60,576 nucleotides of DNA, from NCBI GenBank assembly GCA_021786105.1, contig JAJYNW010000016.1, positions 1 through 60,576 of the forward strand, written 5' to 3'. The position numbers and the translations under genes were made by a program. This DNA comes from a bacterium (GTDB taxonomy: Bacteria > Patescibacteriota > Microgenomatia > Daviesbacterales > UBA10151). The first letter of the stretch is position 1, and each line of letters begins with the position of its first letter. This document shows, in pieces, positions 1-60,576 of the stretch. The notes below the pieces were generated by a model. That model worked only from the letters and a program-made list of their open reading frames with translations, ran no database searches and had not been told where the DNA came from.

Positions 1-272
1 CAATAATATTTTCTCTACAGTCTCGGACTATCTTCAAAAATTCTTCTAAATTTTCCTAGAGACAGATCAAAATCCTACCCTTTAAAAGAAAATTGTCCCA
101 TTTATTTCAAATCTGCAGGTGGGTCAGCTGTACCACCTCGGAAATTCACTAATCGTTCAGTTTCCGGTTCCCCTGAGTCGCAAACCCTGCGATTTTTTAA
201 CGCCCTCTGCATCAATTGCAGAATACATTAAGAGACATTGTTTTAGGTTTACCAAAGGGGTAAAATCTGGTT

Positions 273-650
273 ATGAAGACAAAAGTAGAAACCCTAAACG
301 CTCCAAAAGCGACTGGGCCTTTTTCGCAGGCTGTAATTTCTGGTAACCTAGTTTTTACTTCAGAACAGGTTTATTTAACTCCAGAAGGAAAACTTTTAGA
401 AGGAAGTATTGAGGAGCAAACTCACCAGGTCATGAAAAATTTAAAAGGCATTTTGGAAAGTGCCGGAGTAACTTTTGCTGATGTAGTTAAAACTACCATT
501 TATGTTACTGATATGGGAAATTACGGAAAAATTAATGAAGTTTATGGAAGCTATTTTTCTGATCCCTATCCTGCCAGGGAAACGGTTTGCGTGGCAGCGC
601 TTCCTCTAGGTGCAGTGTTGGAAATCAGCATGATGGCTGTAAAGCCATAG
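273..650 (+). CDS. ridA: RidA/YjgF family enamine/imine deaminase
   Basis: 125 aa with APKATGPFSQAV, VVKTTIYVTDM and PARETV (catalytic Arg) motifs. Confidence 0.9.
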   Translation: MKTKVETLNAPKATGPFSQAVISGNLVFTSEQVYLTPEGKLLEGSIEEQTHQVMKNLKGILESAGVTFADVVKTTIYVTDMGNYGKINEVYGSYFSDPYPARETVCVAALPLGAVLEISMMAVKP

Positions 651-810
651 AAATTTAACCTGTTTTTAAAATTTTAGTTAATTTCTAGAACTCATACCAC
701 TCAAAATAGATCAGCCTACACAACATCTGGTATATTGACAGTTTACGATATCAATATGTTAAGGTAAGCGTAATTTCTGCCCAAGTAGGGCAGCACTGGT
801 TTAAGAGAAA

Positions 811-1734
811 ATGGAATGGCGAGGGAGAGATGATCCCTACTCTGATTCAATACAAACATTGTTACAAAGGCGTATTGTTGAATTTTTACGCAGATATCTT
901 GGCCTTAAAAAAGCAGTAACCGCTATTTTATTAGTTTTTATTCTGTGGCTTGTCGTCATTGGTATTTCAGAAATATTTAATATTGCAACAGGCTACAAAG
1001 CTCTCTTCTTGTCCAAAAGTTCAGCAGAACAAGAAGAGTATCTTCCAAAGAGTAGCCCTTTGTCTACTCCTATTGAGAAGAGAACGCCGATGAGTGACGT
1101 AAGAGGGTTGAAGAGTGTAGATAGGCCATGTCAAGGAGAGTCGTTTGATGTGATTCAGCAACTTGATGATGTTTGGGGTAAGGAGCGGCCATTTCCAGCA
1201 GATCCTGATGATCCTGATGTTATTTCTGCTAGTGGTTCGGCAAACTTTCAAGTAGCTAAAAAATATTCCTTCCCTTGTAAAGCGCCTTTTACAGCGAAAC
1301 TTTCATTTATTCCATTAAAAGAGCGATCGATAGGGGTATTTGTTGAATTTGAGGATGTTTTTAAAGTTTTGGTAGGAGATGGAGATAGATTAACTTGGAA
1401 AATTGAAGAAAATTCCGGTAATAGGAAACAGCCTTGGTTAATCAGATTGCGGGAAAAAATGAAGAATGGTCCAATATCTCTCAATAAAGAAGCAACTTTA
1501 ATTTTGGATGCAAAGCCTTCATTAAATGGGTTAGATTTAAAGATAACTTTTAGTTATATCCCAGAGGGAAAAAGTGATCGGGTATTTGAGTATGAAACTT
1601 CGGCCGTTAAAGCAAGTGTTACTGATTTGATTAATTCTCCAGCTAGAACATTCCGTATAGGCTTAAATGATTTTAGATATAAAGGTAGCGGTTCAGAGAT
1701 ACGATTTGGTGCTTTTAGTGTGAAAGGCCTTTAG
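811..1734 (+). CDS. Hypothetical single-TM membrane-anchored protein with beta-rich C-terminal domain
   Basis: 307-aa ORF, hydrophobic stretch AVTAILLVFILWLVVIGI; no family recognised. Confidence 0.6.
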   Translation: MEWRGRDDPYSDSIQTLLQRRIVEFLRRYLGLKKAVTAILLVFILWLVVIGISEIFNIATGYKALFLSKSSAEQEEYLPKSSPLSTPIEKRTPMSDVRGLKSVDRPCQGESFDVIQQLDDVWGKERPFPADPDDPDVISASGSANFQVAKKYSFPCKAPFTAKLSFIPLKERSIGVFVEFEDVFKVLVGDGDRLTWKIEENSGNRKQPWLIRLREKMKNGPISLNKEATLILDAKPSLNGLDLKITFSYIPEGKSDRVFEYETSAVKASVTDLINSPARTFRIGLNDFRYKGSGSEIRFGAFSVKGL

Positions 1735-1781
1735 AAAAAGAATGCCAAAAGTTATTAATATTTTGAAAGGAGGTGAAGAAA

Positions 1782-1907
1782 ATGGCAAAGAAAGTAACAG
1801 GTAAGAAGGCAGCAAGCGCTGCTTCAGATGTATTAAGTAATAAAAGACAGGATAAAAAGTCTAAAACAGCTGCTGCAAGTGCCTTCACAAAGAGAAAAAG
1901 GGCGTAA
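1782..1907 (+). CDS. 41-aa Lys/Ala/Ser-rich small protein (absent from ORF track)
   Basis: MAKKVTGKKAASAASDVLSNKRQDKKSKTAAASAFTKRKRA*, preceded by GAAAGGAGGTGA at 1765-1776. Confidence 0.7.
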   Translation: MAKKVTGKKAASAASDVLSNKRQDKKSKTAAASAFTKRKRA

Positions 1908-1947
1908 AATCTCTAAAAAGAAGTAATTCCTGATATAATCCTCAAGT

Positions 1948-3117
1948 ATGAGTTTAAAAGTTGGAATTATAGGAATGCCCAATGTGGGGAAAAGTACCCT
2001 TTTTAATGCCCTTTTGAAAAAGAGGGTGGCTTTAAGTGCTAATTACCCGTTTGCTACCATTGAGCCGAATGTGGGGGTGGTGGCGGTGCCTGATTCTAGG
2101 TTAAATGAGCTGGCGGAATTGGTAGCTGTGGAGGAGGGAATGATCCCGCAGGAGATCCTGAAACAAGTTCAGGATGACACCCCTGGGGTGGAGGCACAAA
2201 AATATTTTCCCCCGATTGTGCCGGCAGTGGTAGAGTTTGTAGATATTGCCGGTTTAGTTAAAGGTGCGGCAACTGGGGCAGGATTAGGGAATAAATTTTT
2301 ATCTCATATCCGGGAAGTGGATGCAATTGTGCATGTTTTACGGGATTTTGAAGATGCCAATATTATCAGGGAAGGCTCAGAAAACCCAAAATCAGATAAA
2401 GAGATCATAGAAACAGAGTTAATCCTGGCAGATATTGAAACAATAGATAAATTAATTTCTTTTGCAGAAAAAGAATTAAAGTTCTCTAAGGATCCTTTAG
2501 ACCCTAAAAAATTAGAGATTTTAAAAAAGATTAAAGAAGATTTAGATAAGGGAACTTGTATAGGGGATAAATTAATAAAAACCGCTGAAGGTATGGATCA
2601 GAGAATGCGGGGCTGGATTACTACGTTACCTCTTTTATCAATTAAACCGGTTTTATATGTTTACAATGTAGGAGAGGATCAATATAGTCAAATATCCTCC
2701 GATCGTGGTACAAATGAAAATGAAATGGCTATTTCAGCCAAAATGGAAGAGGAGTTAGCTGATTTGTCAGATGAGGAGAGGTTGGAATACTTAAAAGAGT
2801 TAGGGGTTGAGGAAACTGGTTTGGAAAGGCTGATTAAAAAGGCTTATGTTTTACTCGGATTAATTTCCTTTTTGACAGCCGGCAAAAAAGAAGTCCGGGC
2901 CTGGACTATAAAAAAAGGAACTTTGGCTCCCCAGGCTGCTGGGGTAATCCATACTGATTTTGAAAAAGGTTTTATTAGAGCTCAAGTTGTTAGCTTTGAA
3001 AAATTAATTGAAGCAGGATCTTTAGCAGTTGCTAAATCAAAAGGCTGGGTGAGGACTGAAGGAAAAGATTATATTATGCAGGATGGAGACGTGGTGGAGT
3101 TCTTGATCAGTTCTTAG
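1948..3117 (+). CDS. ychF: Ribosome-binding ATPase YchF
   Basis: GMPNVGKST, ANYPFATIEPN, DIAGLVKGA, C-terminal TGS domain (GKDYIMQDGDVVEF). Confidence 0.97.
   Translation: MSLKVGIIGMPNVGKSTLFNALLKKRVALSANYPFATIEPNVGVVAVPDSRLNELAELVAVEEGMIPQEILKQVQDDTPGVEAQKYFPPIVPAVVEFVDIAGLVKGAATGAGLGNKFLSHIREVDAIVHVLRDFEDANIIREGSENPKSDKEIIETELILADIETIDKLISFAEKELKFSKDPLDPKKLEILKKIKEDLDKGTCIGDKLIKTAEGMDQRMRGWITTLPLLSIKPVLYVYNVGEDQYSQISSDRGTNENEMAISAKMEEELADLSDEERLEYLKELGVEETGLERLIKKAYVLLGLISFLTAGKKEVRAWTIKKGTLAPQAAGVIHTDFEKGFIRAQVVSFEKLIEAGSLAVAKSKGWVRTEGKDYIMQDGDVVEFLISS
2152..2190. repeat. Two abutting palindromic repeat modules inserted in frame in ychF
   Basis: gagatcctgaaacaagttcaggatgac (2152-2178) then cacccctggggtg (2178-2190); encodes EILKQVQDDTPGV. 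Confidence 0.75.
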
Positions 3118-4121
3118 CCTTGCAAGGCTGGTTCTTTTAAGGCTATCTCGTAATATACCCCTTTAGTATTACCCCGTTTTTTAATTAAGTCCTGGTCCTG
3201 TAATTTTTTTAAATCGTATCGTAAAGTTCGTTCATTAATTGCTACGAACCTTCTTCTGATTATGTCAAAGCTAACTGATTTATGGTCTTTAATGATATTT
3301 AAAATCTCAGCGCGTCTGGGTAACAGTAAGTCTTCAATATCTACTTTTTGTTTTTCTAAGACTAATTTTTTAGCATTTTCAGCAGTTTCAGCTATAGCTT
3401 CTAACATAAATTCCAAATAATCTGTCACATCTTTTTCCGGTTCATTTAAAACCTGATAATATTCACTACGGTGGTTATCTAAATATTCCTCCAGTGCTAC
3501 TAATCCTTTCATTCCGTAATTGCCTTTTACTAAAACTGCCTGCAGCAGCAATCTGCCTACTCGGCCATTTCCATCTAAAAAAGGATGGATTTTTTCAAAA
3601 ATGAAATGGGCCAGGCAAGCTCTAACAGGAGTAAATTGCTCTTTTGGACTATTCGCAAATTTTAATAAACGTTGGGTTAAAGGAAGGATTTGGGAGGGTT
3701 TGGGAGGTAAATAAATTGCGATCCCCGCCGAATTAAATATCGCTTCCAAACCAGTTCTGAATTTTCCTGAATCCTGCTTATCTGTGAGTCCCTCCATCAC
3801 CATTTTATGCAGCTCTAAAATATCCTTAATATTTAGATCTTTGTATTTTTTTTGATGGATCCAGTTTAGGGCCTTAAGGATATTAAAAACCTCGGCTTTT
3901 TTTTGACTCTTGGAGGGATTTATTTGAATTTCCTTCATGGTGAGAGGGTTACCTTCAATTCGAGCTGAAAACAAGGAGCTTTTTAAAGTTGAATTTCTGC
4001 GAATGTTTATTTCTAATTCTGGTGGAATATCTACTGAATTAATTACTTCTTTTGAGGCTTCAATTGATTGAAGGAATTGAGAAATTTTAGCTGTAAGGAT
4101 ATATTTAGGAGGAATTAACAT
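3114..4121 (-). CDS. Fic family protein with C-terminal DeoR-like winged HTH
   Basis: Intact Fic motif HPFLDGNGRVGR; C-terminal INERTLRYDLKKL...KRGNTKGVYY. Confidence 0.92.
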   Translation of the reverse strand: MLIPPKYILTAKISQFLQSIEASKEVINSVDIPPELEINIRRNSTLKSSLFSARIEGNPLTMKEIQINPSKSQKKAEVFNILKALNWIHQKKYKDLNIKDILELHKMVMEGLTDKQDSGKFRTGLEAIFNSAGIAIYLPPKPSQILPLTQRLLKFANSPKEQFTPVRACLAHFIFEKIHPFLDGNGRVGRLLLQAVLVKGNYGMKGLVALEEYLDNHRSEYYQVLNEPEKDVTDYLEFMLEAIAETAENAKKLVLEKQKVDIEDLLLPRRAEILNIIKDHKSVSFDIIRRRFVAINERTLRYDLKKLQDQDLIKKRGNTKGVYYEIALKEPALQG

Positions 4122-4126
4122 ATATT

Positions 4127-4166
4127 CCTAATATTACCAGATATTACCTAATGTTGTCAGATATTG
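4127..4166. promoter_or_regulatory. Imperfect 20-bp tandem repeat over the fic promoter (candidate operator)
   Basis: cctaatattaccagatatta / cctaatgttgtcagatattg, 16/20 identical, directly upstream of the fic ATG. Confidence 0.45.
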
Positions 4167-4190
4167 CTAAATAATTCCTGAATTGATTGG

Positions 4191-4247
4191 AGAAAAGATA
4201 ATATTATCCAGGATGTTGATGTGGTGGAGTTTTTGGTAAGCAGTTAA
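4191..4247 (+). pseudogene. Degenerate duplicate of the last 19 codons of ychF
   Basis: RKDNIIQDVDVVEFLVSS* vs GKDYIMQDGDVVEFLISS* (3061-3117); 44/57 nt identical, no gaps. Confidence 0.85.
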
Positions 4248-4278
4248 TTGGGATTTTTATGCTAAATTCCCTTTGGTA

Positions 4279-5079
4279 TTAAGTTTGGGTGATTTTGTTT
4301 ATTCGTGTTTTAGGCCTGTAAGCTTCAGGGGCTAATTCAAGCATGCTCTCGTAAGCCCATTGGTCAATGTCCCCCTTAATTTTTCCTCTTTTAACAGTTC
4401 TGCCTAAAGTAAGAGTATATTTCCTCCATAAGTTAAGACCTTTTAGGTTTGAGTAATCAGTTACTCCTTCAATTTCCAACCCTACCGAGAAAACAGGTAT
4501 CTTGTCGGGATTTACGCCTTTTTCTCCTGCCCGATCCATCAGTCGGGAAAGAGGGCCTCCTCTAAACGGGCGAAGCGAATCTCTTCTTCCGCCTTGGGGG
4601 GCCAGAAAGACTAAGCCGCCTTGTTCTAATTCTTCAATTGAAGTATCCAGATAGTCATTCATTGCTTCGGTTGGATTAATGTTCCGCCAGGGAATAGGTT
4701 TACCTTTCGTTTTGAGTTCGTTCTCTTTTAGTCTGGTGTCTCCGGTAATGATGGTTGCCAAACTAACATCGCCAAGTCCGCATAGTATGTCCAGATAAAA
4801 AGGTCTCTGGTGTGCTGCAATAGGAATCCTAGTCGGTCGTCTTCTGGCTTCTTTGCTATTAAGATTTAGAGCTACTAAATCTGCCAAAAAATCTCCTTTG
4901 GAAAAATGCGGTGTTAAACCAATTGCTCCGTTGCCTTCGGCAAGTGCTTCGTTGAGCGCTGTGAGATTCCCAGCGGCCGCTTCCCTGAATTCAATGGACC
5001 ACAAGGTTTTTAATCCATAAGCAGTAACTACTCTTCTGACGGGGGTGACTATATTTTTAATTCTTTCTAAATCCGCCAT
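4279..5079 (-). CDS. PlsC-like (lyso)phospholipid acyltransferase, divergent
   Basis: HX4D motif PHFSKGD and block-III-like VFLAPQGGR. Confidence 0.7.
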   Translation of the reverse strand: MADLERIKNIVTPVRRVVTAYGLKTLWSIEFREAAAGNLTALNEALAEGNGAIGLTPHFSKGDFLADLVALNLNSKEARRRPTRIPIAAHQRPFYLDILCGLGDVSLATIITGDTRLKENELKTKGKPIPWRNINPTEAMNDYLDTSIEELEQGGLVFLAPQGGRRDSLRPFRGGPLSRLMDRAGEKGVNPDKIPVFSVGLEIEGVTDYSNLKGLNLWRKYTLTLGRTVKRGKIKGDIDQWAYESMLELAPEAYRPKTRINKITQT

Positions 5080-5165
5080 AATTTATGGGATATATTACTT
5101 GAGTGATGGGGTGAAATCAAGTCGGTTGGTTGATTTCCGCAGGGGATTAAGTATAATGACTGATT

Positions 5166-6089
5166 ATGCAAATCGAATTAGACTCAAGGTCATTATTTGA
5201 AAGATATGTTGCTCCTCGTTTTGACGAGATGGTGCATCTGAATGTAGATCCAGCAGTAGGCGAAGAATATGTAGAATTAATGGCTAAAGGCGGCAGGCCG
5301 GTCCTTTATGGGAATCATCAGGGGCACGGGGACGGGTGGCTTTTAGGTAAAGTTGTAGAGTATTTAAGAGAAAAAGCTAAGGAGGCAGGAGTAGAATTTC
5401 CCGGTGTTGTTTTACCTCTTGCTCGGTCAATGTTTACTGGAGACCAAGGATGGGTTCTTAAAAAGATAACTGAATTATCGGCTCCTATTCTACAGAGAAG
5501 AGGATTGCATATGATTCCGTATACAAGAAATAAAGACGAAATAAATTATGGATTAAAGAAAAACCAAGCCGAGGTAAGAGAGATGGCTAAAGCAGCAAGA
5601 GAGGGCTATGGTTTTTGTTACTTACCAGAAGCGAGTATACAAGGGGGCAGACACAAACATTTTTGGGGATTTTTCCTGGGTGGAGAAGTAAATGGTGTAA
5701 TAGCTGCTGATGATAAAGACGGGTTTGCCGGTTTTTACGATTTGATTAACAGATTTGGTCATGTTAAAGGAGAGACATTCTTTATGGGTGTTGCAATGGA
5801 AGGAAGCTATCGGTTTATGGGAGCAGATATTCCTATTCCAACTATGGAATTGTTTCAAAGCTTATTTGCAGATTCATCTCGTCCTGCGCAAGTTACTATA
5901 GAAAGCCCCATTACTGTAGCAAGATTGAAGAGTGAGCTCCAAGAAGATTGGCGGGCAGATGGTCATCTCCTTAATAAATTTTTGATGAGATCGGTAGTCA
6001 AAGATCTTCCCCTTGCTTCGAGGGGGATTTATCGTAATATGCCAGATTTAGAGTTTGCAGCTAAACCTGCTGTGTTGAGCAGCCGTTAA
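5166..6089 (+). CDS. PlsC-like acyltransferase, divergent
   Basis: HX4D motif NHQGHGD and CYLPEASIQGGR. Confidence 0.65.
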   Translation: MQIELDSRSLFERYVAPRFDEMVHLNVDPAVGEEYVELMAKGGRPVLYGNHQGHGDGWLLGKVVEYLREKAKEAGVEFPGVVLPLARSMFTGDQGWVLKKITELSAPILQRRGLHMIPYTRNKDEINYGLKKNQAEVREMAKAAREGYGFCYLPEASIQGGRHKHFWGFFLGGEVNGVIAADDKDGFAGFYDLINRFGHVKGETFFMGVAMEGSYRFMGADIPIPTMELFQSLFADSSRPAQVTIESPITVARLKSELQEDWRADGHLLNKFLMRSVVKDLPLASRGIYRNMPDLEFAAKPAVLSSR

Positions 6090-6135
6090 TCTACGGGATT
6101 GAATTATAGGCATTATCCTAGTACAATTACACACA

Positions 6136-6417
6136 ATGAATTCATATTATTTAACATTAGTTATAAAACCTGACTTGGAAGAGAAGGACCGGAAGGATCT
6201 GTTGGACTCTCTTGTTAAAAAGCTAGTGGGAGAAGACGGCAAAGTGGAAAAGGAAGATTTGTGGGGAGCCCGTTCTTTGGCTTACCCAATCAAAAGGCAA
6301 ACCTCAGGTTACTATGCCCACTATGAAGTTCAGGCTGATCCTAAAAATGCCAAAATTCTTGACAAAAGTTTAAAAATGGAAGAAGATATTTTACGATACC
6401 TGCTTGTGAGAAAGTAA
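6136..6417 (+). CDS. rpsF: 30S ribosomal protein S6
   Basis: EDLWGARSLAYPIK, EDILRYLLVR; rpsF-ssb-rpsR order. Confidence 0.97.
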   Translation: MNSYYLTLVIKPDLEEKDRKDLLDSLVKKLVGEDGKVEKEDLWGARSLAYPIKRQTSGYYAHYEVQADPKNAKILDKSLKMEEDILRYLLVRK

Positions 6418-6423
6418 ATTGAG

Positions 6424-6921
6424 ATGGCGAGTAGATCTTGGAATAGAGTTGAACTGATCGGTAATTTAACAAGGGATCCTGAACTGCGTTATACCCCCAA
6501 TGGTGCAGCTGTAGTCACTTTTGGTATAGCCACCAACCGCACTTATGTTACTGAAGGCGAAAGAAAAGAAGAAGTAGATTTCCATAAATTAGTAGCCTGG
6601 AATAAATTAGCCGAACTTTGCAATCAGCTTTTAAAAAAGGGTATGCGGGTGTTCGTTTCCGGCAGACTGCAAACCCGGTCATGGGAAGGCCAAGATGGCC
6701 AGCAAAGGCAAACTACGGAAATTGTGATAGAAGATATGATTATCCTGTCTCCTAAGAATAACGGTACGGGGACTACGCCTGAAGATGTAGATGTGGGACA
6801 TGCACCTATTGAGAAGGAAGAACCTAAGGAAAAAGAATCAAAGGCACCGGAGGAAAAAGAAAAACCAGCACCAGACGAAAAAGCCCCTCAAGAAGAAGTA
6901 AAAGACGACCTTCCGTTCTGA
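6424..6921 (+). CDS. ssb: Single-stranded DNA-binding protein
   Basis: NRVELIGNLTRDPELRYT and acidic DDLPF tail. Confidence 0.98.
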   Translation: MASRSWNRVELIGNLTRDPELRYTPNGAAVVTFGIATNRTYVTEGERKEEVDFHKLVAWNKLAELCNQLLKKGMRVFVSGRLQTRSWEGQDGQQRQTTEIVIEDMIILSPKNNGTGTTPEDVDVGHAPIEKEEPKEKESKAPEEKEKPAPDEKAPQEEVKDDLPF

Positions 6922-7006
6922 AAAGTCTCCAATTTTAAATTCATTTAAAAATTTTTATTTTGTATCTATTGATGTAGAAGTAGATTTAATATATAATCTC
7001 CAAAAT

Positions 7007-7327
7007 ATGGCTGAAAAGAAAGTAACCAGAAAAGTAATTTCTAAAGGTAAAGTAACTGCAAAAGAGGCTGTGAAAGAGCCGGTTGAAGTTACCCAACAAG
7101 CTGAAGAGATGCAAAAAGAAAAACCTAAAAAGGCTTGTTTGTTTTGCCAGGGCAAAAATTGTCCCTCTTATACAGATGTAGCTACCTTGCGCCGTTATAT
7201 GTCAGACCGGGCTAAAATTGTCGCCCGCGCCAAAAGCAACTTATGCAGTAAGCACCAAAGACGGGTGGCTAAACAAATTAAATATGCCAGACATTTAGCT
7301 TTGCTTCCTTTCACCCCAAAGGTATAA
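7007..7327 (+). CDS. rpsR: 30S ribosomal protein S18 (Zn-binding type, K/E-rich N-terminal extension)
   Basis: CLFC...LCSKHQRRVAKQIKYARHLALLPF. Confidence 0.95.
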   Translation: MAEKKVTRKVISKGKVTAKEAVKEPVEVTQQAEEMQKEKPKKACLFCQGKNCPSYTDVATLRRYMSDRAKIVARAKSNLCSKHQRRVAKQIKYARHLALLPFTPKV

Positions 7328-7349
7328 TTTAGTGGTACACTAGATAGAT

Positions 7350-7991
7350 ATGCCCACGCCGATCGGACTGTTTGACAGCTTCGATAACCTGGATCAGCTT
7401 TCTCTAGAGGCTATAGCCGCATGGCTGAAGCCGGTTCCTCAGCTCGATTATTTAGAGGATTATTTGGCAAATAGAATTTTATATCCTCAAACTATTCCCC
7501 AAACGGAGCGTGATATGCAGATTGACTTGGCAATTCTGCGGGAAGCCTTGAAAGCCAGCAGCCCCAAGCCGGGGGAAAATCCCTTTTTGAATGTGGCGTT
7601 AAGAAAGCTGCTTATACCTGCCAAGCTTTTAAACTTTGTTCCTGATCTTGCCTCTTTGACTTGGGCCTTTATTGATGCTTTTTTCCTGGATCATCAAAGA
7701 AAGGAATGGGTTGAAGACCTTTGGACGATAGTTTTAATGGATGATATTGATGAGGTAGTGGGTTCTGTTATGCTTCCGCATTTTGACAACACCGGCGGGG
7801 TGATGAGAGTGATACTAATGAATAAAAATTACGAAATCCGAAAAGGCAACTTAATGTTAATACCTTGCCCCAGAGAAAGATGCGAAATAGCGTATAAACT
7901 TATGGCGGGTAAGGTTTTAGGCAAGACCGAGAATGCAATTGAAGTTTACGGCGGAAAATTAGGATTAGTCGTGGATGGGAGGGGGGCGTGA
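7350..7991 (+). CDS. Conserved hypothetical protein; C-terminus resembles GlmL/MutL-like (glutamate mutase L) proteins
   Basis: 213 aa ending GGKLGLVVDGRG; family link is from recall only. Confidence 0.5.
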   Translation: MPTPIGLFDSFDNLDQLSLEAIAAWLKPVPQLDYLEDYLANRILYPQTIPQTERDMQIDLAILREALKASSPKPGENPFLNVALRKLLIPAKLLNFVPDLASLTWAFIDAFFLDHQRKEWVEDLWTIVLMDDIDEVVGSVMLPHFDNTGGVMRVILMNKNYEIRKGNLMLIPCPRERCEIAYKLMAGKVLGKTENAIEVYGGKLGLVVDGRGA

Positions 7992-9133
7992 AACAGCGGG
8001 TTTTTACCAGGTTGCGTATAGAAAAGAATATAGTGACTAGGGTAGTAAGAACCCTGAAGGGAAAAGGTGATTTTATCGTCAGGGTAGGACAAGAGGTTAT
8101 GCCGGCAGAGATTATAGGCAGCGCAACTTTTTCTTCTGGTTTTAGGACTTTAAACTTATCTTCTTTACTTTCCGTTCCTCCGGCTCAGGCGGAGAAATAC
8201 CTGAAAAGAAGAATCGGCGAAAAGATTTACAAGGGGGAATTGTTGGCTTTAAAACAAGGCTGGCTGGCCGGGAAAATGGTTATAACTTCTCCGACAGACG
8301 GTGTGTTGGAGTTAGTAAATAACCGGACCGGGGAGCTAAAAATTTCCTTCCTGCCGAAAAAAGTTGACTTGCCGGCCGGGGTGTATGGGGTTGTTGAAGG
8401 GATTAATCCTGAAAAGGGACAGGTGATAATCCGGACTGAAGTCAGCCGGGTTCACGGTGTATGCGGTTCCGGCAGATCCCGCGACGGCTCGCTCCATGTT
8501 TTAGGGGAGAAAGATGATTTAATATCGGAAAATAAACTGGAAGCAAATTATGACGGGCAGGTATTGGTGGGGGGCAGTTTTATTTATAAAGACGGGATTT
8601 CTGCTGCTATTTCAAGCGAAGTCAGCGGTATAATTACCGGGGGGATTAGTGCCGAGGATTATAAAGGAATAGCAGGCGGGTATTTGGCTTTTCCCAAGAA
8701 ATTCCCCAATGATATTGGTGTTTCAATTGTAGTTTGCGAAGGTTTTGGCTCGATCCCGATGGGCCAGGATATTTTTGGATTTTTGGCGGAATATGAAGGA
8801 AAATTTGTTTTTATTGACGGGGATAAAGCTACAATTACTCTTCCTTCATTAATTTCCTCCAGTCTAACAAAAGTAAAAAATACTAAACTACCCCCATTTC
8901 AGGCTGATGATTTATCAGCAGGTTTAGATCAGGTTCTGGCGGCTTCAGAACTTGGAGTGGGTTTTAATGTTAGGGTGGTGGGAAGTTCTTACTGCGGGGA
9001 GCAGGGGAAGGTTTTGGCGATTGATGATTCTTTGACGCTTTTGCCTTCCCGGGTTAGGGCATATCTCGCTACGGTTGAGACAAAAACCAGGAAAATCAGG
9101 GTGCCGGTTGCGAATCTTGAAATAATAATGTAA
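7988..9133 (+). CDS. Conserved hypothetical protein with barrel-sandwich-hybrid-like repeats and KOW-like C-terminus
   Basis: 381 aa; VRVGQEV, IGEKIYKGELLA, SPTDGVLE; 4-nt overlap with the upstream ORF. Confidence 0.55.
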   Translation: MKQRVFTRLRIEKNIVTRVVRTLKGKGDFIVRVGQEVMPAEIIGSATFSSGFRTLNLSSLLSVPPAQAEKYLKRRIGEKIYKGELLALKQGWLAGKMVITSPTDGVLELVNNRTGELKISFLPKKVDLPAGVYGVVEGINPEKGQVIIRTEVSRVHGVCGSGRSRDGSLHVLGEKDDLISENKLEANYDGQVLVGGSFIYKDGISAAISSEVSGIITGGISAEDYKGIAGGYLAFPKKFPNDIGVSIVVCEGFGSIPMGQDIFGFLAEYEGKFVFIDGDKATITLPSLISSSLTKVKNTKLPPFQADDLSAGLDQVLAASELGVGFNVRVVGSSYCGEQGKVLAIDDSLTLLPSRVRAYLATVETKTRKIRVPVANLEIIM

Positions 9134-9154
9134 GCTATCCAACAGTTTGAATTC

Positions 9155-10378
9155 ATGAAAGACTTCTTTCGAAATATTAATGCCAGGACAGTATTAGTCA
9201 TTATCCTTTCGTTTCTGTTAGGTTGGCAGTTAGGCCATCAGGACGTACAGGTAAAACTAGTAAACTACCGTCCCTCAATTTCCGTCATCAATAAAGAGCC
9301 ACCCAAAAATGTTAATGTTGACTTCAAGTTGTTCTGGGATACTTGGGATCTTGTATCTCGTTCCTATTTAGATAAAAGCGCTATAGATCCGAATAAGTTA
9401 TTTTACGGGGCTATCTCCGGTATGGTTTCTGCGCTGGGGGATCCTTACACTGTCTTTCTACCGCCTGAGCAACAGAAATTCTCCAAGGAGGAATTGAATG
9501 GTAGCTTTGAAGGAGTCGGCATCCAGTTGGGCTTTAATAAAGATAAAAGGTTAGTGGTGATTGCTCCTTTGGAAGGTACACCCGCTCAAAAAGCAGGCAT
9601 TAAGCCGCAGGATCTGATTGTTAAGATTGATGATAAGGATACAACCAATATGACTTTGCCGGAGGCGGTTAACCTGATCAGGGGTCCAAAAGGCACAAAG
9701 ATCAACTTGACTATTTTTAGGGAAGGAGATTCGGATACCAGAGCCGTTGCCATGACCAGGGATGACATTATTGTTAAGAGTGTAGAAGTCTCTTACAAAG
9801 AAACTCCTGCAGGTAAAAAAGTAGCGGTTATTAAGCTGTCGCGTTTTGGAGAAAGAACTAAAGATGAATGGAATGAGGCGGTAACCAATTTGCTCTCAGC
9901 GAATTCTCAGGCTGTTGTTTTAGACTTAAGAAATAATCCAGGGGGATTTCTGGATGGGGCAGTGTTTATAGGTTCGGAATTTTTGGACGGTGGGGATGTA
10001 GTTTTACAGGAAAACAGCCAAGGTCAGCAGACGGCCTTTAAAGTGACCAGAGTCGGAAAGTTAACCCAAATCCCTATGGATGTTTTGATTAACAAAGGAT
10101 CGGCGTCGGCTTCGGAGATTGTGGCAGGTGCCATCCAGGACAGGAAAAGAGGTAAGCTGGTGGGGGAGAAGTCATTTGGTAAAGGAACGATTCAGGAAGC
10201 GCAGGATATGGAGGGCGGAACAGGTATTCATATCACTGTGGCCAAATGGTTGACGCCAAACGCCAGGTGGGTCAATAGTACTCAAGGCCTTGATCCTGAT
10301 GTTAAAATTGATATGGATAAAGAAGATATGACAAAAGATCCGCAACTGGACAAAGCAATAGAATTACTCGATCAATGA
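9155..10378 (+). CDS. ctpA: S41 carboxy-terminal processing protease with PDZ domain
   Basis: LDLRNNPGG, SASASEIVAGA, GEKSFGKG; N-terminal TM. Confidence 0.95.
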   Translation: MKDFFRNINARTVLVIILSFLLGWQLGHQDVQVKLVNYRPSISVINKEPPKNVNVDFKLFWDTWDLVSRSYLDKSAIDPNKLFYGAISGMVSALGDPYTVFLPPEQQKFSKEELNGSFEGVGIQLGFNKDKRLVVIAPLEGTPAQKAGIKPQDLIVKIDDKDTTNMTLPEAVNLIRGPKGTKINLTIFREGDSDTRAVAMTRDDIIVKSVEVSYKETPAGKKVAVIKLSRFGERTKDEWNEAVTNLLSANSQAVVLDLRNNPGGFLDGAVFIGSEFLDGGDVVLQENSQGQQTAFKVTRVGKLTQIPMDVLINKGSASASEIVAGAIQDRKRGKLVGEKSFGKGTIQEAQDMEGGTGIHITVAKWLTPNARWVNSTQGLDPDVKIDMDKEDMTKDPQLDKAIELLDQ

Positions 10379-10384
10379 TTTAAG

Positions 10385-11509
10385 ATGGAATATCCAAAAC
10401 TGCCAAAACTCAATTTATTTGGAATAACGATAGCCGTGATACTGGGGGTAGTAACGGCAGTGGTTTTTTATCAGGCTCAAATCAGAGGTTTTATTCCCGG
10501 ATTAAATATTAAACTACCGGTTCAAAGTAATTCAGAAACCAGGACTATTGTCCAGGAAGAAAATGCGGTTATTTCGGTGGTGGATAAGACCTCGCCTTCA
10601 GTGGTGGCAATCGGTGCTACACAAAAAGTTTTTAACCCTTTTGATCCTTTTTCCGTTCCCAAAAGCCAAAATAGCACCATCGGCACCGGTTTTGTGGTTT
10701 CCGACAAAGGTATTATTGTCACCAATAAACACGTGGTCTCAGATGCTGATCTTCACTACACCGTGGTTACAAAAGACGGCAAAAAGTTTGAAATTAAGAA
10801 AATTTACCGTGACCCGATCCTGGATTTAGCAGTAGTCCAGGTGGATGGCGATAAGATGCAGGCTTTGGAATTCGGAGATTCTTCTAAATTAAAAGTCGGT
10901 CAGACAGTAATTGCTATCGGTAATGCCTTGGGGAAATTTACCAATACGGTTACCACCGGCGTAGTGTCCGGTTTGGGCAGGAAGGTGACGGCAGGGGATC
11001 CTTTTTCCGGTTCGGCAGAATCTTTGGATGATCTGATTCAAACAGATGCCGCGATTAATCCGGGTAATTCCGGAGGGCCACTTCTTAATTCAGCTGGTCA
11101 GGTGATTGGAGTAAATGTGGCAACCACTGAGGGGGCGCAAAATATCGGGTTTGCCGTGCCCAGTAATGCAGTCAAAAAGATTGCTGATGAATTTGTTCAA
11201 AATGGGTCTGTTTCCCGGCCCTTCTTAGGTATCAGTTACCGGTTTATTTCTAAAGATGTGGCAATTATGAATGAAGTCCCCCAGGGGGCCTATATCCAGG
11301 ATGTGGTACCAAATTCTTCCGCTGATAAGGCTGGTATCAGGCAAGGGGATATCATTACTAAAGTGGATGGTCAGTCAGTAGACTCTGAATCAAAGATCTC
11401 CCAAATTATTGCTAATAAGAAAATAGGTGATAGTTTGGGTTTGACTGTCTGGAATGACAGTAAGGAAAGATTGGCAACAGCTACCTTACAAGATATGCCT
11501 AATCAGTAA
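10385..11509 (+). CDS. htrA: HtrA/DegP-type trypsin-like serine protease with PDZ domain
   Basis: TNKHVV, DLAVV, QTDAAINPGNSGGPL. Confidence 0.95.
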   Translation: MEYPKLPKLNLFGITIAVILGVVTAVVFYQAQIRGFIPGLNIKLPVQSNSETRTIVQEENAVISVVDKTSPSVVAIGATQKVFNPFDPFSVPKSQNSTIGTGFVVSDKGIIVTNKHVVSDADLHYTVVTKDGKKFEIKKIYRDPILDLAVVQVDGDKMQALEFGDSSKLKVGQTVIAIGNALGKFTNTVTTGVVSGLGRKVTAGDPFSGSAESLDDLIQTDAAINPGNSGGPLLNSAGQVIGVNVATTEGAQNIGFAVPSNAVKKIADEFVQNGSVSRPFLGISYRFISKDVAIMNEVPQGAYIQDVVPNSSADKAGIRQGDIITKVDGQSVDSESKISQIIANKKIGDSLGLTVWNDSKERLATATLQDMPNQ

Positions 11510-12183
11510 TCTGTTTTGATGGCTAATATTCTTTGTAAGTGGGCCAGGTCTTTCTTAACTTCAATTTCAGCTTTAGGAAAATATTTTTGCGCTTCAATTG
11601 CTGCCAGCTCGCCGTGAGTATAATCAATTTCTCCTATAATTAAGTTAGGTTTTAAACCTTTGTTTTTAATTTGCTGAAATAATTTTCGATAAAGTTCAAA
11701 GCCGTCTTCACCGCCATCCAAAGCTACGTGTGGTTCAAAATCTTTGACCGAAGAATCAAGGTAAGGAATCCTTGGAGTAGGAATATAAGGCAGGTTGGCA
11801 ACAATAATTAGTATTTCGTATTTAGTATTTAGTATTAAGAGATTTTCAAGTAAATTACTTTGACCGAATTTTATTCTTTTTGTTACTCCGTGTAGCCTGG
11901 AATTGTCTTTAGCTGCCTTTAATGCAGAAGGAGATATGTCAGTTGCAATTATTTTTACTTGAGAAGTATTTTTAGCAATGCTTATGGCTATATTTCCTGC
12001 TCCAGTTCCAACATCTATGACTAATATAGCTTTTTCCTTAATGCCCTTAATACTCTTCAGTACTTCGTCTACTAAGAGTTCTGTCTCCGGGCGTGGAATG
12101 AGAACATCAGGAGTAACTTTGAACTTGAGCTTGTAGAATTCAACCCAGCCTTTAATGTATTGAGAGGGCTTCAATGATGTCAT
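11503..12183 (-). CDS. prmC: Release factor glutamine methyltransferase, lacking the usual N-terminal helical domain
   Basis: [20 protein letters not shown]; start overlaps the prfA end, AGGAG upstream. Confidence 0.93.
11809..11836. repeat. 4 x 7-bp tandem repeat in frame in prmC (peptide ILNTKYEIL)
   Basis: tagtatt tcgtatt tagtatt tagtatt. Confidence 0.7.
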
Positions 12184-13075
12184 TTAAGTCTCCTTCTAAG
12201 ATTTTATCCAAATTATGCCAGGATTTGCCGATCCGGTGGTCAGTTACCCGGTTTTGGGGAAAATTGTAAGTCCTGATTTTTTCTGCCCTTTCACCGGTTC
12301 CCACCTGAAGGGCTCTTTGTTCCTCAATATTGCCAACCTTTTTTTGCTGTTCTATTTCCCAGATTTTGGAACGTAACAAGCTTAAGGCGTTTTCCCGGTT
12401 TTGCAGTTGCGATCTTTCAGTTTGACAGGTAACGACAATCCCGGTGGGAATATGTTTTAGCCTGACGGCTGTTGAGACTTTATTAACATTTTGCCCGCCG
12501 GCTCCGCCTGAGCGGAAAGCTTCAAATTCAATCTCAGCCGGATTGATGGTAACTTGAGCTGGAGTAACTTGTGGCAAAACGGCCACCGTGGCGGTAGAAG
12601 TGTGAATTCGGCCTCCGGATTCAGTAGCGGGTACTCTTTGTACCCGATGAACACCGGATTCAAATTTTAGCTTATTGTATGCATCTTTTCCGGCAATTTT
12701 GAGTACAATTTCTTTGATCTGTCCCAGCTTGCCTTCTGACCTGTCTAGCTCTTCTGTTTTCCAGCCTTGGTTTTGAGCAAATCTGGTGTACATCCGAAGC
12801 AAATCTCCGGCAAAAAGCCCGGCTTCATCTCCACCGGCAGCTGACCGGATTTCCAAAATTGCCACATTGGGATTGACCCCGGATTCCGGGTCGGTTTCAT
12901 CTTCTTGCGGTTGGGTATCCGAAGCAGAGGACTCTAAAACTTGCTTTTGGCTCTCCAGTTCTTTAATCTCTTCTGCTGCCAGTTCCGCCATTTCCGGATC
13001 CTCAAGTAACGGCCGAATATCCTTAATCCGCTGGCTCAATTCATCTATTTGTTGCTTTAAGTAATCGTTGTTCAT
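12152..13075 (-). CDS. prfA: Peptide chain release factor 1
   Basis: GGQ motif, [26 protein letters not shown]; start set at MNNDY (13075) because the longer frame runs through a repeat element. Confidence 0.95.
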
Positions 13076-13123
13076 AAGAAAATCTTGCGAGCTAATCGCT
13101 CTTAGGATTATTATACCTTTTAT

Positions 13124-13200
13124 GTCATTGCGAGGTCGAGACTTCGACCCGTGGCAATCTTCCATGGGCGTGGAAGATTCCTCACTACGTTCGGAATGAC
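13124..13200. repeat. GTCAT...ATGAC dimeric palindromic repeat (CGTC-REP/RPE-like), intergenic
   Basis: gtcattgcgaggtcgagacttcgacccgtggcaatct ... agattcctcactacgttcggaatgac. Confidence 0.85.
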
Positions 13201-13207
13201 AAAGTAG

Positions 13208-13534
13208 CTAACTTGGGATTTGTTTGCGAGCCTGCATGAGCAGGTCTTTGAGGGATGGCCGTTCTTTCTTTTTCTCTGCAACCTTAGATTTTCTAGCTTC
13301 CAAAATTCTCTTTCTCTCTTCCTGTTTAGCTTTGGAGTTTTCAGTTTTCTTAATAAATCTGTCTACTTGACCCAAAGTATCAACAAATTTTTGCTGGCCC
13401 GTAAAAAGCGGGTGACACTGGCTGCAAATTTCCACGCGGATGGCCGGCAGGGTTGACCCTGTCGTAAAAGTTGCGCCACAAGCGCAGGTTACTTTTGCTT
13501 CCGGATACCACTGAGGGTGTGTGTTTGCTTTCAT
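13208..13534 (-). CDS. rpmE: 50S ribosomal protein L31 with long basic C-terminal extension
   Basis: HPQWY, CACG, CSQCHPLFTG, DTLGQVDRF. Confidence 0.96.
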   Translation of the reverse strand: MKANTHPQWYPEAKVTCACGATFTTGSTLPAIRVEICSQCHPLFTGQQKFVDTLGQVDRFIKKTENSKAKQEERKRILEARKSKVAEKKKERPSLKDLLMQARKQIPS

Positions 13535-13589
13535 GATAGTGGGATTATATCAAAGATAGGTTCAAATCGCAAAGCCTCATTTTAAAAAT

Positions 13590-13734
13590 TAATCTAATTA
13601 CTAATTAATCTAATTTCTAAAGAATAACTAATGAGTAAATTACTATAGAGCGATTAGCTCTCAAGCTTTGCTTATTTAGACATTAGGACATTTAGTCATT
13701 AATTAGAAATTAGTAATTAAAAATTAGAAATTTT
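13590..13734. repeat. AT-rich imperfect inverted repeat built from CTAATT(T/A)-like heptamers
   Basis: ctaattactaatt...ctaatttctaa on the left; ttagaaattagtaatt...ttagaaatt on the right. Confidence 0.55.
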
Positions 13735-14673
13735 CTAAACTCTATGCGCTTTGTGGTGTCGGTGATGAGCCTCTTTAGCCAGAGTTCCCAGATAGGCGCC
13801 AACCGCAATTAAAGCTCCGCCGATTAAAAATTGGTGGGAGACTTTTTCCGCCAAAAGCAGGATAGCTAAGGCTGTAGCTATAAAAGGCTCAATATATTGA
13901 AAAAGGTCGGCAACCATAATGGAGGTTTTGGATAAACCCCATTCAAAAAGAAAATAGGCTGAGATTGAGGCCAGTAGGGCCATAAACACCAGGCCTGTGA
14001 TGCCTAATATGGTAACCTGGTTTATCCAGCCGGGATTTTGGATATATTCCAAAGCGGCCGGAATAAAAAAGGCCACCGTCCCCACTAAAAAAGCTATAGC
14101 GGTGATGATCAAAGAGGAATATTTGCCGACAAGATTTTTGGAAATGGTGGCACCTAATACCCAGGAAACTGAGGCCAAAACTATTAGGATATTGCCGGTC
14201 AGCATCTGCGGGGAGATGGTACCGGTGATAAGCTGGGGCAGGCCGATGATTACTAATGTCCCTACTAGCCCTAAAGCTATCCCAAAAAGATTAACCAAAT
14301 AAATCTTTTCTTTTAAAAACCACCAGCCTAAAAGTACAGATAACATAGGAATAAGTAAGGATAAAAATGAGGCATCAATAGCAGTAGTTCTTTTGATTCC
14401 TTCAAAGAAAAAGGTAATGTTTAAAACAATAATTAAAACTCCGACGGCAATCAGCTTGGGCAAATCTTGTTTTTCAATTTTGACCTTTTTGGTTTCTGCC
14501 AAAAAAAACGGGACCAGCAGAAGTGAGGCGATGGCAAAGCGAAGCAGGGCTAAACTCATGGGCGGAAACTCCTGTAGAGTAATTTTTGCGACAACATAGT
14601 TGGCACCCCAGAAAATGTGAGCCAGGATCAGGGCTATGTAAGGAATGGGCCTTTTAATGATTGGCGATGACAC
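13735..14673 (-). CDS. DMT/EamA family transporter
   Basis: 10 hydrophobic segments in two repeats; FWGANY, YIEPFIA. Confidence 0.92.
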   Translation of the reverse strand: MSSPIIKRPIPYIALILAHIFWGANYVVAKITLQEFPPMSLALLRFAIASLLLVPFFLAETKKVKIEKQDLPKLIAVGVLIIVLNITFFFEGIKRTTAIDASFLSLLIPMLSVLLGWWFLKEKIYLVNLFGIALGLVGTLVIIGLPQLITGTISPQMLTGNILIVLASVSWVLGATISKNLVGKYSSLIITAIAFLVGTVAFFIPAALEYIQNPGWINQVTILGITGLVFMALLASISAYFLFEWGLSKTSIMVADLFQYIEPFIATALAILLLAEKVSHQFLIGGALIAVGAYLGTLAKEAHHRHHKAHRV

Positions 14674-14677
14674 CTAT

Positions 14678-15934
14678 TTATAATGTCAGTTTTTGGATAG
14701 CTTCGTCAAGTGAAATGGTTTGCTGAGATTTATTTTTTAAGTCTTTCAAAGTAACTTTGTTTTCTTGGACTTCGTTTGGACCAATGATGACAACAAATGG
14801 AATACCTTTTTGGTTGGCGTATTTTAATTGCTTATCTAATTTTGACTGAGGATCCAGCCATAGTTCAGTGTTGATGTTATTGGAACGTAAACAAGAAGCA
14901 ACTTCTGCAGATTTCTGTTCCAGATCTTTGGAAAAAATAGTTACTAAAACTTGACTGGTGGTTAAATCAGCCGGAAAAAGACCTAATTGATCCATGACTT
15001 CTATCAGCCGGTCAAAGCCAAAGGCAAAACCAACAGCCGGAACAGTTTGTTTGGAAAATAAGCCAATTAAATTATCATACCTGCCTCCGCCGCCCACCGA
15101 GCCGGCAGTGTATCCTTCAATCTCAACTTCAAATATCAAGCCCGTGTAATAATCCAAGCCGCGGGCCAGTGTGGGAGAGAATTCATATTTTTCTTTTGAT
15201 ATGCCCAGTTCTTCTTCCAGAGCTTTGAATATGTCTTTCAAGTTTTGTGTTGGTTTACTGTCTTCTAAAGTACATAGAATTGATGTAGCCGAACTTTCAT
15301 CGCCTGAAGTAATTTTTTCTGTTAATTCATCAATGACTTCCTCATACCCAATTTTATTCAATTTATCAACTATGCGAATAATAGAGAAAAGATTGTAATC
15401 TTTGAAAATTGCATTATTGACCAAATCTGAAAAGATAGTTCTATCATTTATTATGGCTTTAAAGTTTTTAAAGCCTAAAGTTTCAAGGCTTTTAATAGTG
15501 CACGCAATTACTTCTGCATCAGACAGGGGAGAGTTTAAACCAACAGTATCGATATCACACTGCAGAAATTCCCTAAACCGGCCTCTTTGGGGGTTTTCCG
15601 CCCGCCAGACGGGTTGGATTTGGTATCTTTTGAAAGGAATAGGCAACTGATTTTGGTACTGGGCCACCACACGGGCTAAAGGCACGGTCTGGTCATACCT
15701 TAAAGCTACTCTGCGGCCCCCCTGATCAGTAAAACGGTACATTAATTTATCACCCTCATCCCCATATTTGCCCAGGAGTATTTCCTCATACTCCAAAGCT
15801 GGAGTCTCCAAAGGTTCAAATCCAAAGGATTCAAACACCTGTTTGAGCAAATTTTGCACATACTGTCTCTTCCCCGATTCTCGGGGCAAAAAATCCCTAA
15901 AACCTTTCAATGTCTGTGCCGTTATGTTACCCAT
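14678..15934 (-). CDS. hisS: Histidine--tRNA ligase
   Basis: KGFRDF, LRYDQTVPLAR, GRFREFLQCD, RGLDYYTG, GGGGRYD. Confidence 0.98.
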   Translation of the reverse strand: MGNITAQTLKGFRDFLPRESGKRQYVQNLLKQVFESFGFEPLETPALEYEEILLGKYGDEGDKLMYRFTDQGGRRVALRYDQTVPLARVVAQYQNQLPIPFKRYQIQPVWRAENPQRGRFREFLQCDIDTVGLNSPLSDAEVIACTIKSLETLGFKNFKAIINDRTIFSDLVNNAIFKDYNLFSIIRIVDKLNKIGYEEVIDELTEKITSGDESSATSILCTLEDSKPTQNLKDIFKALEEELGISKEKYEFSPTLARGLDYYTGLIFEVEIEGYTAGSVGGGGRYDNLIGLFSKQTVPAVGFAFGFDRLIEVMDQLGLFPADLTTSQVLVTIFSKDLEQKSAEVASCLRSNNINTELWLDPQSKLDKQLKYANQKGIPFVVIIGPNEVQENKVTLKDLKNKSQQTISLDEAIQKLTL

Positions 15935-16853
15935 ATATTTTCTCCATTAGATCTATGATAGCACGATCGTTTCTATTTGGAATTATTTGTTTAGGTGATA
16001 ATTCCAAAATATCCTTTGCTCCGGCTTCTTGTAACTCAGAAATTATCATTCTAAAATTACGACGAGGTATCAAGGAACTTATAGCCCACCACCCGCTTTC
16101 GTTTAATGGGGACATCGTTGGTGATTCTCCGCTGGGCAGTAAATCTGTTATTGTTTGTCTGGCAGATTCTGGTGCGTTCATAACAATATAGGTAAAGTTT
16201 CTAACTCTCAAAGCTGATTCGATACCCATTAAGAATTCTTTGACAAAGCGTTCGCTGCCTCTTTTTTCCCGAAGCTTTGGGCTGGCCACTAACATGGCTT
16301 CTGATTCAAGTAACACATCATAGGCTGTAATTCCGTTTGCCCTCATTGAATCACCGCTTGAGCTAATATCAACACAAGCTTGAGCTTCTCCTGATTTAAC
16401 ATATTTTTCTATTGAACCAGATCTTACTAACAAATCTACGTTTGTATTGCTTTTCGCAAAAAAATCACGGCTCAAATTTGGGTAAGAAGTGGCAACAGTT
16501 AAACCGTTTAAGTCTGAAGGTTTTTCGTAAGGTACGTCTTTTTTAACCCCCAGTTGTAGCCGGCACTTACCAAATCCTAAGGGCATTAATGGAATTACTG
16601 CTGACTCTGCTTCAGCTAAAGAGTTTTGCCCGACAATTCCAAAGTCAGCATAACCTCTTTCGACATCATTTGGGATATCTCCAATGCGGACCAGCTCAAT
16701 GCTTAAAGGAAAATCTTCTACCTCGCAAATATCGACCCTGCCTCCTATCTGAAAGCTAAAATTTGCCGCAGAAAGCAAGGCCGTTGAGTCTTGACCCATT
16801 CTGCCATCGGTTTTCTGTATTGCTATTTTTAATTTTGTTTCAAATTCACTCAT
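15927..16853 (-). CDS. hisG: ATP phosphoribosyltransferase, long form with regulatory C-terminal domain
   Basis: IAIQKTDGRM, DIPNDV...ADFGIVGQN, LGFGKCRL, VATSYP, PTMSPL. Confidence 0.92.
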   Translation of the reverse strand: MSEFETKLKIAIQKTDGRMGQDSTALLSAANFSFQIGGRVDICEVEDFPLSIELVRIGDIPNDVERGYADFGIVGQNSLAEAESAVIPLMPLGFGKCRLQLGVKKDVPYEKPSDLNGLTVATSYPNLSRDFFAKSNTNVDLLVRSGSIEKYVKSGEAQACVDISSSGDSMRANGITAYDVLLESEAMLVASPKLREKRGSERFVKEFLMGIESALRVRNFTYIVMNAPESARQTITDLLPSGESPTMSPLNESGWWAISSLIPRRNFRMIISELQEAGAKDILELSPKQIIPNRNDRAIIDLMEKIYG

Positions 16854-16884
16854 AATTTCTCACCTTCTTTCTTTTAAAATTCAC

Positions 16885-17199
16885 TCACTTGGTTTTTTCT
16901 GCGTGCCTCCTGGTTAATTCCTCCAAAACTTCTTCTAGAGTAATATTTGAGGCAACTAGACTTACTAGAGAGTGAAACCACAGATCAGCTGTTTCTCCGA
17001 TTACTGCGTCTCTTCCTTGACCAGTAAGGCTGAATCTGCTGACTGCTAGGGCAACTTCCACTCCTTCTTCTCCCACTTTTTGGGCAATACGAGATGGGCC
17101 TTTTCTAAAAAGGGAAGCTACATAAGATCCCTCCGGCATTTCTTCCTGCCGTTTCTTAACTATTCCGTATAAACCTTCAAGTGTTATTCTTTCTGTCAT
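16885..17199 (-). CDS. hisE: Phosphoribosyl-ATP pyrophosphohydrolase
   Basis: GSYVASLF, IAQKVGEEGVEV, ETADLWFH; ATG at 17199 follows GAAAGGAGGTGA. Confidence 0.93.
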   Translation of the reverse strand: MTERITLEGLYGIVKKRQEEMPEGSYVASLFRKGPSRIAQKVGEEGVEVALAVSRFSLTGQGRDAVIGETADLWFHSLVSLVASNITLEEVLEELTRRHAEKTK

Positions 17200-17227
17200 A
17201 TTTTTCACCTCCTTTCAAAATTTGCAC

Positions 17228-17289
17228 AAAAAAACCTTCCGTTCACTGCCCACTACCCAAAAATAGGGTAATGAACAAGGAACGGAAGG
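17228..17289 (-). terminator. Intrinsic terminator of the T-box leader
   Basis: 10-bp stem CCUUCCGUUC/GAACGGAAGG followed by U7. Confidence 0.88.
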
Positions 17290-17460
17290 CATTAAAAAAG
17301 GACCTCCCGCGGTCCCATCCTGTTTTCTGCAATCTATTGCTAAACTACAGCTCTTAGTGGCGACTCCGCTAGGCGACATCGTCTGTTTCATTTTACGGTT
17401 AAACTTCCGTAGAGTATTTGGCTCTCAGCTTTTGGATCGTGACTCCAATGCAAACGCTTT
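17228..17460 (-). promoter_or_regulatory. T-box riboswitch leader, probably tRNA-His specific
   Basis: Minus strand AGGA-UGGGACC-GCGGGAGGU pairs with GCCUUCCGU-UCCU (antiterminator); mutually exclusive terminator follows. Confidence 0.85.
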
Positions 17461-17501
17461 TTATCCCGATTTAATCGGGATAAATATTCAATTGTGTAAT
17501 T

Positions 17502-17529
17502 AGTATACCACAAAACCTTTCCTTGTCAA
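17502..17529 (-). promoter_or_regulatory. sigma70-type promoter of the his leader
   Basis: TTGACA-N16-TATACT with TGn extension. Confidence 0.75.
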
Positions 17530-17563
17530 ATTTACTATCGGTTACCGCAGGTGTCAATATAAA

Positions 17564-17580
17564 TACACCCCTAGGGTGCA
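17564..17580. repeat. CACCC-N-GGGTG short palindrome (REP-like)
   Basis: tacacccctagggtgca; related copies at 2178, 56388, 60093, 60118. Confidence 0.55.
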
Positions 17581-17682
17581 AGGTGCACTATATTGTGATA
17601 ATTGAATATAAATTGTTTGACAACTGCTTAGTTCAATGACGAATTAGGAAGTCTGTGGTATATTATTCTTGTAGACGTGGAC

Positions 17683-17784
17683 TATAATCGCTTGCGATTA
17701 CATCGCGACGCTTCTTGTAACGCGTTGCGTTATAATCGCTTGCGATTACATCGCGACGCTTCTTGTAACGCGTTGCGTTATAAT
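17683..17784. repeat. Perfect 2 x 48-bp tandem duplication upstream of manC
   Basis: tataatcgcttgcgattacatcgcgacgcttcttgtaacgcgttgcgt at 17683 and 17731, plus a third tataat at 17779. Confidence 0.92.
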
Positions 17785-17804
17785 TCTTCGTTATTACTCG
17801 AATT

Positions 17805-18887
17805 ATGAAAATTGTCATCTTTGCTGGCGGAGTTGGAACCAGGTTGTGGCCGCTATCACGTAAGAATACCCCTAAGCAATTTGAAAAGGTAATTGACGAT
17901 AAATCGATGCTGCAGATTTCCATTTCCAAAGTGTTTCCGGATTTTGACTGGAGTGACATTTATATTTCGACCAATAAGCAATATGAGCAAATACTTAAAA
18001 GTCAGTTCCCGGAAATCCCCGAGTCAAATCTGATTTTTGAGCCAGCCATGCGCGATGTAGGTCCGGCAGTGGGCTTGGTTATTGCTAACTTTATGAAGAA
18101 AAATCCGGATGAGCAAATAGCCATACTTTGGGGGGATCACCTGATTAAAAAAGACGATGAATTCAGAAAAGCTTTGAAAATTGCGGAGAAACTCAGCCAG
18201 GACGATCCGGAGAAGATTATTTTTGTGGGACAAAAACCCCGGTTTGCCAGTGTGAATTTGGGTTATATTGAATTTGGCAGCGAGGTTAAAAAGGAAGGGG
18301 AAACTCCGGTTTATGAATTTAAAGGTTTTAAATACCGGCCCGATGAGAATTTAGCCCGAAGTTTTTTAGCAGACGGTCAGCATGCTTGGAACTTAGGTTA
18401 TTTTGTGACCACCCCCAAATTTTTGTGGAAGTCTTATGAAAAGTTTGCCCCCGGTCTTTTTGAGAAATTAAGGTTAATTTCGGATGCAGTAGGGACGGCG
18501 GGCTACGAAAAATTTGTCGATGAAGTTTACCCGGCCATGGAAAAAATTTCTTTTGACAATGCCATTTTGGAAAAGCTGGATCCGGCAAACGGCTTGGTAT
18601 TATCAGTAGATATTGGCTGGAGCGATATTGGGGCTTGGGAGGCATTAAAAGAGGCTTTGGCCAAATCCGAAGATGAAAATGTGATTAAAGGTAATGTAGA
18701 GCTGTTGGATTCAACGGATAATTTGGTATTTAACTATAACGGCCAGCTAATTGTGGGGATTGATTTAAAAGGGATGCTCGTCATCAATACCGGAGACGTT
18801 TTGCTGGTTTGTCCAAAGACTTCAGTCCCCAAAATTAAAAAATACGTGGAGAGTTTAGCCGGTACCCCTAACGAGAAGTTGGCTTAG
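17805..18887 (+). CDS. manC: Mannose-1-phosphate guanylyltransferase-type nucleotidyltransferase
   Basis: AGGVGTRLWPLSRKNTPKQF, SFDNAILEK, WSDIGAW. Confidence 0.9.
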   Translation: MKIVIFAGGVGTRLWPLSRKNTPKQFEKVIDDKSMLQISISKVFPDFDWSDIYISTNKQYEQILKSQFPEIPESNLIFEPAMRDVGPAVGLVIANFMKKNPDEQIAILWGDHLIKKDDEFRKALKIAEKLSQDDPEKIIFVGQKPRFASVNLGYIEFGSEVKKEGETPVYEFKGFKYRPDENLARSFLADGQHAWNLGYFVTTPKFLWKSYEKFAPGLFEKLRLISDAVGTAGYEKFVDEVYPAMEKISFDNAILEKLDPANGLVLSVDIGWSDIGAWEALKEALAKSEDENVIKGNVELLDSTDNLVFNYNGQLIVGIDLKGMLVINTGDVLLVCPKTSVPKIKKYVESLAGTPNEKLA

Positions 18888-19606
18888 GGGGTGGGTTTGG
18901 ATTTGGTACCGCCGGTAGCAGGATGAACTGATGGGGTGGAGATTTGGGCAGAAGGAGTGGCTACTTTTTTGGGTTTTATTGTTCCGCCTTGGGGGATGAC
19001 ATAAGCAAATCTGGCATCAAAAATATTATTTTTATCTTCATTGCCGGTAAGGATCACAAAATTATTTAGTTTTACTTCAGATCGATCAGGCAGGGTGGTG
19101 GCTATATTTTTAAATTGATTATTCCTGAGTGTTACCAGTTGGTCTGAGATTGAAACAATCTGACCCCATAAATAAGTTTTGGGCTGATCTTTAGGTGCGG
19201 GCAGCAGAATAATCTCTTTGGCGGTTAAGACGCCGGTTTCATCGCTGTCTCCTAAGGCAGCAATGTAGTCTTCCAGAGCCATAGTTTTTTGGGAAAATTT
19301 GGTTTTAGACTTGACGTTACTGTCAAAAACAGTGTCCTGGTTAATACTGACTATTTTTGGTCCGGAGTCGGTTGCTACAGTTATAGAGGTATCTGACTTG
19401 GATTTAATCTTTCCTACATAAGCTTTGTCTTTTAATTTGCGGTCAATAATTTGTTTTAATTTTGCTGCCTTTGAGGCAATTTCTTCTTTTAGCTCCTCAA
19501 GTTTAGCTCGGATATCGGCAGAAGGACTACTCTCAGCAGCATATGCTATATACGGTGCATTAAGTAATATTATTGCCAGTAAAATAACTGTAACCTTTTT
19601 TATCAT
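18884..19606 (-). CDS. Secreted hypothetical protein, coiled coil plus OB-like (DUF5666-like) repeats
   Basis: Signal peptide; GKIKSKSDTSITV and GQIVSISDQLVTL repeats. Confidence 0.6.
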   Translation of the reverse strand: MIKKVTVILLAIILLNAPYIAYAAESSPSADIRAKLEELKEEIASKAAKLKQIIDRKLKDKAYVGKIKSKSDTSITVATDSGPKIVSINQDTVFDSNVKSKTKFSQKTMALEDYIAALGDSDETGVLTAKEIILLPAPKDQPKTYLWGQIVSISDQLVTLRNNQFKNIATTLPDRSEVKLNNFVILTGNEDKNNIFDARFAYVIPQGGTIKPKKVATPSAQISTPSVHPATGGTKSKPTP

Positions 19607-20058
19607 AGTTTTTCTTTGGAATAGTAGACTGTTCGTTTAATGGATTTGGAATCGCCGGTTGGGTCAAAAACTACCACCGTAATTTGATTAACTCCTTCAT
19701 CCAAATCTAACACAGTGGAAAAGGAGCCGTCCGGCTTTGATTGGATGATTGTATCGTTGATGTCGGTTGAGATTAATACATTAAGTTTGGGGGCGGTTTG
19801 ACCGGAAACAACTATTGAGGATTGGAATGTTAGGGAATTGTCATCAGGTTGATCTAAGTCCAGTTGAAGAGTTTTGGGTAGAGCGGTCACCGGTCCGTTT
19901 TCAAAAACTTTTGGAGGTTTTTGATACTGGATGTTGACGATGTAATAAAGCCCAGCCAGAAATGAAAGGCTGACGATTAATATCAATAACTGGGACAAAA
20001 TAAACTGTTTGGTGGATAATTTCTTCCGGAGTTGCATGGCTAGAATCAATTTTAACAT
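19603..20058 (-). CDS. Single-TM protein with Ig-like domain
   Basis: TM segment then VSGQTAP...DGSFS...LDEGVNQITV. Confidence 0.65.
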   Translation of the reverse strand: MLKLILAMQLRKKLSTKQFILSQLLILIVSLSFLAGLYYIVNIQYQKPPKVFENGPVTALPKTLQLDLDQPDDNSLTFQSSIVVSGQTAPKLNVLISTDINDTIIQSKPDGSFSTVLDLDEGVNQITVVVFDPTGDSKSIKRTVYYSKEKL

Positions 20059-20110
20059 ACCTGTCCCGATTTGAGGGATTGTTCGGTAATGAAGTTTTTG
20101 CTAATATCTT

Positions 20111-20779
20111 TTGGCGATGGATATTTACTGGTATGGACAAGCATGTTTTAAAATAAAAGGTAAAACTGCTACTGTCGTGATAGATCCACACGATCCTCAA
20201 TTTACCGGTCTCAAACTTCCCAAAGAAAAAGAGTTACAAGCAGATGTGGCATTGGTGACACATGATCATCAGGATCATAATTTTATTTCAGCGGTTACTA
20301 TGCCGGATGGCAGTAAACCAATGGTTTTTGATAAACCCGGAGAATACGAAGTAGCGGGGGCGGTTATTACCGGTATACGTTCTTTCCATGATAATTCTGA
20401 AGGGTCCGAAAGAGGGCTAAATACTATTTTCCATTTATTTATGGATAATTTGGATATTGTGCATTTGGGGGATTTGGGGCAAGGCAAACTAACCGAGGAG
20501 CAAGTTGCCGAAATTGGCCCAACTGATATTTTGCTTATTCCGGTGGGGGGCACATACACCATAAACTCTGAAATAGCTTCAAATATTGTTTCCCAGTTGG
20601 AACCAAAAATTATTATCCCAATGCATTACAAAATAGAAGGATTAAAGTTTGAACTTGATAGTGTTGACGGGTTTTTGAAGGAAATGGGAGCAGAAGGAGC
20701 CATCCTGCAACCCAAGCTTTCGATAACCAAAGAAAAACTGCCCGAAGAGCCACAGGTGGTGGTGTTAAGTAAGAGCTAG
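20111..20779 (+). CDS. MBL-fold metallo-hydrolase
   Basis: WYGQACF, THDHQDHN, HLGDLG, IPMHY. Confidence 0.9.
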   Translation: MAMDIYWYGQACFKIKGKTATVVIDPHDPQFTGLKLPKEKELQADVALVTHDHQDHNFISAVTMPDGSKPMVFDKPGEYEVAGAVITGIRSFHDNSEGSERGLNTIFHLFMDNLDIVHLGDLGQGKLTEEQVAEIGPTDILLIPVGGTYTINSEIASNIVSQLEPKIIIPMHYKIEGLKFELDSVDGFLKEMGAEGAILQPKLSITKEKLPEEPQVVVLSKS

Positions 20780-20920
20780 CTCGTCGGTGCGCAAAAAACC
20801 GCTCGCGCGTCCAAGTCGCTCGCTTGGAGTTTGTTTCGCGCCGGGTGGTGACTGGATCAGGAATTCTGCGGTGCGCTCAACTGCACTGCATTTTTTGACT
20901 GCACTCGACTTCGCTGCTCT
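20772..20920. repeat. Structured dispersed element, copy 1 (candidate ncRNA or MITE)
   Basis: Blocks 50/55 and 27/28 identical to 35869-36012; ends are self-complementary. Confidence 0.85.
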
Positions 20921-20932
20921 TTTAATAAAGAT

Positions 20933-22291
20933 ATGTCTAATGCAGTTAAACTTCCTCCGCAAAATATAGATGCAGAGCAGTCCCTTTTGGGCTCTCTTTT
21001 AATTGATAAAGATGCGATTGTCCGGATTTCCGAAATTTTGCACCCCCAAAACTTTTACCGTACTGACCAGCATGGTCCTATTTATGAAGCGATTCAGGCC
21101 TTGTTTGAGAGGCGTGAACCGATAGATTTGGTAACTGTTACCGAAGAGCTGAAAAGAAAAAATGCTTATGATAGAGTTGGCGGGTCTGCATATTTGGCTT
21201 CCCTGATCAATATTGTTCCCACCTCAGCCCACATCGAACATTATGCCAAGATTATTAAGGATCATGCTATAAGGAGAAGCTTAATTGCCCAAGCTACCTT
21301 ACTTGTTCAGCATGCTTATGATGAAGGGGAGCCGGTAGAGGAGCTATTGGAAAAGGCGGAAGCGGCGATATTTTCTTTATCCCAGGATCATGTCAGCCGG
21401 GATTTCCGGCCGATCAAAGATGCCTTAACCGAGAGTTTTGATAGATTAGATGAACTGCAAAAATCTTCCGGAAAATTACGGGGGGTGCCTACCGGTTTTC
21501 GGGATTTGGATTCCAAGCTGGCCGGTATGCAGAATTCGAATTTGATCATTTTAGCCTCCCGGCCAGGCCAGGGTAAAACTTCCATGGCTTTAAATATTGC
21601 CCAATATGTGGCCGTTACTGCCGGACTGCCAGTAGGGATGTTTTCTTTGGAAATGAGCCAGGAAGAGTTAGTGGACAGGTTGTTGGTTGGTCAGGCGGAT
21701 ATTGAAGCCTGGAAGCTAAAAACCGGCAGATTGGATGAGAAAGATTTTGACAAGTTGTCTTTGGCTATGGGGGAGCTGGCCGAGGCGCCAATTTATATTG
21801 ATGATACTCCGGGTATTAATATTTCCGAGATGCGGACAAAAGCCAGGAGGTTGCAAATTGAGCATGGTTTGAAACTCCTGATTGTGGATTACTTGCAGCT
21901 TGTTCATGGCCGGAGTTTAGACAACAGGGTGCAGGAAGTTTCGGAAATTTCCCAAAGCTTGAAAAATATCGCCCGGGAGTTAAAGATTCCAGTGTTGGCA
22001 ATTTCCCAATTGTCCCGGGCAGTTGAACAGCGGGGAACCAGAAAGCCGCAGTTGGCAGATCTACGGGAATCAGGGGCGATTGAACAGGATGCGGATGTGG
22101 TGATGTTTATTTACCGGGAAGACCCGGAGCATATTGAGCAGGTGACTTTGGATATCCAAAAACACCGGAACGGTCCGGTGGGAGAAATACCGCTAATGTT
22201 TCGGGCTGACCGGACCAAGTTTTACGGCATGGAAAAAACCAGAGGCAGACCGGTGGAAAAAACTGGTAAAGAATCCGCCGCAGCTGCATGA
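20933..22291 (+). CDS. dnaB: Replicative DNA helicase
   Basis: PPQNIDAEQ, ASRPGQGKT, VDYLQL, LRESGAIEQDAD; no intein. Confidence 0.98.
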   Translation: MSNAVKLPPQNIDAEQSLLGSLLIDKDAIVRISEILHPQNFYRTDQHGPIYEAIQALFERREPIDLVTVTEELKRKNAYDRVGGSAYLASLINIVPTSAHIEHYAKIIKDHAIRRSLIAQATLLVQHAYDEGEPVEELLEKAEAAIFSLSQDHVSRDFRPIKDALTESFDRLDELQKSSGKLRGVPTGFRDLDSKLAGMQNSNLIILASRPGQGKTSMALNIAQYVAVTAGLPVGMFSLEMSQEELVDRLLVGQADIEAWKLKTGRLDEKDFDKLSLAMGELAEAPIYIDDTPGINISEMRTKARRLQIEHGLKLLIVDYLQLVHGRSLDNRVQEVSEISQSLKNIARELKIPVLAISQLSRAVEQRGTRKPQLADLRESGAIEQDADVVMFIYREDPEHIEQVTLDIQKHRNGPVGEIPLMFRADRTKFYGMEKTRGRPVEKTGKESAAAA

Positions 22292-22306
22292 TGTTTTGAT
22301 GCATCA

Positions 22307-22558
22307 TTAATTATAGATATTAGCTCGGTGGCCAGCGGCGAGAATATGTATTATTTTGTCTTCCTTGTTAACTTTGTAGATGATCCTATAAATTCCGATT
22401 CGATAAGAATATCTATTGGTTAATTCTCTGGATAAGGATTTTCCAACTAAGGGATTTTCCTTAATTTCTTCTAAAGCCAGTCCGATTGCTGATTGATGAA
22501 GCTTTTTAATTTTTCCGAGCTCTTTTTTGGCCTTAGCGGTTAATTTAATCTTATACAT
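22307..22558 (-). CDS. RelE/ParE family toxin
   Basis: 83 aa, YSYRIGIYRIIYKV; overlaps the antitoxin. Confidence 0.9.
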   Translation of the reverse strand: MYKIKLTAKAKKELGKIKKLHQSAIGLALEEIKENPLVGKSLSRELTNRYSYRIGIYRIIYKVNKEDKIIHILAAGHRANIYN

Positions 22559-22826
22559 TTATTCCGAGCTCTTTTTTAACCTCTTCCCAGTCATATACTT
22601 TACCTTCTTCAATATCTTTCTCTCCTTGTCTGATAGCTTTCATCAACTTCTCGTCAGCTAAGATCTCATTGGTTTCTTTCCATGACTCATATTCATCCAC
22701 AGACATCAAAACGGCGGCAGGCTTGCCGTTAACAGTAATAATATATTCATCCCAGATTTTATTGGCTTTATCAACTAGATTGGTTAATTTCTCTCTTGCT
22801 TCAGTAATAGGTAAAGTTTTAACCAT
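22551..22826 (-). CDS. Phd/YefM family antitoxin
   Basis: ITEAREKL, IITVNGKPAAVLMS. Confidence 0.92.
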   Translation of the reverse strand: MVKTLPITEAREKLTNLVDKANKIWDEYIITVNGKPAAVLMSVDEYESWKETNEILADEKLMKAIRQGEKDIEEGKVYDWEEVKKELGINV

Positions 22827-22835
22827 AATACGCTT

Positions 22836-22864
22836 ATCTTACAGAATTATGTACAGATTGTCAA
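22836..22864 (-). promoter_or_regulatory. TA operon promoter with TGTACA palindrome in the spacer
   Basis: TTGACA-N17-TAAGAT; tgtaca at 22850-22855. Confidence 0.7.
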
Positions 22865-23574
22865 TCCTGAATTAGTTTATACAATTTATCCCCAAGCTCA
22901 AAAAATTGTTCTGATCTTCTGTTTCTAGGTCTTTGTAAATTAACCTCCGTTACCTCTTTCAGGTTGCCATCTTTCATGATCCCAATTCTGTCTGCCAATA
23001 ATATGGCTTCTTCCAACAGGTGGGAAACCATGATGATAGTAATCTTGGTATCCTGCCAGATTTTCAAAAGGTCTTGGTGAAGCTCTTCAGTGGTTAGAGG
23101 ATCCAGGGCGGAGAAGGGTTCGTCAAGAAGTAGCACTTCCGGTTTGACAGCCAAAGCCCGGGCAATTCCCACCCGTTGTCTTTGCCCGCCGGATAACTGC
23201 CGGGGATATTTGTAATTAAAGCCAACTAGATTAACCATTCGTAAATATTCTGCAACTTGGCTTTCTATTAAATGTTTGGGGGTGTTGGCCATTTTCAAAC
23301 CAAAAGTTACATTTTCTTTTACAGTCAGCCAGGGCAGTAAGGCTCCAGATTGGAAAACCATGGAGATATTGCTGGGTTTGGTGATGTTGCCGGAGGTTGG
23401 TGTTTCGATACCGGCGATCATTTTTAGCAGAGTTGATTTGCCACAGCCCGAAGGACCAATCAGACAAAAAAATTCTCCCTGGCTAACTTTTAGGTTGACA
23501 TTTTGCACCACCCATTTGTCTGGAGTGCCGGGATATTTTTTACTGATATTGTCTAAAGTTACAACATGATTCAT
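22861..23574 (-). CDS. ABC transporter ATPase, nitrate/sulfonate (TauB/SsuB-like)
   Basis: GPSGCGKS, LSGGQ, LLLDEPF. Confidence 0.93.
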   Translation of the reverse strand: MNHVVTLDNISKKYPGTPDKWVVQNVNLKVSQGEFFCLIGPSGCGKSTLLKMIAGIETPTSGNITKPSNISMVFQSGALLPWLTVKENVTFGLKMANTPKHLIESQVAEYLRMVNLVGFNYKYPRQLSGGQRQRVGIARALAVKPEVLLLDEPFSALDPLTTEELHQDLLKIWQDTKITIIMVSHLLEEAILLADRIGIMKDGNLKEVTEVNLQRPRNRRSEQFFELGDKLYKLIQD

Positions 23575-23588
23575 TTTAGTATTTTTCC

Positions 23589-23702
23589 GTCATTCCTGCG
23601 AAAGCAGGAATCCAATTATCCGAACATAGTGAGGATAATAGTCCACGTCTATTAACCATTTAAGCTTGTGTTTAATTGGATCCCGACATTCGTCGGGATG
23701 AC
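23589..23702. repeat. GTCAT...ATGAC dimeric palindromic repeat, intergenic within the ABC operon
   Basis: gtcattcctgcgaaagcaggaatcca ... tggatcccgacattcgtcgggatgac. Confidence 0.88.
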
Positions 23703-23710
23703 ACTTTGTG

Positions 23711-24529
23711 TCAGTCAAATTTGTACCTTTCTACAAAATGCAACAGTTTTTGCCAGATGAAGAAATTTAATAGGGTAATTAAAATCACCATCACTAAAAT
23801 AGAAGCTAAAAAGATGGAATTTTTGCCTTGGTATGAAGCCTGGACCAACAAACTACCCAGACCAAATAAATCATAAAAGCTGGTGCCGCCGGGAATATAG
23901 TTATGCAGCACTTCTGCCACAATGATGACATTCCAGCCCTGGGCCCAGGCTAGCAGCGATCCGGTAATAATATAGGGAAAGATAGCCGGTAAAGTAATGT
24001 TAAAAAGCTTCTTCCATCCAGTGGCTTTAAAAACAAATGCTGCTGATTCAATATCCTGCGGAATAGTTTTCAGCCCGCCGATCATACTAAAAACTAAATT
24101 CCAAAGCATGGACAAAAAAATGATAAAAACAGCTGCCCCATCAAAGAAGTTAGCCTTGATAAAAACCAAGACAATGATAGGGAAGAAAGCCAAGGCCGGA
24201 ATGGACTGCAAAATATCAAAAAAAGGCAACAGGACTTTTTCCACTTTAGGCTTGCTGGTGATTAACAAGGCAAGGGGTATAGATGTTACTAATGCCAGGA
24301 TATACGCCCAAGTTAAGCGGTAAAAAGTGACAAAAGTTGCCTCCAGCAAATCCAGGGCTGAGATTTGGTCTAAATTGATTAAAGGTTTGGTGGGGGTAAT
24401 AAACCTAAAGGCAAAAAATAGCAGCAAAAACAATACAAACAGAACTACCAAAACAGATAGGAAATGTCTTTTTAAGGAGGTAGTGTAGGAAAAATGATAA
24501 TGGTGGTGATAATGCCGGACAGCCGCCAT
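23711..24529 (-). CDS. ABC transporter permease (TauC/SsuC-like)
   Basis: LQSIPALAFFP, TLPAIFPYIITG, multiple TMs. Confidence 0.9.
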   Translation of the reverse strand: MAAVRHYHHHYHFSYTTSLKRHFLSVLVVLFVLFLLLFFAFRFITPTKPLINLDQISALDLLEATFVTFYRLTWAYILALVTSIPLALLITSKPKVEKVLLPFFDILQSIPALAFFPIIVLVFIKANFFDGAAVFIIFLSMLWNLVFSMIGGLKTIPQDIESAAFVFKATGWKKLFNITLPAIFPYIITGSLLAWAQGWNVIIVAEVLHNYIPGGTSFYDLFGLGSLLVQASYQGKNSIFLASILVMVILITLLNFFIWQKLLHFVERYKFD

Positions 24530-24533
24530 GATC

Positions 24534-25115
24534 TTAGCTTATCATATTTAACTTTTGAATTTTGGCTTTAAATTCCTCCAAGGTGCCGTTGTTTTCGATC
24601 TTAATGTCGGCTTTTTTGGAAATTTGGGGAATGTCTTTTTCTGCTTTGGATTTTTCTTCTTTTAAAAATTGCTCAAAGGTCAGCCCAACTTCGCCGACTT
24701 TTTCACTTCTGGTCTTTAACCTTTGGTATCTTAATTTTTGGCCGGCGGTAATATAAATTAGAGTACTGTTTTTAAAGCTTCGAACTAATCTGGCTTCAGC
24801 TTCACGTCTGACTCCGTCAAAAATCACAATGTCAGCAGTATCGCCTTCAACGGAAAACTTGGCCGCTTTAGCCAAAGCTGTCTGGCCAAAAGTTTCACTC
24901 ATCATTAAGGCCAACTTTTGTAAATTGGCTCTGGTGATGGGAATATCCCACATAATTAAAGTTTCGGCCAAAATATCGGAAAACCTTACCTGCCTAATTT
25001 TTAATACCTCCCCTTTGTCATTGCGAGGACTGTAGGACGAAGCAATCTGTTTTATAAAATTGACAAAGGTTTGCTTGCCGGATCCTTTTTCGCCCACTAA
25101 ACCAAAAATTTGCAT
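24534..25115 (-). CDS. P-loop NMP kinase / dephospho-CoA kinase-like protein
   Basis: GLVGEKGSGK, FDGVRR, ADIKIENNGTLEEF; contains a repeat-derived insertion. Confidence 0.75.
   Translation of the reverse strand: MQIFGLVGEKGSGKQTFVNFIKQIASSYSPRNDKGEVLKIRQVRFSDILAETLIMWDIPITRANLQKLALMMSETFGQTALAKAAKFSVEGDTADIVIFDGVRREAEARLVRSFKNSTLIYITAGQKLRYQRLKTRSEKVGEVGLTFEQFLKEEKSKAEKDIPQISKKADIKIENNGTLEEFKAKIQKLNMIS
25017..25048. repeat. Half GTCAT-family repeat in frame in the kinase gene
   Basis: gtcattgcgaggactgtaggacgaagcaatct; its reverse complement is 31/32 identical to 34196-34227. Confidence 0.88.
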
Positions 25116-25352
25116 GCATTGTTTTTAACAGATTTTTGGCCGGGGAGTCAATCAGAAGATATTATGAAGAGTTTTTAACCTTTTGATAATGAACATGGCA
25201 ATAAACAAAGCCCAGACGGTAATGGAGTTAGACCGGATATAAGCCGGCAGCAAAAATATCCTTAATAAATAACGCATGAGAAGTAATTTTAAAAGTTACT
25301 TTTAAGAAGCAAGTTAATTTTTGGTAAGAAGTTGGGAAGCAAGAAACTCACT

Positions 25353-26618
25353 TCATTGCTCAGCTAAGGCCACTGTTGGTTGGAGGGATTCGGCATGCTT
25401 TTGCAGGCGGTATTTGTGCAAATAATAAGCTCCGATACCATAAAGGAAAATTAAAACGGTAAATACCCGGATAGCCATTTGCGGGCCAAAAACCGAGGAG
25501 ATCGAGCCAATTAGAATATTACCGATAGGTGATAGTCCAATAAACATTAAAGAGTAAATACTGGACACCCGGCCCCGGAAATCTTCATGGACCAGTTTTT
25601 GAATGGTGGTGTAAACAGATGAAAACTGGATAGTTAGCCCCAGTCCGGCAAAGAAAAGCAAGATGGATGCCAAATAAATGTTGGCGGCAAAAGAGAAGGC
25701 AAAGGTGGCCGCCATAAACAGGGCACTGCCGATCATAATAAATTTCTTGGCTTTGGCTTTTTTATACCGGGAGGAAATTATTAAAGAACCCACCAGTGCT
25801 CCCACTCCGGTAGAGGAAAGCAAAAATCCCAAAGTTTGAGCGTTGCCCGAGAAAACTTTGGCTACCAGAACCGGCATCATGGTGGCTTGGGAAAAACAAA
25901 GAATGGCCCCCATGCCGGCGGTCAAAAGCAATAAACTGATGGAAGGATGAGAGGAGGCATAAGCAATGCCTTCTTTTATGGCCTTGAGAGGTTTGTCCTT
26001 TTTGCGGTTGATTAAAGGATTGACTTCAATTAAACATAAGCTGATTAAAATAGCTAGGAAGCTTAAGGCGTTAATTAAAAAGATATTACCCATTCCCGCC
26101 AAGGCAATTAAAAATCCAGCTGCAGCCGGGCCGACCACCCGGCCGGTATTGAATATGGCTGAATTCAAGCCAATGGCTGAATGTAAATCGTCTTTCTGGA
26201 TAATATCTATCAAAAATGCCTGCGAAGCCGGGCCGTCCAAAGAATCGGTGATGCCGGAGAGTAAAGTAATCAACATTAATATAGGCAGAGTAATAGTGTG
26301 GGTGATGACTAATATGCCCAGGGTGGCGGCCAATATTAGGGAGCTGGTTTGGGTGCAAATTAAGATTTTCTTTCTGTTTAATTTGTCCACTAAGAATCCG
26401 CCAAAAAGGGAGAAAAACAAAACAGGTGAAGCTGACAGGGCAGAAATTGCCCCCAACCAAAAGGCAGAATGGGTCAGTTGATAGACCAGCCAGCCATAGG
26501 CTACCCCATGCAGCCAGGAACCGGTATAAGATATAAGTTGCCCCGTGAAATATAACCTGTAGTTTCTATATTTGAACGCGGGAAATGTTTTTTGTAATTT
26601 CTCGAGCAGTTTTAGCAT
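25353..26618 (-). CDS. MFS transporter (transmembrane secretion effector/H+ antiporter-like)
   Basis: About 12 TMs, YRNYRLYFTGQLIS, GFLVDKLNRKK; start could also be 26642. Confidence 0.9.
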   Translation of the reverse strand: MLKLLEKLQKTFPAFKYRNYRLYFTGQLISYTGSWLHGVAYGWLVYQLTHSAFWLGAISALSASPVLFFSLFGGFLVDKLNRKKILICTQTSSLILAATLGILVITHTITLPILMLITLLSGITDSLDGPASQAFLIDIIQKDDLHSAIGLNSAIFNTGRVVGPAAAGFLIALAGMGNIFLINALSFLAILISLCLIEVNPLINRKKDKPLKAIKEGIAYASSHPSISLLLLTAGMGAILCFSQATMMPVLVAKVFSGNAQTLGFLLSSTGVGALVGSLIISSRYKKAKAKKFIMIGSALFMAATFAFSFAANIYLASILLFFAGLGLTIQFSSVYTTIQKLVHEDFRGRVSSIYSLMFIGLSPIGNILIGSISSVFGPQMAIRVFTVLIFLYGIGAYYLHKYRLQKHAESLQPTVALAEQ

Positions 26619-26763
26619 CACTAAAGGGGCCGATGTTAGCACAATATGAAGTTGATGTAAAGGCTTTTCTTTCCTTCTTCTTACACTTTTCTAATATTCC
26701 TTTTATCCGGGGTGCCTATGATGGATTTAAGCGGTGGAATTTTGAAATTCCATCGTATTATTT

Positions 26764-27774
26764 ATGAAGATTGCAGTTTTTCGGGCACTGAAATTGGGAG
26801 ATTTACTATGTTGCGTTCCGGCTTTAAGGAGTTTGAGAAGGGCTTATCCTAAGGCGGAAATTACACTGATTGGTTTGCCATGGGCAAAAGATTTTGCCTT
26901 AAGGTTTAACCACTTGATTGATAAATTTGTGGAATTTCCAGGCTATCCGGGTTTGAGAGAAAGTGCCGGTAATTTACGGGGGATTGTAAAGTTTGTGACC
27001 CAAATGCAGGAAGAAAATTTCGATTTGGTGATACAAATGCACGGTAACGGGAAGGTGACTAATTCCTTAATCAGAAGTTTAAGACCGCAGTTAGAAGCCG
27101 GCTATTGGAAAGGAGAGGTCTGTCCGAATCCCCAAACTTTTATGCGGTATGTGGATAACCAGCATGAAATTAAAAGACACTTAATGCTGATGAAATTTTT
27201 GGGGATAGAGCCTCAGGGTGCTGATCTGGAATTTCCCATTAAACCTAGTGAAAAACGGCAGTTTCAGGAAAACATTGATCAATGGAAGCTGGAAACCGGA
27301 AATTTTGTAGTTATTCATTCCGGTGCTTATGCGAAGCGAAGACGATGGCCGGCCCAAAGGTTTGCCCAAGTGGCTGATTATTTAGCCGGCTTAGGCTACC
27401 AAATTGTTTTAACCGGAGTTGAAGAAGAAAAAGAGATTATTTCAGCGGTTTTGAAGGAGATGCTTCATCCGGCAGTTAACCTGGCGGGGAAGACTGATTT
27501 GGGGCAATTGGGAATGATTATTAAAAATGCCCGGGTTTTGGTTTCAAACGATACCGGTGTTTCTCACCTGGCCGCAGCTGTTAAAACCCCCAGCGTGATT
27601 ATTTCCTATTTAAAAAACCCTAACCTTTGGGCTCCGCTTAACCAGGATCTTCACAGAGTTCTGCAGGCTAAGGAAGCAGAAGATATAAGCCAGGTCTTTA
27701 TGGAGCTCGATTTGCTGCTCAATATCCACTGGAGAAGAGGAATAGCTGGTTTCCCAAGAATACTCAGTGTATGA
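26764..27774 (+). CDS. Glycosyltransferase family 9 (heptosyltransferase-like)
   Basis: KLGDLL, RRWPAQRFAQVA, VSNDTGVSHLAAA. Confidence 0.92.
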   Translation: MKIAVFRALKLGDLLCCVPALRSLRRAYPKAEITLIGLPWAKDFALRFNHLIDKFVEFPGYPGLRESAGNLRGIVKFVTQMQEENFDLVIQMHGNGKVTNSLIRSLRPQLEAGYWKGEVCPNPQTFMRYVDNQHEIKRHLMLMKFLGIEPQGADLEFPIKPSEKRQFQENIDQWKLETGNFVVIHSGAYAKRRRWPAQRFAQVADYLAGLGYQIVLTGVEEEKEIISAVLKEMLHPAVNLAGKTDLGQLGMIIKNARVLVSNDTGVSHLAAAVKTPSVIISYLKNPNLWAPLNQDLHRVLQAKEAEDISQVFMELDLLLNIHWRRGIAGFPRILSV

Positions 27775-28709
27775 GGAGAATATTAACCTGGCATGTCCAC
27801 GGGAATTATTTATATTATTTAACCCGAGTTAAATCCTGCGATTTTTATATCCCGTTTAAAAAAAGCGGTGGATTGGGGTATGAGGCTATCGGATCAGGAT
27901 TCCCTTGGGGAAAAAATGTTCACCAGGTGCCGGCAGAAGAGATTAAGAGGCTTGGGCTGGATTTAATCCTTTTCCAGTCCAGCTATCCGGAGAATAAAAT
28001 TTACTTACAGGATCAGTTTGAGATTTTATCAAAGGATCAATTAACTCTGCCAAAAGTTTATCTGGAACATGAGCCTCCCAGGGATTTGCCAACTGATACC
28101 AAACATATAACTGCCAGCTCAGATACCTTCTTGGTGCATGTGACTCATTTTAATAATTTGATGTGGGATAGCGGACAAACCGCTACCAGGGTGATTGAGC
28201 ATGGTGTGGTGGCGCCTGAAATACCTTACATTGGCGACCTGCCAAAAGGGGCGGTGGTAATTAATAATTTGGACAAAAGAGGTAGAAGATTGGGCCGGGA
28301 TGTTTTTGAAAGGGTGAAGAAGGAAGTGCCTTTGGATTTAATCGGCATTGATTCGGAAAACTTAGGCGGTTTAGGCGAAATACCGCATCAAGAATTACTT
28401 AAAGCTTTATCTCGTTACCGGTTTTTGTTTAATCCGGCTCGCTATACCTCGCTGGGGTTGGCAATTTGTGAGGCAATGATGATTGGTCTGCCGGTGGTTG
28501 GTTTGGCTACGACGGAAATGGTTACCGTAGTTCAAAGTGGAATCTCAGGCTTTTTGGATACGAATATCGAGGCTTTAATTCCCCAGATGAAACTATTGAT
28601 TAATGATCAAAATTTGGCCCGGCAAATGGGAAAAGAAAGCCGGCAAATTGCCCAGAAAAGATTCGACATTCAGAGGTTTGTCAAAGACTGGGAGGAGGTA
28701 CTGGGATGA
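27771..28709 (+). CDS. GT-B glycosyltransferase (GT4-like)
   Basis: LGLAICEAMMIGLPVV, SGISGF. Confidence 0.85.
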   Translation: MRRILTWHVHGNYLYYLTRVKSCDFYIPFKKSGGLGYEAIGSGFPWGKNVHQVPAEEIKRLGLDLILFQSSYPENKIYLQDQFEILSKDQLTLPKVYLEHEPPRDLPTDTKHITASSDTFLVHVTHFNNLMWDSGQTATRVIEHGVVAPEIPYIGDLPKGAVVINNLDKRGRRLGRDVFERVKKEVPLDLIGIDSENLGGLGEIPHQELLKALSRYRFLFNPARYTSLGLAICEAMMIGLPVVGLATTEMVTVVQSGISGFLDTNIEALIPQMKLLINDQNLARQMGKESRQIAQKRFDIQRFVKDWEEVLG

Positions 28710-30619
28710 AGCGCAAAATTGCTTTTATCAGTCATGAATCGCCGCTTGCCACTTTGGGCGGGGTGGATGCCGGCGGCCAGGTGATTTATATCGGCCAGAT
28801 TGCCAAGAAGTTGAGCCGGTTGGGTTATGAGGTAGATATTTTCACCCGCTGGGATGATGCCAGGCTGCCGCAAGTGGTGGAATGGGATAACGGCGTCAGG
28901 GTGATTCAAGTCAAGGCCGGGCCGATTACCTTTATAAATAAGGAAAAATTGTTTCCCCACATGAAAGAGTTTACTGATAACATGATTGATTTTATGAAAA
29001 CGGAAAAAGATCCTTACCGGCTGATCCATGCTAATTTTTGGCTGGCGGTAATCCCGGCCATGGAAATTAAACAAAGATTTAATATTCCATTTGTGGTGAC
29101 TTTCCATGCTTTGGGTAAAATCCGACGGATCTTTCAGGGGAAAGATGATAAATTCCCGGATAACCGTTTTGGAATTGAAGAGAAAGCTATGAGAGAGGCA
29201 GCCGCCATTATTGCCGAATGTCCCCAAGATCGGGAAGATATGATTAATTACTATAATGCTAACCCGGACAAAATTACTATCATCCCGGCTGGTTTTGACC
29301 CCAATGAATTTTATCCGATTGATAAACTGTTGTGCCGGATGGTTTTAGATTTAAACCCCAAAGAGCCAATCATCCTACAGCTAGGTAGGGTTATCAAAAG
29401 AAAGGGGATTGATAATGTGATTGCTGTCCTGCCAATTTTGCGGAGAAAGTTTAGAGTTAAAGCCAAGTTGCTGATTGTAGGGGGTGACAGTGATGTGCCT
29501 AACGCCAGACTTACTCCGGAAATCAGAAGATTGAGGCGAATTGCCAGACAGGAAAAGGTAGAAGATTGTGTTCGATTTGTTGGCCGGAGAGGCAGAGAAA
29601 CGCTGAAATATTTTTATAATGCCGCTGATGTGTTTACTACCACTCCCTGGTATGAACCCTTTGGCATTACGCCTTTGGAAGCGATGGCTTGTGGTACGCC
29701 GGTAGTGGGGTCAAATGTGGGCGGTATCAAATATACGGTTTTAGACGGAAAAACCGGTTATTTAGTTCCTCCAAATGACGCGGAAAGCTTGGCGCAAAAG
29801 TTGGCCGATATATTCAAAAACCGCAAAATTGCCAACTTTTTTAAAGAAAACGGCCTGAAAAGAGTCAATAATGCCTTTACCTGGGAAAAAATTGCCAGCT
29901 CTATTTCTCAAGTTTACGAAAAAGTGCTTTTTGGTGACATTCAAATCCCGGAAAAGGAAAAACAGCTTCATATTATTGAAAGCGGTTTTAGGGCTTTATC
30001 CCAAACTGTGGAACAATCGCAGTTTGCCTTGCGTATTCCGATGCTGGACGCTGCCCAAGCCATTGCCCGCAGTTTCCAGGAGGGTGGTAAAGTTTTGGTC
30101 TGCGGTAACGGCGGATCAGCGGCTGATTCTCAGCATCTGGCAGCGGAGCTAGTCGGCCGCTTCCAAATTTCCTTAAGGCAGGGACTGCCGGTGATTTCCC
30201 TGACTAGTGATACTTCGTTTTTGACTGCCTGGGGGAACGACTTTTCCTTTGATGAGATATTCTCAAGACAAGTGAATGCTTTGGGGCAGGCAAATGATAT
30301 TTTAATCGGCATCTCAACTAGCGGAAATTCCGAAAACGTTAACCTGGCTTTCATTGAAGCTCATAAGAAGGGAATGGTTTGTATAGGGTTGTTAGGGAAA
30401 AAGGGAGGCGAAGCAGCTGAGTTGTGTGATGTGGCCTTAATAGTTCCTTCTGATGATACCCAAAGAATTCAGGAAATCCATACTAATGTGATCCACACGA
30501 TTTGCGAGTTAATAGAAAAACAGTTATTTACCTCAGAAGACCGGCCGGAAACTGTTTTGCCAAAATCTCTGCCGGTTAAACCGAAATTACCTTACGTGTT
30601 GAAGGAGCAAATGAAATGA
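28706..30619 (+). CDS. GT4 (MshA-like) glycosyltransferase fused to GmhA-type SIS phosphoheptose isomerase
   Basis: DAGGQ, YEPFGITPLEAMACG; C-terminal CGNGGSAADSQH, ISTSGNS, QRIQEIH. Confidence 0.9.
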   Translation: MKRKIAFISHESPLATLGGVDAGGQVIYIGQIAKKLSRLGYEVDIFTRWDDARLPQVVEWDNGVRVIQVKAGPITFINKEKLFPHMKEFTDNMIDFMKTEKDPYRLIHANFWLAVIPAMEIKQRFNIPFVVTFHALGKIRRIFQGKDDKFPDNRFGIEEKAMREAAAIIAECPQDREDMINYYNANPDKITIIPAGFDPNEFYPIDKLLCRMVLDLNPKEPIILQLGRVIKRKGIDNVIAVLPILRRKFRVKAKLLIVGGDSDVPNARLTPEIRRLRRIARQEKVEDCVRFVGRRGRETLKYFYNAADVFTTTPWYEPFGITPLEAMACGTPVVGSNVGGIKYTVLDGKTGYLVPPNDAESLAQKLADIFKNRKIANFFKENGLKRVNNAFTWEKIASSISQVYEKVLFGDIQIPEKEKQLHIIESGFRALSQTVEQSQFALRIPMLDAAQAIARSFQEGGKVLVCGNGGSAADSQHLAAELVGRFQISLRQGLPVISLTSDTSFLTAWGNDFSFDEIFSRQVNALGQANDILIGISTSGNSENVNLAFIEAHKKGMVCIGLLGKKGGEAAELCDVALIVPSDDTQRIQEIHTNVIHTICELIEKQLFTSEDRPETVLPKSLPVKPKLPYVLKEQMK

Positions 30620-31338
30620 ATGCTTTCAAAGGCAAAATTGCTTTAGTAACCGGTGGGGGTCAAGGTTTAGGTCAAGAAATTTGCCGAAGTTTGGCTAAGG
30701 AGGGGGCTTTAGTGATTGTGGCTGATGTTAATAAACAGAAAGCGGAAAAAGCTGCCAAATGGATAAAATACCAAAGGGGAAAGGCTCAGGCGATAGAATT
30801 GGATGTAAGCGATGAGCTTTCTGTAAAAAAAGTTTTTGATGAGTTGGATAAACAGTTTGGGGTTTTAGATATTTTAATTAATAATGCCGGGATAGATTTT
30901 ACTAAATCTTTGGACGAAATTTTGACCGATGAGTGGCAGAAGGTGCTAAAAGTTAATCTGATTGGGGCGTTTTTAATGACTAAACATGCCTTCTCCGTTA
31001 TGGGTAAAAAAGAGCCTGGGCAAGTGATTAATATCTGTTCTACAGCTTCCAAAAGAGCCTGGGCTAATGCTTCAGCTTACCATGCTAGCAAATGGGGTTT
31101 GTTGGGTTTTTCCCACGCCGCACATGTAGAAGGCCGGGAGAAAAATATCAAAGTTACAGCTTTGGTTTCCGGCGGGATGAAAACACCCTTTATTTTAGAA
31201 AGATTTCCGGAGGCAGAGCCTAATTTGCAGGATCCAAAAAATGTGGCAGAGGTAATTAAGTTTGTTTTATCTTTACCTAAAGAAACAGCTATTCCTGAGG
31301 TGATGGTGATTCCAATGAGGGAAACAAGCTGGCCTTAA
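30616..31338 (+). CDS. Short-chain dehydrogenase/reductase
   Basis: TGGGQGLG, NNAG, YHASK. Confidence 0.93.
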   Translation: MNAFKGKIALVTGGGQGLGQEICRSLAKEGALVIVADVNKQKAEKAAKWIKYQRGKAQAIELDVSDELSVKKVFDELDKQFGVLDILINNAGIDFTKSLDEILTDEWQKVLKVNLIGAFLMTKHAFSVMGKKEPGQVINICSTASKRAWANASAYHASKWGLLGFSHAAHVEGREKNIKVTALVSGGMKTPFILERFPEAEPNLQDPKNVAEVIKFVLSLPKETAIPEVMVIPMRETSWP

Positions 31339-31349
31339 ATACTTACTTG

Positions 31350-31432
31350 TGCCGAGGGAGGGAGTCGAACCCTCATGATCTTGCGATCAATAGATTTTGA
31401 GTCTATCGTGTCTACCATTCCACCACCTCGGC
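31350..31432 (-). tRNA. tRNA-Leu(CAA)
   Basis: Acceptor stem GCCGAGG/CCTCGGC, anticodon arm ATAGA-CTCAAAA-TCTAT, long variable arm, GGTTCGACT; CCA not encoded. Confidence 0.96.
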
Positions 31433-31509
31433 AATTTAACTACTTGAGGCATTATACCAATTTTAGCTTTACGAAGAAAGAATAAAGAGATGCTTTATTT
31501 TATGTCTGT

Positions 31510-31534
31510 ACAAATGTCCTCCGGCCGTGGTACA
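31510..31534. repeat. 25-bp direct repeat, left copy (inverted arms acaaatgt/acatttgt span 31510-31539)
   Basis: acaaatgtcctccggccgtggtaca, identical to 32041-32065. Confidence 0.93.
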
Positions 31535-31544
31535 TTTGTGATAA

Positions 31545-32039
31545 ATGACTAGGTTTCCTAGCAAGCGAAAGGCTTTAACTGATTTAGTTTTACTCGCTTT
31601 GGAGAAATCAGTTGATGGTTATGTGAGTTTTGAAGATTTTATCTATAATCCTTTGCTGGAAAGACCGGTTAAGAAACCAGCTCTTTCCCAAGTAATTAAA
31701 CGATTAAGAGAAAAAGGTTTTATTGAATTTGTAAAGGATGAAGAATTGATTTTACGATTAACAGATTCCGGTAAAGATAGAGCATTGTGGGCAAAAATGA
31801 GAAGTGGAGATGAGAAATGGGATGGTAAATGGAGGTTGGTGGTTTGGGATATTCCAGAGAAAAGAAGACAGGCTCGCGATTTGTTAAGGTTTAAATTGAA
31901 ACAGCTAGGATTTAAACAATGGCAGCAAAGTATTTGGGCTTCAAAGATAAACTGCACAAAGCTATTAAGAGATTTTATTAAGCAAGTCGGGATAGAGGAT
32001 TGGGTGATGGTAATTGAATCTGATAATATTGGGAATTGA
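31545..32039 (+). CDS. wHTH plus Cas2-like (PaaX central domain) protein
   Basis: ALSQVIKRLREKGFI...LRLTDSGK then WDGKWRLVVWDIPEKRR...LKQLGF...QQSIW. Confidence 0.88.
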   Translation: MTRFPSKRKALTDLVLLALEKSVDGYVSFEDFIYNPLLERPVKKPALSQVIKRLREKGFIEFVKDEELILRLTDSGKDRALWAKMRSGDEKWDGKWRLVVWDIPEKRRQARDLLRFKLKQLGFKQWQQSIWASKINCTKLLRDFIKQVGIEDWVMVIESDNIGN

Positions 32040-32040
32040 G

Positions 32041-32065
32041 ACAAATGTCCTCCGGCCGTGGTACA
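32041..32065. repeat. 25-bp direct repeat, right copy
   Basis: Separated from the stop codon by 1 nt; identical to 31510-31534. Confidence 0.93.
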
Positions 32066-32157
32066 AATGAAATATAAAGGATTTAGATCGGGTAAGACTG
32101 GACAAGAGATTGTGATTTAGGTAAAGTACCAAACAGAATTAAGGAAAGGGGTAAACT

Positions 32158-34746
32158 ATGAAAAACAAAGTTAGATTACCGGTACATGTTAAACCCCAGC
32201 GCTACAAAATTATGCTCCGGCCGGACCTTGAGCAGTTTACCTTTTACGGCGAAGAAACAATCGAATTGTTGCTGGATAAACCCGCTAAGCAAATCACTCT
32301 CCACTCAGCTGAGCTGGAAATAGATTCAGCAGAATTCATCCATCAAGATAAACAGGTCTGGGCAGGTAGGATCTCCTATGATGTTAAAGCTGAAACCGCC
32401 ACCTTTACTTTTCCCAAAACTCTTCTCAAAGGCAGAGGGCAGCTAAAACTAATGTTTAGGGGAATTTTAAATGATAAAATGCGGGGTTTTTACCGTTCAC
32501 GCTATGAAGTGGGCGGAGTTTCAAAACATATCGCGACCACCCAATTTGAATCGACTGATGCCAGGCGGGCTTTTCCTTCTTTTGATGAGCCTTCACAAAA
32601 AGCTATTTTTGATGTGACTTTAATGGTGCCGGCTAATTTAACCGCTATTTCAAACACTATGGAATCTAATGTGTTGGAGCATGAAAGCGGTTACAAAACT
32701 GTTGAATTTGCCCCTACCCCAAAAATGTCTACCTATTTGCTGGCCTTTATTGTGGGAGATTTTGAATATATTGAAAAAGAGACTGAAGATAAAGTCAGGG
32801 TCAGAGTTTTTACCACTCCTGGTAAAAAAGCCCAAGCCAAGTTTGCGTTAGATGTGGCAGCCAAATGCTTGGAATTTTACAATGATTATTTTGGAATTAA
32901 ATACCCGCTGCCCGTACTTGACATGATTGCTATCCCGGATTTTGCAGCCGGAGCCATGGAGAATTGGGGAGCGGTAACTTACCGGGAATCCACTTTGTTG
33001 ATTGACGAAGCCAGTTCCTCTTCAGCCAATAAACAATGGGTGGCCATGGTGATTGCCCACGAACTGGCCCACCAGTGGTTTGGTGATTTGGTTACTATGG
33101 AGTGGTGGACTCATTTGTGGTTAAACGAAGGCTTTGCTTCGTTCATTGAATATTTAGCTGTAGATCATATCTTTCCGGAGTGGGATATCTGGACTCAATT
33201 TGTAGCTACCGAGTTGTCTGATGCTTTTGAGCTGGATTCGTTAAAAAATACGCACCCGATTGAGGTGGAAGTAAAAAATCCGGCTGAAATTTCCGAGATT
33301 TTTGACCGGGTGTCATATTCCAAGGGAGCTTCGGTTTTAAGAATGTTGTGGAAGTATTTAGGGGAGAAGGATTTCCAAAAAGGTTTGCAGTATTATTTGA
33401 AAAAACATGCCTACGGTAATGCCCAAACTGAAGATTTATGGCAAGATTTGGAAGAAAAATCCGGTAAACCCGTCAAAAAGGTAATGAAAAACTGGACCTT
33501 GCGGGCGGGACACCCGGCGGTAAGGGTACAGGTAACAGGCAACAGGCTACTGTTAAAACAGAGTAGATTCTTTTCTAGTCCAATCTCTAAGAATCAAACT
33601 AAGGATAATACAATTTGGAATATTCCGGTGAGAATAGGAAAGGAGCAGTTTTTGCTGGATAAAAAATCTATGTCCATTCCCAACCAGGGAGAAAAGTTAA
33701 ATAGCGGGGAAGTATCTTTGGTCCGGGTGGATTACCCCCGAGATTATTTGTATGGATTGGAAGATTCAATAAAAAGCGGTAAATTATCTGCTCCGGACAG
33801 GTTGGGACTAATTAGGGATAGCTTTGATTTGGCTCAATCAGGTAATTCCCCGACCACTTTAGCTTTGGAGCTGGCTTTAAATTATATAAACGAGGAAGAC
33901 TACACAGTTTGGTCAACACTCACCGGGCACCTTAGTCAGTTGGACAGCTTATTGGCGTATGAGGATTTCTACGAAGATTTTAGAAGCTTTGGCAGAAAAA
34001 TTTACAGCGGAATTGCCGAAAAATTAGGTTGGGAAAAGAAAAAAGGGGAAAAGCACACCGACGGATTGCTTCGGGGCATAGTGTTATATAAATTAGGCTC
34101 TTTTGGAGAGTTGGAAACAATCAAAAAAGCCCAGGAATTATTTTCCTCCTCCCGTCATTCTGAGCGATTAGCGAAGAATCTTCCACGATCGGAGAAGATT
34201 GCTTCGTCCTACAGTCCTCGCAACGACAAGGGTATTGATCCGGATCTTCGCAGCCTGGTTTATAACCTGGTGGCTCAAAATGGCAGCACCAAAGAATTTA
34301 ATACTTTAGTTAAGATGTACAAAGAGGCAGATAACCAGCAGGAAAAAGACCGGATTGGCCGCAGTTTAGGTTTATTCCCGTCTAAAACTATTTTGCAAAA
34401 GGCTTTGGATTTTGCCATTTCCAAACATGTCAGATACCAAAATAGTTTGCAGATAATTGCTTCGGTCTGGAGTAATCCTCAGGGGCGGTATTTGGCCTGG
34501 GAATTCGCTAAAAAGAACTGGAAACTACTCAAAGAAAGGTATGCCGGCGGACATTATTTTACCCGGGTTTTCGCCCCGGCAGGCGAGTTTACCAAAAAAG
34601 AAGATGCCAAAGATATTGAAAGGTTTGTGAAGATTAACCCGGTGCCTGAGGCCAAAAGAACCATTGCTCAAGCCTTGGAGCAAATTTATTCCAATGCGGA
34701 GTGGTTAAAAAGGGATAAGGATAAGATTAAAAATTTTTTAGGGTAA
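32158..34746 (+). CDS. pepN: M1 family aminopeptidase with ERAP1-like C-terminal domain
   Basis: GAMENWG, HELAHQW...E (HEXXH-18-E), YSKG. Confidence 0.96.
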   Translation: MKNKVRLPVHVKPQRYKIMLRPDLEQFTFYGEETIELLLDKPAKQITLHSAELEIDSAEFIHQDKQVWAGRISYDVKAETATFTFPKTLLKGRGQLKLMFRGILNDKMRGFYRSRYEVGGVSKHIATTQFESTDARRAFPSFDEPSQKAIFDVTLMVPANLTAISNTMESNVLEHESGYKTVEFAPTPKMSTYLLAFIVGDFEYIEKETEDKVRVRVFTTPGKKAQAKFALDVAAKCLEFYNDYFGIKYPLPVLDMIAIPDFAAGAMENWGAVTYRESTLLIDEASSSSANKQWVAMVIAHELAHQWFGDLVTMEWWTHLWLNEGFASFIEYLAVDHIFPEWDIWTQFVATELSDAFELDSLKNTHPIEVEVKNPAEISEIFDRVSYSKGASVLRMLWKYLGEKDFQKGLQYYLKKHAYGNAQTEDLWQDLEEKSGKPVKKVMKNWTLRAGHPAVRVQVTGNRLLLKQSRFFSSPISKNQTKDNTIWNIPVRIGKEQFLLDKKSMSIPNQGEKLNSGEVSLVRVDYPRDYLYGLEDSIKSGKLSAPDRLGLIRDSFDLAQSGNSPTTLALELALNYINEEDYTVWSTLTGHLSQLDSLLAYEDFYEDFRSFGRKIYSGIAEKLGWEKKKGEKHTDGLLRGIVLYKLGSFGELETIKKAQELFSSSRHSERLAKNLPRSEKIASSYSPRNDKGIDPDLRSLVYNLVAQNGSTKEFNTLVKMYKEADNQQEKDRIGRSLGLFPSKTILQKALDFAISKHVRYQNSLQIIASVWSNPQGRYLAWEFAKKNWKLLKERYAGGHYFTRVFAPAGEFTKKEDAKDIERFVKINPVPEAKRTIAQALEQIYSNAEWLKRDKDKIKNFLG
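34154..34227. repeat. Full GTCAT-family dimeric repeat in frame in pepN
   Basis: gtcattctgagcgattagcgaagaatct...agattgcttcgtcctacagtcctcgcaacgac; encodes RHSERLAKNLPRSEKIASSYSPRND. Confidence 0.9.
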
Positions 34747-34749
34747 AAA

Positions 34750-35211
34750 TTAGCTTTGGGGCTTGTTTTCGTCCTGGTTTTCAATAGGCTCCTGGAATTC
34801 AACGGAGGAGATTTGAATCTTGCGCAACGCGGCCCCCATGGTTTGAAGCCTTCTTCTATCCCTAAAGGTATCCTTACCCAGATAATAAGTTCCGATGGCA
34901 GCTAAAATTCCCACCCCCAATTGTGTTTCTGAATATAGGCTAAGTTGAGCTAAGATTGGATAATTGTTTAAAGGAATTAAATCAGCAGAGATTAAAGGAA
35001 AAATTGATTTGGAAAGCTCGGTTGCGGCATCTGCGGCAAGAATTAAAGAAATGCCTATTTTAAACCTATTCTTCCACTTAGCCCAGTCCACCATAGCACC
35101 TAAATCTCCCGTATGTAAAAAACGCTCCTTTGTTTCTTCTGTAGTAGTAACATCGATTGCTCCGGCAAAGTTTGGTACGGGGCCGATGCGAACCTCTAAA
35201 GTTTTCCGCAT
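34750..35211 (-). CDS. Hypothetical two-TM protein
   Basis: 153-aa ORF with two hydrophobic segments. Confidence 0.55.
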   Translation of the reverse strand: MRKTLEVRIGPVPNFAGAIDVTTTEETKERFLHTGDLGAMVDWAKWKNRFKIGISLILAADAATELSKSIFPLISADLIPLNNYPILAQLSLYSETQLGVGILAAIGTYYLGKDTFRDRRRLQTMGAALRKIQISSVEFQEPIENQDENKPQS

Positions 35212-35305
35212 TCCAACTAAGATATTAGAAGAGATATATAATAAATCTTTAACAAATAAGTAAATATTTGGAAATAATTTCCTGTTTTATGGTAAAATCC
35301 CCTAC

Positions 35306-35869
35306 ATGGCTTTAAATGTTACAGATTTAAGAAACGGTACTTTTTATAAAGAGGGGAAGGATATTTTTCTTGTTTTAACTTATGAGCACGTTAAGACGGG
35401 TAGAGGTTCCGGCAATATCAAAGTTAAAGTCCGCAACATCAGGACTGGTTCGGTGGTGGAAAAATCCTTTATTACCGGGGCTCGGGTGGATGAGGCTGAT
35501 GTGGAGAAGAAAAAAGCCCAATTTCTTTATAAAGACGGGGAAACTTTTAATTTCATGGATCCGGCTTCCTTTGAGCAATTTTCCTTGTCGGCCCCAGTTT
35601 TAGGGGATCAAGCTAAGTATCTAAAAGATGGCCTGGAAGTGATCCTGATTGTGGGGGAAGGTGAGGCTTTAGGATTGGAATTACCCATGAGCTTGGTGTA
35701 TGAAATTACCGAAACCGGTCCGGAAGAAAAAGGTAATACGGTTTCCAATGTTTTTAAAGAAGCAGTTTTAGATAATGGTTTAGTGGTCAGGGTGCCGATG
35801 TTTATGAAAGTAGGAGAAAAAGTGAAAGTTGATACTCGTTCTGGAGAATACATTGAGAGAGTGAAATGA
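35306..35869 (+). CDS. efp: Elongation factor P
   Basis: HVKTGRGSG, AQFLYKD, VPMFMKVGEKVKVDTRSGEY. Confidence 0.97.
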   Translation: MALNVTDLRNGTFYKEGKDIFLVLTYEHVKTGRGSGNIKVKVRNIRTGSVVEKSFITGARVDEADVEKKKAQFLYKDGETFNFMDPASFEQFSLSAPVLGDQAKYLKDGLEVILIVGEGEALGLELPMSLVYEITETGPEEKGNTVSNVFKEAVLDNGLVVRVPMFMKVGEKVKVDTRSGEYIERVK

Positions 35870-36012
35870 GCGGCTTGTCACAGTACAAAAAACCGCTCGC
35901 GCGACCAGGTCGCTCGCTTGAAGTTCGTTTCGCGCCGAGTAAAAGGTGGATCATGGATAAAGTGGTGCGCTCAACTGCACTACATTTTTTGGTTACTTGT
36001 GACTACGCCGCT
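35869..36012. repeat. Structured dispersed element, copy 2 (candidate ncRNA or MITE)
   Basis: See 20772-20920; ends agcggc..gtcaca pair with tgtgac..gccgct. Confidence 0.85.
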
Positions 36013-36035
36013 TTTTAGTGGTATATTTTACTAAT

Positions 36036-36929
36036 ATGACAAAAAAGATAACTAAAGCTCTAATCCCTGCTGCCGGATTTGGTACCAGATTTCTTCCTCA
36101 AACTAAAGCCATGCCCAAAGAGATGTTGCCAATTGTGGACAAGCCGGTTATTCAATACGTGGTAGAGGAAATTGTGGCTTCCGGTATAGAAGACATTGTG
36201 ATTGTGACTGGTGCCACCAAGCGGGCCATTGAAGATCACTTTGATGCTCCGAATGAGGATTTAGTTCAAAATTTAATTAACGGTAATAAAGAAAAAGTTT
36301 TAGAGCAGTTAAAGCATATTTCCGAGATGGCCAATTTCATCTACATTAGGCAAAAAGGTCCGTACGGCAATGGTACGCCTGTTTTGGAAGGTGAATCAGT
36401 GATTGGTGATGAGCCGTTTGCGGTTGTGTGGGGGGATGAATTTATTTATGCCGAGCCTCCCAGGTTAAAGCAAATGACAGACGTCCATGAGAAATATGGA
36501 GGAATGGTTATTTCCGGGGTCAAAATTGACAAAAAAGAGGATTTAAAAAGGTATGGTATAGCAGATTTGGAGCCGGTAGAAGGAAATGTCTACAAAATTA
36601 AAAAAATTGTAGAAAAGCCGGATCCTGATCAAGCCCCATCCAATATTGCTACTCATGGTGCCTATATCCTGCCGCCGGAGATTTTCGGAGCCTTAAAAAG
36701 GCTTTCCCCCGGTCAAAAAGGGGAAATTTGGCTAACTGATGCCATTAATCTGCTGCGGGATGAAGGCGTGTCTTTGTATGCAGTGGTGGTGGAAAATGGC
36801 AAATATTATGATACCGGCAATAAATTGGAATATATGAAAACCGCAGTGGATTTGGCTACAAAACATGCCGAAATAGGTGAACAGTTTAATGAATATCTTA
36901 AAGAGTTAGTGAATGGTACGAAGAACTAA
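36036..36929 (+). CDS. galU: UTP--glucose-1-phosphate uridylyltransferase
   Basis: PAAGFGTRFLPQTKAMPKEMLPIVDKP, VEKP, YDTGNK; ATG at 36036 preferred over GTG at 36018. Confidence 0.96.
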   Translation: MTKKITKALIPAAGFGTRFLPQTKAMPKEMLPIVDKPVIQYVVEEIVASGIEDIVIVTGATKRAIEDHFDAPNEDLVQNLINGNKEKVLEQLKHISEMANFIYIRQKGPYGNGTPVLEGESVIGDEPFAVVWGDEFIYAEPPRLKQMTDVHEKYGGMVISGVKIDKKEDLKRYGIADLEPVEGNVYKIKKIVEKPDPDQAPSNIATHGAYILPPEIFGALKRLSPGQKGEIWLTDAINLLRDEGVSLYAVVVENGKYYDTGNKLEYMKTAVDLATKHAEIGEQFNEYLKELVNGTKN

Positions 36930-37349
36930 AACCAGGCCGGTGACTGTGGCGGCCTGCGTTAGAATTCCCCAAGGCATTTTGGCTTTTCCGTTGGTTTGAT
37001 GGCCAAACTCATAAAAGGCGGAAAAGGGAAAGAATTTCCAGTTAAACAGTAGATACGGCATTTGTAAAATATCCCAGGATTCGGACATGAATATACAGAC
37101 CAGCAGATAAGTTCGGTCAGTCATGTTGCCGAATAGCAGGAAAGTGATGATTACTCCAAAAGCCAAATCTGCAAAAGATTCAAAAAAAAGCAAAGCCTTG
37201 CTTTTCTTTTTCCAACCCAAGCCAAAATCCCAATGAGGGATCATATCGGCAAGCGGGTGGGAAATGGCGGAAAGGGTAATACCTAATTTGGGATCCGGAA
37301 CCGCGGCGGCAATGGCTCCTCCGATTAAAGCGTGCGCTGTTGCTGTCAT
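36906..37349 (-). CDS. Small membrane protein, possible metal-dependent hydrolase
   Basis: TAHALIG and SHPLADMIPHWD motifs, 3-4 TMs. Confidence 0.6.
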   Translation of the reverse strand: MTATAHALIGGAIAAAVPDPKLGITLSAISHPLADMIPHWDFGLGWKKKSKALLFFESFADLAFGVIITFLLFGNMTDRTYLLVCIFMSESWDILQMPYLLFNWKFFPFSAFYEFGHQTNGKAKMPWGILTQAATVTGLVLVLRTIH

Positions 37350-37375
37350 GTGTTTTTTTAGTATACCGCACCTTG

Positions 37376-37834
37376 TCAATTTGATTCAAATTGGAGTTTT
37401 TGTAAAAGTTTTAAGCATTCAGTCAAAGATGTAACTATATAACTTGGTTCTTGAGTCTTATCCTCTGGTTCTTCCTTAGCAAATTTACCTTGTTTCGCCC
37501 AAATGGTAGTTGCACCCAGCTTTTTACCAATTTTCAGTTCAGACCTGACTCGATCTCCAATTAAAAGAGTCTTTTTAGGATTATCTTTTGAAAGATGAGG
37601 TATAAAAGATTGCGGGTCCTTCTCTCCTTCAGCAAATACAATGTGCCTGAAATACTTACCTACCCCCAAACGTTCCACCTCCAGTTGCATATCTTCTCCT
37701 CCTTTACCAATTAAAATCATGGGGATATTTTTACTTTTGATGAAATCCAGAAGCTCGGTTATCCCATCAATCACAACCCTCCGATCCGGATCATACAAAG
37801 TTCTTTTCCAGTCAAAAATTACTGTGTCAAACAT
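37376..37834 (-). CDS. HAD-superfamily hydrolase, degenerate motif I
   Basis: VIFDWKRTLYD, LLIGDRVRSELKIGKKLG. Confidence 0.8.
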   Translation of the reverse strand: MFDTVIFDWKRTLYDPDRRVVIDGITELLDFIKSKNIPMILIGKGGEDMQLEVERLGVGKYFRHIVFAEGEKDPQSFIPHLSKDNPKKTLLIGDRVRSELKIGKKLGATTIWAKQGKFAKEEPEDKTQEPSYIVTSLTECLKLLQKLQFESN

Positions 37835-37836
37835 AA

Positions 37837-40095
37837 TTAGGCAACTGCCGTATTTATACTTCCGGTAGATGCATGAATATAATTTGTCTTTTCACAACCA
37901 GTAGCTTTAATCGCTAACAATTGTCCGTGATTGCTTTCTGTCATCGAAAAATAAGGGGTAATTCTGATTCTTGCAGCCATTTCTGTTAACGAAGATTCGT
38001 AGCCTTCATCGAACATCCTATGTTCTTCTGCCTTCCTAAATTCCTGGATTATGTATAATGAGGACGAGTCCTCTGTTGCATTATGCAAGAGTTCTTGTGT
38101 TTTGGCAACAGATTTCTCCTGGAGAAAATTTACTCCTTCTGCCCAAGAGCTACCATTTCCAAAACCTGATTTTTTCAGGACAAAATTACGCTTCGATTTA
38201 GAGAGCGAAGCCAATCCTTCCGTTAACTCAATTCCATCCGGTAGACCAAGCGAGAAAAACCGCTCTTGTCCTATAATCCAAGTCGGAGGGATAACTTTCC
38301 TCAAGTGTTTAACCGAAGAAGCCCCTAATTGCGCAGCAAAAAATGCTTCCCATCTTTTATCCCAGATTAGGGCTAGTAGCGCTTTCTCTTCCATGTGAGG
38401 CGTGAATGACGGAATAACTTCTGGAGTTTGCCTCCCGGCATAGAGTTGTATGATATTATTAACAGCTGGATCGTCCAAACATTCGTGCTGGTAAAATGCT
38501 CTGTATAGCGCTAGAGAAGTTGTATCCAAAACAGAGCCAGCTTGCTCAACACACCATTTTCTGTCATTACCGGAAAGCACTTTATCTGCCAGGAATTGTA
38601 GTTGTCCGGCATAAGAAGCAGTATGTTGACTATAAACTATGCTTCCTCTATTTGGAGTATGTCCTCTCATAAATTTTGTCAACATATCGTCCGATACTAA
38701 AGTTTCAAAACCGGCAAATCTATATGCCCTATTTAATAATTCTGCCAAAGCTAATCCAAAGGGAGATGTCTCGATCTCGCACACAGAGAATCCTCCTTGA
38801 GTAATGATTACATCCGGCCTGACAAAAAGGTAATGCGTCAATCTTCCTGTCTTAAGCAAATCAGGTTTTCCTCTATCAAGTAATTCTTTTAAATCGCCAT
38901 CTGTTCGGTATAACTCGTCTGCTGCATCTATAAATTCCACAATATCCCTGCCTATTCTTAATATTTCTTGTGTCTCTTGGGGGGATAGATTTAAGGGAGA
39001 AGGAGATACCCGGAAAGGAATTTTTTGTTCTGTATGATATTCTTCTCTCCGTATCTTATACCAGTCGTAACCATCTCCGAAGACTTCTAATACCATCCTC
39101 ATGCTCCTTTCTGTTTTAGGTTGACGACTTGGCCTTTCAGATAAAACGCCTTTTTTTAAAACAAAAAGATTATTCTTATTTTGCGTAATTAACATTGTCA
39201 ATTCTGGGAAACGCACAGCAGAGTCTTCCAGTTTCCCGGCTTCTCTTAAAACCTCTGCAACCTGTTGGTTGTGAGTCACCACTATCGCTAATTTATTACC
39301 GTTTTTTCTGTCGGCGTATTCAACGAAACTGCTAATTGTATTGATGATTACTTCTGACTGGCTCATGCCGCTCTTTGGTATTTTGCATAATTTGTCTACC
39401 AGTTGGGGATTCCATGGCATTACACCTGAAGGTAGATCAGCCAATAAGTCTTCTTCAGTCACAGGAGGCTGGTCGACTTCATCTTTATATGTGATACAGT
39501 TTAACCCTTCAAGGGTAGATATGACAGAACCAGAAATGACTGTAGAAATTATATATGCTACCTCCTTCGCCCTTACGTTCTCGGAAGAAAAAATACGGGT
39601 TCTTCTACCTGTCAAAACTTGGGTATGCAGCAAAGCTAAAGCTGTAACAAATACATCAACCAAACCGTTATTTGTCAGTAAATCCTGTTTGTTAAAAGGG
39701 TCCCGCATCATCCGTATTTTCCGTAAACCAGGATCAGCTAAGGAGAATATCCATTCAGGAGGGCTTTGTTCGCCGTGCCGCATAAAAATAACTCTGTTTC
39801 CTTTACCTGAAATGATGTCGGTTAATTGTACCAACTTCTCCTCGTTGATAGAACTAAAACTGCTTCCCTCGTTTCCAACTCCAATTGCTTTGCTAATCGT
39901 ACTCGAGAGTTCCTCTGCCAGTAAAACAACTTGCATTGGTTTCATTGTACCTATTTCGCTAAGCTGTTGGGTGTGATTCAAACTAAACTCTGTCCAACCC
40001 CTAAAGGCCCTAGGTAGGCGGGGATCGGTAAGATCGGCTTGAGGAGGCAAATCAATAATAGAACTTGATACAGACGTACCTTGTTCTTTGCCCAT
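37837..40095 (-). CDS. Histidine phosphatase domain fused to an ATP-grasp-like (circularly permuted/GSP synthetase-like) ligase domain
   Basis: N-half FMRHGEQ, SS..VRAKE, VTHNQ; C-half VRPDV, VCEIETSP, FVLKKSG, YIIQEF. Confidence 0.7.
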   Translation of the reverse strand: MGKEQGTSVSSSIIDLPPQADLTDPRLPRAFRGWTEFSLNHTQQLSEIGTMKPMQVVLLAEELSSTISKAIGVGNEGSSFSSINEEKLVQLTDIISGKGNRVIFMRHGEQSPPEWIFSLADPGLRKIRMMRDPFNKQDLLTNNGLVDVFVTALALLHTQVLTGRRTRIFSSENVRAKEVAYIISTVISGSVISTLEGLNCITYKDEVDQPPVTEEDLLADLPSGVMPWNPQLVDKLCKIPKSGMSQSEVIINTISSFVEYADRKNGNKLAIVVTHNQQVAEVLREAGKLEDSAVRFPELTMLITQNKNNLFVLKKGVLSERPSRQPKTERSMRMVLEVFGDGYDWYKIRREEYHTEQKIPFRVSPSPLNLSPQETQEILRIGRDIVEFIDAADELYRTDGDLKELLDRGKPDLLKTGRLTHYLFVRPDVIITQGGFSVCEIETSPFGLALAELLNRAYRFAGFETLVSDDMLTKFMRGHTPNRGSIVYSQHTASYAGQLQFLADKVLSGNDRKWCVEQAGSVLDTTSLALYRAFYQHECLDDPAVNNIIQLYAGRQTPEVIPSFTPHMEEKALLALIWDKRWEAFFAAQLGASSVKHLRKVIPPTWIIGQERFFSLGLPDGIELTEGLASLSKSKRNFVLKKSGFGNGSSWAEGVNFLQEKSVAKTQELLHNATEDSSSLYIIQEFRKAEEHRMFDEGYESSLTEMAARIRITPYFSMTESNHGQLLAIKATGCEKTNYIHASTGSINTAVA

Positions 40096-40169
40096 TTTAG
40101 GGAAAAAAATAATCTAACACTTATGTCAAATGTTGTCAACTATTCGGTTTTTGTGGTAGGCTATGGGGG

Positions 40170-41060
40170 ATGTTTCCGGTATTATTTTCTATTGGCAGCT
40201 TATCCGTTTCCTCGTTTGGGATCTTTTTGGCGTTGGGTTTTTTGTTGGGTTTGTTTTTAATTTGGAGATTGACCCGAGCCTGGGATTTGGATGAGGAAAA
40301 AGTCTTGGATTTGATATTGATAATTTTTGTCGGCGGGATGATTTTTGCCCGGGTCTTTTTTGCCTTAGAAAACTTGCCATATTTTACCTCTTCACCTTTA
40401 AACTTAATCAAGTTTAGCAAAGTTCCTGGTTTTTCTTTCTGGGGCGGTTTTTTGGGGGGATGGTTAACCCTTTATATTTTTGCCAAACGTAAGCGGTTTG
40501 ATTTTTGGCAACTGGCTGACATTGCTTTCGTGGGGCTTTTGGGTGGGTTAATTTTAGCCCAGGTGGGGTGTTTTTTGGGCGGATGCAATGTTGGTGCCCC
40601 GTCGAAGTTTTTCTTTGCGGTAAATATGGCGGGGTTTGTGGGGAAAAGGTGGCCGGTTCAGGTCATCGAGGTAATATTTTTGAGTATAAGCTTATTAAAA
40701 ATTTGGTCTCAGGCTACCCATTTTCACCAAAGAGGAAAAATAGCCGGAATGGGGTTAATTTTGGTGGGTGTAATCAAATTAGTGCTCGAGCCTCTAAAAC
40801 AAAACCACTCAGAAGTGATTTTTCCGCTGCTTTTTGTTCTTTTGGGAGTAGTTATTCTTTATAAAGTTACCAGAAAAAGCCCCATTGTTCAGTTAAAGGG
40901 TTTGATGACATTCCTCGGTGACTTTTTTACTGATGCAAAAGCCAGAAAGAAAGTGGTACAAAATCTTGGTAAATGCTGGTATAATCAGAAGACGAGTTTT
41001 GGTTGGAAGCTTAGAAACCTGAAGAAATTATTAAGGAGAAGTAATGTTAAATTTTCCTAA
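40170..41060 (+). CDS. lgt: Prolipoprotein diacylglyceryl transferase family protein, divergent motifs
   Basis: MFPVLFSIG, IFARVFF, FSFWGG, AQVGCFLGG, RWPVQVIE. Confidence 0.8.
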   Translation: MFPVLFSIGSLSVSSFGIFLALGFLLGLFLIWRLTRAWDLDEEKVLDLILIIFVGGMIFARVFFALENLPYFTSSPLNLIKFSKVPGFSFWGGFLGGWLTLYIFAKRKRFDFWQLADIAFVGLLGGLILAQVGCFLGGCNVGAPSKFFFAVNMAGFVGKRWPVQVIEVIFLSISLLKIWSQATHFHQRGKIAGMGLILVGVIKLVLEPLKQNHSEVIFPLLFVLLGVVILYKVTRKSPIVQLKGLMTFLGDFFTDAKARKKVVQNLGKCWYNQKTSFGWKLRNLKKLLRRSNVKFS

Positions 41061-41406
41061 AAAAACCCTGAAATTCATTCAAAGGTATCTTTTAAGACAA
41101 CAAAAAGAGATTGATGAAAACCTGAAAAAGGTGAGTGAGGATGATCCGGCCCGAAGCCCGGCTTTGGCAGAGTCTTCTGAGCCCGGTACCGATTCTTACA
41201 TTGCTGATACTCACGCTAAAACTTTGGTTTTGGAACAGCAACTAAAAAATACCAAAACCAGCATTATGACCGCCTTGGCCAAAATTAAAAAAGGTACCTA
41301 CGGGAAGTGCGAAAAATGTGACAAGCAAATTGAGGTAGGAAGACTCATGATCATGCCAACCGCCCAATACTGTATTGCTGATTCCCAAAAAGCTGTAAAA
41401 AAATAA
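41044..41406 (+). CDS. TraR/DksA family zinc-finger protein
   Basis: Coiled coil then ALAKIKKGTYGKCEKCDKQIEVGRL..MPTAQYC. Confidence 0.9.
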   Translation: MLNFPKKTLKFIQRYLLRQQKEIDENLKKVSEDDPARSPALAESSEPGTDSYIADTHAKTLVLEQQLKNTKTSIMTALAKIKKGTYGKCEKCDKQIEVGRLMIMPTAQYCIADSQKAVKK

Positions 41407-41453
41407 AGTTAGCTTCAAACTATATCCCTTAGTAATTTTAACACTTGATAATT

Positions 41454-41507
41454 TTGACTTCTTGCGCATATTATGGTACTATAGGATTACACTTAGAAAG
41501 TGTAATC
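41454..41507 (+). promoter_or_regulatory. sigma70-type promoter followed by a perfect 9-bp inverted repeat
   Basis: TTGACT-N17-TACTAT (41454-41482); gattacact-tagaa-agtgtaatc (41485-41507). Confidence 0.6.
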
Positions 41508-41558
41508 TGCAAGGATTTTATTTCTAAGGACAACAATAATACCGAGCAGGGTATTCAT

Positions 41559-43292
41559 ATGTCAACAAGGCCAGAAATCCATTTTCAAAATGGATTGGGT
41601 CAGAACTTAATAGACTTTTCAGCATTGCCTGGTTACAGTGCCGGGATTCCTCCTTTTTCTCAGTACGCAGCTGTTAGTGCTGAAGCTTTAGCTGATATAG
41701 TAGATTCTTCCAATTCATGCCGCAACCAGGATCTCTGGATGCTTACTAGGCAGCTAAGAGAAGGGATTTATGTTCCTGAGCTTGCTGAAGCTTATGCCGT
41801 TGATTTGACTTCATTAACAACTCCAAGAAGACCGCTGTCGATCCATCACCGTTTACGTAATGCTGTCGGTTCAGCTGTAAAGGGAATAGCAGCTGCTGTT
41901 TTGTTGTTTGCCGCTACTGAAGGTTTGATCGGACAGTTAGATAATGGGAAGGTAGTGGCTCAAACTGATCCCTGTGCCGGTTATACCAAAATTGCCAATG
42001 ATATGTATGGACCGGAAGAAAGTTTGGCTTGTTTGGAATCCCGTTATCCAATAGAAATTGGGGCGGTAGATTATAGTCGAGACGCAGATGGAAATGTCAC
42101 TAAAGAGAAAATGGTGGTGGCTGCTGACCAGGGTTTAAGCCAGCCTCATGATTACTACGAAAGCACGAAGGACCCGGTCAGTGGTAATTTTTCCAAAGGC
42201 TTTCAGTTTCGCTATCAGATACCAATGAATAATGTGACTGCCATGGCCAGTTCTTCTTCTGATAGTTTCCAGCTATTTGGAGGAAGCGCTGAAGGTGTTG
42301 CTTTTTTAACTCTAACTGGTACTTTTGATCAGGGCAAAACTTTCCAAAATACTAATTCTCCGTTCCCCGGTGTGAATGCTGAGGGGATAGCAGATTTAGT
42401 TAGGTTAACTGACAGCAAATATTTGGGTAATGCCATTTCATCGGATGGTACCAGAATTTACGGAGGATTATTTACTTTATCTGTTAATCCGGATAATAAA
42501 CAAATTTCCTCCCCGCAACTTGTCTCTCCAGATTTAGGGAAAGTGAACAATCTACTTGTTACTTCGGTTTACACACCTACCCACACCGCAGACTTTATTG
42601 CCGCCGGTTCGTACAATTATCAGAATGGTTTACTGGTGGGTAGTTTGGATTATGAAAATAATACAGTAACTTTTGAACATATCACCACAGCTACCTTCAA
42701 TGGTACTTCGTATTATCTTGGCCAGCTTTCTGAAGCTAAGCTATATAAAGATACCCAAAATCGCCGACATGTCAAAACCAGTGGTTTTATGGATCAAATT
42801 CTTTATGACATTAATATTGATACTCCTGCAAAAGAAGCAACTTGGTTAAATTATGCCAATCTTTGCGATAATAAATTGCCTGACTACATCAACGGATCTT
42901 TGCGAATAGGACCTATTGATGTTTATACAGATGCCCAGGGGAATTTGCATACTTGGTTAGGTGGAGGGGGTAATAAAATTGGATGGAACGGGGTCAGTTA
43001 CGCCGTGATAGTAGAATTGGAAAGCGATAGTTGTGCTGTTTTAACTCCTGATGTTCCTTCGGGTGTATTAAATATACAAAGAGAAAAATTTAATGGGCAG
43101 ATGGTAGAGGAGGCAATTATAGAGAGGACAGGTAAAGCTTCCAAATTGGGTGCAGATCCAGTTATATTTACCACCCGGGGATTAGGTATTAAACCTGTTG
43201 TACCTACTCCGACGCCAACTGTCACTCCTAAACCAACTTTAACCCCGGTAATGAGACCGAGGGTTTACCTGCCAATAGTGACTAAACCTTAA
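41559..43292 (+). CDS. Large beta-rich surface protein with Pro/Thr linker and C-terminal YLPIV motif
   Basis: TM AVKGIAAAVLLFAA, PTPTPTVTPKPT linker, ends RVYLPIVTKP; ATG at 41559 preferred. Confidence 0.65.
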   Translation: MSTRPEIHFQNGLGQNLIDFSALPGYSAGIPPFSQYAAVSAEALADIVDSSNSCRNQDLWMLTRQLREGIYVPELAEAYAVDLTSLTTPRRPLSIHHRLRNAVGSAVKGIAAAVLLFAATEGLIGQLDNGKVVAQTDPCAGYTKIANDMYGPEESLACLESRYPIEIGAVDYSRDADGNVTKEKMVVAADQGLSQPHDYYESTKDPVSGNFSKGFQFRYQIPMNNVTAMASSSSDSFQLFGGSAEGVAFLTLTGTFDQGKTFQNTNSPFPGVNAEGIADLVRLTDSKYLGNAISSDGTRIYGGLFTLSVNPDNKQISSPQLVSPDLGKVNNLLVTSVYTPTHTADFIAAGSYNYQNGLLVGSLDYENNTVTFEHITTATFNGTSYYLGQLSEAKLYKDTQNRRHVKTSGFMDQILYDINIDTPAKEATWLNYANLCDNKLPDYINGSLRIGPIDVYTDAQGNLHTWLGGGGNKIGWNGVSYAVIVELESDSCAVLTPDVPSGVLNIQREKFNGQMVEEAIIERTGKASKLGADPVIFTTRGLGIKPVVPTPTPTVTPKPTLTPVMRPRVYLPIVTKP

Positions 43293-44992
43293 GGGGTAAT
43301 TGGGGTCATGGCAGTACTGGTTTCAATACCACCCACATCAGCCCGTAAATAGCTGTAAGTTCCCCATCTTCTGGAGGCTAATTTACTAAATAACCTAACT
43401 GTGAATTGAGTATCTCCTGGTGGTGCTGAAGTTGCTCCTTTGTTTACAAAAATAGCATTATCTGTTGTATTGGTGCTAGTGGTCGGAATTGTTCCGGTGT
43501 AACCGCCTGATAATATTGGTCCAGACCAAATACCATTAAAGTAGGCGTAATAGTTCCCGGCACAGAAGTTATAAGTGGCACAGCCGGATTGGCCGACTCC
43601 AGTACCAGCAACTGGTCCAGCTGTATGCGTGGTATTTTTGTTGGCATAAATTAAGACAGCGCCATTATTGGCATCAGCACTATTTTTAAGGTCTTGCAGC
43701 TTGTTGGAGCCAAAGGTAACCGAGGTTTGAGTCAGGGCCATGCCGACTAAAGACACATTGACTCCTGTACTGTCGCCAGTAACATGGGGGGTGATATTTA
43801 AGGAGTTGTAATAGTTTCTTCCGGAATTAGCAGGCATGGGGTCATCTGCCCTTAAACCGCTGACGCCGTAAGTGGCTGTCGGTACTCCTACCGCACCTTC
43901 GGTAGTATTAGGACCAATCATTAAACTGGTGACTTGAGGCTGAGGAACCGGGACAATGTATCTGACGTCATAAGTTCCGGAGGGAAGAAATCTGTCAAAC
44001 CTGGCATCCCAAGTAGGCGGGTTCCAGTATCTGGCATAGGTGATTAAAGAATTAGGCGGGGAGCCGTATGGCTGGTAGGCTATCTCAGTATCGTTTATAA
44101 TGCTGCCCGTGTCTGATTCCAGTCCGACATAAGCGGCGGTATTAGAATAGCCGCCCGGCCCAATGGTGATTGTCCGGGTGTGAGTACCGGTAGTAGCAGT
44201 GTCTTCAGTCCAGACCAGAGGGCTGGGCGGCCAAATTGTATAAAAGAATCTGACAGGGACGATTGTTACCACATTGCCATTACTGTCAACCGGTATGGCA
44301 TTAATTGTCCAGGTGGGATTAGGAAGTACGGTAGGTACAGGTGTAGGTGGGGGTGGTGTAGGTGTTGGGGTTGGGGTAGGCGGAGGCGGACTGATCATAA
44401 TGACGCTCATATCATCAAAATAAAGATCATTGGGATCAGTTGATCCGGTTTGAGAATTAGTCCAGGCATCCAGCCAGAGAGTCATAGTTGCATCAGTTGC
44501 CACCACGTCGAATTGAATGTAATACCAGGTTTGTGAATTGGGAGCTTGAGAGTAGTAAAGCAATTGGTCTGTTTTTGCTCCTGTCCCAAATTGCCAGCTT
44601 ATGGCCGGGCCGCTTCGGTCGCTCCACCGTTTATCCCGGCCGAAAATCCGGTAGGTGGCGCCGGGGGTGACAGCAAAGGTTTGATAGATGGCGCTGTCGC
44701 CGGAAAAGTAGGCACCGCTGTGCTTGGCGCTGCAGCAGGAATTAATATAAGTGGCAGTCTCCCTTTTCCAGCCTGGGGCCGCTCCGGGATTAGGCGACCA
44801 GCCTGAGGGCATATTATTTTGGGTGGTGTCATAGTTAGGATCATTAACCCAACCTTGATCCATATTTCCGTTATGAAGGTAACCTAAGTCGCTCCAAGCC
44901 AGAGCCGGTTCGATGGTGGTAAAAGCCACCAGAATGGAGAATAAAGGTAGTATTAGCAAGTGAAGCAAGTATTTTGAAACTTTTTTTTGCAT
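43289..44992 (-). CDS. Secreted protein with CBM/galactose-binding-like N-domain and Pro/Thr linker
   Basis: Signal peptide (..EPALA), NGNMD..PSGWS, YQTFAVTPGATYRI, LYFDDMSV, PPPPTPTPT. Confidence 0.7.
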   Translation of the reverse strand: MQKKVSKYLLHLLILPLFSILVAFTTIEPALAWSDLGYLHNGNMDQGWVNDPNYDTTQNNMPSGWSPNPGAAPGWKRETATYINSCCSAKHSGAYFSGDSAIYQTFAVTPGATYRIFGRDKRWSDRSGPAISWQFGTGAKTDQLLYYSQAPNSQTWYYIQFDVVATDATMTLWLDAWTNSQTGSTDPNDLYFDDMSVIMISPPPPTPTPTPTPPPPTPVPTVLPNPTWTINAIPVDSNGNVVTIVPVRFFYTIWPPSPLVWTEDTATTGTHTRTITIGPGGYSNTAAYVGLESDTGSIINDTEIAYQPYGSPPNSLITYARYWNPPTWDARFDRFLPSGTYDVRYIVPVPQPQVTSLMIGPNTTEGAVGVPTATYGVSGLRADDPMPANSGRNYYNSLNITPHVTGDSTGVNVSLVGMALTQTSVTFGSNKLQDLKNSADANNGAVLIYANKNTTHTAGPVAGTGVGQSGCATYNFCAGNYYAYFNGIWSGPILSGGYTGTIPTTSTNTTDNAIFVNKGATSAPPGDTQFTVRLFSKLASRRWGTYSYLRADVGGIETSTAMTPITP

Positions 44993-44996
44993 AGTT

Positions 44997-45482
44997 TTAC
45001 CTCATTATTTCTATTTCCTGCTTGATAATTTTACCGCCGCTTTCCCGAATTAGGACTAGTACAGTATCTCCAACCTTCAAATCTGAGGCGCTAGCTTTAA
45101 CAGGTACTGTTGTGATGGAGCTGATGGTGGCTGTTTTGGGGAGATTGGGTTTAGTAGGGAGGATCTTGATTTCTGAGGGGAGGGAAAGATTGATTGTTTG
45201 TGTTTGATTGGCAGTAGCTTTGACAGTTATGGAGTTTTTATCAATTGCGGTGATGACACCGTTAAAAAAATTAGTAGTAGGTTGTTGAACCTCAGTAGGA
45301 GTTTTGGCAGGCTTGGAGGAGGGGGATGTTAGGTTTTGCCAACGGTAAATTGCTGCTCCAGCCACAATTAAGATGGCAATAATCAGTAAAACTGGAAGGA
45401 GAAAAGGTTTGGATTCAGGCGGGAGACCCGCAGAATTTTGTTTGGGGCTTAAATTCGAGTCTGCCTTTTTATAATTGAACAT
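44997..45482 (-). CDS. Single-TM protein with OB-like (DUF5666-like) domain
   Basis: TM segment then FNGVITAIDKNSITV...DLKVGDTVLV. Confidence 0.6.
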   Translation of the reverse strand: MFNYKKADSNLSPKQNSAGLPPESKPFLLPVLLIIAILIVAGAAIYRWQNLTSPSSKPAKTPTEVQQPTTNFFNGVITAIDKNSITVKATANQTQTINLSLPSEIKILPTKPNLPKTATISSITTVPVKASASDLKVGDTVLVLIRESGGKIIKQEIEIMR

Positions 45483-45553
45483 AGTGAAATTACAGTCTAC
45501 GTCTATGGTAAGCTAAATGATTGAGTCTTTTCAAGTGCTGAGGGAAAAAAAAT

Positions 45554-45700
45554 TTAAAGATCGTACTTGGATAGTTCAACAAATAACTTTTTTCTTTGTT
45601 TTTCAGAAAGAGCCAGGATAAAGTGAAGGAGGAATTTCAGTTCTCCGTCAGGGACTATTGGGTTAGTATGCTGGTTTGAGCTATTCTTGGGTTGATTCAT
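45554..45700 (-). CDS. 48-aa small ORF divergent from the Xre regulator (absent from ORF track)
   Basis: MNQPKNSSNQHTNPIVPDGELKFLLHFILALSEKQRKKLFVELSKYDL*; own TTGACA-N17-TAAATT promoter. Confidence 0.5.
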   Translation of the reverse strand: MNQPKNSSNQHTNPIVPDGELKFLLHFILALSEKQRKKLFVELSKYDL

Positions 45701-45716
45701 CTTCGAGTGTAAATAA

Positions 45717-45778
45717 AATTTAACACACAATTAAACTCCTGTCAAATATTTGATAACTAATTATTGACAGACTATAAT
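45717..45778. promoter_or_regulatory. Back-to-back sigma70 promoters with inverted repeat
   Basis: Minus strand TTGACA(45740-45745)-N17-TAAATT; plus strand TTGATA(45750-45755)-N17-TATAAT; ctgtcaa...ttgacag inverted repeat. Confidence 0.7.
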
Positions 45779-45791
45779 AAACCTTAGAAAT

Positions 45792-46565
45792 ATGCTTACT
45801 GCAACTTTGGGGGGATTAATTAAAGATTACAGACTTAAGAAGAGGCTTTCACAGCTGGAAGTTTCTTTAAAAATTGGCTGGAAAGATACGAGCCGGCTCT
45901 CCAAAATTGAACAGGGAAGAGTAGGAAAACCTACCCGGGAAACAATTGAAAAGATTATTCAAGCTTTGGATTTGGATGATCAGGAAAAAGGGGAATTTTT
46001 ATTGGTTGGGGGCTATTTGCCTACAGATGAGGAAATAGAAAAAGTTATTAAGGAAGTAGAAGAAAGAATAGATACCTGGCAATATCCAGCTTATTTAATA
46101 GATTTTTCCTGGAGATGTTTTTTGATGAACAAAGAAACAGCTAAAGTTTTTGGTTTCCCACAGGAATTAGTAAGTCAAGCGTCTAGGATAAAACCTAATC
46201 TTTTGGAATTTGTTATAGCTCCTAGAGAACTAATGCCTGCAAAGATTTGGAAAGGTGATGATGAAGAAAACTTAAAACCATTTGGAATTGCTCAAGTAGC
46301 GCAATTTAAGGTTGAACAATTAGGCAGAGAATCTGATGGTTGGTATAAAAAATTAATCGCTAAATTAATCGAGAATAATCAGTTCAGGAAACTTTGGATG
46401 GAGGTTAAACCTGGATTTTATCATAAAAAACTTTTAGATTATGAGTATAAAGTTGTTAAATTATCAGGGAAACAACTGAAAACCTTTAAATTCCATATTT
46501 TTACCTCCCGCTTAATTTCTGATCAAAGATTCCAAATAGTTTTATATTTACCTGTTCACGAGTAA
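45792..46565 (+). CDS. Xre HTH regulator with MmyB-like ligand-binding domain
   Basis: RLKKRLSQLEVS...LSKIEQGRV; YPAYLIDFSWRCFLMN, NLLEF, QFRKLW. Confidence 0.85.
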   Translation: MLTATLGGLIKDYRLKKRLSQLEVSLKIGWKDTSRLSKIEQGRVGKPTRETIEKIIQALDLDDQEKGEFLLVGGYLPTDEEIEKVIKEVEERIDTWQYPAYLIDFSWRCFLMNKETAKVFGFPQELVSQASRIKPNLLEFVIAPRELMPAKIWKGDDEENLKPFGIAQVAQFKVEQLGRESDGWYKKLIAKLIENNQFRKLWMEVKPGFYHKKLLDYEYKVVKLSGKQLKTFKFHIFTSRLISDQRFQIVLYLPVHE

Positions 46566-46703
46566 TAAGGGATAAATTAGAGAACATCTTAGATACTTAG
46601 TTTACTAACAGTTTGGCTGAAGAGGAATAAAAAAGAATTTTCCAGCGCTGAAGATTTACAAGGGAGGATGAAAGAATAAAAGCTGTGTCAGTGGTTATTT
46701 ATT

Positions 46704-46922
46704 TTATTCTTTGCGTCCTTTGCCCCAAGGAATTTTATTCCAAGCTCTTTCATGGATATAGTATAAGATTGTTCCTAAAATTATGGACATTGTAGCGATT
46801 GAAATAGTGAGATCAAGTTTTCTTGTATATAAAAAAACTACTGTTGAACTGGAAAATAATTTTAGAAACTCATAGGTTAATGTCTTTATCAATGAACGCT
46901 TGTTATGTTCATAAAACTTCAT
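46704..46922 (-). CDS. DUF2061 small membrane protein
   Basis: RSLIKTLTY...LYYIHERAWNKIPWG. Confidence 0.85.
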   Translation of the reverse strand: MKFYEHNKRSLIKTLTYEFLKLFSSSTVVFLYTRKLDLTISIATMSIILGTILYYIHERAWNKIPWGKGRKE

Positions 46923-47061
46923 TAAGTTAATCTTATGATAAAAGATAGATAGAAGTAAAGGTGGAAGCCTTAAAGATATTGAGAAGCAATTTTATTTTAA
47001 TCATTGACAAAGTTTCCATTTTTTTAGATAGTGTTAAGTAGGAGACAAAATAATATTAATT

Positions 47062-47460
47062 ATGGATTGGTCAAAAATAGAAAAAGCTATTAAGGCGGCA
47101 GAAGCTAAAGCAAAAGAATTAGGAACATTAGTCTCGATAGCAATAGTTGATGATCATGGTTATTTAATTGGTTTTAGTCGAATGGAAGGAGCTTTACCGA
47201 TAAGCAGTAAATTCTCAGTAGCGAAAGCATATACTGCAGGTACTATTGGTATGCCTACCGAGGATATTTCTGTTTATGCTGTTGAAGGGAAGCCTTTTTT
47301 TGGTATTAATACTATGTTAGGTGGAGAGTTTACTATTTTAGGAGGAGGATTACCTGTTAAATCCAATAATAGAATTGTAGGCGGTATTGGAGTAGGAGGT
47401 TCCTACGAAGTTAAGCAAGATATCGCGTGCGCGAAAGCAGCTTTAGCCGAATTTGAATAG
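47062..47460 (+). CDS. GlcG/HbpS family heme-binding protein
   Basis: VSIAIVDDHG, RMEGA, KAYTA, GGGLPV, GGIGVGG, QDIACA. Confidence 0.92.
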   Translation: MDWSKIEKAIKAAEAKAKELGTLVSIAIVDDHGYLIGFSRMEGALPISSKFSVAKAYTAGTIGMPTEDISVYAVEGKPFFGINTMLGGEFTILGGGLPVKSNNRIVGGIGVGGSYEVKQDIACAKAALAEFE

Positions 47461-47525
47461 ATGTTAATAACACTGCCAGAGAATTAGTACTTGATTTCCA
47501 ACCTATAGTGTGCTAGTATATTTTC

Positions 47526-48725
47526 ATGATATCTGAATCAGGTATAGAGCTGAGACCATATTTTGATCAATTTAGAGTCCAGGCAGGAAATCATCCTGGT
47601 GGAGAGAGCATGAGAGCTCTTTTTGCGAGTTTAGGAGAGCGGGAACAAGATAAAGCTCTTAGATATTTTATTGAAGATGCTGTTCAAAAAAGGCCTTATT
47701 TAGATTCTTTATGTTTTGCTAATTTACTACCTAGAGCTATTCAATACGAGCTTTATTTTAATGAACATAACCGCAAGTATCCAGAGTATGCGAAGGAAGA
47801 TTGGGACTGTTTCTTTGATGATTTATTAGATCCAGATAATCAATCAAGGCCAAAAATTCAAGAAATTTTAGAGAGAAATAGAAATAACACTACTATAATA
47901 GAAAGGTATTTAGGACCAAAATTAGTTTTAAAGAAGGTTTATCCTAATCGGGGAATTTATATAGCAGATTTTGGTTGTAGCCTAGCATTAGGGGTAAGGG
48001 AATTAGAACTAGGTAATGGTATTTGTGAAGTAGAAGATAAGACTGAAGATAAAATTACTGAAAGGTTAAGCAAGGTTCGTCTTAATATCGTGGGTGGTGT
48101 AGCAACGGATCGAGAATACCTTGAAGATAAGGTCGATTGGGTTGCGGCTTGCTCGGTATATTTTAATGATATTGACCGCCTAGGTTTTTTGCTTGCAAGG
48201 CATGCTTTCACAAAAAGGAATTCTGGGATAGATTTTCATCAAGCAGATATGCTGGATCTAAACTTGGTAGCAGAACCAAATAATCAACATGCAAGGGATA
48301 GATATCAGATTAAGAAAGGTGCATACGATGCCTCAATGGTTTTGACTGCTTTATATCAACTGCCAGATGACGATGTCTTTAAAGCATTAACTAATCTTAG
48401 AAAGGCTACAAAACCAGGAGGAGTAGTTATCGTGCAGGATTTTTTTGGTTTAGAGGAGAAGTCATTGAGAAATAGGGATATCCCTTCAATTCCTTTGGAG
48501 TCTTTAGGAATTGAAGATCGTAGATCAATTGTGCGGTATCAGGACTTCTATGCCGGAGAACCCTATCGAACATTAGTATTAAGATTAGATAAAGATCAGA
48601 GGTTTAACAGAGCTTGGGAAGTCTTGCGATGGAATCATGCTAGATGTGAGTCTTTATCTGCTGGATCCGATTACGCTATATTTATGGAGGAGAACAGCAG
48701 GAATAGATTAAGGAAGGCTTCGTAA
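47526..48725 (+). CDS. Divergent class I SAM-dependent methyltransferase-like protein
   Basis: IADFGCSLALG, FHQADML, YDASMVLTALYQL, LRKATKPGGVVIVQD. Confidence 0.55.
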   Translation: MISESGIELRPYFDQFRVQAGNHPGGESMRALFASLGEREQDKALRYFIEDAVQKRPYLDSLCFANLLPRAIQYELYFNEHNRKYPEYAKEDWDCFFDDLLDPDNQSRPKIQEILERNRNNTTIIERYLGPKLVLKKVYPNRGIYIADFGCSLALGVRELELGNGICEVEDKTEDKITERLSKVRLNIVGGVATDREYLEDKVDWVAACSVYFNDIDRLGFLLARHAFTKRNSGIDFHQADMLDLNLVAEPNNQHARDRYQIKKGAYDASMVLTALYQLPDDDVFKALTNLRKATKPGGVVIVQDFFGLEEKSLRNRDIPSIPLESLGIEDRRSIVRYQDFYAGEPYRTLVLRLDKDQRFNRAWEVLRWNHARCESLSAGSDYAIFMEENSRNRLRKAS

Positions 48726-48739
48726 TTTAAATTATAACT

Positions 48740-49582
48740 ATGATTAGCAGAGAAATACTTTTACCGAAGGAAAAGAAAGTTGCAATATTAACTACCAAGG
48801 ATAATTGGATGGAATACGCAACAGATGCCTTTTTAGAAGGAGAAACTTGCATTTTGCCTGTGGGATGTGGCGCTTACATCTTAGCTGGAGGGATTTCGGT
48901 TCATAAAAAAGAGTCTAGAGAAGTTGCGCGATTAATTAATACTCAAAAAGGAAGATCGCCAGATCGCGCTGTCGCTTATGATATGCCTCCTGAGGAAATG
49001 CCATTTTGGGTAGATGAGCGTTATCAAGAGAGAGTTGGAAGAGTAGCTAATAAGCTTATGGGAAGACCTTTTGGAATTATTGCTCCTGTTAATGAAAAAG
49101 TTCCAGAATGGCACAGCAAGTTTGATCATTTACATAAAGTACATGAAAAACTATTTGTTTGGGCGGATATGGATAATATCGGGCCTTTAGCTGATTTATA
49201 TCGTTATATACGCGAGCAGAGAAAACTTTCACCAGCAGATTTAACTTTAATTGCTACTTCTGGTAACATGAGTGGTTTGCCAAATAATAATAGTTTCAAT
49301 AAGGCCTATGAACAACTCGGAAATAGTGATGGTATTGCTTATGCCGTAATGGATCCTAACGAAGGAGGCGACTATAGTGATAAGCCTGTGACTATTGTTA
49401 CTGCTCTGCCTTGGACCAGAGGAAGAGAAAAACTTTTTGTTATTAGGTCAGGTAGTATGAAACGGACAGAGCTTCAGAGTCTTTTACCAGAAGCAACTCA
49501 AAAATCAACATTAGGCTTGATGTTTTATCGTTTTCAGGTTAAGCTAGAAGAGTCTATAAAGAGTAATATCTTGAAAAGATAA
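48740..49582 (+). CDS. Divergent YrdC/Sua5-like protein
   Basis: GETCILPVG, INTQKGRS (KxR), IATSGNMSG, VRSG-like IRSG near the C-terminus. Confidence 0.6.
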   Translation: MISREILLPKEKKVAILTTKDNWMEYATDAFLEGETCILPVGCGAYILAGGISVHKKESREVARLINTQKGRSPDRAVAYDMPPEEMPFWVDERYQERVGRVANKLMGRPFGIIAPVNEKVPEWHSKFDHLHKVHEKLFVWADMDNIGPLADLYRYIREQRKLSPADLTLIATSGNMSGLPNNNSFNKAYEQLGNSDGIAYAVMDPNEGGDYSDKPVTIVTALPWTRGREKLFVIRSGSMKRTELQSLLPEATQKSTLGLMFYRFQVKLEESIKSNILKR

Positions 49583-49594
49583 AAAAGAAGTTTA

Positions 49595-51115
49595 ATGAGT
49601 GCACTGTCTGCCTCTAATAGTATAAATCATTCTCAGCTTGCATTAGTAGCATTTTTTTTTCTAAGTTTTGCCATTTTTCTATACTTTCTTAAAAAGATAA
49701 ACGATAAGACAAAGCAGCTCTCGAGGCAAAATCAGTTATTGTTGGCTATTCAGGAGTTAGATCGAGTGATTTTAACGAAATCAGTTACTAGTATTGATAT
49801 ACTTGCCCAAGAAGTAGTTGATTTGGCTCAAGAAAAATTAGGATATTTTTTTGTGACAATTGCCTTGGTCGATTCCTCTGTAAACGGAATTCGAAGAGTT
49901 GCTATATCCAAAACCCCTGGTTTAGAGAATATAAGACAAATTTTACACCTTCCTATAAATCAACAAATAGTCCCTTTCGGAACTATTGACAATTTATTTA
50001 TCAAAGCGATAAATGATCATAAAAGTTATAGTTCTCCCCAATTATTTGATATTCACAGAGGTGTTTTTTCTCAGGCAGTTTCAGATCAAGTTCAAAAGAC
50101 TTTAAGAATCAGAGGAGTTTTTGTTTATCCTTTAATTGCTAATAATAAAGCCTTTGGTGTTATTGCTTATGGTTCTGGTAAATATGAAAAAGATTTTACA
50201 CAATTTGACGTTTCTATTATGAAGGATTTTGCAGCAGAAGTATCTAGATTTTTAGATCACGTATTGCTTTACCAAAACCTGAAAGAAACCTCTCGAAAAT
50301 TAGCAATAGCCAATGAGAGACTTAAAATAATAGATCAGCTTAAGGATGATTTTGTGTCAATTGCTTCGCATGAACTGAGAACTCCCATGACTGCTATCCG
50401 TTCTTATGCCTGGATGGCTTTGCATAAAGCTGATGTGCCCTTGTCGGAAAAACTGCAAAAATATTTAGTCAGGGTTTTGTTGTCAACCGAGCGCTTGATT
50501 AATCTGGTTAACGATATGCTTAATGTTTCCAGGATTGAATCAGGCAGGATTGAAATTAACCCTGAGGCAGTTGATCTGCACGCGCTAATTAAAGATATTA
50601 TCGACGAGCTTTATTTTTCTAAATCACAGGAAAAACAAATCCAGTTTGTGGTATTGGAAAAACAGGTGCCCAAAGCCTTCGGGGATCCGGAGAAATTGCG
50701 GCAGGTATTTCTTAATTTGGTAGGTAACTCTTTAAAATTTACCCCCAATGGCGGTAAAATTATCTTTGACTTCTTTTCTGACGGTCAGATAGTAGAAGTT
50801 TCGGTTTCAGATACCGGAGTCGGGATATCAAAAGAAGATCTTAGCAGGCTATTCCATAAATTCTCAAGACTCGATAATTCCTATACAGCAGCCGCCACCT
50901 CCGGCGGTACCGGTTTGGGATTATATATTTCTAAAAATTTGATAGAACTGATGCATGGCAGGATTTGGGCTTCATCTGAGGGTGCGGGTAAAGGAACAAC
51001 TTTTACTGTGGCTTTGCCGGTAGCTACTAAAGATAGAATTGATCACGCCAGTGAATATGCCGTCAAGCCAAAGGAGGGAGAAGCTAAGCCGTTGGAACCG
51101 GTGGCGGTAGTATGA
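49595..51115 (+). CDS. GAF-domain sensor histidine kinase
   Basis: TM, GAF, SHELRTP, NLVGNSLKFT, DTGVGI, GTGLGL. Confidence 0.95.
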   Translation: MSALSASNSINHSQLALVAFFFLSFAIFLYFLKKINDKTKQLSRQNQLLLAIQELDRVILTKSVTSIDILAQEVVDLAQEKLGYFFVTIALVDSSVNGIRRVAISKTPGLENIRQILHLPINQQIVPFGTIDNLFIKAINDHKSYSSPQLFDIHRGVFSQAVSDQVQKTLRIRGVFVYPLIANNKAFGVIAYGSGKYEKDFTQFDVSIMKDFAAEVSRFLDHVLLYQNLKETSRKLAIANERLKIIDQLKDDFVSIASHELRTPMTAIRSYAWMALHKADVPLSEKLQKYLVRVLLSTERLINLVNDMLNVSRIESGRIEINPEAVDLHALIKDIIDELYFSKSQEKQIQFVVLEKQVPKAFGDPEKLRQVFLNLVGNSLKFTPNGGKIIFDFFSDGQIVEVSVSDTGVGISKEDLSRLFHKFSRLDNSYTAAATSGGTGLGLYISKNLIELMHGRIWASSEGAGKGTTFTVALPVATKDRIDHASEYAVKPKEGEAKPLEPVAVV

Positions 51116-52602
51116 TTTCCGGATTTACCCTTTTCATTGTTTTATATGGATTCATTTTAATTGCTTTGTTGGTTTTTGTGCTTGGCAGGATCAGCGCGCC
51201 CCGGATTTCTCCCGGGTCCTATCAAAATAAATTACTTGTTGCTCTTAGGCACCTGGGGATTGCGGCTATCCCTATTACAGAAGTTGAACCGGCCTGTCAG
51301 GAAATAGTTGATATTATCCGTGAAGAATTAGGCTACCTTTTCGGGTCAATTGCCCTAATAGATCATGAAGGCGGCGGTTTAAGGAGGATTGCCATATCCA
51401 GTTATCCTGAAATGGATAGAATTATTAAAAGTTTGCCAATTGAATATAAAAAACAGGTAGTGCCGTTTGATCAGTCAGATAATTTACTTATTCAGTCTTT
51501 GCAGCAAAGAAAAGTTTTATACAGCGAACGTTTGTATGATGTCCAAAAAGGCATCTTTACGCCGGAAATTTCCGACCGCCTTCAAAAGGAACTCAAAATT
51601 AAAGGACTGTTCGTTTATCCGTTATATACCAAACAGGGGCTGGCTGGGATAATTTATTATTGTACTTTTGTTGAGAGAAAGAAATTTTCCTCGTTTGAAT
51701 TTGAGATTATGGATGAGTTCACCAGGGAAGTATCTATGGTGTTGGATAACGTGTTTCTCTATCAGCATTCAAAAGAATCTGCCGCTCAACTGATGGAGGC
51801 AAATAAAGAACTTAAAGAGGCTGATAAGCTTAAAGATGATTTTGTGTCAATTGTCTCGCATGAACTGAGAACTCCCATGACTGCTATCCGTTCCTATGCC
51901 TGGATGGCTTTGCATAGATCAGATATGCACCCTTCAGAAAAAATGACCAGGTATTTAATCAGGGTAATGCTGTCAACCGAGCGTTTGATTAATTTAGTCA
52001 ACGATATATTGAATTTGTCCAGGATTGAATCAGGTAAAATTGAAATTGATCCGGAGGCAGTTGACCTCTATCCATTAATCAGGGATATTGTTGATGAGGT
52101 TTATTTCTCTAAATCTCAAGAGAAGCAAATTCAGTTTGAAGTACTGGAAAAGGATATCCCTAAAGTTTTTGCTGACCCCGGAAAGTTGCGGCAGGTGTTT
52201 TTAAACATTGTGGGGAATGCCTTAAAATTTACCCCTCATGACGGTAAAATTATTTTTGATTTTTCTTCTGACGGACAAATGGTAGAAGCTTCGGTTTCAG
52301 ATACCGGGGTGGGGATAGCAAAAGAGGATATCAGCAGGCTATTCCATAAATTCGGCAGGCTGGATAATTCTTATACATCAGCTGCAACTTCTGGCGGAAC
52401 AGGTTTAGGATTATATATATCCAAAAATCTGGTGGAACTAATGCATGGCAGGATTTGGGCTTCATCTGAGGGTGCGGGTAAAGGAACAACTTTTACTGTG
52501 GCTTTGCCGGTAGCTACTAAAGATAGAATTGATCACGCCAATGAATATGCTGTCAAGCCAAAGGAGGGAGAAGCTAAGCCGTTGGAATCAGCGTCAATAT
52601 AA
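51112..52602 (+). CDS. GAF-domain sensor histidine kinase (tandem paralog)
   Basis: Same architecture, SHELRTP, NIVGNALKFT, GTGLGL. Confidence 0.95.
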   Translation: MISGFTLFIVLYGFILIALLVFVLGRISAPRISPGSYQNKLLVALRHLGIAAIPITEVEPACQEIVDIIREELGYLFGSIALIDHEGGGLRRIAISSYPEMDRIIKSLPIEYKKQVVPFDQSDNLLIQSLQQRKVLYSERLYDVQKGIFTPEISDRLQKELKIKGLFVYPLYTKQGLAGIIYYCTFVERKKFSSFEFEIMDEFTREVSMVLDNVFLYQHSKESAAQLMEANKELKEADKLKDDFVSIVSHELRTPMTAIRSYAWMALHRSDMHPSEKMTRYLIRVMLSTERLINLVNDILNLSRIESGKIEIDPEAVDLYPLIRDIVDEVYFSKSQEKQIQFEVLEKDIPKVFADPGKLRQVFLNIVGNALKFTPHDGKIIFDFSSDGQMVEASVSDTGVGIAKEDISRLFHKFGRLDNSYTSAATSGGTGLGLYISKNLVELMHGRIWASSEGAGKGTTFTVALPVATKDRIDHANEYAVKPKEGEAKPLESASI

Positions 52603-52705
52603 TAGTGGTTTTTATTTGCGGATTTGTGGTATAAAGAAATTATATACATGACTGATTTACAAATATGAAAAAGATTCTTGTTTCTGAGAGAAAGAGGATT
52701 TGAGC

Positions 52706-53080
52706 ATGGCGAAAATACTCATAGTTGAAGATGATCAGTTTTTAAGAGAGTTCTATGAAGAACTTTTGCAGGGAGAAGGGTATATTGTAGATACAGCTGA
52801 AGATGGGGCAATTGGTTTATCGAAATTACAAAACGGTGAATTTGATTTGGTGCTTCTTGATATCATGCTTCCCAAAAAAGACGGGGTGCAAATTTTGAGG
52901 GATTTACAAGTGGCCCCGCCTAAATCTGCGAATATCGCGATTGTTGTCCTTACTAATTTGGGTCAGGAATCACTGATAAAGCAGTGCTTTGATCTGGGGG
53001 CAGAAGGGTATTTGATTAAATCCGCCTTAAATCCCGACCAAGTGCTTACTGAGATCAGAAGCTATCTTCAAAAGGGCTAA
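52706..53080 (+). CDS. Stand-alone response regulator receiver
   Basis: ILIVEDD, LLDIMLP, LTN, YLIK; ATG at 52706. Confidence 0.93.
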   Translation: MAKILIVEDDQFLREFYEELLQGEGYIVDTAEDGAIGLSKLQNGEFDLVLLDIMLPKKDGVQILRDLQVAPPKSANIAIVVLTNLGQESLIKQCFDLGAEGYLIKSALNPDQVLTEIRSYLQKG

Positions 53081-53082
53081 TA

Positions 53083-53835
53083 ATGGTCCCAAAAATTATT
53101 TACCAGGATGACTATCTTTTGGTTTTGGATAAACCTCCCGGGTTGGTAGTAGATACTGCTGAAACTGTTAAACAGGAAACCTTAGAGGATATTTTAAAAA
53201 GAGATTTTAATATTCAAATAGTTCGCGGCGGGATTGTTCACAGACTGGATAAAGATACCTCAGGAATTATACTGGTGGCAAAAACTGAAAAAGCCTTGGA
53301 AAATTTACAGGCACAATTTAAAGAAAGAATCACCAAAAAAGAATATTTGGCTTTGGTTCATGGTTTAGTGACCGAATCAGGGGTGGTGGAGGGAAGTATC
53401 GGAAGGAATCCGGGAAATAGAGAAAAGTTTATTGTCTTGGAGGAAGGTAAGGAAGCAGTAACAGAATATGAACCTGTGGAGCGGTTGCAGCTGACGGGTG
53501 AGAGGTTACAGGAAATTTTTCCTGATTTTAATAAAATCCAGATGAGGAAACTGGAAAAACAGCGTTACGGGGAATTTACCTTGCTGCGGTGTAAGCCCAA
53601 AACTGGACGGACCCACCAAATTAGGGTACATTTAAAATATATAAATCACCCAATTGTGGCCGATGAAAAATATGCCGGCAGAAAAACATACAGGTTAGAC
53701 AAAAGATGGTGCCCAAGGATGTTTTTGCATGCCCAAAAAATTGGTTTTGAACATCCGGCAACAGGGGAATGGATGGAGTTGGAAAGCAGTTTGCCGGAAG
53801 ATTTGAAGAAAGTGCTAAATGTATTGTCATCCTGA
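53083..53835 (+). CDS. RluA-family pseudouridine synthase without S4 domain
   Basis: VHRLDKDTSG, TGRTHQIRVH, IVADEKY, MFLHA. Confidence 0.95.
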   Translation: MVPKIIYQDDYLLVLDKPPGLVVDTAETVKQETLEDILKRDFNIQIVRGGIVHRLDKDTSGIILVAKTEKALENLQAQFKERITKKEYLALVHGLVTESGVVEGSIGRNPGNREKFIVLEEGKEAVTEYEPVERLQLTGERLQEIFPDFNKIQMRKLEKQRYGEFTLLRCKPKTGRTHQIRVHLKYINHPIVADEKYAGRKTYRLDKRWCPRMFLHAQKIGFEHPATGEWMELESSLPEDLKKVLNVLSS

Positions 53836-53909
53836 GCGAAGCGAAGGATCTTAAGACTAAAAAGGAATCTAGAGATTCTTCGGGTCGAGGCTTCGACCCT
53901 CAGAATGAC
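53826..53909. repeat. GTCAT-family dimeric repeat overlapping the rluA-family stop codon
   Basis: gtcatcctgagcgaagcgaaggatct...agattcttcgggtcgaggcttcgaccctcagaatgac. Confidence 0.88.
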
Positions 53910-53920
53910 AGTGAGGGGAT

Positions 53921-55624
53921 ATGAACAATATTTTCATACAATTGGCTGTTATTTTAACTTTTTCCTCTGCCCTGGGGTTGGTTGTTTACAAACTAAAACT
54001 GCCACTCCTTATCGCTTACCTGATTACCGGATTATTGCTTTCTGCGGCAGCTACTTTTGATATCAGCAAATCCCTGGCTCTGTCTTTTTTGCCTGATATT
54101 GGTATTGCTTTTGTTTTGTTTTTGGTAGGCATGGAATTAGATCTTCGCGAGCTGAGAAGCTTTGGTAAACAAATCCTGACTGCCGGAATCCTGCAAGTTA
54201 TTATTACCGGAACGCTAGGTACTTATATTGCCCAAAGCTTTGGATTTAATACCCGGGAAGCAATTTATATGGGCGTGGGTTTATCGTTCTCGTCAACCCT
54301 GGTGGTGGTTAAGTTGCTTTTGGACAGAAAAGACTTGACCTCTCTATATGGAAAATTATCAGTGGGGGTGTTGCTTTTAGAAGATTTAATAGCAGTGGTA
54401 ATTTTATTGGGCTTTTCCTCCTCTTTATCTATTTCGAGTTTAGGAATAGCCAATCTTTTGCCGCTTTCCCTGTTTGCTGTTAAAGTCATTGCCCTATTTT
54501 CTTTGGCAGTATTTATTAACCGATTTATCTTATCAGCGGTTTTTAAGGCTGTTTCAGATTCAGGAGAATTGCTGTTTTTGACCGCCTTGGCTTGGTGTTT
54601 TGGTTTTATTACTTTATCAGTACTGATGGGGTTTTCTATTATGATCGGGGCATTTCTGGCTGGGGTAGCTTTGGCTTCTTCTCCTTATCACTTTCAAATT
54701 CAAGGCAAAATCAAACCAATGAGGGATTTTTTTACCGCCCTCTTTTTTGTCTATTTAGGCACTAAAGTTAGTTTTCCGTCAAATTTGTCTATTTATCCCT
54801 TGATCCTAATTTTTTCTTTTTATGCAGTTGTGGCAAAACCAGTTATCTTTTTGCTTTTGTTTGGCATTTTTGGATTTAGAAAGCATACTATGTTCAGGAC
54901 TGCCATTAATTTATCCCAAGTTTCTGAATTTTCCATGATTATTCTTTTGATGGGCTTTAAGATGGGGATAGTCAGCCAATCTGCCTTAACGGTAATTGCC
55001 TTATCTTCGGTAACTTCATTTATCGCTTCTTCTTTAATGATTTCTAGATCAGAAAAAATCTATAAATTTATTTCCTCAGGTGTCGGATTTTTTGAACGTA
55101 AGAGAAGCCCGGTTTTGGAAAAAGAACCAGATGCAAGATTAGAGGATCATGTAGTGATTGTGGGTGCCCACCGGGTGGGGGGAGAAATAGCCAGGTTTTT
55201 GCGGAAAGAAAGATCACCTTTGGTGGTTTTAGACTTTAATCCGCATCAAGTCGAAACTTTGCTAAAACAAGAAATTCCAGTGATTTATGGAGATATGTCT
55301 GATCCGGATGTTTTGGATGTACTAAATTTGGATGAGGCCAGGATGATTATTTCCACCGCTCCTGATTTGGAAGGAAATAAAACTTTGCTGGAGGATTTGA
55401 AATTACGGAAAATAAACATTCCGGTTATAGTTAGGGCAGAAACTGTTAAGGATGCCAAAGCTTTGTATAAAAGAGGAGCAGATTTGGTCATAATTCCAGA
55501 AGTTATGGCTGGGGATATGCTGTTGGATACTTTAAAAGATCATTTAAACGAAAAAAGCTATTTTAAAGACAGACCCAGGATTGAACTGGAAAAGCTTTCC
55601 CGTAAAACTTTAGCTTGGGGTTGA
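53921..55624 (+). CDS. CPA2 cation:proton antiporter with TrkA-N (KTN) domain, Kef-like
   Basis: IGIAFVLFLVGMELD, FSSTLVVVKLL, LEDLIAV, VVIVGAHRVG, IYGDMSD. Confidence 0.93.
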   Translation: MNNIFIQLAVILTFSSALGLVVYKLKLPLLIAYLITGLLLSAAATFDISKSLALSFLPDIGIAFVLFLVGMELDLRELRSFGKQILTAGILQVIITGTLGTYIAQSFGFNTREAIYMGVGLSFSSTLVVVKLLLDRKDLTSLYGKLSVGVLLLEDLIAVVILLGFSSSLSISSLGIANLLPLSLFAVKVIALFSLAVFINRFILSAVFKAVSDSGELLFLTALAWCFGFITLSVLMGFSIMIGAFLAGVALASSPYHFQIQGKIKPMRDFFTALFFVYLGTKVSFPSNLSIYPLILIFSFYAVVAKPVIFLLLFGIFGFRKHTMFRTAINLSQVSEFSMIILLMGFKMGIVSQSALTVIALSSVTSFIASSLMISRSEKIYKFISSGVGFFERKRSPVLEKEPDARLEDHVVIVGAHRVGGEIARFLRKERSPLVVLDFNPHQVETLLKQEIPVIYGDMSDPDVLDVLNLDEARMIISTAPDLEGNKTLLEDLKLRKINIPVIVRAETVKDAKALYKRGADLVIIPEVMAGDMLLDTLKDHLNEKSYFKDRPRIELEKLSRKTLAWG

Positions 55625-55757
55625 AGTAACTAACGTTACTTCAACGGGATAACAACATACTAATCCGCATACAGCGGATAACTTTAAATTAGTGTTATCC
55701 CAGGGATTTTTGAGAAGGATAAGTTTCTTGATTATCTTATTAGTGTAGAATATCTCC

Positions 55758-56990
55758 ATGAAAAAATTTAAGATTTTGGCAAAGGATGGCAAGGCTAGAG
55801 TTGGGCAGTTAGAAACCCCACACGGGGTGATTGAAACTCCGAATTTTAACCCAGTAGGGACGCAGGGGTCAGTTAAGGCTTTAGGGCCGCGAGAGCTCAA
55901 GGAAATCGGCGTCCAGATAATTTTAGGCAATACTTATCATTTAATGCTCAGGCCCGGTATTGACCTTATAAAGAAGTTTGGAGGACTGCATAAGTTTATC
56001 AACTGGGATAAGCCGATTATGACTGATTCCGGAGGTTTTCAGGTATTTTCCTTGGGGATAGCGTTGGAACACGGCAACAGTAAAGTGCTGCGGGAAGACG
56101 AGGGCGAGCTGGAGGCTGATAACTTTAAAAAGCGACCCAGGCTAAACAAAATCACGGAAGATGGGGTTATTTTTCAGTCTCATTTGGATGGGTCCAGGCA
56201 CGTTTTGACCCCGGAAAAATCCATTCAAATCCAGCGTGATTTAGGAGCGGATTTAATTGTGGCTTTTGATGACCACGAATCGGCAAAGCATACCAAAGCG
56301 GAAATGGAAAAATCTTTGGAACTGACAGAAAAGTGGGGTTTGAGAAGCTTGAAGGAGTACAAAGAGAGAAAGGGTGTAAACGTAAATCACCCGGAGGGTG
56401 TTAATGTAGCTACACCTCTTCTTTATGGGGTGGTGCACGGAGGGACACATAAAGATTTAAGGATCAGATCAGCCCAGTTTACTGATGAAAACTTTGAAGC
56501 TATAGCTATCGGCGGAATTTATGGAGATCACCAACAGCTTTGCCAAATCATTGAGTGGGTGAATCAAGCGACCTCGGAAGAAAAACCCCGGCATTTACTG
56601 GGAATTGGTGAAGTTCAGGATTTGTTTAACGGCATAGAGCGAGGCATGGATTTTTTTGATTGCGTTGCTCCAACGAGACGTGCCCGCTTTGGTTCTTTGT
56701 ATATCAGTCCTAAAAACGGTGGCAGCAGAAAAAATAGTTTTACCATAAATATCAGGCAGAGCGGTTATATTTCTGATAAAAAACCAATTGATCCGGGTTG
56801 TCTTTGCTACACCTGTCAAAACTTCAGCCGGGCCTACTTGCGCCATCTTTATATTGCTGGAGAAATTCTCTATCATCAGTTAGCCACATATCACAATATC
56901 TACTTTATAACTAAACTGGTAGGAAATATTAGACAAGCTATCAAAAACGGTGAATTTAAGAGAATGAAAAATGAATATATCGGCAGGTAA
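55758..56990 (+). CDS. tgt: Queuine tRNA-ribosyltransferase
   Basis: TDSGGFQVFSL, HLLGIG, FDCVAPTR, CLCYTC...H zinc site; insertion GVNVNHPEGVNVATP. Confidence 0.97.
   Translation: MKKFKILAKDGKARVGQLETPHGVIETPNFNPVGTQGSVKALGPRELKEIGVQIILGNTYHLMLRPGIDLIKKFGGLHKFINWDKPIMTDSGGFQVFSLGIALEHGNSKVLREDEGELEADNFKKRPRLNKITEDGVIFQSHLDGSRHVLTPEKSIQIQRDLGADLIVAFDDHESAKHTKAEMEKSLELTEKWGLRSLKEYKERKGVNVNHPEGVNVATPLLYGVVHGGTHKDLRIRSAQFTDENFEAIAIGGIYGDHQQLCQIIEWVNQATSEEKPRHLLGIGEVQDLFNGIERGMDFFDCVAPTRRARFGSLYISPKNGGSRKNSFTINIRQSGYISDKKPIDPGCLCYTCQNFSRAYLRHLYIAGEILYHQLATYHNIYFITKLVGNIRQAIKNGEFKRMKNEYIGR
56371..56419. repeat. CACCC-N-GGGTG REP-like modules in frame in tgt
   Basis: agggtgtaaacgtaaatcacccggagggtgttaatgtagctacacctct. 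Confidence 0.6.
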
Positions 56991-57082
56991 GAGGAAGAGT
57001 AAGTGTAGCCTGCGATAACTCCATTATTTAAGAACAAGAGCTAAAAACTGCAACTCTTACTCAAACCTCTTACGTAAAACTT

Positions 57083-57337
57083 CTAAACTACAGGTGCTCC
57101 TCCGCCTTGTTCACCGGTTCCGCTTTCGGATCCAGTTGGTGGGGTAGGCATACCCGGATTGCTCTCAGCTGCAGGTGCTGCCGGAGCAGGCATTCCCTGA
57201 TCGCTAGCAACTGGTGCTGCTGGCATTCCCATTGCTGGTTCGGGTGCAGGCGGAACGACTGGTTCTGGTTGAACCGGACTCGGATTAGCATTTGGGTCAG
57301 CTGGATTAGGATTACCTGGGTTATTCTGATTGTCCAT
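57083..57337 (-). CDS. 84-aa Pro/Ala-rich low-complexity protein
   Basis: MDNQNNPGNPNPADP...; SD GAAAGGGGGTGA upstream. Confidence 0.7.
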   Translation of the reverse strand: MDNQNNPGNPNPADPNANPSPVQPEPVVPPAPEPAMGMPAAPVASDQGMPAPAAPAAESNPGMPTPPTGSESGTGEQGGGAPVV

Positions 57338-57513
57338 AAATTAATTTCACCCCCTTTCGACACTAGTGTATCTTGTCACCAGTTGCGCGGTCAAGAGTCT
57401 ATTGTTTCATAAAATACCCAGCACTTTAGTGCGGGGTTACAAATGAAACAAGAACTTTCGTTTACGATACCTCGCATCTTGATGTGAGGTAGTTCATTAG
57501 GTACACTAAAAGC

Positions 57514-58587
57514 ATGCCCTCAAAACAAGTTTTACAAAGAGGCAGATCTGTCCATAAGAATAGCTGGAAGGTTGCTCAATCAAAAGCCAGAATCAAAAGA
57601 AGAAGCAAAATTGCCCTGGGAATTTTAGCAATTATTATTGGTCTGTTGATTTTATCGTGGGTAATCCGTTTTACCCACAGCCTATTTACCCCATGGAAGT
57701 TATCAGAAAAGCATCCCAGAAACTATATGTGGAATGGAGAACTTAATATAAATTTACTTGTCCGCACCTCAACCATTTCTTTGTTTTCTTATAATCCTAA
57801 GGAAGAAAAGATTGAGATTGTTGATATTCCTGACGAAACCTTTCTCGAGGTGCCTGCCGGGTTTGGCTCATGGCAGCTCCGTTCTGTTTATGGGCTGGGC
57901 CAAACCCAAAAAGATTTGGGAGGAGATAAGCTGTTAATTGATACCCTGACATCCTTTTTTGCCCTCCCGATTGACGGCTATTTGGATTTAAGTTCTCTGC
58001 CGGGACAAAAAACTCCTACCGAAGTTATCGAAGAGCTCCGTCAAAGTCCGATTTCTGGACTTAAATTCTTGTCTGTTTTAAAGACCGATCTAACCCCTTT
58101 GGAATTGTTGAGGCTTAAATTCAGTCTTAGCTCTGTTAGATTTGACAAGGTTTATAAAACTGATCTGTTGAAGCTTAATGTGTTGGATAAAGAAAGCTTG
58201 CCCGACGGAACAGAAGTATACCGGACAGATCCGGTGAAGCTGGATAGCGCTTTGTCGGATTTAGTAGATCCGGCAATCGTGTTGGAGCACAAAACTATTG
58301 CTGTTTTTAATGCCACGGATCAACCGCAACTTGCTGGCAAATGGGCCAGGTTAATTACCAATTTGGGCGGTAATGTTATTATTACTTCTAATGCCAAAGC
58401 CAGGCTTTCAAAAACGCAGGTGTTAGGCGAACAGTCACTGACTTTAAGGAGATTGCAGCAGGTTTTTGGTAATTTGGATTGTCAAAACAACCCAAAATGT
58501 GATAAAATAAGCACGCTCAAGGAGGACCTAAATTCTTCCCGTGCGCAAATAAATGTGTTTGTGGGGGAAGATTTTGTTAATAGATGA
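57514..58587 (+). CDS. LCP (LytR-CpsA-Psr)-like protein with LytR_C domain, degenerate active site
   Basis: TM, IVDIPDET (canonical SIPRD), IAVFNAT..LAGK, VFVGEDF. Confidence 0.8.
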   Translation: MPSKQVLQRGRSVHKNSWKVAQSKARIKRRSKIALGILAIIIGLLILSWVIRFTHSLFTPWKLSEKHPRNYMWNGELNINLLVRTSTISLFSYNPKEEKIEIVDIPDETFLEVPAGFGSWQLRSVYGLGQTQKDLGGDKLLIDTLTSFFALPIDGYLDLSSLPGQKTPTEVIEELRQSPISGLKFLSVLKTDLTPLELLRLKFSLSSVRFDKVYKTDLLKLNVLDKESLPDGTEVYRTDPVKLDSALSDLVDPAIVLEHKTIAVFNATDQPQLAGKWARLITNLGGNVIITSNAKARLSKTQVLGEQSLTLRRLQQVFGNLDCQNNPKCDKISTLKEDLNSSRAQINVFVGEDFVNR

Positions 58588-59273
58588 TTTTGTGGCTGGC
58601 GCTTTTTGTGCTGGTGATTGCAATTTCGTTTGTTCTGGCATTGCAGTCAATGAGAGATTATCAGGAAATTCCTCAAAAGCCTAAAGAAGAGTATGGCTTA
58701 TTTTTGATACGCAGATTGGATAATTTTAATCCTGTAATTTTAGAATCCATCCTAAAACAAGTTTTTGCCAAAAACCTTATTATCAGTATCGAAAGGTTAT
58801 TTAAAGGTAACCAAACCGCTCTGACTATCTTTGGTTCAAAAACGATTCTGCAAAGGTTTAACAATGATCTGGATTTTTTAGAGTTAGAAGATTATGCTTT
58901 AAACTTAGACAGCAAGGATGTATCTGTTTGGGAGATGGGGGTGCGGGATGCTGATAAATTTAATGAGGATAATCTAGGTGACATTTTTCATAATTTTCCT
59001 AAACTGGAAGATGAGGATCAATTTTTTTGGCAGGTGGTGGTAGGTAAAGAGCGGGCACAAATCCGGGCCGCACTTTATTCCAAAAAACCGGCCAGAAGAA
59101 AAGTTTTGGCACCTGTATTGCAAAATTTAACTTTAGGTACATTGATTAAAGTTCCCAAGCCTTTTTCTATCGAGCAAATGATGGGGTTTTACCGCAGCCG
59201 GAGTTTGGGTAAAGACAGTAAAGCGCCAGATTTGGATTCTGCAGGAGTGATGCGTCTTTTAAAATTTTCCTAA
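58584..59273 (+). CDS. Hypothetical N-terminally anchored membrane protein
   Basis: MILWLALFVLVIAISFVLAL; overlaps the upstream stop. Confidence 0.6.
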   Translation: MILWLALFVLVIAISFVLALQSMRDYQEIPQKPKEEYGLFLIRRLDNFNPVILESILKQVFAKNLIISIERLFKGNQTALTIFGSKTILQRFNNDLDFLELEDYALNLDSKDVSVWEMGVRDADKFNEDNLGDIFHNFPKLEDEDQFFWQVVVGKERAQIRAALYSKKPARRKVLAPVLQNLTLGTLIKVPKPFSIEQMMGFYRSRSLGKDSKAPDLDSAGVMRLLKFS

Positions 59274-59286
59274 TCCGTAAGCTGGA

Positions 59287-60018
59287 TTAGACTTCCTGCT
59301 CTTCCTCAGCTTCGTCCGTTTCCTCTTCAGAGCCTGACCCGTCATATGAAGTTAAAATGTTGGTGGTGCCTGAATCTTTTGAGTATTCCAAAAATGACGG
59401 CTGGTTTTTAAATTTTTTGCTTCGAAAAACCTCTTTAATTATTATGGCTAAACTGTTAACCCGGACTGATTTGACAAAGAGTTCATACTTATTGCCGCCT
59501 TTAAACAATCGGATTAGGTGGTGGTTGACATCGTCCGGTAAAACTCCCAAATAATTACCGTTTGCGTCAACAATAGTGATTTTTCTGTTTTTAACAGTCA
59601 TTTCCACTTTCATCCCGCAAAAAGCGTGAGATAGTTTTTGAGGTTCGGCTACCTTTAACAAGTTAACGATTTTGGTTTTACCGGGTTCTTGTAAAAACAA
59701 AGAGGGGGAAAGCCGGCTCTGATTGCAGGGAATAGTAGGTTGGCCATTGGCTTTAAAAGATTTTATAATCTTTAAATTTTTTTGAGCGATTGGGTTGTAA
59801 GGATCAATTTTCAAAACTTCCGAGTAATACTTTTTAGCCAGGTTTGGTTTGCCAAGTTCCATGTAAGCTTTGGCCTGGCGGTTTAGGGCATCAATATTCT
59901 GCGGATCCAGCTTGATTATTTGCTTATTGATTGCCAAAGCCTCTTCCCACTTGGAATCTAAGGCTGCGTCAATTGCTTGCTGGTAAAGACTGGAAGTATC
60001 AGAGGTGGTGGGGTCCAT
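59287..60018 (-). CDS. TPR-repeat protein with acidic tail
   Basis: WEEALAINKQIIKLDPQNIDALNRQAKAY...KYYSEVLKIDPYNPIA. Confidence 0.85.
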   Translation of the reverse strand: MDPTTSDTSSLYQQAIDAALDSKWEEALAINKQIIKLDPQNIDALNRQAKAYMELGKPNLAKKYYSEVLKIDPYNPIAQKNLKIIKSFKANGQPTIPCNQSRLSPSLFLQEPGKTKIVNLLKVAEPQKLSHAFCGMKVEMTVKNRKITIVDANGNYLGVLPDDVNHHLIRLFKGGNKYELFVKSVRVNSLAIIIKEVFRSKKFKNQPSFLEYSKDSGTTNILTSYDGSGSEEETDEAEEEQEV

Positions 60019-60090
60019 CTAAGTGAAGAAGTATAGATAGAAAGTATATTGATTGTCAATGGTCCGGATTTTCTAAGGATTTCATCCAAT

Positions 60091-60135
60091 TTCACCCTAG
60101 GAGTGGAATTAGGTTTGCACCCCAGGAGGTTAGAG
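60091..60135. repeat. REP-like palindromes downstream of the RAYT-like gene
   Basis: caccctaggagtg (60093-60105), caccccaggaggtt (60118-60131). Confidence 0.6.
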
Positions 60136-60181
60136 GTTAGTGCATTAGTAAGCTCAGAATTTCAGCTCCAGGAATGTTAAT

Positions 60182-60422
60182 TTAATCATCAATCACTAAA
60201 TCCTTAATAAAAGCTAATTTTCTTTGGTAATCAACCTGATCTGCAACAAATTTCATATATTTTTCCCTTGTTCCAAACATTTTTAAAAGAAAATCCGAAT
60301 TGATAAATGCAGTTTGCTCACCGGCACCGCTAGCATATGCGGGAAAAGAGGTCCACTCAAAAGTGGCTAATTTATCAAATTTAATCATGTATGCAGTGAC
60401 CGGATTTAAATGAACATAATTA
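60182..60422 (-). pseudogene. 3' fragment of a REP-associated (RAYT-like) Y1 tyrosine transposase
   Basis: NYVHLNP...FEWTSFPAY...YMKFV; upstream frame turns into unrelated sequence and hits a stop near 60545. Confidence 0.75.
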
Positions 60423-60576
60423 ACCGCTGGTAACTCCGCCCTTTTAGGGGGGGCGGAAAGCGGTAAGCACAAAACTGGTAGGGTAAAATATCTAGGTGGG
60501 ATTAAAAAAGTACAATCATTCAGTTGGTGAGTATATCTATCACTTTACCTTCATACCAAAATATCGAAAGAGAAGG
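60423..60576 (+). mobile_element. tnpA: Left end of an IS200/IS605 element with start of tnpA (GTG 60496, runs off the window)
   Basis: Hairpin accgct..ccgccc-ttttagggg-gggcgg..agcggt; MGLKKYNHSVGEYIYHFTFIPKYRKRR matches the TnpA N-terminal H-x-x-x-x-x-x-YH...PKYR pattern. Confidence 0.85.

Follow-up and report, generated by a model that had tools for sequence, protein, structure and literature searches.

A probable family of ~140-nt foldback interspersed repeats in Candidatus Daviesbacteria, with copies between and within genes

Introduction

The Rickettsia palindromic elements, RPE-1 and its relatives (Ogata et al. 2000, as given in PMC10969869, PMC3733652 and PMC1779305), are palindromes of 100-150 bp in a genome that is small and compact and, as far as these accounts describe them, occur both between genes and as translated, in-frame copies within unrelated housekeeping proteins, with no transposase known. 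Old RPE insertions are common to orthologues of different species, as for RPE-7 in pheT (PMC1779305). ERIC and Correia elements are imperfect palindromes of ~127-155 bp, found in both orientations in transcribed regions between genes and occasionally within genes, and their RNA hairpins alter the fate of the mRNA via RNase E (ERIC) or RNase III (Correia) (PMC10969869). The CGTC-tagged REPs and the NTS/SRM substrates of the Ssn GIY-YIG ssDNA nuclease are ~30-nt hairpins with stems of 8-9 bp (PMC3733652, PMC11893778), the REPs having an unpaired CGTC head, loops of 4-5 nt and a CCA-like tail (PMC3733652). Terminator-like small interspersed repeats, situated downstream of genes, form simple hairpins.

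CPR bacteria have tiny genomes, about 95% coding, and are thought to be poor in mobile DNA. Here, an element present twice in a 60,576-nt stretch of CPR DNA (the window, i.e. the whole stretch that was analysed) was characterized together with its copies elsewhere and compared with these systems.

Results

The two copies in the window (Table 1) have in common two blocks with 50 of 55 (20790-20844 vs 35884-35938) and 27 of 28 (20868-20895 vs 35962-35989) identical positions, separated in both by 23 nt containing TGGATCA; their outer ends differ in sequence between the copies, each pair being self-complementary. Apart from the block coordinates, all this had been stated in the original prediction, of which the extent required correction from ~145 to 140 nt. 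Covariance-model matches span 20773-20922 (copy A, 155.6 bits) and 35867-36016 (copy B, 160.9 bits). Both copies had also been placed at the stop codon of the upstream gene. For copy A, the real stop codon of the MBL-fold ORF 20111-20779 is formed by bases 1-3 of the element (TAG, 20777-20779), and not by the out-of-frame TAA at 20770. The efp stop TGA (35867-35869) lies 1 nt ahead of the terminus of copy B. Pfam assigned the neighbours to DnaB, EF-P and NTP-transferase (GalU-like), in agreement with the proposed downstream genes dnaB and galU; the shared orientation just before them describes the window copies and does not generalise to a link with downstream genes.

Table 1. Features of the two element copies in the window.
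Feature	Position	Strand	Remarks
Copy A, whole foldback element (TAGC...GCTG, 140 nt)	20777..20916	+	Flanked by MBL-fold gene and dnaB; termini mapped
Copy A, left arm with A6 run (20793-20798)	20777..20798	+	Pairs with 20891-20916 in MFE and consensus folds
Copy A, block 1 / inner hairpin 1 (TCGCGCG..TCGCTC.CTTG..GTT.GTTTCG)	20799..20844	+	Highest sequence conservation in the element
Copy A, central spacer, variable	20845..20866	+	Sequence and length differ among copies in alignments
Copy A, inner hairpin 2 and T6	20867..20896	+	Scores as intrinsic terminator (9 pairs, loop 6, then TTTTTT)
Copy A, right arm	20897..20916	+	From folds and pair model
Copy B, whole foldback element (CGGC...GCCG, 140 nt)	35871..36010	+	Flanked by efp and GalU-like NTP-transferase gene; termini mapped
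Copy B, left arm with A6 (35887-35892)	35871..35892	+	G:C instead of the consensus terminal A:U pair
Copy B, inner hairpin 2 and T6	35962..35990	+	Terminator-like
Copy B, right arm	35991..36010	+	GTGACT in arm and TATATT in flank give a promoter-like match before the GalU-like gene

Core words of 17-18 nt occur exactly twice in the window, with 0.01-0.13 occurrences expected from shuffles, and the + strand folds more stably than its own shuffles (z = -3.7 and -2.7 for the two copies). Inner hairpin 2 of copy A shows a compensatory pair (C:G to U:A) against copy B; with its T6 run it matches, in both copies, the intrinsic-terminator consensus of a GC-rich hairpin directly followed by a U-run, and the whole stem with its T-rich right flank is likewise predicted to be terminator-like. 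The promoter-like site at copy B is weak, with 1 found against 1.2 expected by chance, and no such site was found within or upstream of copy A.

Beyond the window, the family was extended to 13 distinct copies at 8 unrelated loci, distributed over several genomes and metagenomes of Candidatus Daviesbacteria, all described by one covariance model (65-161 bits); the eleven non-window copies, from other genomes and unrelated loci, were matched with E-values of 1e-16 to 1e-43. The copies lie between the MBL-fold gene and dnaB, efp and the galU-like gene, gatA and gatB, and HMG-CoA reductase and synthase-like genes, at the 3' end of a cupin gene, between the halves of purP, inside pgk and inside tsaD. 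A ninth host is a methyltransferase with Trm112 zinc ribbon (P0124), which bears the reverse-frame peptide between its domains. The elements measure 119-143 nt and are found in both orientations relative to the host genes, antisense in L058 and the tsaD copies. The source metagenome contains about 5 copies at genome-like depth. Copies at different loci have identities of 0.62-0.84, and those that share a genome have not been homogenised (L030 vs L058, 0.74; copy A vs copy B, 0.73). One further segment (L084:700-826) has the arms in common with the element around a different core; BLAST with the arms over the DNA examined returned no further arm-sharing elements.

Copy number and distribution were derived from pattern scans that require exact matches of 17-23 nt. 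The 17-mer scan of genome contigs gave 70 loci, 67 of them by chance, and the metagenome scan 8 loci, 4 by chance; a 17-mer scan of IMG/VR yielded 6 chance matches that BLAST did not extend, and distant blastn against plasmid and phage collections found nothing. A gapless inverted-repeat finder misses the bulged arms of the element. At the protein level, a search with the PGK insert alone retrieved the query itself only, a profile of the forward-frame peptide found two small ORFs and nothing else, and an exhaustive search with the reverse-frame profile found two proteins among 1.84 billion; overall, there were a handful of matches among 5.8 billion protein clusters. Gene callers label copies as small hypothetical proteins (P0002, P0003) or as lineage-specific protein insertions.

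The consensus reads CAGCTCGTC-N7-A6 ... T6-N9-GACTTCGCTG, with the ends forming a bulged outer stem of ~20 bp that encloses two inner hairpins and a variable spacer. Both inner hairpins are conserved by sequence, inner hairpin 1 (block 1) being invariant across the first eight copies aligned. Most covariation falls into the long outer stem, where 11 of 19 pairs covary. For the 13 copies aligned to the fitted model, 91.8% of the modelled cells are paired (35-49% with slid partners), and 14 of 39 pairs have changed on both sides, against 5.8 ± 1.5 in shuffles (0 of 500 reaching this value) and 2-3 when slid. The A6/T6 run covaries as well (UA in L084, GC in L078, CAAAGT/ACTTTG in one further copy). 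At the very ends a skeleton is conserved (CAGCTYGTC / GACTWCGCTG), and the adjoining 7-9 nt are subtype-specific and covarying. In two tsaD orthologues hairpin 2 is deleted and the outer stem retained. A protein-coding mini-gene was rejected, as the relative frame of blocks 1 and 2 differs among copies owing to spacer indels, so that no single frame is conserved, and the conservation lacks codon periodicity.

Besides the methyltransferase, in-frame copies are found in otherwise intact housekeeping proteins, namely PGK (sense) and TsaD (antisense, six orthologues). In TsaD, the copy forms a clean insert of 48 aa that falls between residues 227 and 232 of a solved homologue, and the protein covers the Pfam profile through to the last part; the full Pfam span is covered in PGK, too. 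All coding copies are a multiple of 3 in length (tsaD: 144, 141 and 123 nt), which argues that they are translated and not spliced. Third-codon-position identity among the tsaD genes is 0.73 within the element and 0.44 in the host sequence (269 windows, sd 0.036, maximum 0.51); no host window reaches the element, whose silent positions are thus about 8 standard deviations better conserved than those in the remainder of tsaD. Divergence of the element scales with that of its host (Mantel r=0.83, P=0.015). As the tsaD copy is far better conserved than the silent sites of its own gene, something acts on the nucleotides of the element. The TsaD tree is star-like and does not separate one gain with losses from repeated gains; repeated site-specific insertion in tsaD could mimic conservation.

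Concerning mobility, the efp-galU interval of a relative (~83% identical in efp and galU) holds 84 apparently unlike bases vs 167 in the window, and the empty-site evidence consists of this length difference in one contig. No target-site duplication of more than 2 nt was seen at the 8 loci (longest direct repeat across the junctions 0-2 nt), no transposase or other candidate enzyme was found linked to the copies, and the 180 kb of DNA examined contained no IS or transposase that shares the element's ends and could be its parent.

Discussion

We consider the element to be, probably, a previously undescribed ~140-nt foldback (palindromic) interspersed repeat family of the RPE/ERIC kind, non-autonomous and mobile, and known to date from Candidatus Daviesbacteria alone (Microgenomates, CPR). 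The comparison of loci indicates that over evolutionary time it landed at many unrelated places, both in the short gaps that separate a stop codon from the gene after it, in either orientation, and in surface loops of proteins, where it is translated in frame; once fixed, it seems not to decay. The original prediction had left the choice between a ncRNA or cis-element and a non-autonomous mobile element, based on a conserved RNA or ssDNA structure of a family it did not recognise, and had named as contrary evidence a match to a described Rfam or REP family, or further copies that lack the terminal pairing. An Rfam scan of both copies returned no match at any threshold (E<=10), the sole gathering-score match in the whole window being a tRNA; the published SRM (Ssn/REP-type) pattern did not match; and the eleven further copies back the terminal pairing, with none breaking it. 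The occurrence in both orientations, the copies inside three different coding sequences and the differing occupancy at an orthologous site favour the mobile element, and the constraint at the nucleotide level leaves room for a role as cis-element or RNA. Besides the missing target-site duplications and linked enzymes, further points count against this reading: no recent, near-identical copies were seen among those found, and the invariant core with variable termini is the reverse of the conservation pattern of classical MITEs. The ends are inverted repeats with the conserved skeleton described above, next to 7-9 variable nucleotides.

Since the outer stem is kept by compensatory change and the core by sequence, even at silent codons of an essential gene, purifying selection acts on the pairing of a single-stranded form (RNA or ssDNA). 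The fold may be the recognition target of a putative hairpin-specific DNA enzyme; alternatively, it may have been recruited as an RNA hairpin that tolerates either orientation and acts as terminator, RNase target or stabiliser, by analogy to ERIC, Correia and SPRITE elements.

Among the described systems, the RPEs are closest, as dispersed palindromic repeats of ~100-150 bp at unrelated loci, including in-frame insertions into housekeeping proteins and insertions common to orthologues. The Daviesbacteria element belongs to another phylum (CPR vs Alphaproteobacteria) and is far lower in copy number (about 5 per genome), and its in-gene copies exceed the silent-site conservation of the host while maintaining pairing by compensatory change. 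RPEs, in contrast, reportedly deteriorate after insertion, a finding attributed to Amiri and colleagues in 2002. A sequence relationship to RPE-1 to RPE-10 is considered unlikely, and the element matched nothing in Rfam or in plasmid and phage collections. ERIC and Correia elements have conserved terminal inverted repeats, the latter with TA duplications, whereas the Daviesbacteria element has variable termini, a conserved core and no duplication. ERIC copies are said to be slow-evolving (Wilson and Sharp, in 2006). The terminator-like small repeats resemble hairpin 2 with T6 and the whole stem with its T-rich flank, yet they are simple hairpins and not three-way junctions, and the Daviesbacteria element is also present within an operon (gatA/gatB) and in coding sequences, where termination would be harmful.

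As an alternative, the copies might represent a duplicated structured RNA (sRNA or cis-acting module), with selection on the three-way-junction fold, hairpin 2 and U6 as its own terminator and the closing stem shielding its ends. We regard this as unlikely, although the conservation profile is RNA-like, with invariant inner loops and hairpins and covarying closing helices, the nucleotide constraint exceeds that of host-gene silent sites, a terminator-like hairpin is situated on the + strand of both window copies, and at 5 of 6 intergenic loci the element has the same sense as the gene after whose stop codon it lies. Among the modelled + strand pairs, G:U outnumber A:C by 53 to 13, but most G:U cells are at invariant positions and are therefore not independent observations. 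Strand polarity was dropped as an argument, because whole-strand folding energies are inconsistent in this respect (+ minus - mean +1.0 kcal/mol). An RNA of this kind is further at odds with the promoter-like sites, which are absent for copy A and at chance level for copy B, with the loss of hairpin 2 in two tsaD orthologues despite persistence of the outer stem, and with the missing Rfam match; the antisense copies in tsaD and between the HMG-CoA genes would need an independent antisense transcript. The metatranscriptomes of the source study contained nothing from this organism and thus provide RNA evidence in neither direction.

It appears improbable that the element is instead a DNA-level site, where single-stranded DNA would extrude a hairpin or cruciform that some host or selfish protein binds or cleaves, the site being kept as the substrate of this protein. 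Candidates would be a GIY-YIG ssDNA nuclease of the Ssn type, a Y1 transposase (RAYT/IS200-like) or a replication/segregation factor. Indifference to gene orientation and tolerance in coding DNA would fit such a site, and about 5 copies per genome suit a specific site more than a proliferating parasite. An HGTCAC head, which recalls the CGTC tag of REPs and of RPE-4/6 (PMC3733652), opens both arms, as CGTCAC in the left arm and as AGTCAC in the right arm when read as reverse complement; NTS-like and REP hairpins, too, have intragenic copies, and a true NTS-like hairpin, CGTCATTCCTGCGAAAGCAGGAATCC, is present in the window at 23588-23615 (consensus: PMC11893778). The likeness of the head is, however, limited to 4-6 nt, with the G of CGTC replaced in L091 (CGCC) and in L093, L094 and L095 (CATC), and the SRM/NTS pattern HGTCWYN(0-2)YYVSBRHN(0-5)WNVSBRGN(0-2)RNCYNB has 0 matches in the copies, or anywhere else in the window or the eight loci scanned. 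A GIY-YIG neighbour occurs at no more than 1 of 8 loci, namely a single-domain gene of 99 aa, 1.4 kb upstream of the gatA/gatB copy. A CGTC-tagged REP as such was rejected, since only the tetranucleotide is in common, while stem, loop and size differ from those of the composite three-way fold of ~140 nt.

Chance similarity, or a local segmental duplication that belongs to no family, which the mere two copies in the window would allow, is refuted by the eleven further copies and their unrelated flanks and is virtually excluded. Judged on anatomy, we also rejected an integron attC site (no R'/R'' GTTRRRY/RYYYAAC; copies inside genes), a retron msr-msd (no reverse transcriptase nearby), hammerhead and twister ribozymes (core motifs absent, no Rfam match) and a spliced intervening sequence (coding copies all multiples of 3 in length).

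Returning to the interspersed repeat family as the preferred reading, a structured repeat family would persist in compact CPR genomes by occupying what little intergenic sequence is left, as well as surface loops of essential enzymes. With its silent-site conservation and compensatory stem changes, the insert in tsaD gives a clear and testable sign that selection acts on a nucleic-acid fold inside a protein-coding gene. In annotation, copies of the element mis-surface as small hypothetical proteins or lineage-specific insertions, which is of practical relevance. A bolder notion, which we put forward tentatively and hold to be rather unlikely, is that the element is not passive selfish DNA but a structure-dependent nucleic-acid module retained by the host and working within coding sequence in either orientation; purifying selection on its nucleotides, stronger than on the silent sites of the essential gene around it, would have kept it while the host TsaD diverged to about 66-77% identity. 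A hitherto undescribed system of CPR bacteria for hairpin-specific DNA or RNA transactions might then use it as substrate or handle. The element offers a tangible starting point for tracking down whichever enzyme or process reads hairpins of this kind in uncultured lineages.

Copies in the window and in other genomes

As originally predicted, two similar copies are present (50/55 identities in block 1, the conserved core with inner hairpin 1, and 27/28 in block 2, the second inner hairpin followed by T6), with an equal gap of 23 nt between the blocks that includes TGGATCA, and with outer ends that are unlike in sequence between the copies and self-complementary inside each. Each had been put at 145 nt; delimited by their conserved termini, both measure 140 nt. 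The proposed start at the upstream stop codon applies to copy A, whose first bases form the TAG of the upstream MBL-fold gene, while copy B begins 1 nt past the efp stop. Within the 60.6-kb window each core word has exactly two occurrences, where chance predicts 0.01-0.13, and on the + strand (the orientation of both window copies) the fold is more stable than that of shuffled sequences (z = -3.7 and -2.7). Rfam 15 held no match to either copy, even at E<=10, in keeping with the predicted unrecognised family, and no similarity to the element was found in plasmid and phage records.

A 17-mer from hairpin 2 retrieved 70 loci; 3 of them, from two further Candidatus Daviesbacteria genomes, are true copies, and the others are chance matches. 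An independent degenerate block 1 pattern yielded 2 additional copies in metagenomes, a sixth locus (L090) was reached via a peptide-profile search, and the TsaD host protein as query gave 5 orthologous in-gene copies. With one covariance model, built from 8 copies, 13/13 distinct copies score 65-161 bits; across the 180 kb examined the model found no others except one weak neighbour in L084. Source-metagenome contigs, compared to both window copies at 80% identity, contain ~3 further diverged copies at the depth of the window's genome, which implies about 5 per genome. The element family is rare: the insert-only search returned 1 protein, the small-ORF profile search 2, and a profile run exhaustively against 1.84 billion proteins likewise 2.

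Coordinates of the element copies and associated features
Feature	Location (strand)	Size	Context
Copy A	window 20777-20916	140 nt	MBL-fold gene / dnaB
Stop codon TAG	window 20777-20779	 	end of MBL-fold gene
Copy B	window 35871-36010	140 nt	efp / GalU-like gene
Promoter-like match	window 35999-36027 (+)	 	ahead of GalU-like gene
REP-like hairpin	window 23588-23615 (+)	 	CGTCATTCCTGCGAAAGCAGGAATCC
Inverted partner	window 23676-23702 (-)	 	GTCATCCCGACGAATGTCGGGATCC
Second foldback	L084:700-826 (+)	127 nt	5 nt from canonical copy
PGK gene	L078:1962-3071 (-)	 	in-frame copy
GIY-YIG gene	L004:5330-5629 (+)	99 aa	between gatC and gatA
gatA as two ORFs	L088:967-2426	 	gatCAB locus
gatB as two ORFs	L086:3414-3969	 	gatCAB locus
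PF05635 gene	L094:12700-13242 (-)	 	adjoins class-I aminoacyl-tRNA synthetase gene

Fold and covariation

The RNAalifold consensus comprises a long bulged outer stem leading to a junction with two inner hairpins and a variable spacer. In the 13-copy alignment, fitted to the model and made up of copies related to one another, 91.8% of cells hold a standard pair (85.6 +- 0.7% when shuffled, 35-49% with slid partners), and 14 of 39 pairs are altered on both sides (5.8 +- 1.5 when shuffled, with 0/500 reaching 14, and 2-3 with slid partners). The predicted terminal pairing is upheld by the further copies, with covariation in 11/19 outer-stem pairs. The A6/T6 helix within the arms covaries too, with U:A in L084 and G:C in the pgk copy (L078), and reads CAAAGT/ACTTTG in one further source-genome copy; the GTC/GAC helix, invariant across the first eight copies, is replaced by GCC/GGC in L091 and by ATC/GAT in L093-L095. 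The inner hairpins are mainly conserved in sequence, their variation consisting of one-sided G:U/A:U changes. As the + strand excess of G:U over A:C pairs (53 vs 13) lies mostly at invariant columns and whole-strand folding energies showed no consistent polarity, we claim no functional strand.

Insertion sites

Intergenic copies, with neighbouring gene names confirmed by Pfam, also lie between gatA and gatB, between genes for HMG-CoA reductase and a thiolase-fold HMG-CoA-synthase-like protein (element antisense), at the 3' end of a cupin gene with convergent genes on either side, and between two purP-like genes. An element terminus overlaps, or lies 0-1 nt from, the preceding stop codon in 4/6 intergenic loci. 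Some assemblies of the gatCAB locus from metagenomes show gatA or gatB as two ORFs; these split ORFs adjoining the element copy are frameshifts or assembly errors. A single-domain GIY-YIG gene, found likewise in L085-L089, lies 1.4 kb upstream of the gatA/gatB copy, its product being alike in size and architecture to Ssn-type ssDNA nucleases.

Coding copies occur in three host proteins: in frame and sense in phosphoglycerate kinase (L078), in frame and antisense in TsaD (L030 and 5 orthologues), and as a diverged reverse-frame peptide between the two domains of a methyltransferase with a Trm112 zinc ribbon (P0124). All coding-copy lengths are multiples of three (144, 141 and 123 nt in tsaD), which indicates that the copies are translated, not spliced out. 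The TsaD insert is clean: on the solved structure of the Thermotoga enzyme its 48 aa fall between residues 227 and 232. At the same loop other orthologues either lack an insert or have unrelated ones; several of the latter are lineage-specific (P0008, P0009, P0016, P0017, P0020, P0040 and others, e.g. PVILSAAKNL...RDPSLIVQ), which points to a surface loop where different repeat families repeatedly land or are tolerated. In the L078 PGK (residues ~208-255), 47 element codons stand opposite ~55 residues of the canonical C-terminal domain, the element occupying the place of these residues rather than simply adding to them. The gene may thus be damaged, and may represent a still-open pseudogene or an insertion plus deletion. 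In a tsaD-carrying relative (L094), a four-helix-bundle 23S_rRNA_IVP gene (PF05635) adjoins a class-I synthetase gene (PF00133, tRNA-synt_1).

Evolution in place

That the element is itself a protein gene was rejected: six-frame translation, done for the first seven copies, showed the frame KKPLARPxRSLEVCFAP open in all of them, but the relative frame of block 2 differs among copies through spacer indels. In codon-aligned tsaD of six genomes, element identity exceeds that of the host gene in 15/15 pairs (0.68-0.96 vs 0.63-0.75). Conservation of the element is without codon periodicity (0.77 at positions 1+2, 0.73 at position 3), and its third-position value compares with a mean of 0.44 in host windows of equal size (sd 0.036, maximum 0.51; 0/269 reach the element's value).

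Gene conversion is argued against by same-genome copies, which are not homogenised (identity 0.74 for the tsaD and HMG-CoA-gene copies, L030 and L058, and 0.73 for copies A and B). Template-switch correction of quasi-palindromes, by which the covariation would be mutational, would account for the paired changes but leave the slow overall rate unexplained. The pattern is most simply read as purifying selection on element nucleotides and pairing. Element and host divergence are correlated (Mantel r = 0.83, exact P = 0.015; r = 0.76, P = 0.075 without L095), which, together with the syntenic neighbours of tsaD, favours vertical co-divergence. The TsaD tree is star-like, with carriers in four places and one pair grouped with non-carriers in a supported clade, and is compatible both with one gain plus losses and with repeated site-specific gains.

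Termini and mobility

The conserved termini are CAGC...GCTG, and no direct repeats longer than 2 nt cross the junction at 8 independent loci. The three bases beyond each terminus are unlike between loci and complementary within a locus (15/24 cells vs 9.4 with flanks re-paired between loci, P = 0.006), and most right flanks are rich in T (CTTTT); either the pairing continues into bases at the ends that evolve fast, or the element inserts preferentially at small A/T-rich palindromes. The second foldback in L084 (fold z = -3.6) has arms nearly those of the L058 copy and copy B (GTCACTCGTCACAGTAT...GATACTTTGTGACTCGTTCC), with a 12-nt exact match in the left arm and ~15/17 positions identical by eye, and an 80-nt interior unrelated to the canonical core. 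Judged from its sequence, it looks like a second element type with the same arms, which thus behave as a module able to hold different cores.

The element has moved over evolutionary time, because copies occupy different loci in different genomes, occur in both orientations and reside in three host proteins, a second core sits between the same arms, and a related organism of the source sample (~83% identical in efp and galU) has only 84 unlike bases between these genes where the window has 167. No near-identical copies were present among those found, and no transposase was linked to them. The 99-aa GIY-YIG gene is a candidate mobility factor, as a lead only; the published Ssn-related motif had no match in the element.

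Possible function

In both window copies, hairpin 2 with T6 is scored as an intrinsic terminator on the + strand; the opposite strand offers a weaker hairpin plus T-run, and a T-rich flank lies 3' of the whole foldback. The element may have a terminator-like role; however, the copies inside gatA/gatB and tsaD argue against efficient termination. Metatranscriptomes of the source study, compared over 18 kb, held no sequence of this organism. The promoter-like match at copy B (GTGACT, 17 nt, TATATT, with TG) has its -35 inside the conserved right arm and its -10 in the flank; the scan there gave 1 match vs 1.2 expected, which is chance level.

Relation to known repeats

The pair of REP-like hairpins between copies A and B appears, by sequence, to represent a REP family of its own, tagged with CGTC/TGTC, in this CPR genome. 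The first departs from the Neisseria NTS/dRS3 consensus CGTCATTCCCGCGMAVGCGGGAATCYRG (PMC11893778) only at its last base and at one stem pair, where the change is compensated, and the TGTC-tagged partner lies inverted ~55 nt away; the strict published SRM pattern misses both.

The element's hairpin 2 with T6 resembles the terminator-like SPRITE repeats, and its hairpins the RNase-targeted ones of ERIC and Correia (PMC10969869). Closest by behaviour are the Rickettsia palindromic elements, which measure 100-150 bp, lie in frame within housekeeping proteins and are common to orthologues (PMC10969869, PMC1779305, PMC3733652), with ERIC next; neither has a sequence relationship to the element, which also differs from a classical MITE in having no target-site duplication. 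It stands out by its rarity, by a composite fold in which the core is conserved and the arms covary, and by how strongly it is conserved once inserted. The literature consulted describes no such elements from CPR/Patescibacteria. We classify the foldback repeats as a new family of an already known kind of element, bearing an interesting, unexplained signal of selection.

Follow-up and report, generated by a model that had tools for sequence, protein, structure and literature searches.

How does the same 12-residue peptide, IASSYSPRNDKG, come to be encoded in the genes of two unrelated enzymes in Candidatus Daviesbacteria, an ultra-small bacterium from groundwater? The sequence-only reading had recognised this peptide as repeat-derived, and it is common to both enzymes because copies of a widespread hairpin repeat sit in frame in each gene: judged by sequence, each peptide is the translation of a REP hairpin element with a CGTC/TGTC tag. 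In the window, which is the whole 60.6-kb stretch of DNA that was analysed, the host genes and the repeats within them were located as follows:

32158..34746, + strand, PepN-like M1-family aminopeptidase of 862 aa (Pfam and motifs), host of a REP dimer
34153..34232, + strand, two-unit CGTC/TGTC-tagged REP dimer (tags outward) of 80 nt, in frame in PepN
24534..25115, − strand, P-loop nucleoside/nucleotide-kinase-like protein of 193 aa, host of a single REP unit
25012..25048, − strand, single REP unit in the kinase-like gene; + strand, tag first, GTCATTGCGAGGACTGTAGGACGAAGCAATC; translated IASSYSPRNDKG

PepN matched the Pfam families Peptidase_M1_N, Peptidase_M1 and ERAP1_C (E 1e-50 to 1e-92), its catalytic motifs GAMEN and HELAHQW...E were intact, and the sequence context around its insert was ...SSSRHSERLAKNLPRSEKIASSYSPRNDKGIDPDL. 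The kinase-like ORF, in which the insert has the context ...FIKQIASSYSPRNDKGEVLKIRQ, gave weak Pfam matches (AAA_17/AAA_18/DNMK); the structure nearest to its AlphaFold2 model (pLDDT 87.5) was 3lw7, a Sulfolobus adenylate-kinase-related protein (TM 0.76/0.85).

The PepN dimer consists of a left unit (~34153-34186) and a right unit (~34195-34232) and is translated as RHSERLAKNLPRSEKIASSYSPRNDKG. It had been described as a full 74-nt dimeric palindrome in frame, the right half of which recurs in the kinase gene. The 74-nt element starts with GTCATTCTGAG (34154-34164, +) and ends with GTCGTTGCGAG (34217-34227, −). It is indeed in frame, but it is made of two different units, an imperfect heterodimer rather than a palindrome, and the kinase gene carries a complete single REP unit, not a right half. 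The reported identity of 31 of 32 nucleotides was recovered: the window holds two copies of the 32-mer, 34198-34229 (+) and 25015-25046 (−), which differ at 1 position (0 expected in 100 shuffles). The match extended to 37 nt (25012-25048 / 34196-34232), of which 35 (95%) were identical, and included a 28-nt core with 100% identity. The 3 differences between the two copies, that in the adjacent Gly codon included, were all synonymous in the shared frame. Both copies do encode IASSYSPRNDKG in the same frame, as claimed, but as evidence the shared frame is not significant because stop codons constrain the other frames: 2 of the 6 frames were stop-free in the PepN dimer and 4 of 6 in the single unit. 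Compared with the nearest empty ortholog (L128), the PepN insert represents a net gain of 81 nt (27 codons); the kinase insert is a net gain of 30 nt (10 residues) relative to the empty orthologs L003 and L004.

A structured RNA at the PepN dimer was considered and rejected, as its predicted fold (−26.2 kcal/mol, z = −1.3) was no better than that of shuffled sequences. An Rfam scan of the window returned tRNA alone above the gathering score, and the element was covered by no RNA family. Mapping of the metatranscriptomes of the same study placed 0 contigs on PepN, a result that is uninformative on expression or RNA processing.

The AlphaFold2 models placed both inserts in low-confidence loops, which bears out the earlier proposal of insertion into tolerant loops. 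In PepN, residues 668-691 had a pLDDT below 50 and lay between the helices 652-672 and 695-707, in an interhelical loop of the C-terminal ERAP1-like domain. In the kinase-like protein the insert occupied loop 27-39 (pLDDT 67-73), which follows the P-loop helix, between helix 14-26 and strand 40-44. The elements would be read through, since the frames used contain no stop, and the 10 and 27 added residues would form disordered surface loops remote from the catalytic motifs, so that the genes would stay intact.

Six REP loci, comprising four dimers and two singletons, were found in the window; three were in frame, two were intergenic and one supplied a stop codon. The density was thus about 1 locus per 10 kb, with half of the window copies in coding sequence. 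The loci outside PepN and the kinase-like gene were:

2152..2178, + strand, single unit in frame in YchF (…EILKQVQDDT…), of the same REP superfamily, GATCCTGAAACAAGTTCAGGATGACA
13123..13205, no strand assigned, intergenic REP dimer between rpmE (L31) and a release-factor gene
23589..23710, no strand assigned, intergenic dimer between ABC-transporter genes, canonical CGTC-1 form
53825..53912, no strand assigned, REP dimer at the 3′ end of an RluA-type pseudouridine synthase gene (53083-53835)

The YchF unit adjoins a CACCCC-GGGGTG palindrome, and the left unit of the last dimer (TGTCATCCTGAGCG) provides the final codons and the TGA stop of the pseudouridine synthase gene. The traits of the class that were seen in the window were the CGTC/TGTC tag, AT-initial stems and dimers with their tags outward. 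The tag was CGTC at 34153 and 23589, and TGTC at 13123, at 53825, in the kinase unit (ttTGTCATT, 25014-25021) and in the right PepN unit.

Palindromic elements standing in frame in protein genes were reportedly described from Rickettsia by Ogata and colleagues in 2000 and 2002, work to which PMC3733652 and PMC10969869 refer. RPE-1 is 100-150 nt long and restricted to Rickettsia, and expression of its peptide has been shown. The inserts described here resemble these elements in being in-frame palindromic repeats of unrelated, intact housekeeping genes in a reduced genome, in being surface-exposed at positions compatible with the fold (low-confidence loops) and in their absence from most orthologs. 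They differ in that the element is a REP of 30-80 nt, a type that spans phyla, with a peptide predicted from sequence. The Rickettsia precedent named by the sequence-only reading is closer than was claimed, with RPE-4 and RPE-6 placed in the same CGTC-tagged superfamily, a tie made through the assignment of these two elements to CGTC REPs by Di Nocera, De Gregorio & Rocco (2013, BMC Genomics 14:522; PMC3733652).

This CGTC-tagged REP superfamily includes R. conorii RPE-6 (CGTC-1) and RPE-4 (CGTC-4) as well as Neisseria dRS3, and is defined by an unpaired CGTC (or TGTC/CCTC) end tag, an 8-9 bp stem starting A-T, T-A, a 4-5 nt loop and a 3-nt tail near CCA (PMC3733652). The unit at 23589-23616 and its partner fit CGTC-1 exactly, with an 8-bp stem and a 4-nt loop (ATTCCTGC/GAAA/GCAGGAAT) and a CCA tail; the whole dimer reads CGTC ATTCCTGC GAAA GCAGGAAT CCA ... 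TGG ATCCCGAC ATTC GTCGGGAT GACA. The window copies share with the superfamily the end tag, AT-initial stems, a short tail and inverted dimers. The PepN and kinase units start with ATT, but pair over a 5-bp outer stem only (ATTCT/AGAAT or ATTGC/GCAAT), around a longer variable interior of 11-15 nt, and have a CTT tail, against the 8-9-bp stem and 4-5-nt loop of the definition. CGTC REPs are likewise mostly intergenic, with intragenic copies read through as 10-30 extra residues, some copies supplying stop codons and no associated transposase seen; no transposase of this family was found in the window. Unlike the known members, the copies described here are hosted by CPR/Patescibacteria, which are absent from the phyla covered in PMC3733652, have a high coding share (3-4 of 6 loci) and re-occupy the same loops across related lineages. 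Our literature search for papers linking REPs or MITEs with CPR/Patescibacteria returned none.

More than 120 genomes from many phyla contained the same REP unit, GATTGCTTCG...CCTCGCAATGACAA. Rather than a selfish repeat specific to one lineage, the element is a pan-bacterial family of ancient origin. REPIN/RAYT systems and MITEs are comparable in that they too consist of short, dispersed, non-autonomous inverted doublets that form hairpins. However, the tag is GTAG in RAYT-linked REPs and CGTC here. MITEs have terminal inverted repeats and target-site duplications made by a cognate transposase; inverted ends (TGTCATT...AATGACA) were present, and inspection of the four dimers revealed no flanking direct duplication.

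In other phyla, a ~95-aa GIY-YIG gene lay within ~350 nt of the unit in 5 of 120 loci, two of these genes being confirmed as PF01541. This neighbourhood agrees with the association of NTS / Ssn-related motifs (SRMs) with Ssn GIY-YIG ssDNA nucleases, small single-domain (cd10448) proteins whose genes are flanked by the repeats, described by Chenal et al. (2025, Nat Commun 16:2388; PMC11893778). Ssn cuts ssDNA and modulates transformation, and moving of repeats is not demonstrated in that study (PMC11893778). The tag-plus-hairpin architecture is also that of the NTS (CGTCATTCCCGCG..GCGGGAATC); the Neisseria dRS3/NTS hairpins, which Ssn nucleases recognise, fall in the same CGTC/TGTC-tagged class. 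A search for GIY-YIG ORFs found no ssn/RAYT gene of this family in the window or in ~80 kb of Daviesbacteria loci. A scan of both window strands with the degenerate SRM pattern, HGTCWY N0-2 YYVSBRH N0-5 WNVSBRG N0-2 RNCYNB (PMC11893778), gave 0 matches (0.14 expected by shuffling), the window stems being more AT-rich than the pattern allows.

As the sequence-only reading expected, the insert was absent from most PepN and kinase orthologs. All 80 distant PepN orthologs among the matches listed, which were all distant relatives and served as the outgroup, had a short loop and no insert; the filled state is the derived one. Nearer relatives revealed a different pattern. The PepN loop was filled in 24 of 116 orthologs, with 21 state changes on the tree, and the kinase loop in 32 of 121, with 22 changes (shuffles averaged 28.4); recombination between alleles and weak tree support may have inflated these event counts. 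In 21-26% of the Daviesbacteria orthologs the corresponding loop held another REP variant, the occupied genes being spread over the gene trees, and both loops are therefore recurrent hot spots. A second hot spot in PepN lies after residue 492. Both loops were already filled by related REP variants in orthologs only 72-84% identical, and the earlier suggestion of recent spread into these genes is not supported in that form.

What is particular to this organism is the TCCTACAGTCC loop variant, which is private and common to the PepN and kinase copies. Relatives carry SSKT, SSRT, SSSSTIAQG and others at the same sites, and SSYS was found in this organism's two copies only. The exact variant had 0 matches among 185,579 GTDB representative genomes, a set in which the window's species is apparently not included. 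Given the other variants of the relatives at both sites and the restriction of SSYS to this organism, the likeliest cause of the near-identity of the two copies is recent copying, or gene conversion, between already occupied sites, not two fresh insertions. Both sites would have been occupied first; short-patch gene conversion, or else re-insertion, would then have replaced the interior of one copy by that of the other or of a third copy in the genome, and the conserved element ends could supply the homology. Overall, translated REP copies in hot-spot loops that were filled earlier, and whose interior was later overwritten by conversion or re-insertion, are very probably what the window contains.

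An active master copy that recently transposed, independently, into two empty loops would also give near-identical copies, and we regard this as unlikely. It would agree with the identical 28-nt core (35/37 overall), with a variant private to this organism and with the way in which REPs of this class come and go between close relatives. However, the orthologs at 72-84% identity hold REP units at the exact sites, with the same ends and frame, and the left PepN unit and spacer, at ~81% identity to those of P0004/L007, are about as diverged as the host gene. Furthermore, no third copy at a likeness of at least 95% was found in the contigs of four public runs (X1-X4, organism at ~3-23x depth), which matched the two loci only.

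Far less probable is a shared peptide that is a selected functional module (e.g. a binding or targeting motif) convergently recruited into both enzymes. The synonymy of all three differences in the shared frame and the PRND-type frame, the commonest among orthologous inserts, would suit such a module, but relatives' inserts at the same loops are read in other frames, as very different peptides (...GMT, VIPAKAGI, LRLPSVAQDYS), the segments are predicted to be disordered, and the same element is also intergenic. A near-identical strain has an R to H change within the peptide. Between the window and L007, moreover, a stem pair differed as T-A to C-G on both sides at a cost of two amino-acid changes; if there is a constraint, it therefore acts on the hairpin rather than the peptide.

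Short repeats can confuse assemblers and metagenome-assembled genomes are error-prone, but misassembly of the junctions, or insertions that killed now-decaying genes, is scarcely credible given that both ORFs are full length with conserved catalytic motifs, that open frames through the inserts are kept in dozens of lineages, and that the same junctions recur with 0-2 differences in several independent assemblies and samples. Identity over 11-20 kb was 99.98-99.99% in GCA_027424735.1 and in a Logan assembly, with both genes of the same lengths, and both junctions were spanned without gaps by this second NCBI assembly and by Logan contigs from runs of three studies. An assembly artefact was rejected on this coverage.

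The in-frame hairpin inserts are thus real, and are a new example of a phenomenon known from Rickettsia and other bacteria; they add the candidate phyla radiation to the bacteria in which 'protein-coding palindromes' of the in-frame REP/RPE type are known. The ortholog sets resolve the process unusually well, with the same loops in PepN and in the small kinase filled, emptied or overwritten ~20 times within one family. They could be used to study how selfish hairpin DNA creates protein segments, to map insertion-tolerant enzyme sites and to test whether REP spread is driven by Ssn-type nucleases or by gene conversion. For annotation, the inserts explain why proteins differ in length and why 'junk' peptides of low complexity (PRND, LAMT, VIPAKAGI, RHSER...) occur in CPR proteomes.

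An Ssn-type GIY-YIG nuclease, or another hairpin-specific enzyme, may take part in the movement of these repeats alongside the presumed conversion. The broader proposition, that loop re-occupation in Daviesbacteria and other CPR is an active hairpin-specific DNA transaction and not a mere tolerance filter, is speculative and rather doubtful. An Ssn-type ssDNA nuclease would nick tag- or stem-like sequences, and at defined sites of housekeeping genes short-patch templated repair would then insert REP interiors, overwrite them and exchange them; if this were so, the surface loops of essential enzymes would be continually rewritten. The native codons at both sites, ATTGCTCC or ATTGATCC, resemble the inner stem ATTGCTTC, a post hoc hint at such a transaction. 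A target motif common to all hot spots was rejected, as the likeness of ATTGCTCC/ATTGATCC to the stem was noticed post hoc and few empty-site DNA sequences were available. Another hint is the occurrence of the private loop variant in two unlinked genes. Units at one site also appeared to be modular: L003 and L007 have a right unit in common but differ in the left unit paired with it.

Six loci of one REP superfamily, made up of CGTC/TGTC-tagged hairpin units, were found in the window (60,576 nt), two of them within the kinase and PepN genes:

1948-3117 (+), YchF gene, with a single unit in frame at 2152-2178
13123-13205, dimer in the intergenic stretch that separates rpmE from a release-factor gene
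23589-23710, intergenic dimer; first unit CGTC-ATTCCTGC-GAAA-GCAGGAAT-CCA, reverse-strand unit TGTC-ATCCCGAC-GAAT-GTCGGGAT-CCA
24534-25115 (-), P-loop nucleotide-kinase-like ORF (193 aa, including GEKGSGKQTFVNFIKQIASSYSPRNDKGEVLKIRQ), hosting a single unit
32158-34746 (+), M1 aminopeptidase PepN (862 aa; Pfam Peptidase_M1_N, Peptidase_M1, ERAP1_C), hosting a dimer
53825-53912, dimer; an RluA-type pseudouridine synthase gene (53083-53835; …VLNVLSS*) takes its final two codons and its TGA stop from the left unit

PepN contains the 32-mer ATTGCTTCGTCCTACAGTCCTCGCAACGACAA (34198-34229, +) and the kinase a copy that differs at one position (25015-25046, -); none was expected in shuffles, and the match between the PepN and kinase copies reached 37 nt at 95%. 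Both ORFs encode the repeat-derived peptide (the PepN translation includes AQELFSSSRHSERLAKNLPRSEKIASSYSPRNDKGIDPDL), so the sequence-only reading was correct that it is common to two unrelated enzymes. That reading had also described the PepN element as a dimeric palindrome and the kinase copy as its right half. The element does end at GTCATTCTGAG (34154) and, on the opposite strand, at GTCGTTGCGAG (34227), but alignment of its arms revealed two different units, making it a heterodimer, and the kinase copy is a complete unit in its own right. The PepN element folded no better than shuffles (z = -1.3). The reading frame is indeed common to both copies, but with only 2/6 frames of the dimer and 4/6 of the single unit free of stops, such sharing should arise between a quarter and half of the time.

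CGTC-tagged REPs have a terminal CGTC (or TGTC) tag, 8-9 bp stems beginning AT, 4-5 nt loops and a CCA-like tail; inverted dimers predominate and intragenic translated copies are occasional (Di Nocera et al., PMC3733652). The 23589 copy fits this description exactly. The PepN and kinase units agree with it in tag, AT-start and dimer layout but differ in that their outer stem is 5 bp and encloses a longer interior. Their insertion is the phenomenon described for Rickettsia RPEs and for intragenic GTAG/CGTC REPs of several phyla (PMC3733652), and the in-frame Rickettsia elements proposed as precedent were aptly chosen, since R. conorii RPE-6 and RPE-4 are assigned, with Neisseria dRS3, to the CGTC-tagged REPs.

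The unit GATTGCTTCG-N-CCTCGCAATGACAA, whose usual partner is (C/T)GTCATTGCGAG...GAAGCAATC, was present in >120 genomes of Patescibacteria, Omnitrophota, Chloroflexota, Alpha-/Beta-/Gammaproteobacteria, Bacteroidota, Cyanobacteria and others. A ~95-aa GIY-YIG gene lay within ~350 nt in 5/120 loci with this unit (PF01541 confirmed for two). Such genes (YVYIMTN…LYTGVTNDL…REKQIK) adjoin the units at loci L015, L058, L065, L072 and L079, in genomes of Bacillota, Nostoc, Chryseobacterium and Dehalococcoidales. This agrees with the motif-ssn pairing of the Ssn system, whose GIY-YIG nucleases were shown to bind ssDNA, and to cleave it, at the NTS (CGTCATTCCCGCG..GCGGGAATC) and at related motifs flanking ssn genes (Chenal et al., PMC11893778). 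Within the window, no GIY-YIG ORF was found and the published degenerate SRM pattern matched no REP unit.

Judging by the names of its orthologs, the organism belongs to Candidatus Daviesbacteria (Microgenomates, CPR). The inserts in PepN and the kinase are a derived state, placed in loops. The usual ortholog sequences at these loops are AQELFKKGKIDPDL and FLKEIAPNLNIRQ respectively, and most orthologs of both proteins lack an insert, as expected of clean insertions. The nearest relative in the PepN tree (protein P0037, locus L128) has GSN against 30 residues in the window, a net 81 nt, and the nearest empty kinase alleles (L003, L004) are 30 nt shorter. All 80 distant PepN orthologs (other phyla and archaea) had a short, REP-free loop. 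Both inserts mapped to low-pLDDT loops of the AF2 models: PepN residues 668-691 (pLDDT <50; model mean 86.1) lie between helices 652-672 and 695-707, and kinase residues 27-39 form a coil (pLDDT 67-73; model mean 87.5) between helix 14-26 and strand 40-44. The closest fold to the kinase model was the adenylate-kinase-related protein 3lw7 (TM 0.76/0.85), and catalytic motifs are intact in both enzymes. In the empty alleles (L128, L006, L003, L004) the native codons at or beside the insertion point are ATTGCTCC / ATTGATCC / CTTGCTCC; at both sites these resemble the element's inner stem ATTGCTTC, which may reflect microhomology, target mimicry or coincidence. A Saccharibacteria PepN homolog (L141) has an unrelated ~20-residue insert in the same inter-helix loop, resembling a local duplication (…IAPDLR…IDPDLR…), so this loop tolerates length change also outside Daviesbacteria.

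The DNA of both junctions is real. Sequencing runs of three studies, on mine tailings, mine drainage and sediment, gave contigs that cross both, gap-free and with 0-2 differences. The 862-aa PepN, and the kinase with one substitution (R->H within the peptide), are also encoded on an NCBI MAG contig of GCA_027424735.1, a second assembly of a near-identical strain, and on a Logan contig assembled from public runs; over 11-20 kb both contigs match the window at 99.98-99.99% identity. Among RNA contigs of the same study, none mapped to PepN. A perfect 48-nt tandem duplication (TATAATCGCTTGCGATTACATCGCGACGCTTCTTGTAACGCGTTGCGT x2) lies at 17683-17778, exactly where the alignment with GCA_027424735.1 breaks, which suggests that its copy number differs between assemblies of one population.

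Inserts of at least 12 residues occupied the PepN loop in 24/116 full-length orthologs and were highly diverse (CHPERSEGS..., VIPAKAGIH...GSRIKSGMT, MSLRDHEVAKQSR...IASSKTPRND, RHSGERSDSRI...SGQARMT). On a tree inferred without the insert columns, occupancy required 21 state changes, and many filled genes were well-supported sisters of empty ones. The kinase loop was filled in 32/121 orthologs, requiring 22 changes (shuffle mean 28.4, minimum 24), with variants including other REP types (ILRLPSVAQDYS, IVLRQAQDKS) and a tandem pair (IATEPSAPRNDRGGEIASSRTPRND). A second PepN hot spot, after residue 492, was occupied even oftener than the insert-bearing loop (34/121, ~20 with clear REP peptides, e.g. 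TSLRATAKQSTKKIATSPTAPRND) and is empty in the window's gene (~33630-33640). This site and minor ones near residues 210 and 460 are turns between strands (AF2 model). PepN and kinase occupancy were independent on shared contigs; in L003 the kinase is empty and PepN filled. The hot spots could reflect either frequent insertion sieved by a tolerance filter or nucleotide-level targeting. Insert boundaries vary within ~four codons, which the filter can explain by itself. REPs are known at about the same site in recB of two Xanthomonas species (PMC3733652), and our literature search found no paper linking REPs or MITEs with CPR bacteria. What goes beyond the known phenomenon is the dense, well-resolved turnover at hot spots together with sequence exchange between coding copies, the latter being the most economical reading of the following comparisons.

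The near-identity of the two copies had been attributed to recent spread into these genes, a reading not supported in that form, since relatives carry other interiors at both sites. In its left unit and spacer, the PepN dimer shared ~81% identity with L007, similar to host-gene divergence, and the PepN insert therefore looks old. PepN of L003 and L007 has the TCGAAGACTCC (SSKT) interior, with quite different left units; the L005 kinase loop is 15 nt longer, and across the family each of the three hot spots repeatedly holds units of the SSKT type. The TCCTACAGTCC (SSYS) interior was confined to this organism's two copies, being found neither among the listed PepN and kinase orthologs nor in 185,579 representative genomes, and at >=95% likeness the SSYS unit matched only the PepN and kinase loci in contigs of four runs. 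Most economically, both loops would have been occupied beforehand, and one of the two copies would recently have had its interior replaced by that of its counterpart or of a third copy; the way in which REP elements move is itself something we infer. Differences between the copies (25012-25060 vs 34196-34240) were AAT/AAC, AAA/AAG, then GGG/GGT, all synonymous third-position changes in the shared frame. Relative to the window, L007 (601-3240) has a stem pair of the left PepN unit changed from T-A to C-G on both sides (ATTCT/AGAAT to ATCCT/AGGAT), which keeps the pairing but changes two residues (S->P, N->D). This favours the hairpin, rather than the peptide, as the level at which any constraint or template acts.

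The YchF insert (2152-2190) is composite: the single GATCC...CAGGATGACA unit runs directly into a CACCCC-T-GGGGTG palindrome that belongs to a different repeat family, the whole in frame and translated as …EILKQVQDDTPGVEAQ…. The gene after the 53825-53912 dimer begins 9 nt beyond it. A 39-nt repeat (…CAAATGTCCTCCGGCCGTGGTACAAATG…) occurs at 2681-2719, 31503-31541 and 32034-32072, two copies flanking both sides of the 164-aa PaaX_M-like ORF that immediately precedes pepN. A 144-nt element is present twice, at 20779-20922 and 35873-36016 (76% identity between the copies), in one case just downstream of an efp-like ORF beside pepN.

Follow-up and report, generated by a model that had tools for sequence, protein, structure and literature searches.

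A small PaaX-related protein with a Cas2-like domain and a gene bracketed by matched palindromic sites in Daviesbacteria

INTRODUCTION

PaaX, the phenylacetyl-CoA-responsive repressor of paa operons, is the closest described relative of the protein considered here; it is represented by the E. coli W protein 8a39, the PaaX-like protein 3l09 and Rv0674 (3kfw) and described by PF07848, PF20803, PF08223 and TIGR02277. Cas2, a CRISPR adaptation protein (TIGR01573, PF09827), is a second point of reference. A third is provided by LacI (O1-O2), DeoR and GalR, in which auxiliary operators lie hundreds of base pairs away and DNA looping connects them. To our knowledge, almost nothing is known about gene regulation in the ultra-small bacteria of the CPR/Patescibacteria.

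PaaX is autoregulated, denying RNA polymerase access to the promoter of its gene, and binds TGATTC-N27-GAATCA, an inverted repeat with a long spacer (PMC9493321). Here we analyze a 60.6-kb stretch of DNA (hereafter, the window) from an uncultivated Daviesbacteria (CPR) bacterium, which encodes a 164-aa protein that we call mini-PaaX. Like PaaX, it has an N-terminal winged helix followed by a Cas2-like domain, and the autoregulation and long-spacer inverted repeats of PaaX (PMC9493321) are, by analogy, parallels to the reading that we propose for it. Mini-PaaX differs from PaaX in being half the size, without the effector domain PaaX_C, and in keeping a Cas2-type Asp. No paa genes occur near mini-PaaX or its paralogs, whose neighbors are instead an SDR-like ORF, tRNA-Leu, pepN, dprA, EF-P and Mur ligase. 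The family also departs from PaaX in having 3 to 5 paralogs per genome among the loci sampled, and in a site that has a CGRYCG core and a second copy at the stop codon.

Mini-PaaX shares with Cas2 and VapD a C-terminal ferredoxin-like fold with an Asp at the end of β1. In contrast to Cas2, this domain is fused to a winged helix of the DNA-binding type, and each of the 3 to 5 genes per genome in the sampled loci lies beside housekeeping genes; no CRISPR-like array was found in the 60-kb window. As with LacI, DeoR and GalR, a single protein is predicted to bind two matched putative operators, of which one is at the promoter and the other ~530 bp downstream. Unlike in those systems, the auxiliary site is anchored at the stop codon of the regulator gene itself, the pair encloses only the regulator gene and helical phasing is not seen. 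Finally, the winged helix resembles those of MarR and PadR proteins weakly in both sequence and fold, and the palindromic putative operator overlaps the gene's own promoter. The protein differs from these families in that it would presumably dimerize through its Cas2-like domain rather than through the MarR helical bundle, and its Pfam MarR scores fall under the cut-offs.

RESULTS

A perfect direct repeat brackets the regulator gene

The 25-mer ACAAATGTCCTCCGGCCGTGGTACA occurs exactly twice in the window when up to 3 mismatches are allowed, at positions 31510-31534 and 32041-32065. Both copies are on the + strand with 0 mismatches, and none of 100 dinucleotide-preserving shuffles contained a match. 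The left copy ends 10 nt 5' of the ATG, and the right copy begins 1 nt past the stop codon of the 164-aa ORF (Table 1); a looser similarity between the two covers 34 nt at 88% identity. The left copy extends to a 30-bp palindrome, ACAAATGT (31510-31517)-N14-ACATTTGT (31532-31539). A preliminary description of this locus had reported perfect 25-bp direct repeats tightly bracketing the ORF, as well as 8-bp inverted arms around a 14-bp core and an extended -10 element, TGgTACATT, in the left copy. Our search recovers all three of these features, the last of them at positions 31528-31536.

The mini-PaaX unit is positioned on the 5' (promoter) side of tRNA-Leu, not at the tRNA 3' end. The same tRNA-Leu flanks the unit in loci L001-L013, and it also flanks two loci that are empty of the unit (L203 and L204). 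An SDR-like ORF, assigned by eye, is a further neighbor of the gene in the window.

Table 1. Features of the mini-PaaX locus and a related site elsewhere in the window
Feature	Position	Strand	Basis
Upstream site: sigma70-like promoter overlapped by 30-bp palindromic operator (putative)	31507..31544	+	sequence
mini-PaaX regulator gene, 164 aa	31545..32039	+	ORF list, PF20803, AF2 model
Downstream site: second operator copy (putative)	32041..32070	+	repeat search
pepN's own predicted promoter, TGGACA-N17-TAAAGT	32099..32127	+	promoter scan
pepN (M1 aminopeptidase), downstream neighbor	32158..34746	+	ORF; Pfam Peptidase_M1 families on homologs
tRNA-Leu(caa)	31349..31432	-	ARAGORN
Third operator-like site inside ychF, TCAAATATCCTC-CGATCG-TGGTACAAATGAAA	2688..2719	+	listing of every CGRYCG in window

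The protein resembles the first two domains of PaaX

Residues 90-162 match PF20803, the central Cas2-like domain of PaaX, at 77.7 bits against a cut-off of 24 (E = 7e-22), which bears out the earlier assignment of the C-terminal domain to the PaaX Cas2-like fold. Matches to the Pfam MarR-type winged-helix (residues 42-76) and HTH_27 models are weak, all under their cut-offs, and the whole-protein score with TIGR02277, the PaaX equivalog, is 28 bits and does not reach the cut-off of 264.55. Among models of Cas2 itself, the NCBIfam model TIGR01573 gives 24.5, exactly its cut-off, PF09827 gives 13.4 against a cut-off of 23.8, and the PADLOC Cas2 models give 15-24 bits. We found no Pfam match to the C-terminal effector domain PaaX_C at E<=1, and the protein ends at residue 164, directly past the Cas2-like domain.

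An AlphaFold (AF2) model of the 164-aa protein, built from 25 homologs (pLDDT 76.6), starts with a winged helix, which is followed by a long linker helix and then by a C-terminal Cas2-like domain with the order β-α-β-β-α-β. Residues 7-72 of the model form three helices and a β-wing, as expected of the winged helix of PaaX, and the strands and helices of the Cas2-like domain lie at residues 92-159. When the model was compared with the PDB using Foldseek, E. coli PaaX (8a39) ranked first, followed by the PaaX-like structures 3l09 and 3kfw and the MarR-family proteins PefR and PecS; PadR proteins are also among the winged-helix fold matches. The alignment to 8a39 ends at chain residue 171 of 316. 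Cas2 chains (3exc, 5xvn_F and 5zyf) match the C-terminal domain with an rmsd of 2.4-3.0 Å over 64-77 columns.

In a profile search, the Asp of the WDIP motif aligns with the Asp of the VVYDV motif in the Cas2 protein SSO8090 (PDB 3exc), and E. coli PaaX has Ser at this position. The residue, Asp102 at the end of β1, is present in 80 of 80 homologs. Its earlier placement at the position of the metal-binding Asp of Cas2 agrees with the 3exc alignment. Based on these Pfam, fold and Asp comparisons with PaaX and Cas2, we use the name "mini-PaaX" for a protein that comprises the first two PaaX domains, lacks the C-terminal effector domain and keeps the Cas2-type Asp.

Mini-PaaX belongs to a large and previously undescribed family

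More than 533 proteins are homologous to mini-PaaX at E<=0.001. The best 120 of these are 63-100% identical to it, and their named sources are mostly Candidatus Daviesbacteria and other Patescibacteria; the few database names among them include "Cas2" and "phenylacetic acid repressor". Searching one genome per species yielded 528 family loci, and the best 80 of these 528 were analyzed in detail. Several genomes hold 3 to 5 paralogs each within this set. Across the 80 sequences, which reach down to 30% identity, W92, D93, G94, W96, R97, D102, E105, R111, R115, F123, Q127 and S129 are invariant, and conservation is higher in the Cas2-like half than in the winged helix. Paralogs from the same genome share 45-78% identity (median, 53%) and are therefore old. 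Their neighbors are unrelated housekeeping genes, including pepN, dprA, EF-P, Mur ligase, RNase HII, ArgRS, sortase and PRPP synthetase. Our literature search found no paper on PaaX together with Cas2, CPR, Patescibacteria or Microgenomates, and none citing PF20803. The protein family is both large and previously undescribed.

Most family members share a putative operator-gene-operator layout

For each locus, we looked for sequence shared between the 200 nt that precede the start codon and the 200 nt that follow the stop codon. Individual loci have shared sequences of their own, such as 35 bp in L002, 36 bp in L020, 33 bp in L041 and 30 bp in L025, and a CGRYCG core is common to all of them. 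The core is found upstream in 73 of the 80 loci, mostly 14-18 nt before the start codon, and this count rises to about 78 of 80 once over-extended start codons are corrected in five more loci. Downstream, it is found in 66 of 80 loci, mostly 0-13 nt past the stop codon, and 61 of 80 loci have both sites. The background density of CGRYCG is 0.24 per kb, or ~1.5% per 64-nt stretch. Cores adjacent to a regulator are also more palindromic, with a mode of 8-9 complementary arm pairs of 13 versus 2-3 for cores elsewhere, and the family site can be summarized as CA-N9-CGRYCG-N9-TG.

The two sites of a locus resemble each other more than they resemble the sites of other loci. With the core excluded, arm positions are 67% identical within a locus pair versus 39% between loci, and in 33 cases the best match among 61 is the partner from the same locus. 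Both sites have the same central dinucleotide in 52 of 61 loci, and this dinucleotide varies (GC, AT, AC) among orthologs of the pepN group. The preliminary description had suggested asking whether homologs each carry their own flanking repeat pair; for these 61 loci they do, and the pairs are locus-specific. Because most family members share the layout, we regard the repeats as functional sites rather than as the scar of a recent insertion.

We also scanned metagenome contigs with TCCTCCGRYCGTGGTA. Among the matches listed, most are chance matches in unrelated high-GC contigs; L113, L191 and L192 are the only relevant ones, all of them lie beside regulator homologs, and none of the matches listed is a solo site without a regulator. 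Operator-arm similarity correlates with similarity in the Cas2-like domain (r=0.43; partial r=0.42, p=0.0005), not with the predicted recognition helix (r=0.08-0.12) and not with the winged helix either. This correlation probably reflects overall relatedness together with noisy N-terminal alignment, and we therefore draw no support for a binding model from it.

The upstream site overlaps a predicted promoter

The upstream site in the window has the anatomy of a promoter, with a -35-like TGTACA at 31507-31512, an 18-nt spacer, a TG at 31528-31529 and a -10-like TACATT at 31531-31536. The ATG at 31545 lies 8 nt after the -10 box. The operator core, CGGCCG at 31522-31527, falls between the two boxes, and the full site reads ACAAATGT-CCTC-CGGCCG-TGGT-ACATTTGT. 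Across the family, 38 of 73 upstream sites contain a perfect TTGACA and 39 of 73 pass a two-hexamer promoter test. In these family sites the start codon lies only 5-10 nt past the -10 box and a Shine-Dalgarno sequence is absent, so the regulator mRNA is probably leaderless. The window stretch was sought in metatranscriptomes of the same study and is not present in them.

The downstream site belongs to the regulator gene

The downstream copy has its core, CGGCCG, at 32053-32058, and its right outer arm is altered to ACAAATGA. It has a poor -35 box and a -10 box without the final T, and in the window it is probably an operator only. The same tendency is seen in the family, in which 6 of 66 downstream sites have a perfect -35 box and 10 of 66 pass the two-hexamer test, compared with the 39 of 73 upstream sites. 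The left end of downstream copies typically overlaps the stop codon (TGACA, TAGACA). An RNA element or terminator at this position was considered and rejected, since no terminator-like hairpin was found at the downstream site in the window and the RNA fold there is weaker than that of shuffled sequences (z=+1.64).

The promoter of pepN lies downstream of the second site and puts the center of that site near -78. This promoter element is conserved before pepN in L001-L011. In L008 and L009, pepN is ~500 bp from the regulator, with ~450 bp inserted between them; there, the promoter stays with pepN and the second palindrome stays at the regulator stop codon. We consequently rejected the downstream copy as the pepN promoter for the pepN paralog group, in which pepN keeps a separate, conserved promoter and the site is rarely promoter-like. 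A downstream site is also present in 15 of 20 loci in which the next called ORF is convergent, although these ORF calls are crude and some may be spurious; neighbors recognized by eye among these cases are a ROK glucokinase, an RseP protease and a GT2 glycosyltransferase. Because the second copy is seldom promoter-like, remains at the stop codon in L008 and L009 and is kept before convergent ORFs, we assign it to the regulator gene.

Downstream neighbors are co-directional in 58 of 78 cases. Some paralogs are arranged differently: dprA in L029 and a 303-aa gene in L015 and L018 start at an ATG inside the downstream site; the same position thus seems, from its sequence, to double as the promoter of the next gene in some paralogs. 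In L050 the site pair brackets a neighboring gene and not the regulator, and in L023 dprA has a third, separate promoter palindrome. Locus L020 has a family unit in the same tRNA-Leu-side slot, and pepN is absent. The preliminary description had raised control of pepN. We doubt this, since pepN has a separate promoter and the unit is also found where pepN is missing. The pepN gene is not demonstrably a target of mini-PaaX.

A third site lies inside ychF

The site inside ychF (Table 1) is a third copy in the window at 4 mismatches, and 22 of its 24 arm positions match the downstream copy. We considered whether it is a palindrome inserted in frame and rejected this, because the region is of normal length in 120 YchF homologs and no insertion is seen there. 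In L201, whose YchF gene is 71% identical, the site is almost unchanged, with 10 of 11 synonymous positions kept versus 56% gene-wide (p=0.017). This conservation suggests that the protein may have targets in trans.

The unit is gained, lost and replaced as a block

The assembled contigs of four metagenome DNA runs cross the locus without differences, and no joints at the locus were found in these contigs, which drop rare variants. We then compared eight further pepN loci, of which 5 are empty and 3 are occupied. In the empty loci (L202-L205 and L208) the tRNA is followed by 45-110 nt and then pepN, without a regulator. The preliminary description had proposed that the two copies recombine, so that the ORF is lost and a single site stays behind, and had pointed to empty tRNA-pepN loci with one repeat as a place to look for the product; a leftover CGRYCG site between tRNA and pepN is present in 0 of the 5. 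Empty and occupied loci are interspersed on the pepN tree. In the closest empty/occupied pair, L205 and L206, the pepN DNA is 81-90% identical, and the interval from DnaB to the pepN start is wholly non-homologous, with the tRNA and the pepN promoter included. The sequences of this pair thus point to replacement of a variable island, not to excision between the repeats. Neither the unit, which is a single winged-helix and Cas2-like ORF, nor the neighbors that we examined include a recombinase or transposase. Excision via the repeats is unsupported because the empty loci lack a repeat, no joints occur in the contigs, the paralogs are old and the difference in the closest pair is a replacement of the whole interval.

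Regulators of the pepN slot group together in a single clade (support, 0.97) that adjoins the dprA-slot clades, and the dprA-slot regulators diverge in step with PBP2 and DprA. Given these slot-specific clades, the co-divergence with neighbors and the paralog identities, descent has been mostly vertical, with no recent copying. Several loci show exchange of the unit. The pepN gene of L207 is 80-82% identical to those of L001, L002 and L004, whereas its regulator is only 41-49% identical and groups with those of L069 and L070. In L020, a unit of another clade occupies the slot between DnaB and tRNA-Leu, followed by EF-P. Conversely, the regulators of L011 and L013 are 86% identical versus 61% for pepN, and those of L015 and L018 are 90% identical versus 62% for PBP2. 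At least three lineages thus occupy the tRNA-Leu-side slot (the pepN clade, L207 and L020), and the unit has been gained, lost and replaced as a block over evolutionary time.

DISCUSSION

We have described a direct repeat, a protein fold, a family-wide bracket of sites, a locus-specific pairing of these sites and a promoter-like anatomy at the upstream site. Binding, repression, looping or a roadblock, and leaderless transcription are what we infer from these sequences. The reading that we favor, and consider fairly probable, is that mini-PaaX is a self-repressing regulator that acts as a dimer on the palindrome of its own promoter and on a matched auxiliary operator at its stop codon. A regulator with operators at both ends was among the possibilities named in the preliminary description, and the presence of both sites in most loci, as locus-specific pairs, makes it the preferred one. 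Mini-PaaX would be a small repressor of the PaaX lineage, with a winged helix and a Cas2-like domain for dimerization and nucleic acid binding, and without the ligand-binding C-terminal domain of PaaX. Its dimer would bind the ~30-bp palindrome CA-N9-CGRYCG-N9-TG. The upstream copy would occupy the spacer that separates the -35 box from the -10 box in the regulator's own promoter, the transcript would start at or next to the ATG and be leaderless, and binding at this copy would turn transcription of the regulator gene off. The second copy would be an auxiliary operator of the regulator gene, not of pepN, and most likely either forms a loop of ~530 bp with the promoter operator or serves as a protein roadblock that replaces the missing terminator. 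The two 25-bp repeats would be identical because both are matched to one protein, by selection and/or gene conversion. Operator spacing ranges from 518 to 563 bp across loci and shows no helical phasing, which is uninformative because loops would be ~530 bp long.

Several observations sit less comfortably with self-repression. It gives no reason for an operator to be attached to the stop codon, and unrelated housekeeping neighbors are odd for dedicated local regulators. The invariant Cas2-type Asp, which E. coli PaaX does not have, is not explained by a pure repressor model. Patchy presence and replacement by a non-orthologous family member count against self-repression, as does an operator similarity that follows the Cas2-like domain rather than the recognition helix.

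We therefore weighed self-repression against other explanations. If mini-PaaX acted locally on the gene that follows it, the second copy would be an operator (or promoter and operator) for pepN and the first would serve autoregulation. The linkage of the regulator with pepN and with dprA is conserved across many species, most downstream neighbors are co-directional, the next gene can start at an ATG inside the site (L029, L015/L018), and the site pair of L050 brackets a neighboring gene. We nevertheless consider local regulation unlikely, because pepN has its own conserved promoter 40 nt further on, which travels with it in L008 and L009, downstream sites are seldom promoter-like and are kept before convergent genes, five relatives have pepN without the regulator or the site, and L020 has a unit in the same slot with pepN absent. 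The proposal of a cassette, in which the repeats are att-like and recombination excises the ORF as a circle with one copy left, draws on the perfect direct repeats with inverted arms around a core and on homologs with their own repeat pairs. We judge it highly improbable. Empty loci hold zero copies rather than one, joints are absent from the contigs of the four runs, and the upstream copy is the gene's promoter; moreover, the repeats are conserved across species in which pepN is only 58-77% identical, over which neutral scars would not persist.

A self-contained exchangeable or selfish module is somewhat less improbable than a cassette. Here, the protein would recognize the terminal palindromes and its Cas2-like domain would nick or bridge the CGRYCG core, with regulation as a secondary function. 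Such a module could account for presence and absence interspersed on the pepN tree (5 empty versus 3 occupied of 8), for at least three unrelated lineages in the tRNA-Leu-side slot and for regulators that are far more alike than their neighbors (86% versus 61% and 90% versus 62%). Every unit, in addition, has its own promoter and lies between unrelated housekeeping genes, Asp102 is invariant in a domain that is more conserved than the winged helix, and the center dinucleotides of the two sites co-vary like crossover regions. Still, we regard a selfish module as quite unlikely. A recombinase or transposase is absent from the unit and from the neighbors that we examined, the contigs of the four runs contain neither junctions nor circles, and the whole-interval replacement between L205 and L206 is the outcome expected if a variable island is exchanged by ordinary homologous recombination. 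No genome holds near-identical copies either (maximum, 78%; median, 53%), and the slot-specific clades and co-divergence with neighbors indicate mostly vertical descent. In CRISPR adaptation itself, the nuclease activity of Cas2 is dispensable. A composite of self-repression and DNA action can also be imagined, though we hold it to be decidedly unlikely: a previously unrecognized kind of minimal, self-contained Patescibacteria module in which a protein with a winged helix and a Cas2 fold represses itself and uses its invariant Asp to nick, bridge or act in some other way on the CGRYCG core of the palindromes at its ends. If this were true, the unit could enter, leave or be exchanged as a block between housekeeping genes, and in function it would correspond to RAYT/REP or to a homing module, with the Cas2 fold as its basis.

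Self-repression, if it is the correct reading, would make mini-PaaX an autoregulated repressor of the PaaX/MarR type with a new domain composition and a new operator-gene-operator layout. The family would then provide paired protein and operator sets, each with a defined ~30-bp palindrome, a probable leaderless promoter and a regulator gene enclosed by its own operators. The identification of mini-PaaX also corrects the database names "CRISPR-associated endonuclease Cas2" and "phenylacetic acid degradation repressor". Finally, the invariant Cas2-type Asp, together with the block-wise gain, loss and replacement of the unit, raises the possibility of a Cas2-fold protein that acts on DNA outside CRISPR.

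Sequences resembling the predicted operator within coding regions

Positions of the features described here are collected in the table. The pepN gene that follows the mini-PaaX regulator gene encodes an extra ~27 aa in frame (SSSRHSERLAKNLPRSEKIASSYSPRND). This insertion is missing in most orthologs, among them those at the regulator-homolog loci L001 to L003 and L006, and pepN at two further such loci, L004 and L007, carries other insertions at the same spot. The DNA of the ~27-aa insertion is an imperfect palindrome, the centre of which reads CTC-CGATCG-TGG on the opposite strand and is identical to the inner core of the regulator's predicted operator; the right half of this palindrome is found again elsewhere in the window (97%). 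A second, perfect palindrome (TCCGGCCGGA) lies 50 nt into pepN and has TCCGGCCG in common with the operator core, which may be a chance occurrence.

An operator-like site is also contained in the ychF coding sequence, where it encodes QISSDRGTNEN. Its synonymous positions are kept in an ortholog of 71% identity, and the surrounding region of YchF is a hot spot of in-frame insertions in other Daviesbacteria.

Feature coordinates in the window and in related loci
Feature	Sequence	Position
Operator-like site in ychF	window	2688-2719
Perfect 48-nt tandem repeat, 2.1 copies (TATAATCGCTTGCGATTACATCGCGACGCTTCTTGTAACGCGTTGCGT)	window	17683-17784
Second copy, right half of pepN-insertion palindrome	window	25015-25048
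Perfect palindrome near pepN start	window	32208-32225
In-frame insertion in pepN	window	34154-34227
Downstream palindrome with hairpin-like insert	L008	1158-1215
Insert and promoter palindrome before dprA	L023	4510-4915
DnaB gene with intein	L205	1-1216
tRNA-Leu 3'-end duplication	L206	about 1606-1625 and 1732-1815
tRNA-Leu 3'-end duplication	L207	
tRNA-Leu 3'-end duplication	L209	

Flanks of the regulator unit and of tRNA-Leu in relatives

At L023, where the regulator sits beside dprA, a ~380-nt insert separates the regulator's downstream site from that gene. The insert may hold a putative short antisense helix-turn-helix ORF, assigned by eye. Beyond the insert, immediately 5' of dprA, there is a separate promoter palindrome that is perfect (TTGACATTAACTTCTCGACCGAGAATATAATG). 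At L008, the downstream palindrome has kept its right half alone (GTCGTGGGACAAATGA), and a GC-rich hairpin-like insert (CCCCCGGCTCGCCTCGCTCCGCTCGTCGGAGCGGG) takes the place of its left half.

The pepN locus L205, which has no regulator, bears upstream of the tRNA and pepN a DnaB gene with an intein containing a LAGLIDADG homing endonuclease domain. In three further sampled loci, the tRNA-Leu 3' end has its first ~16-20 nt (TGTGCCGAGGGAGGGA) repeated 110-160 nt past the tRNA, on the side of the tRNA opposite the regulator unit. This duplication resembles the trace of an ancient integration event at that 3' end.
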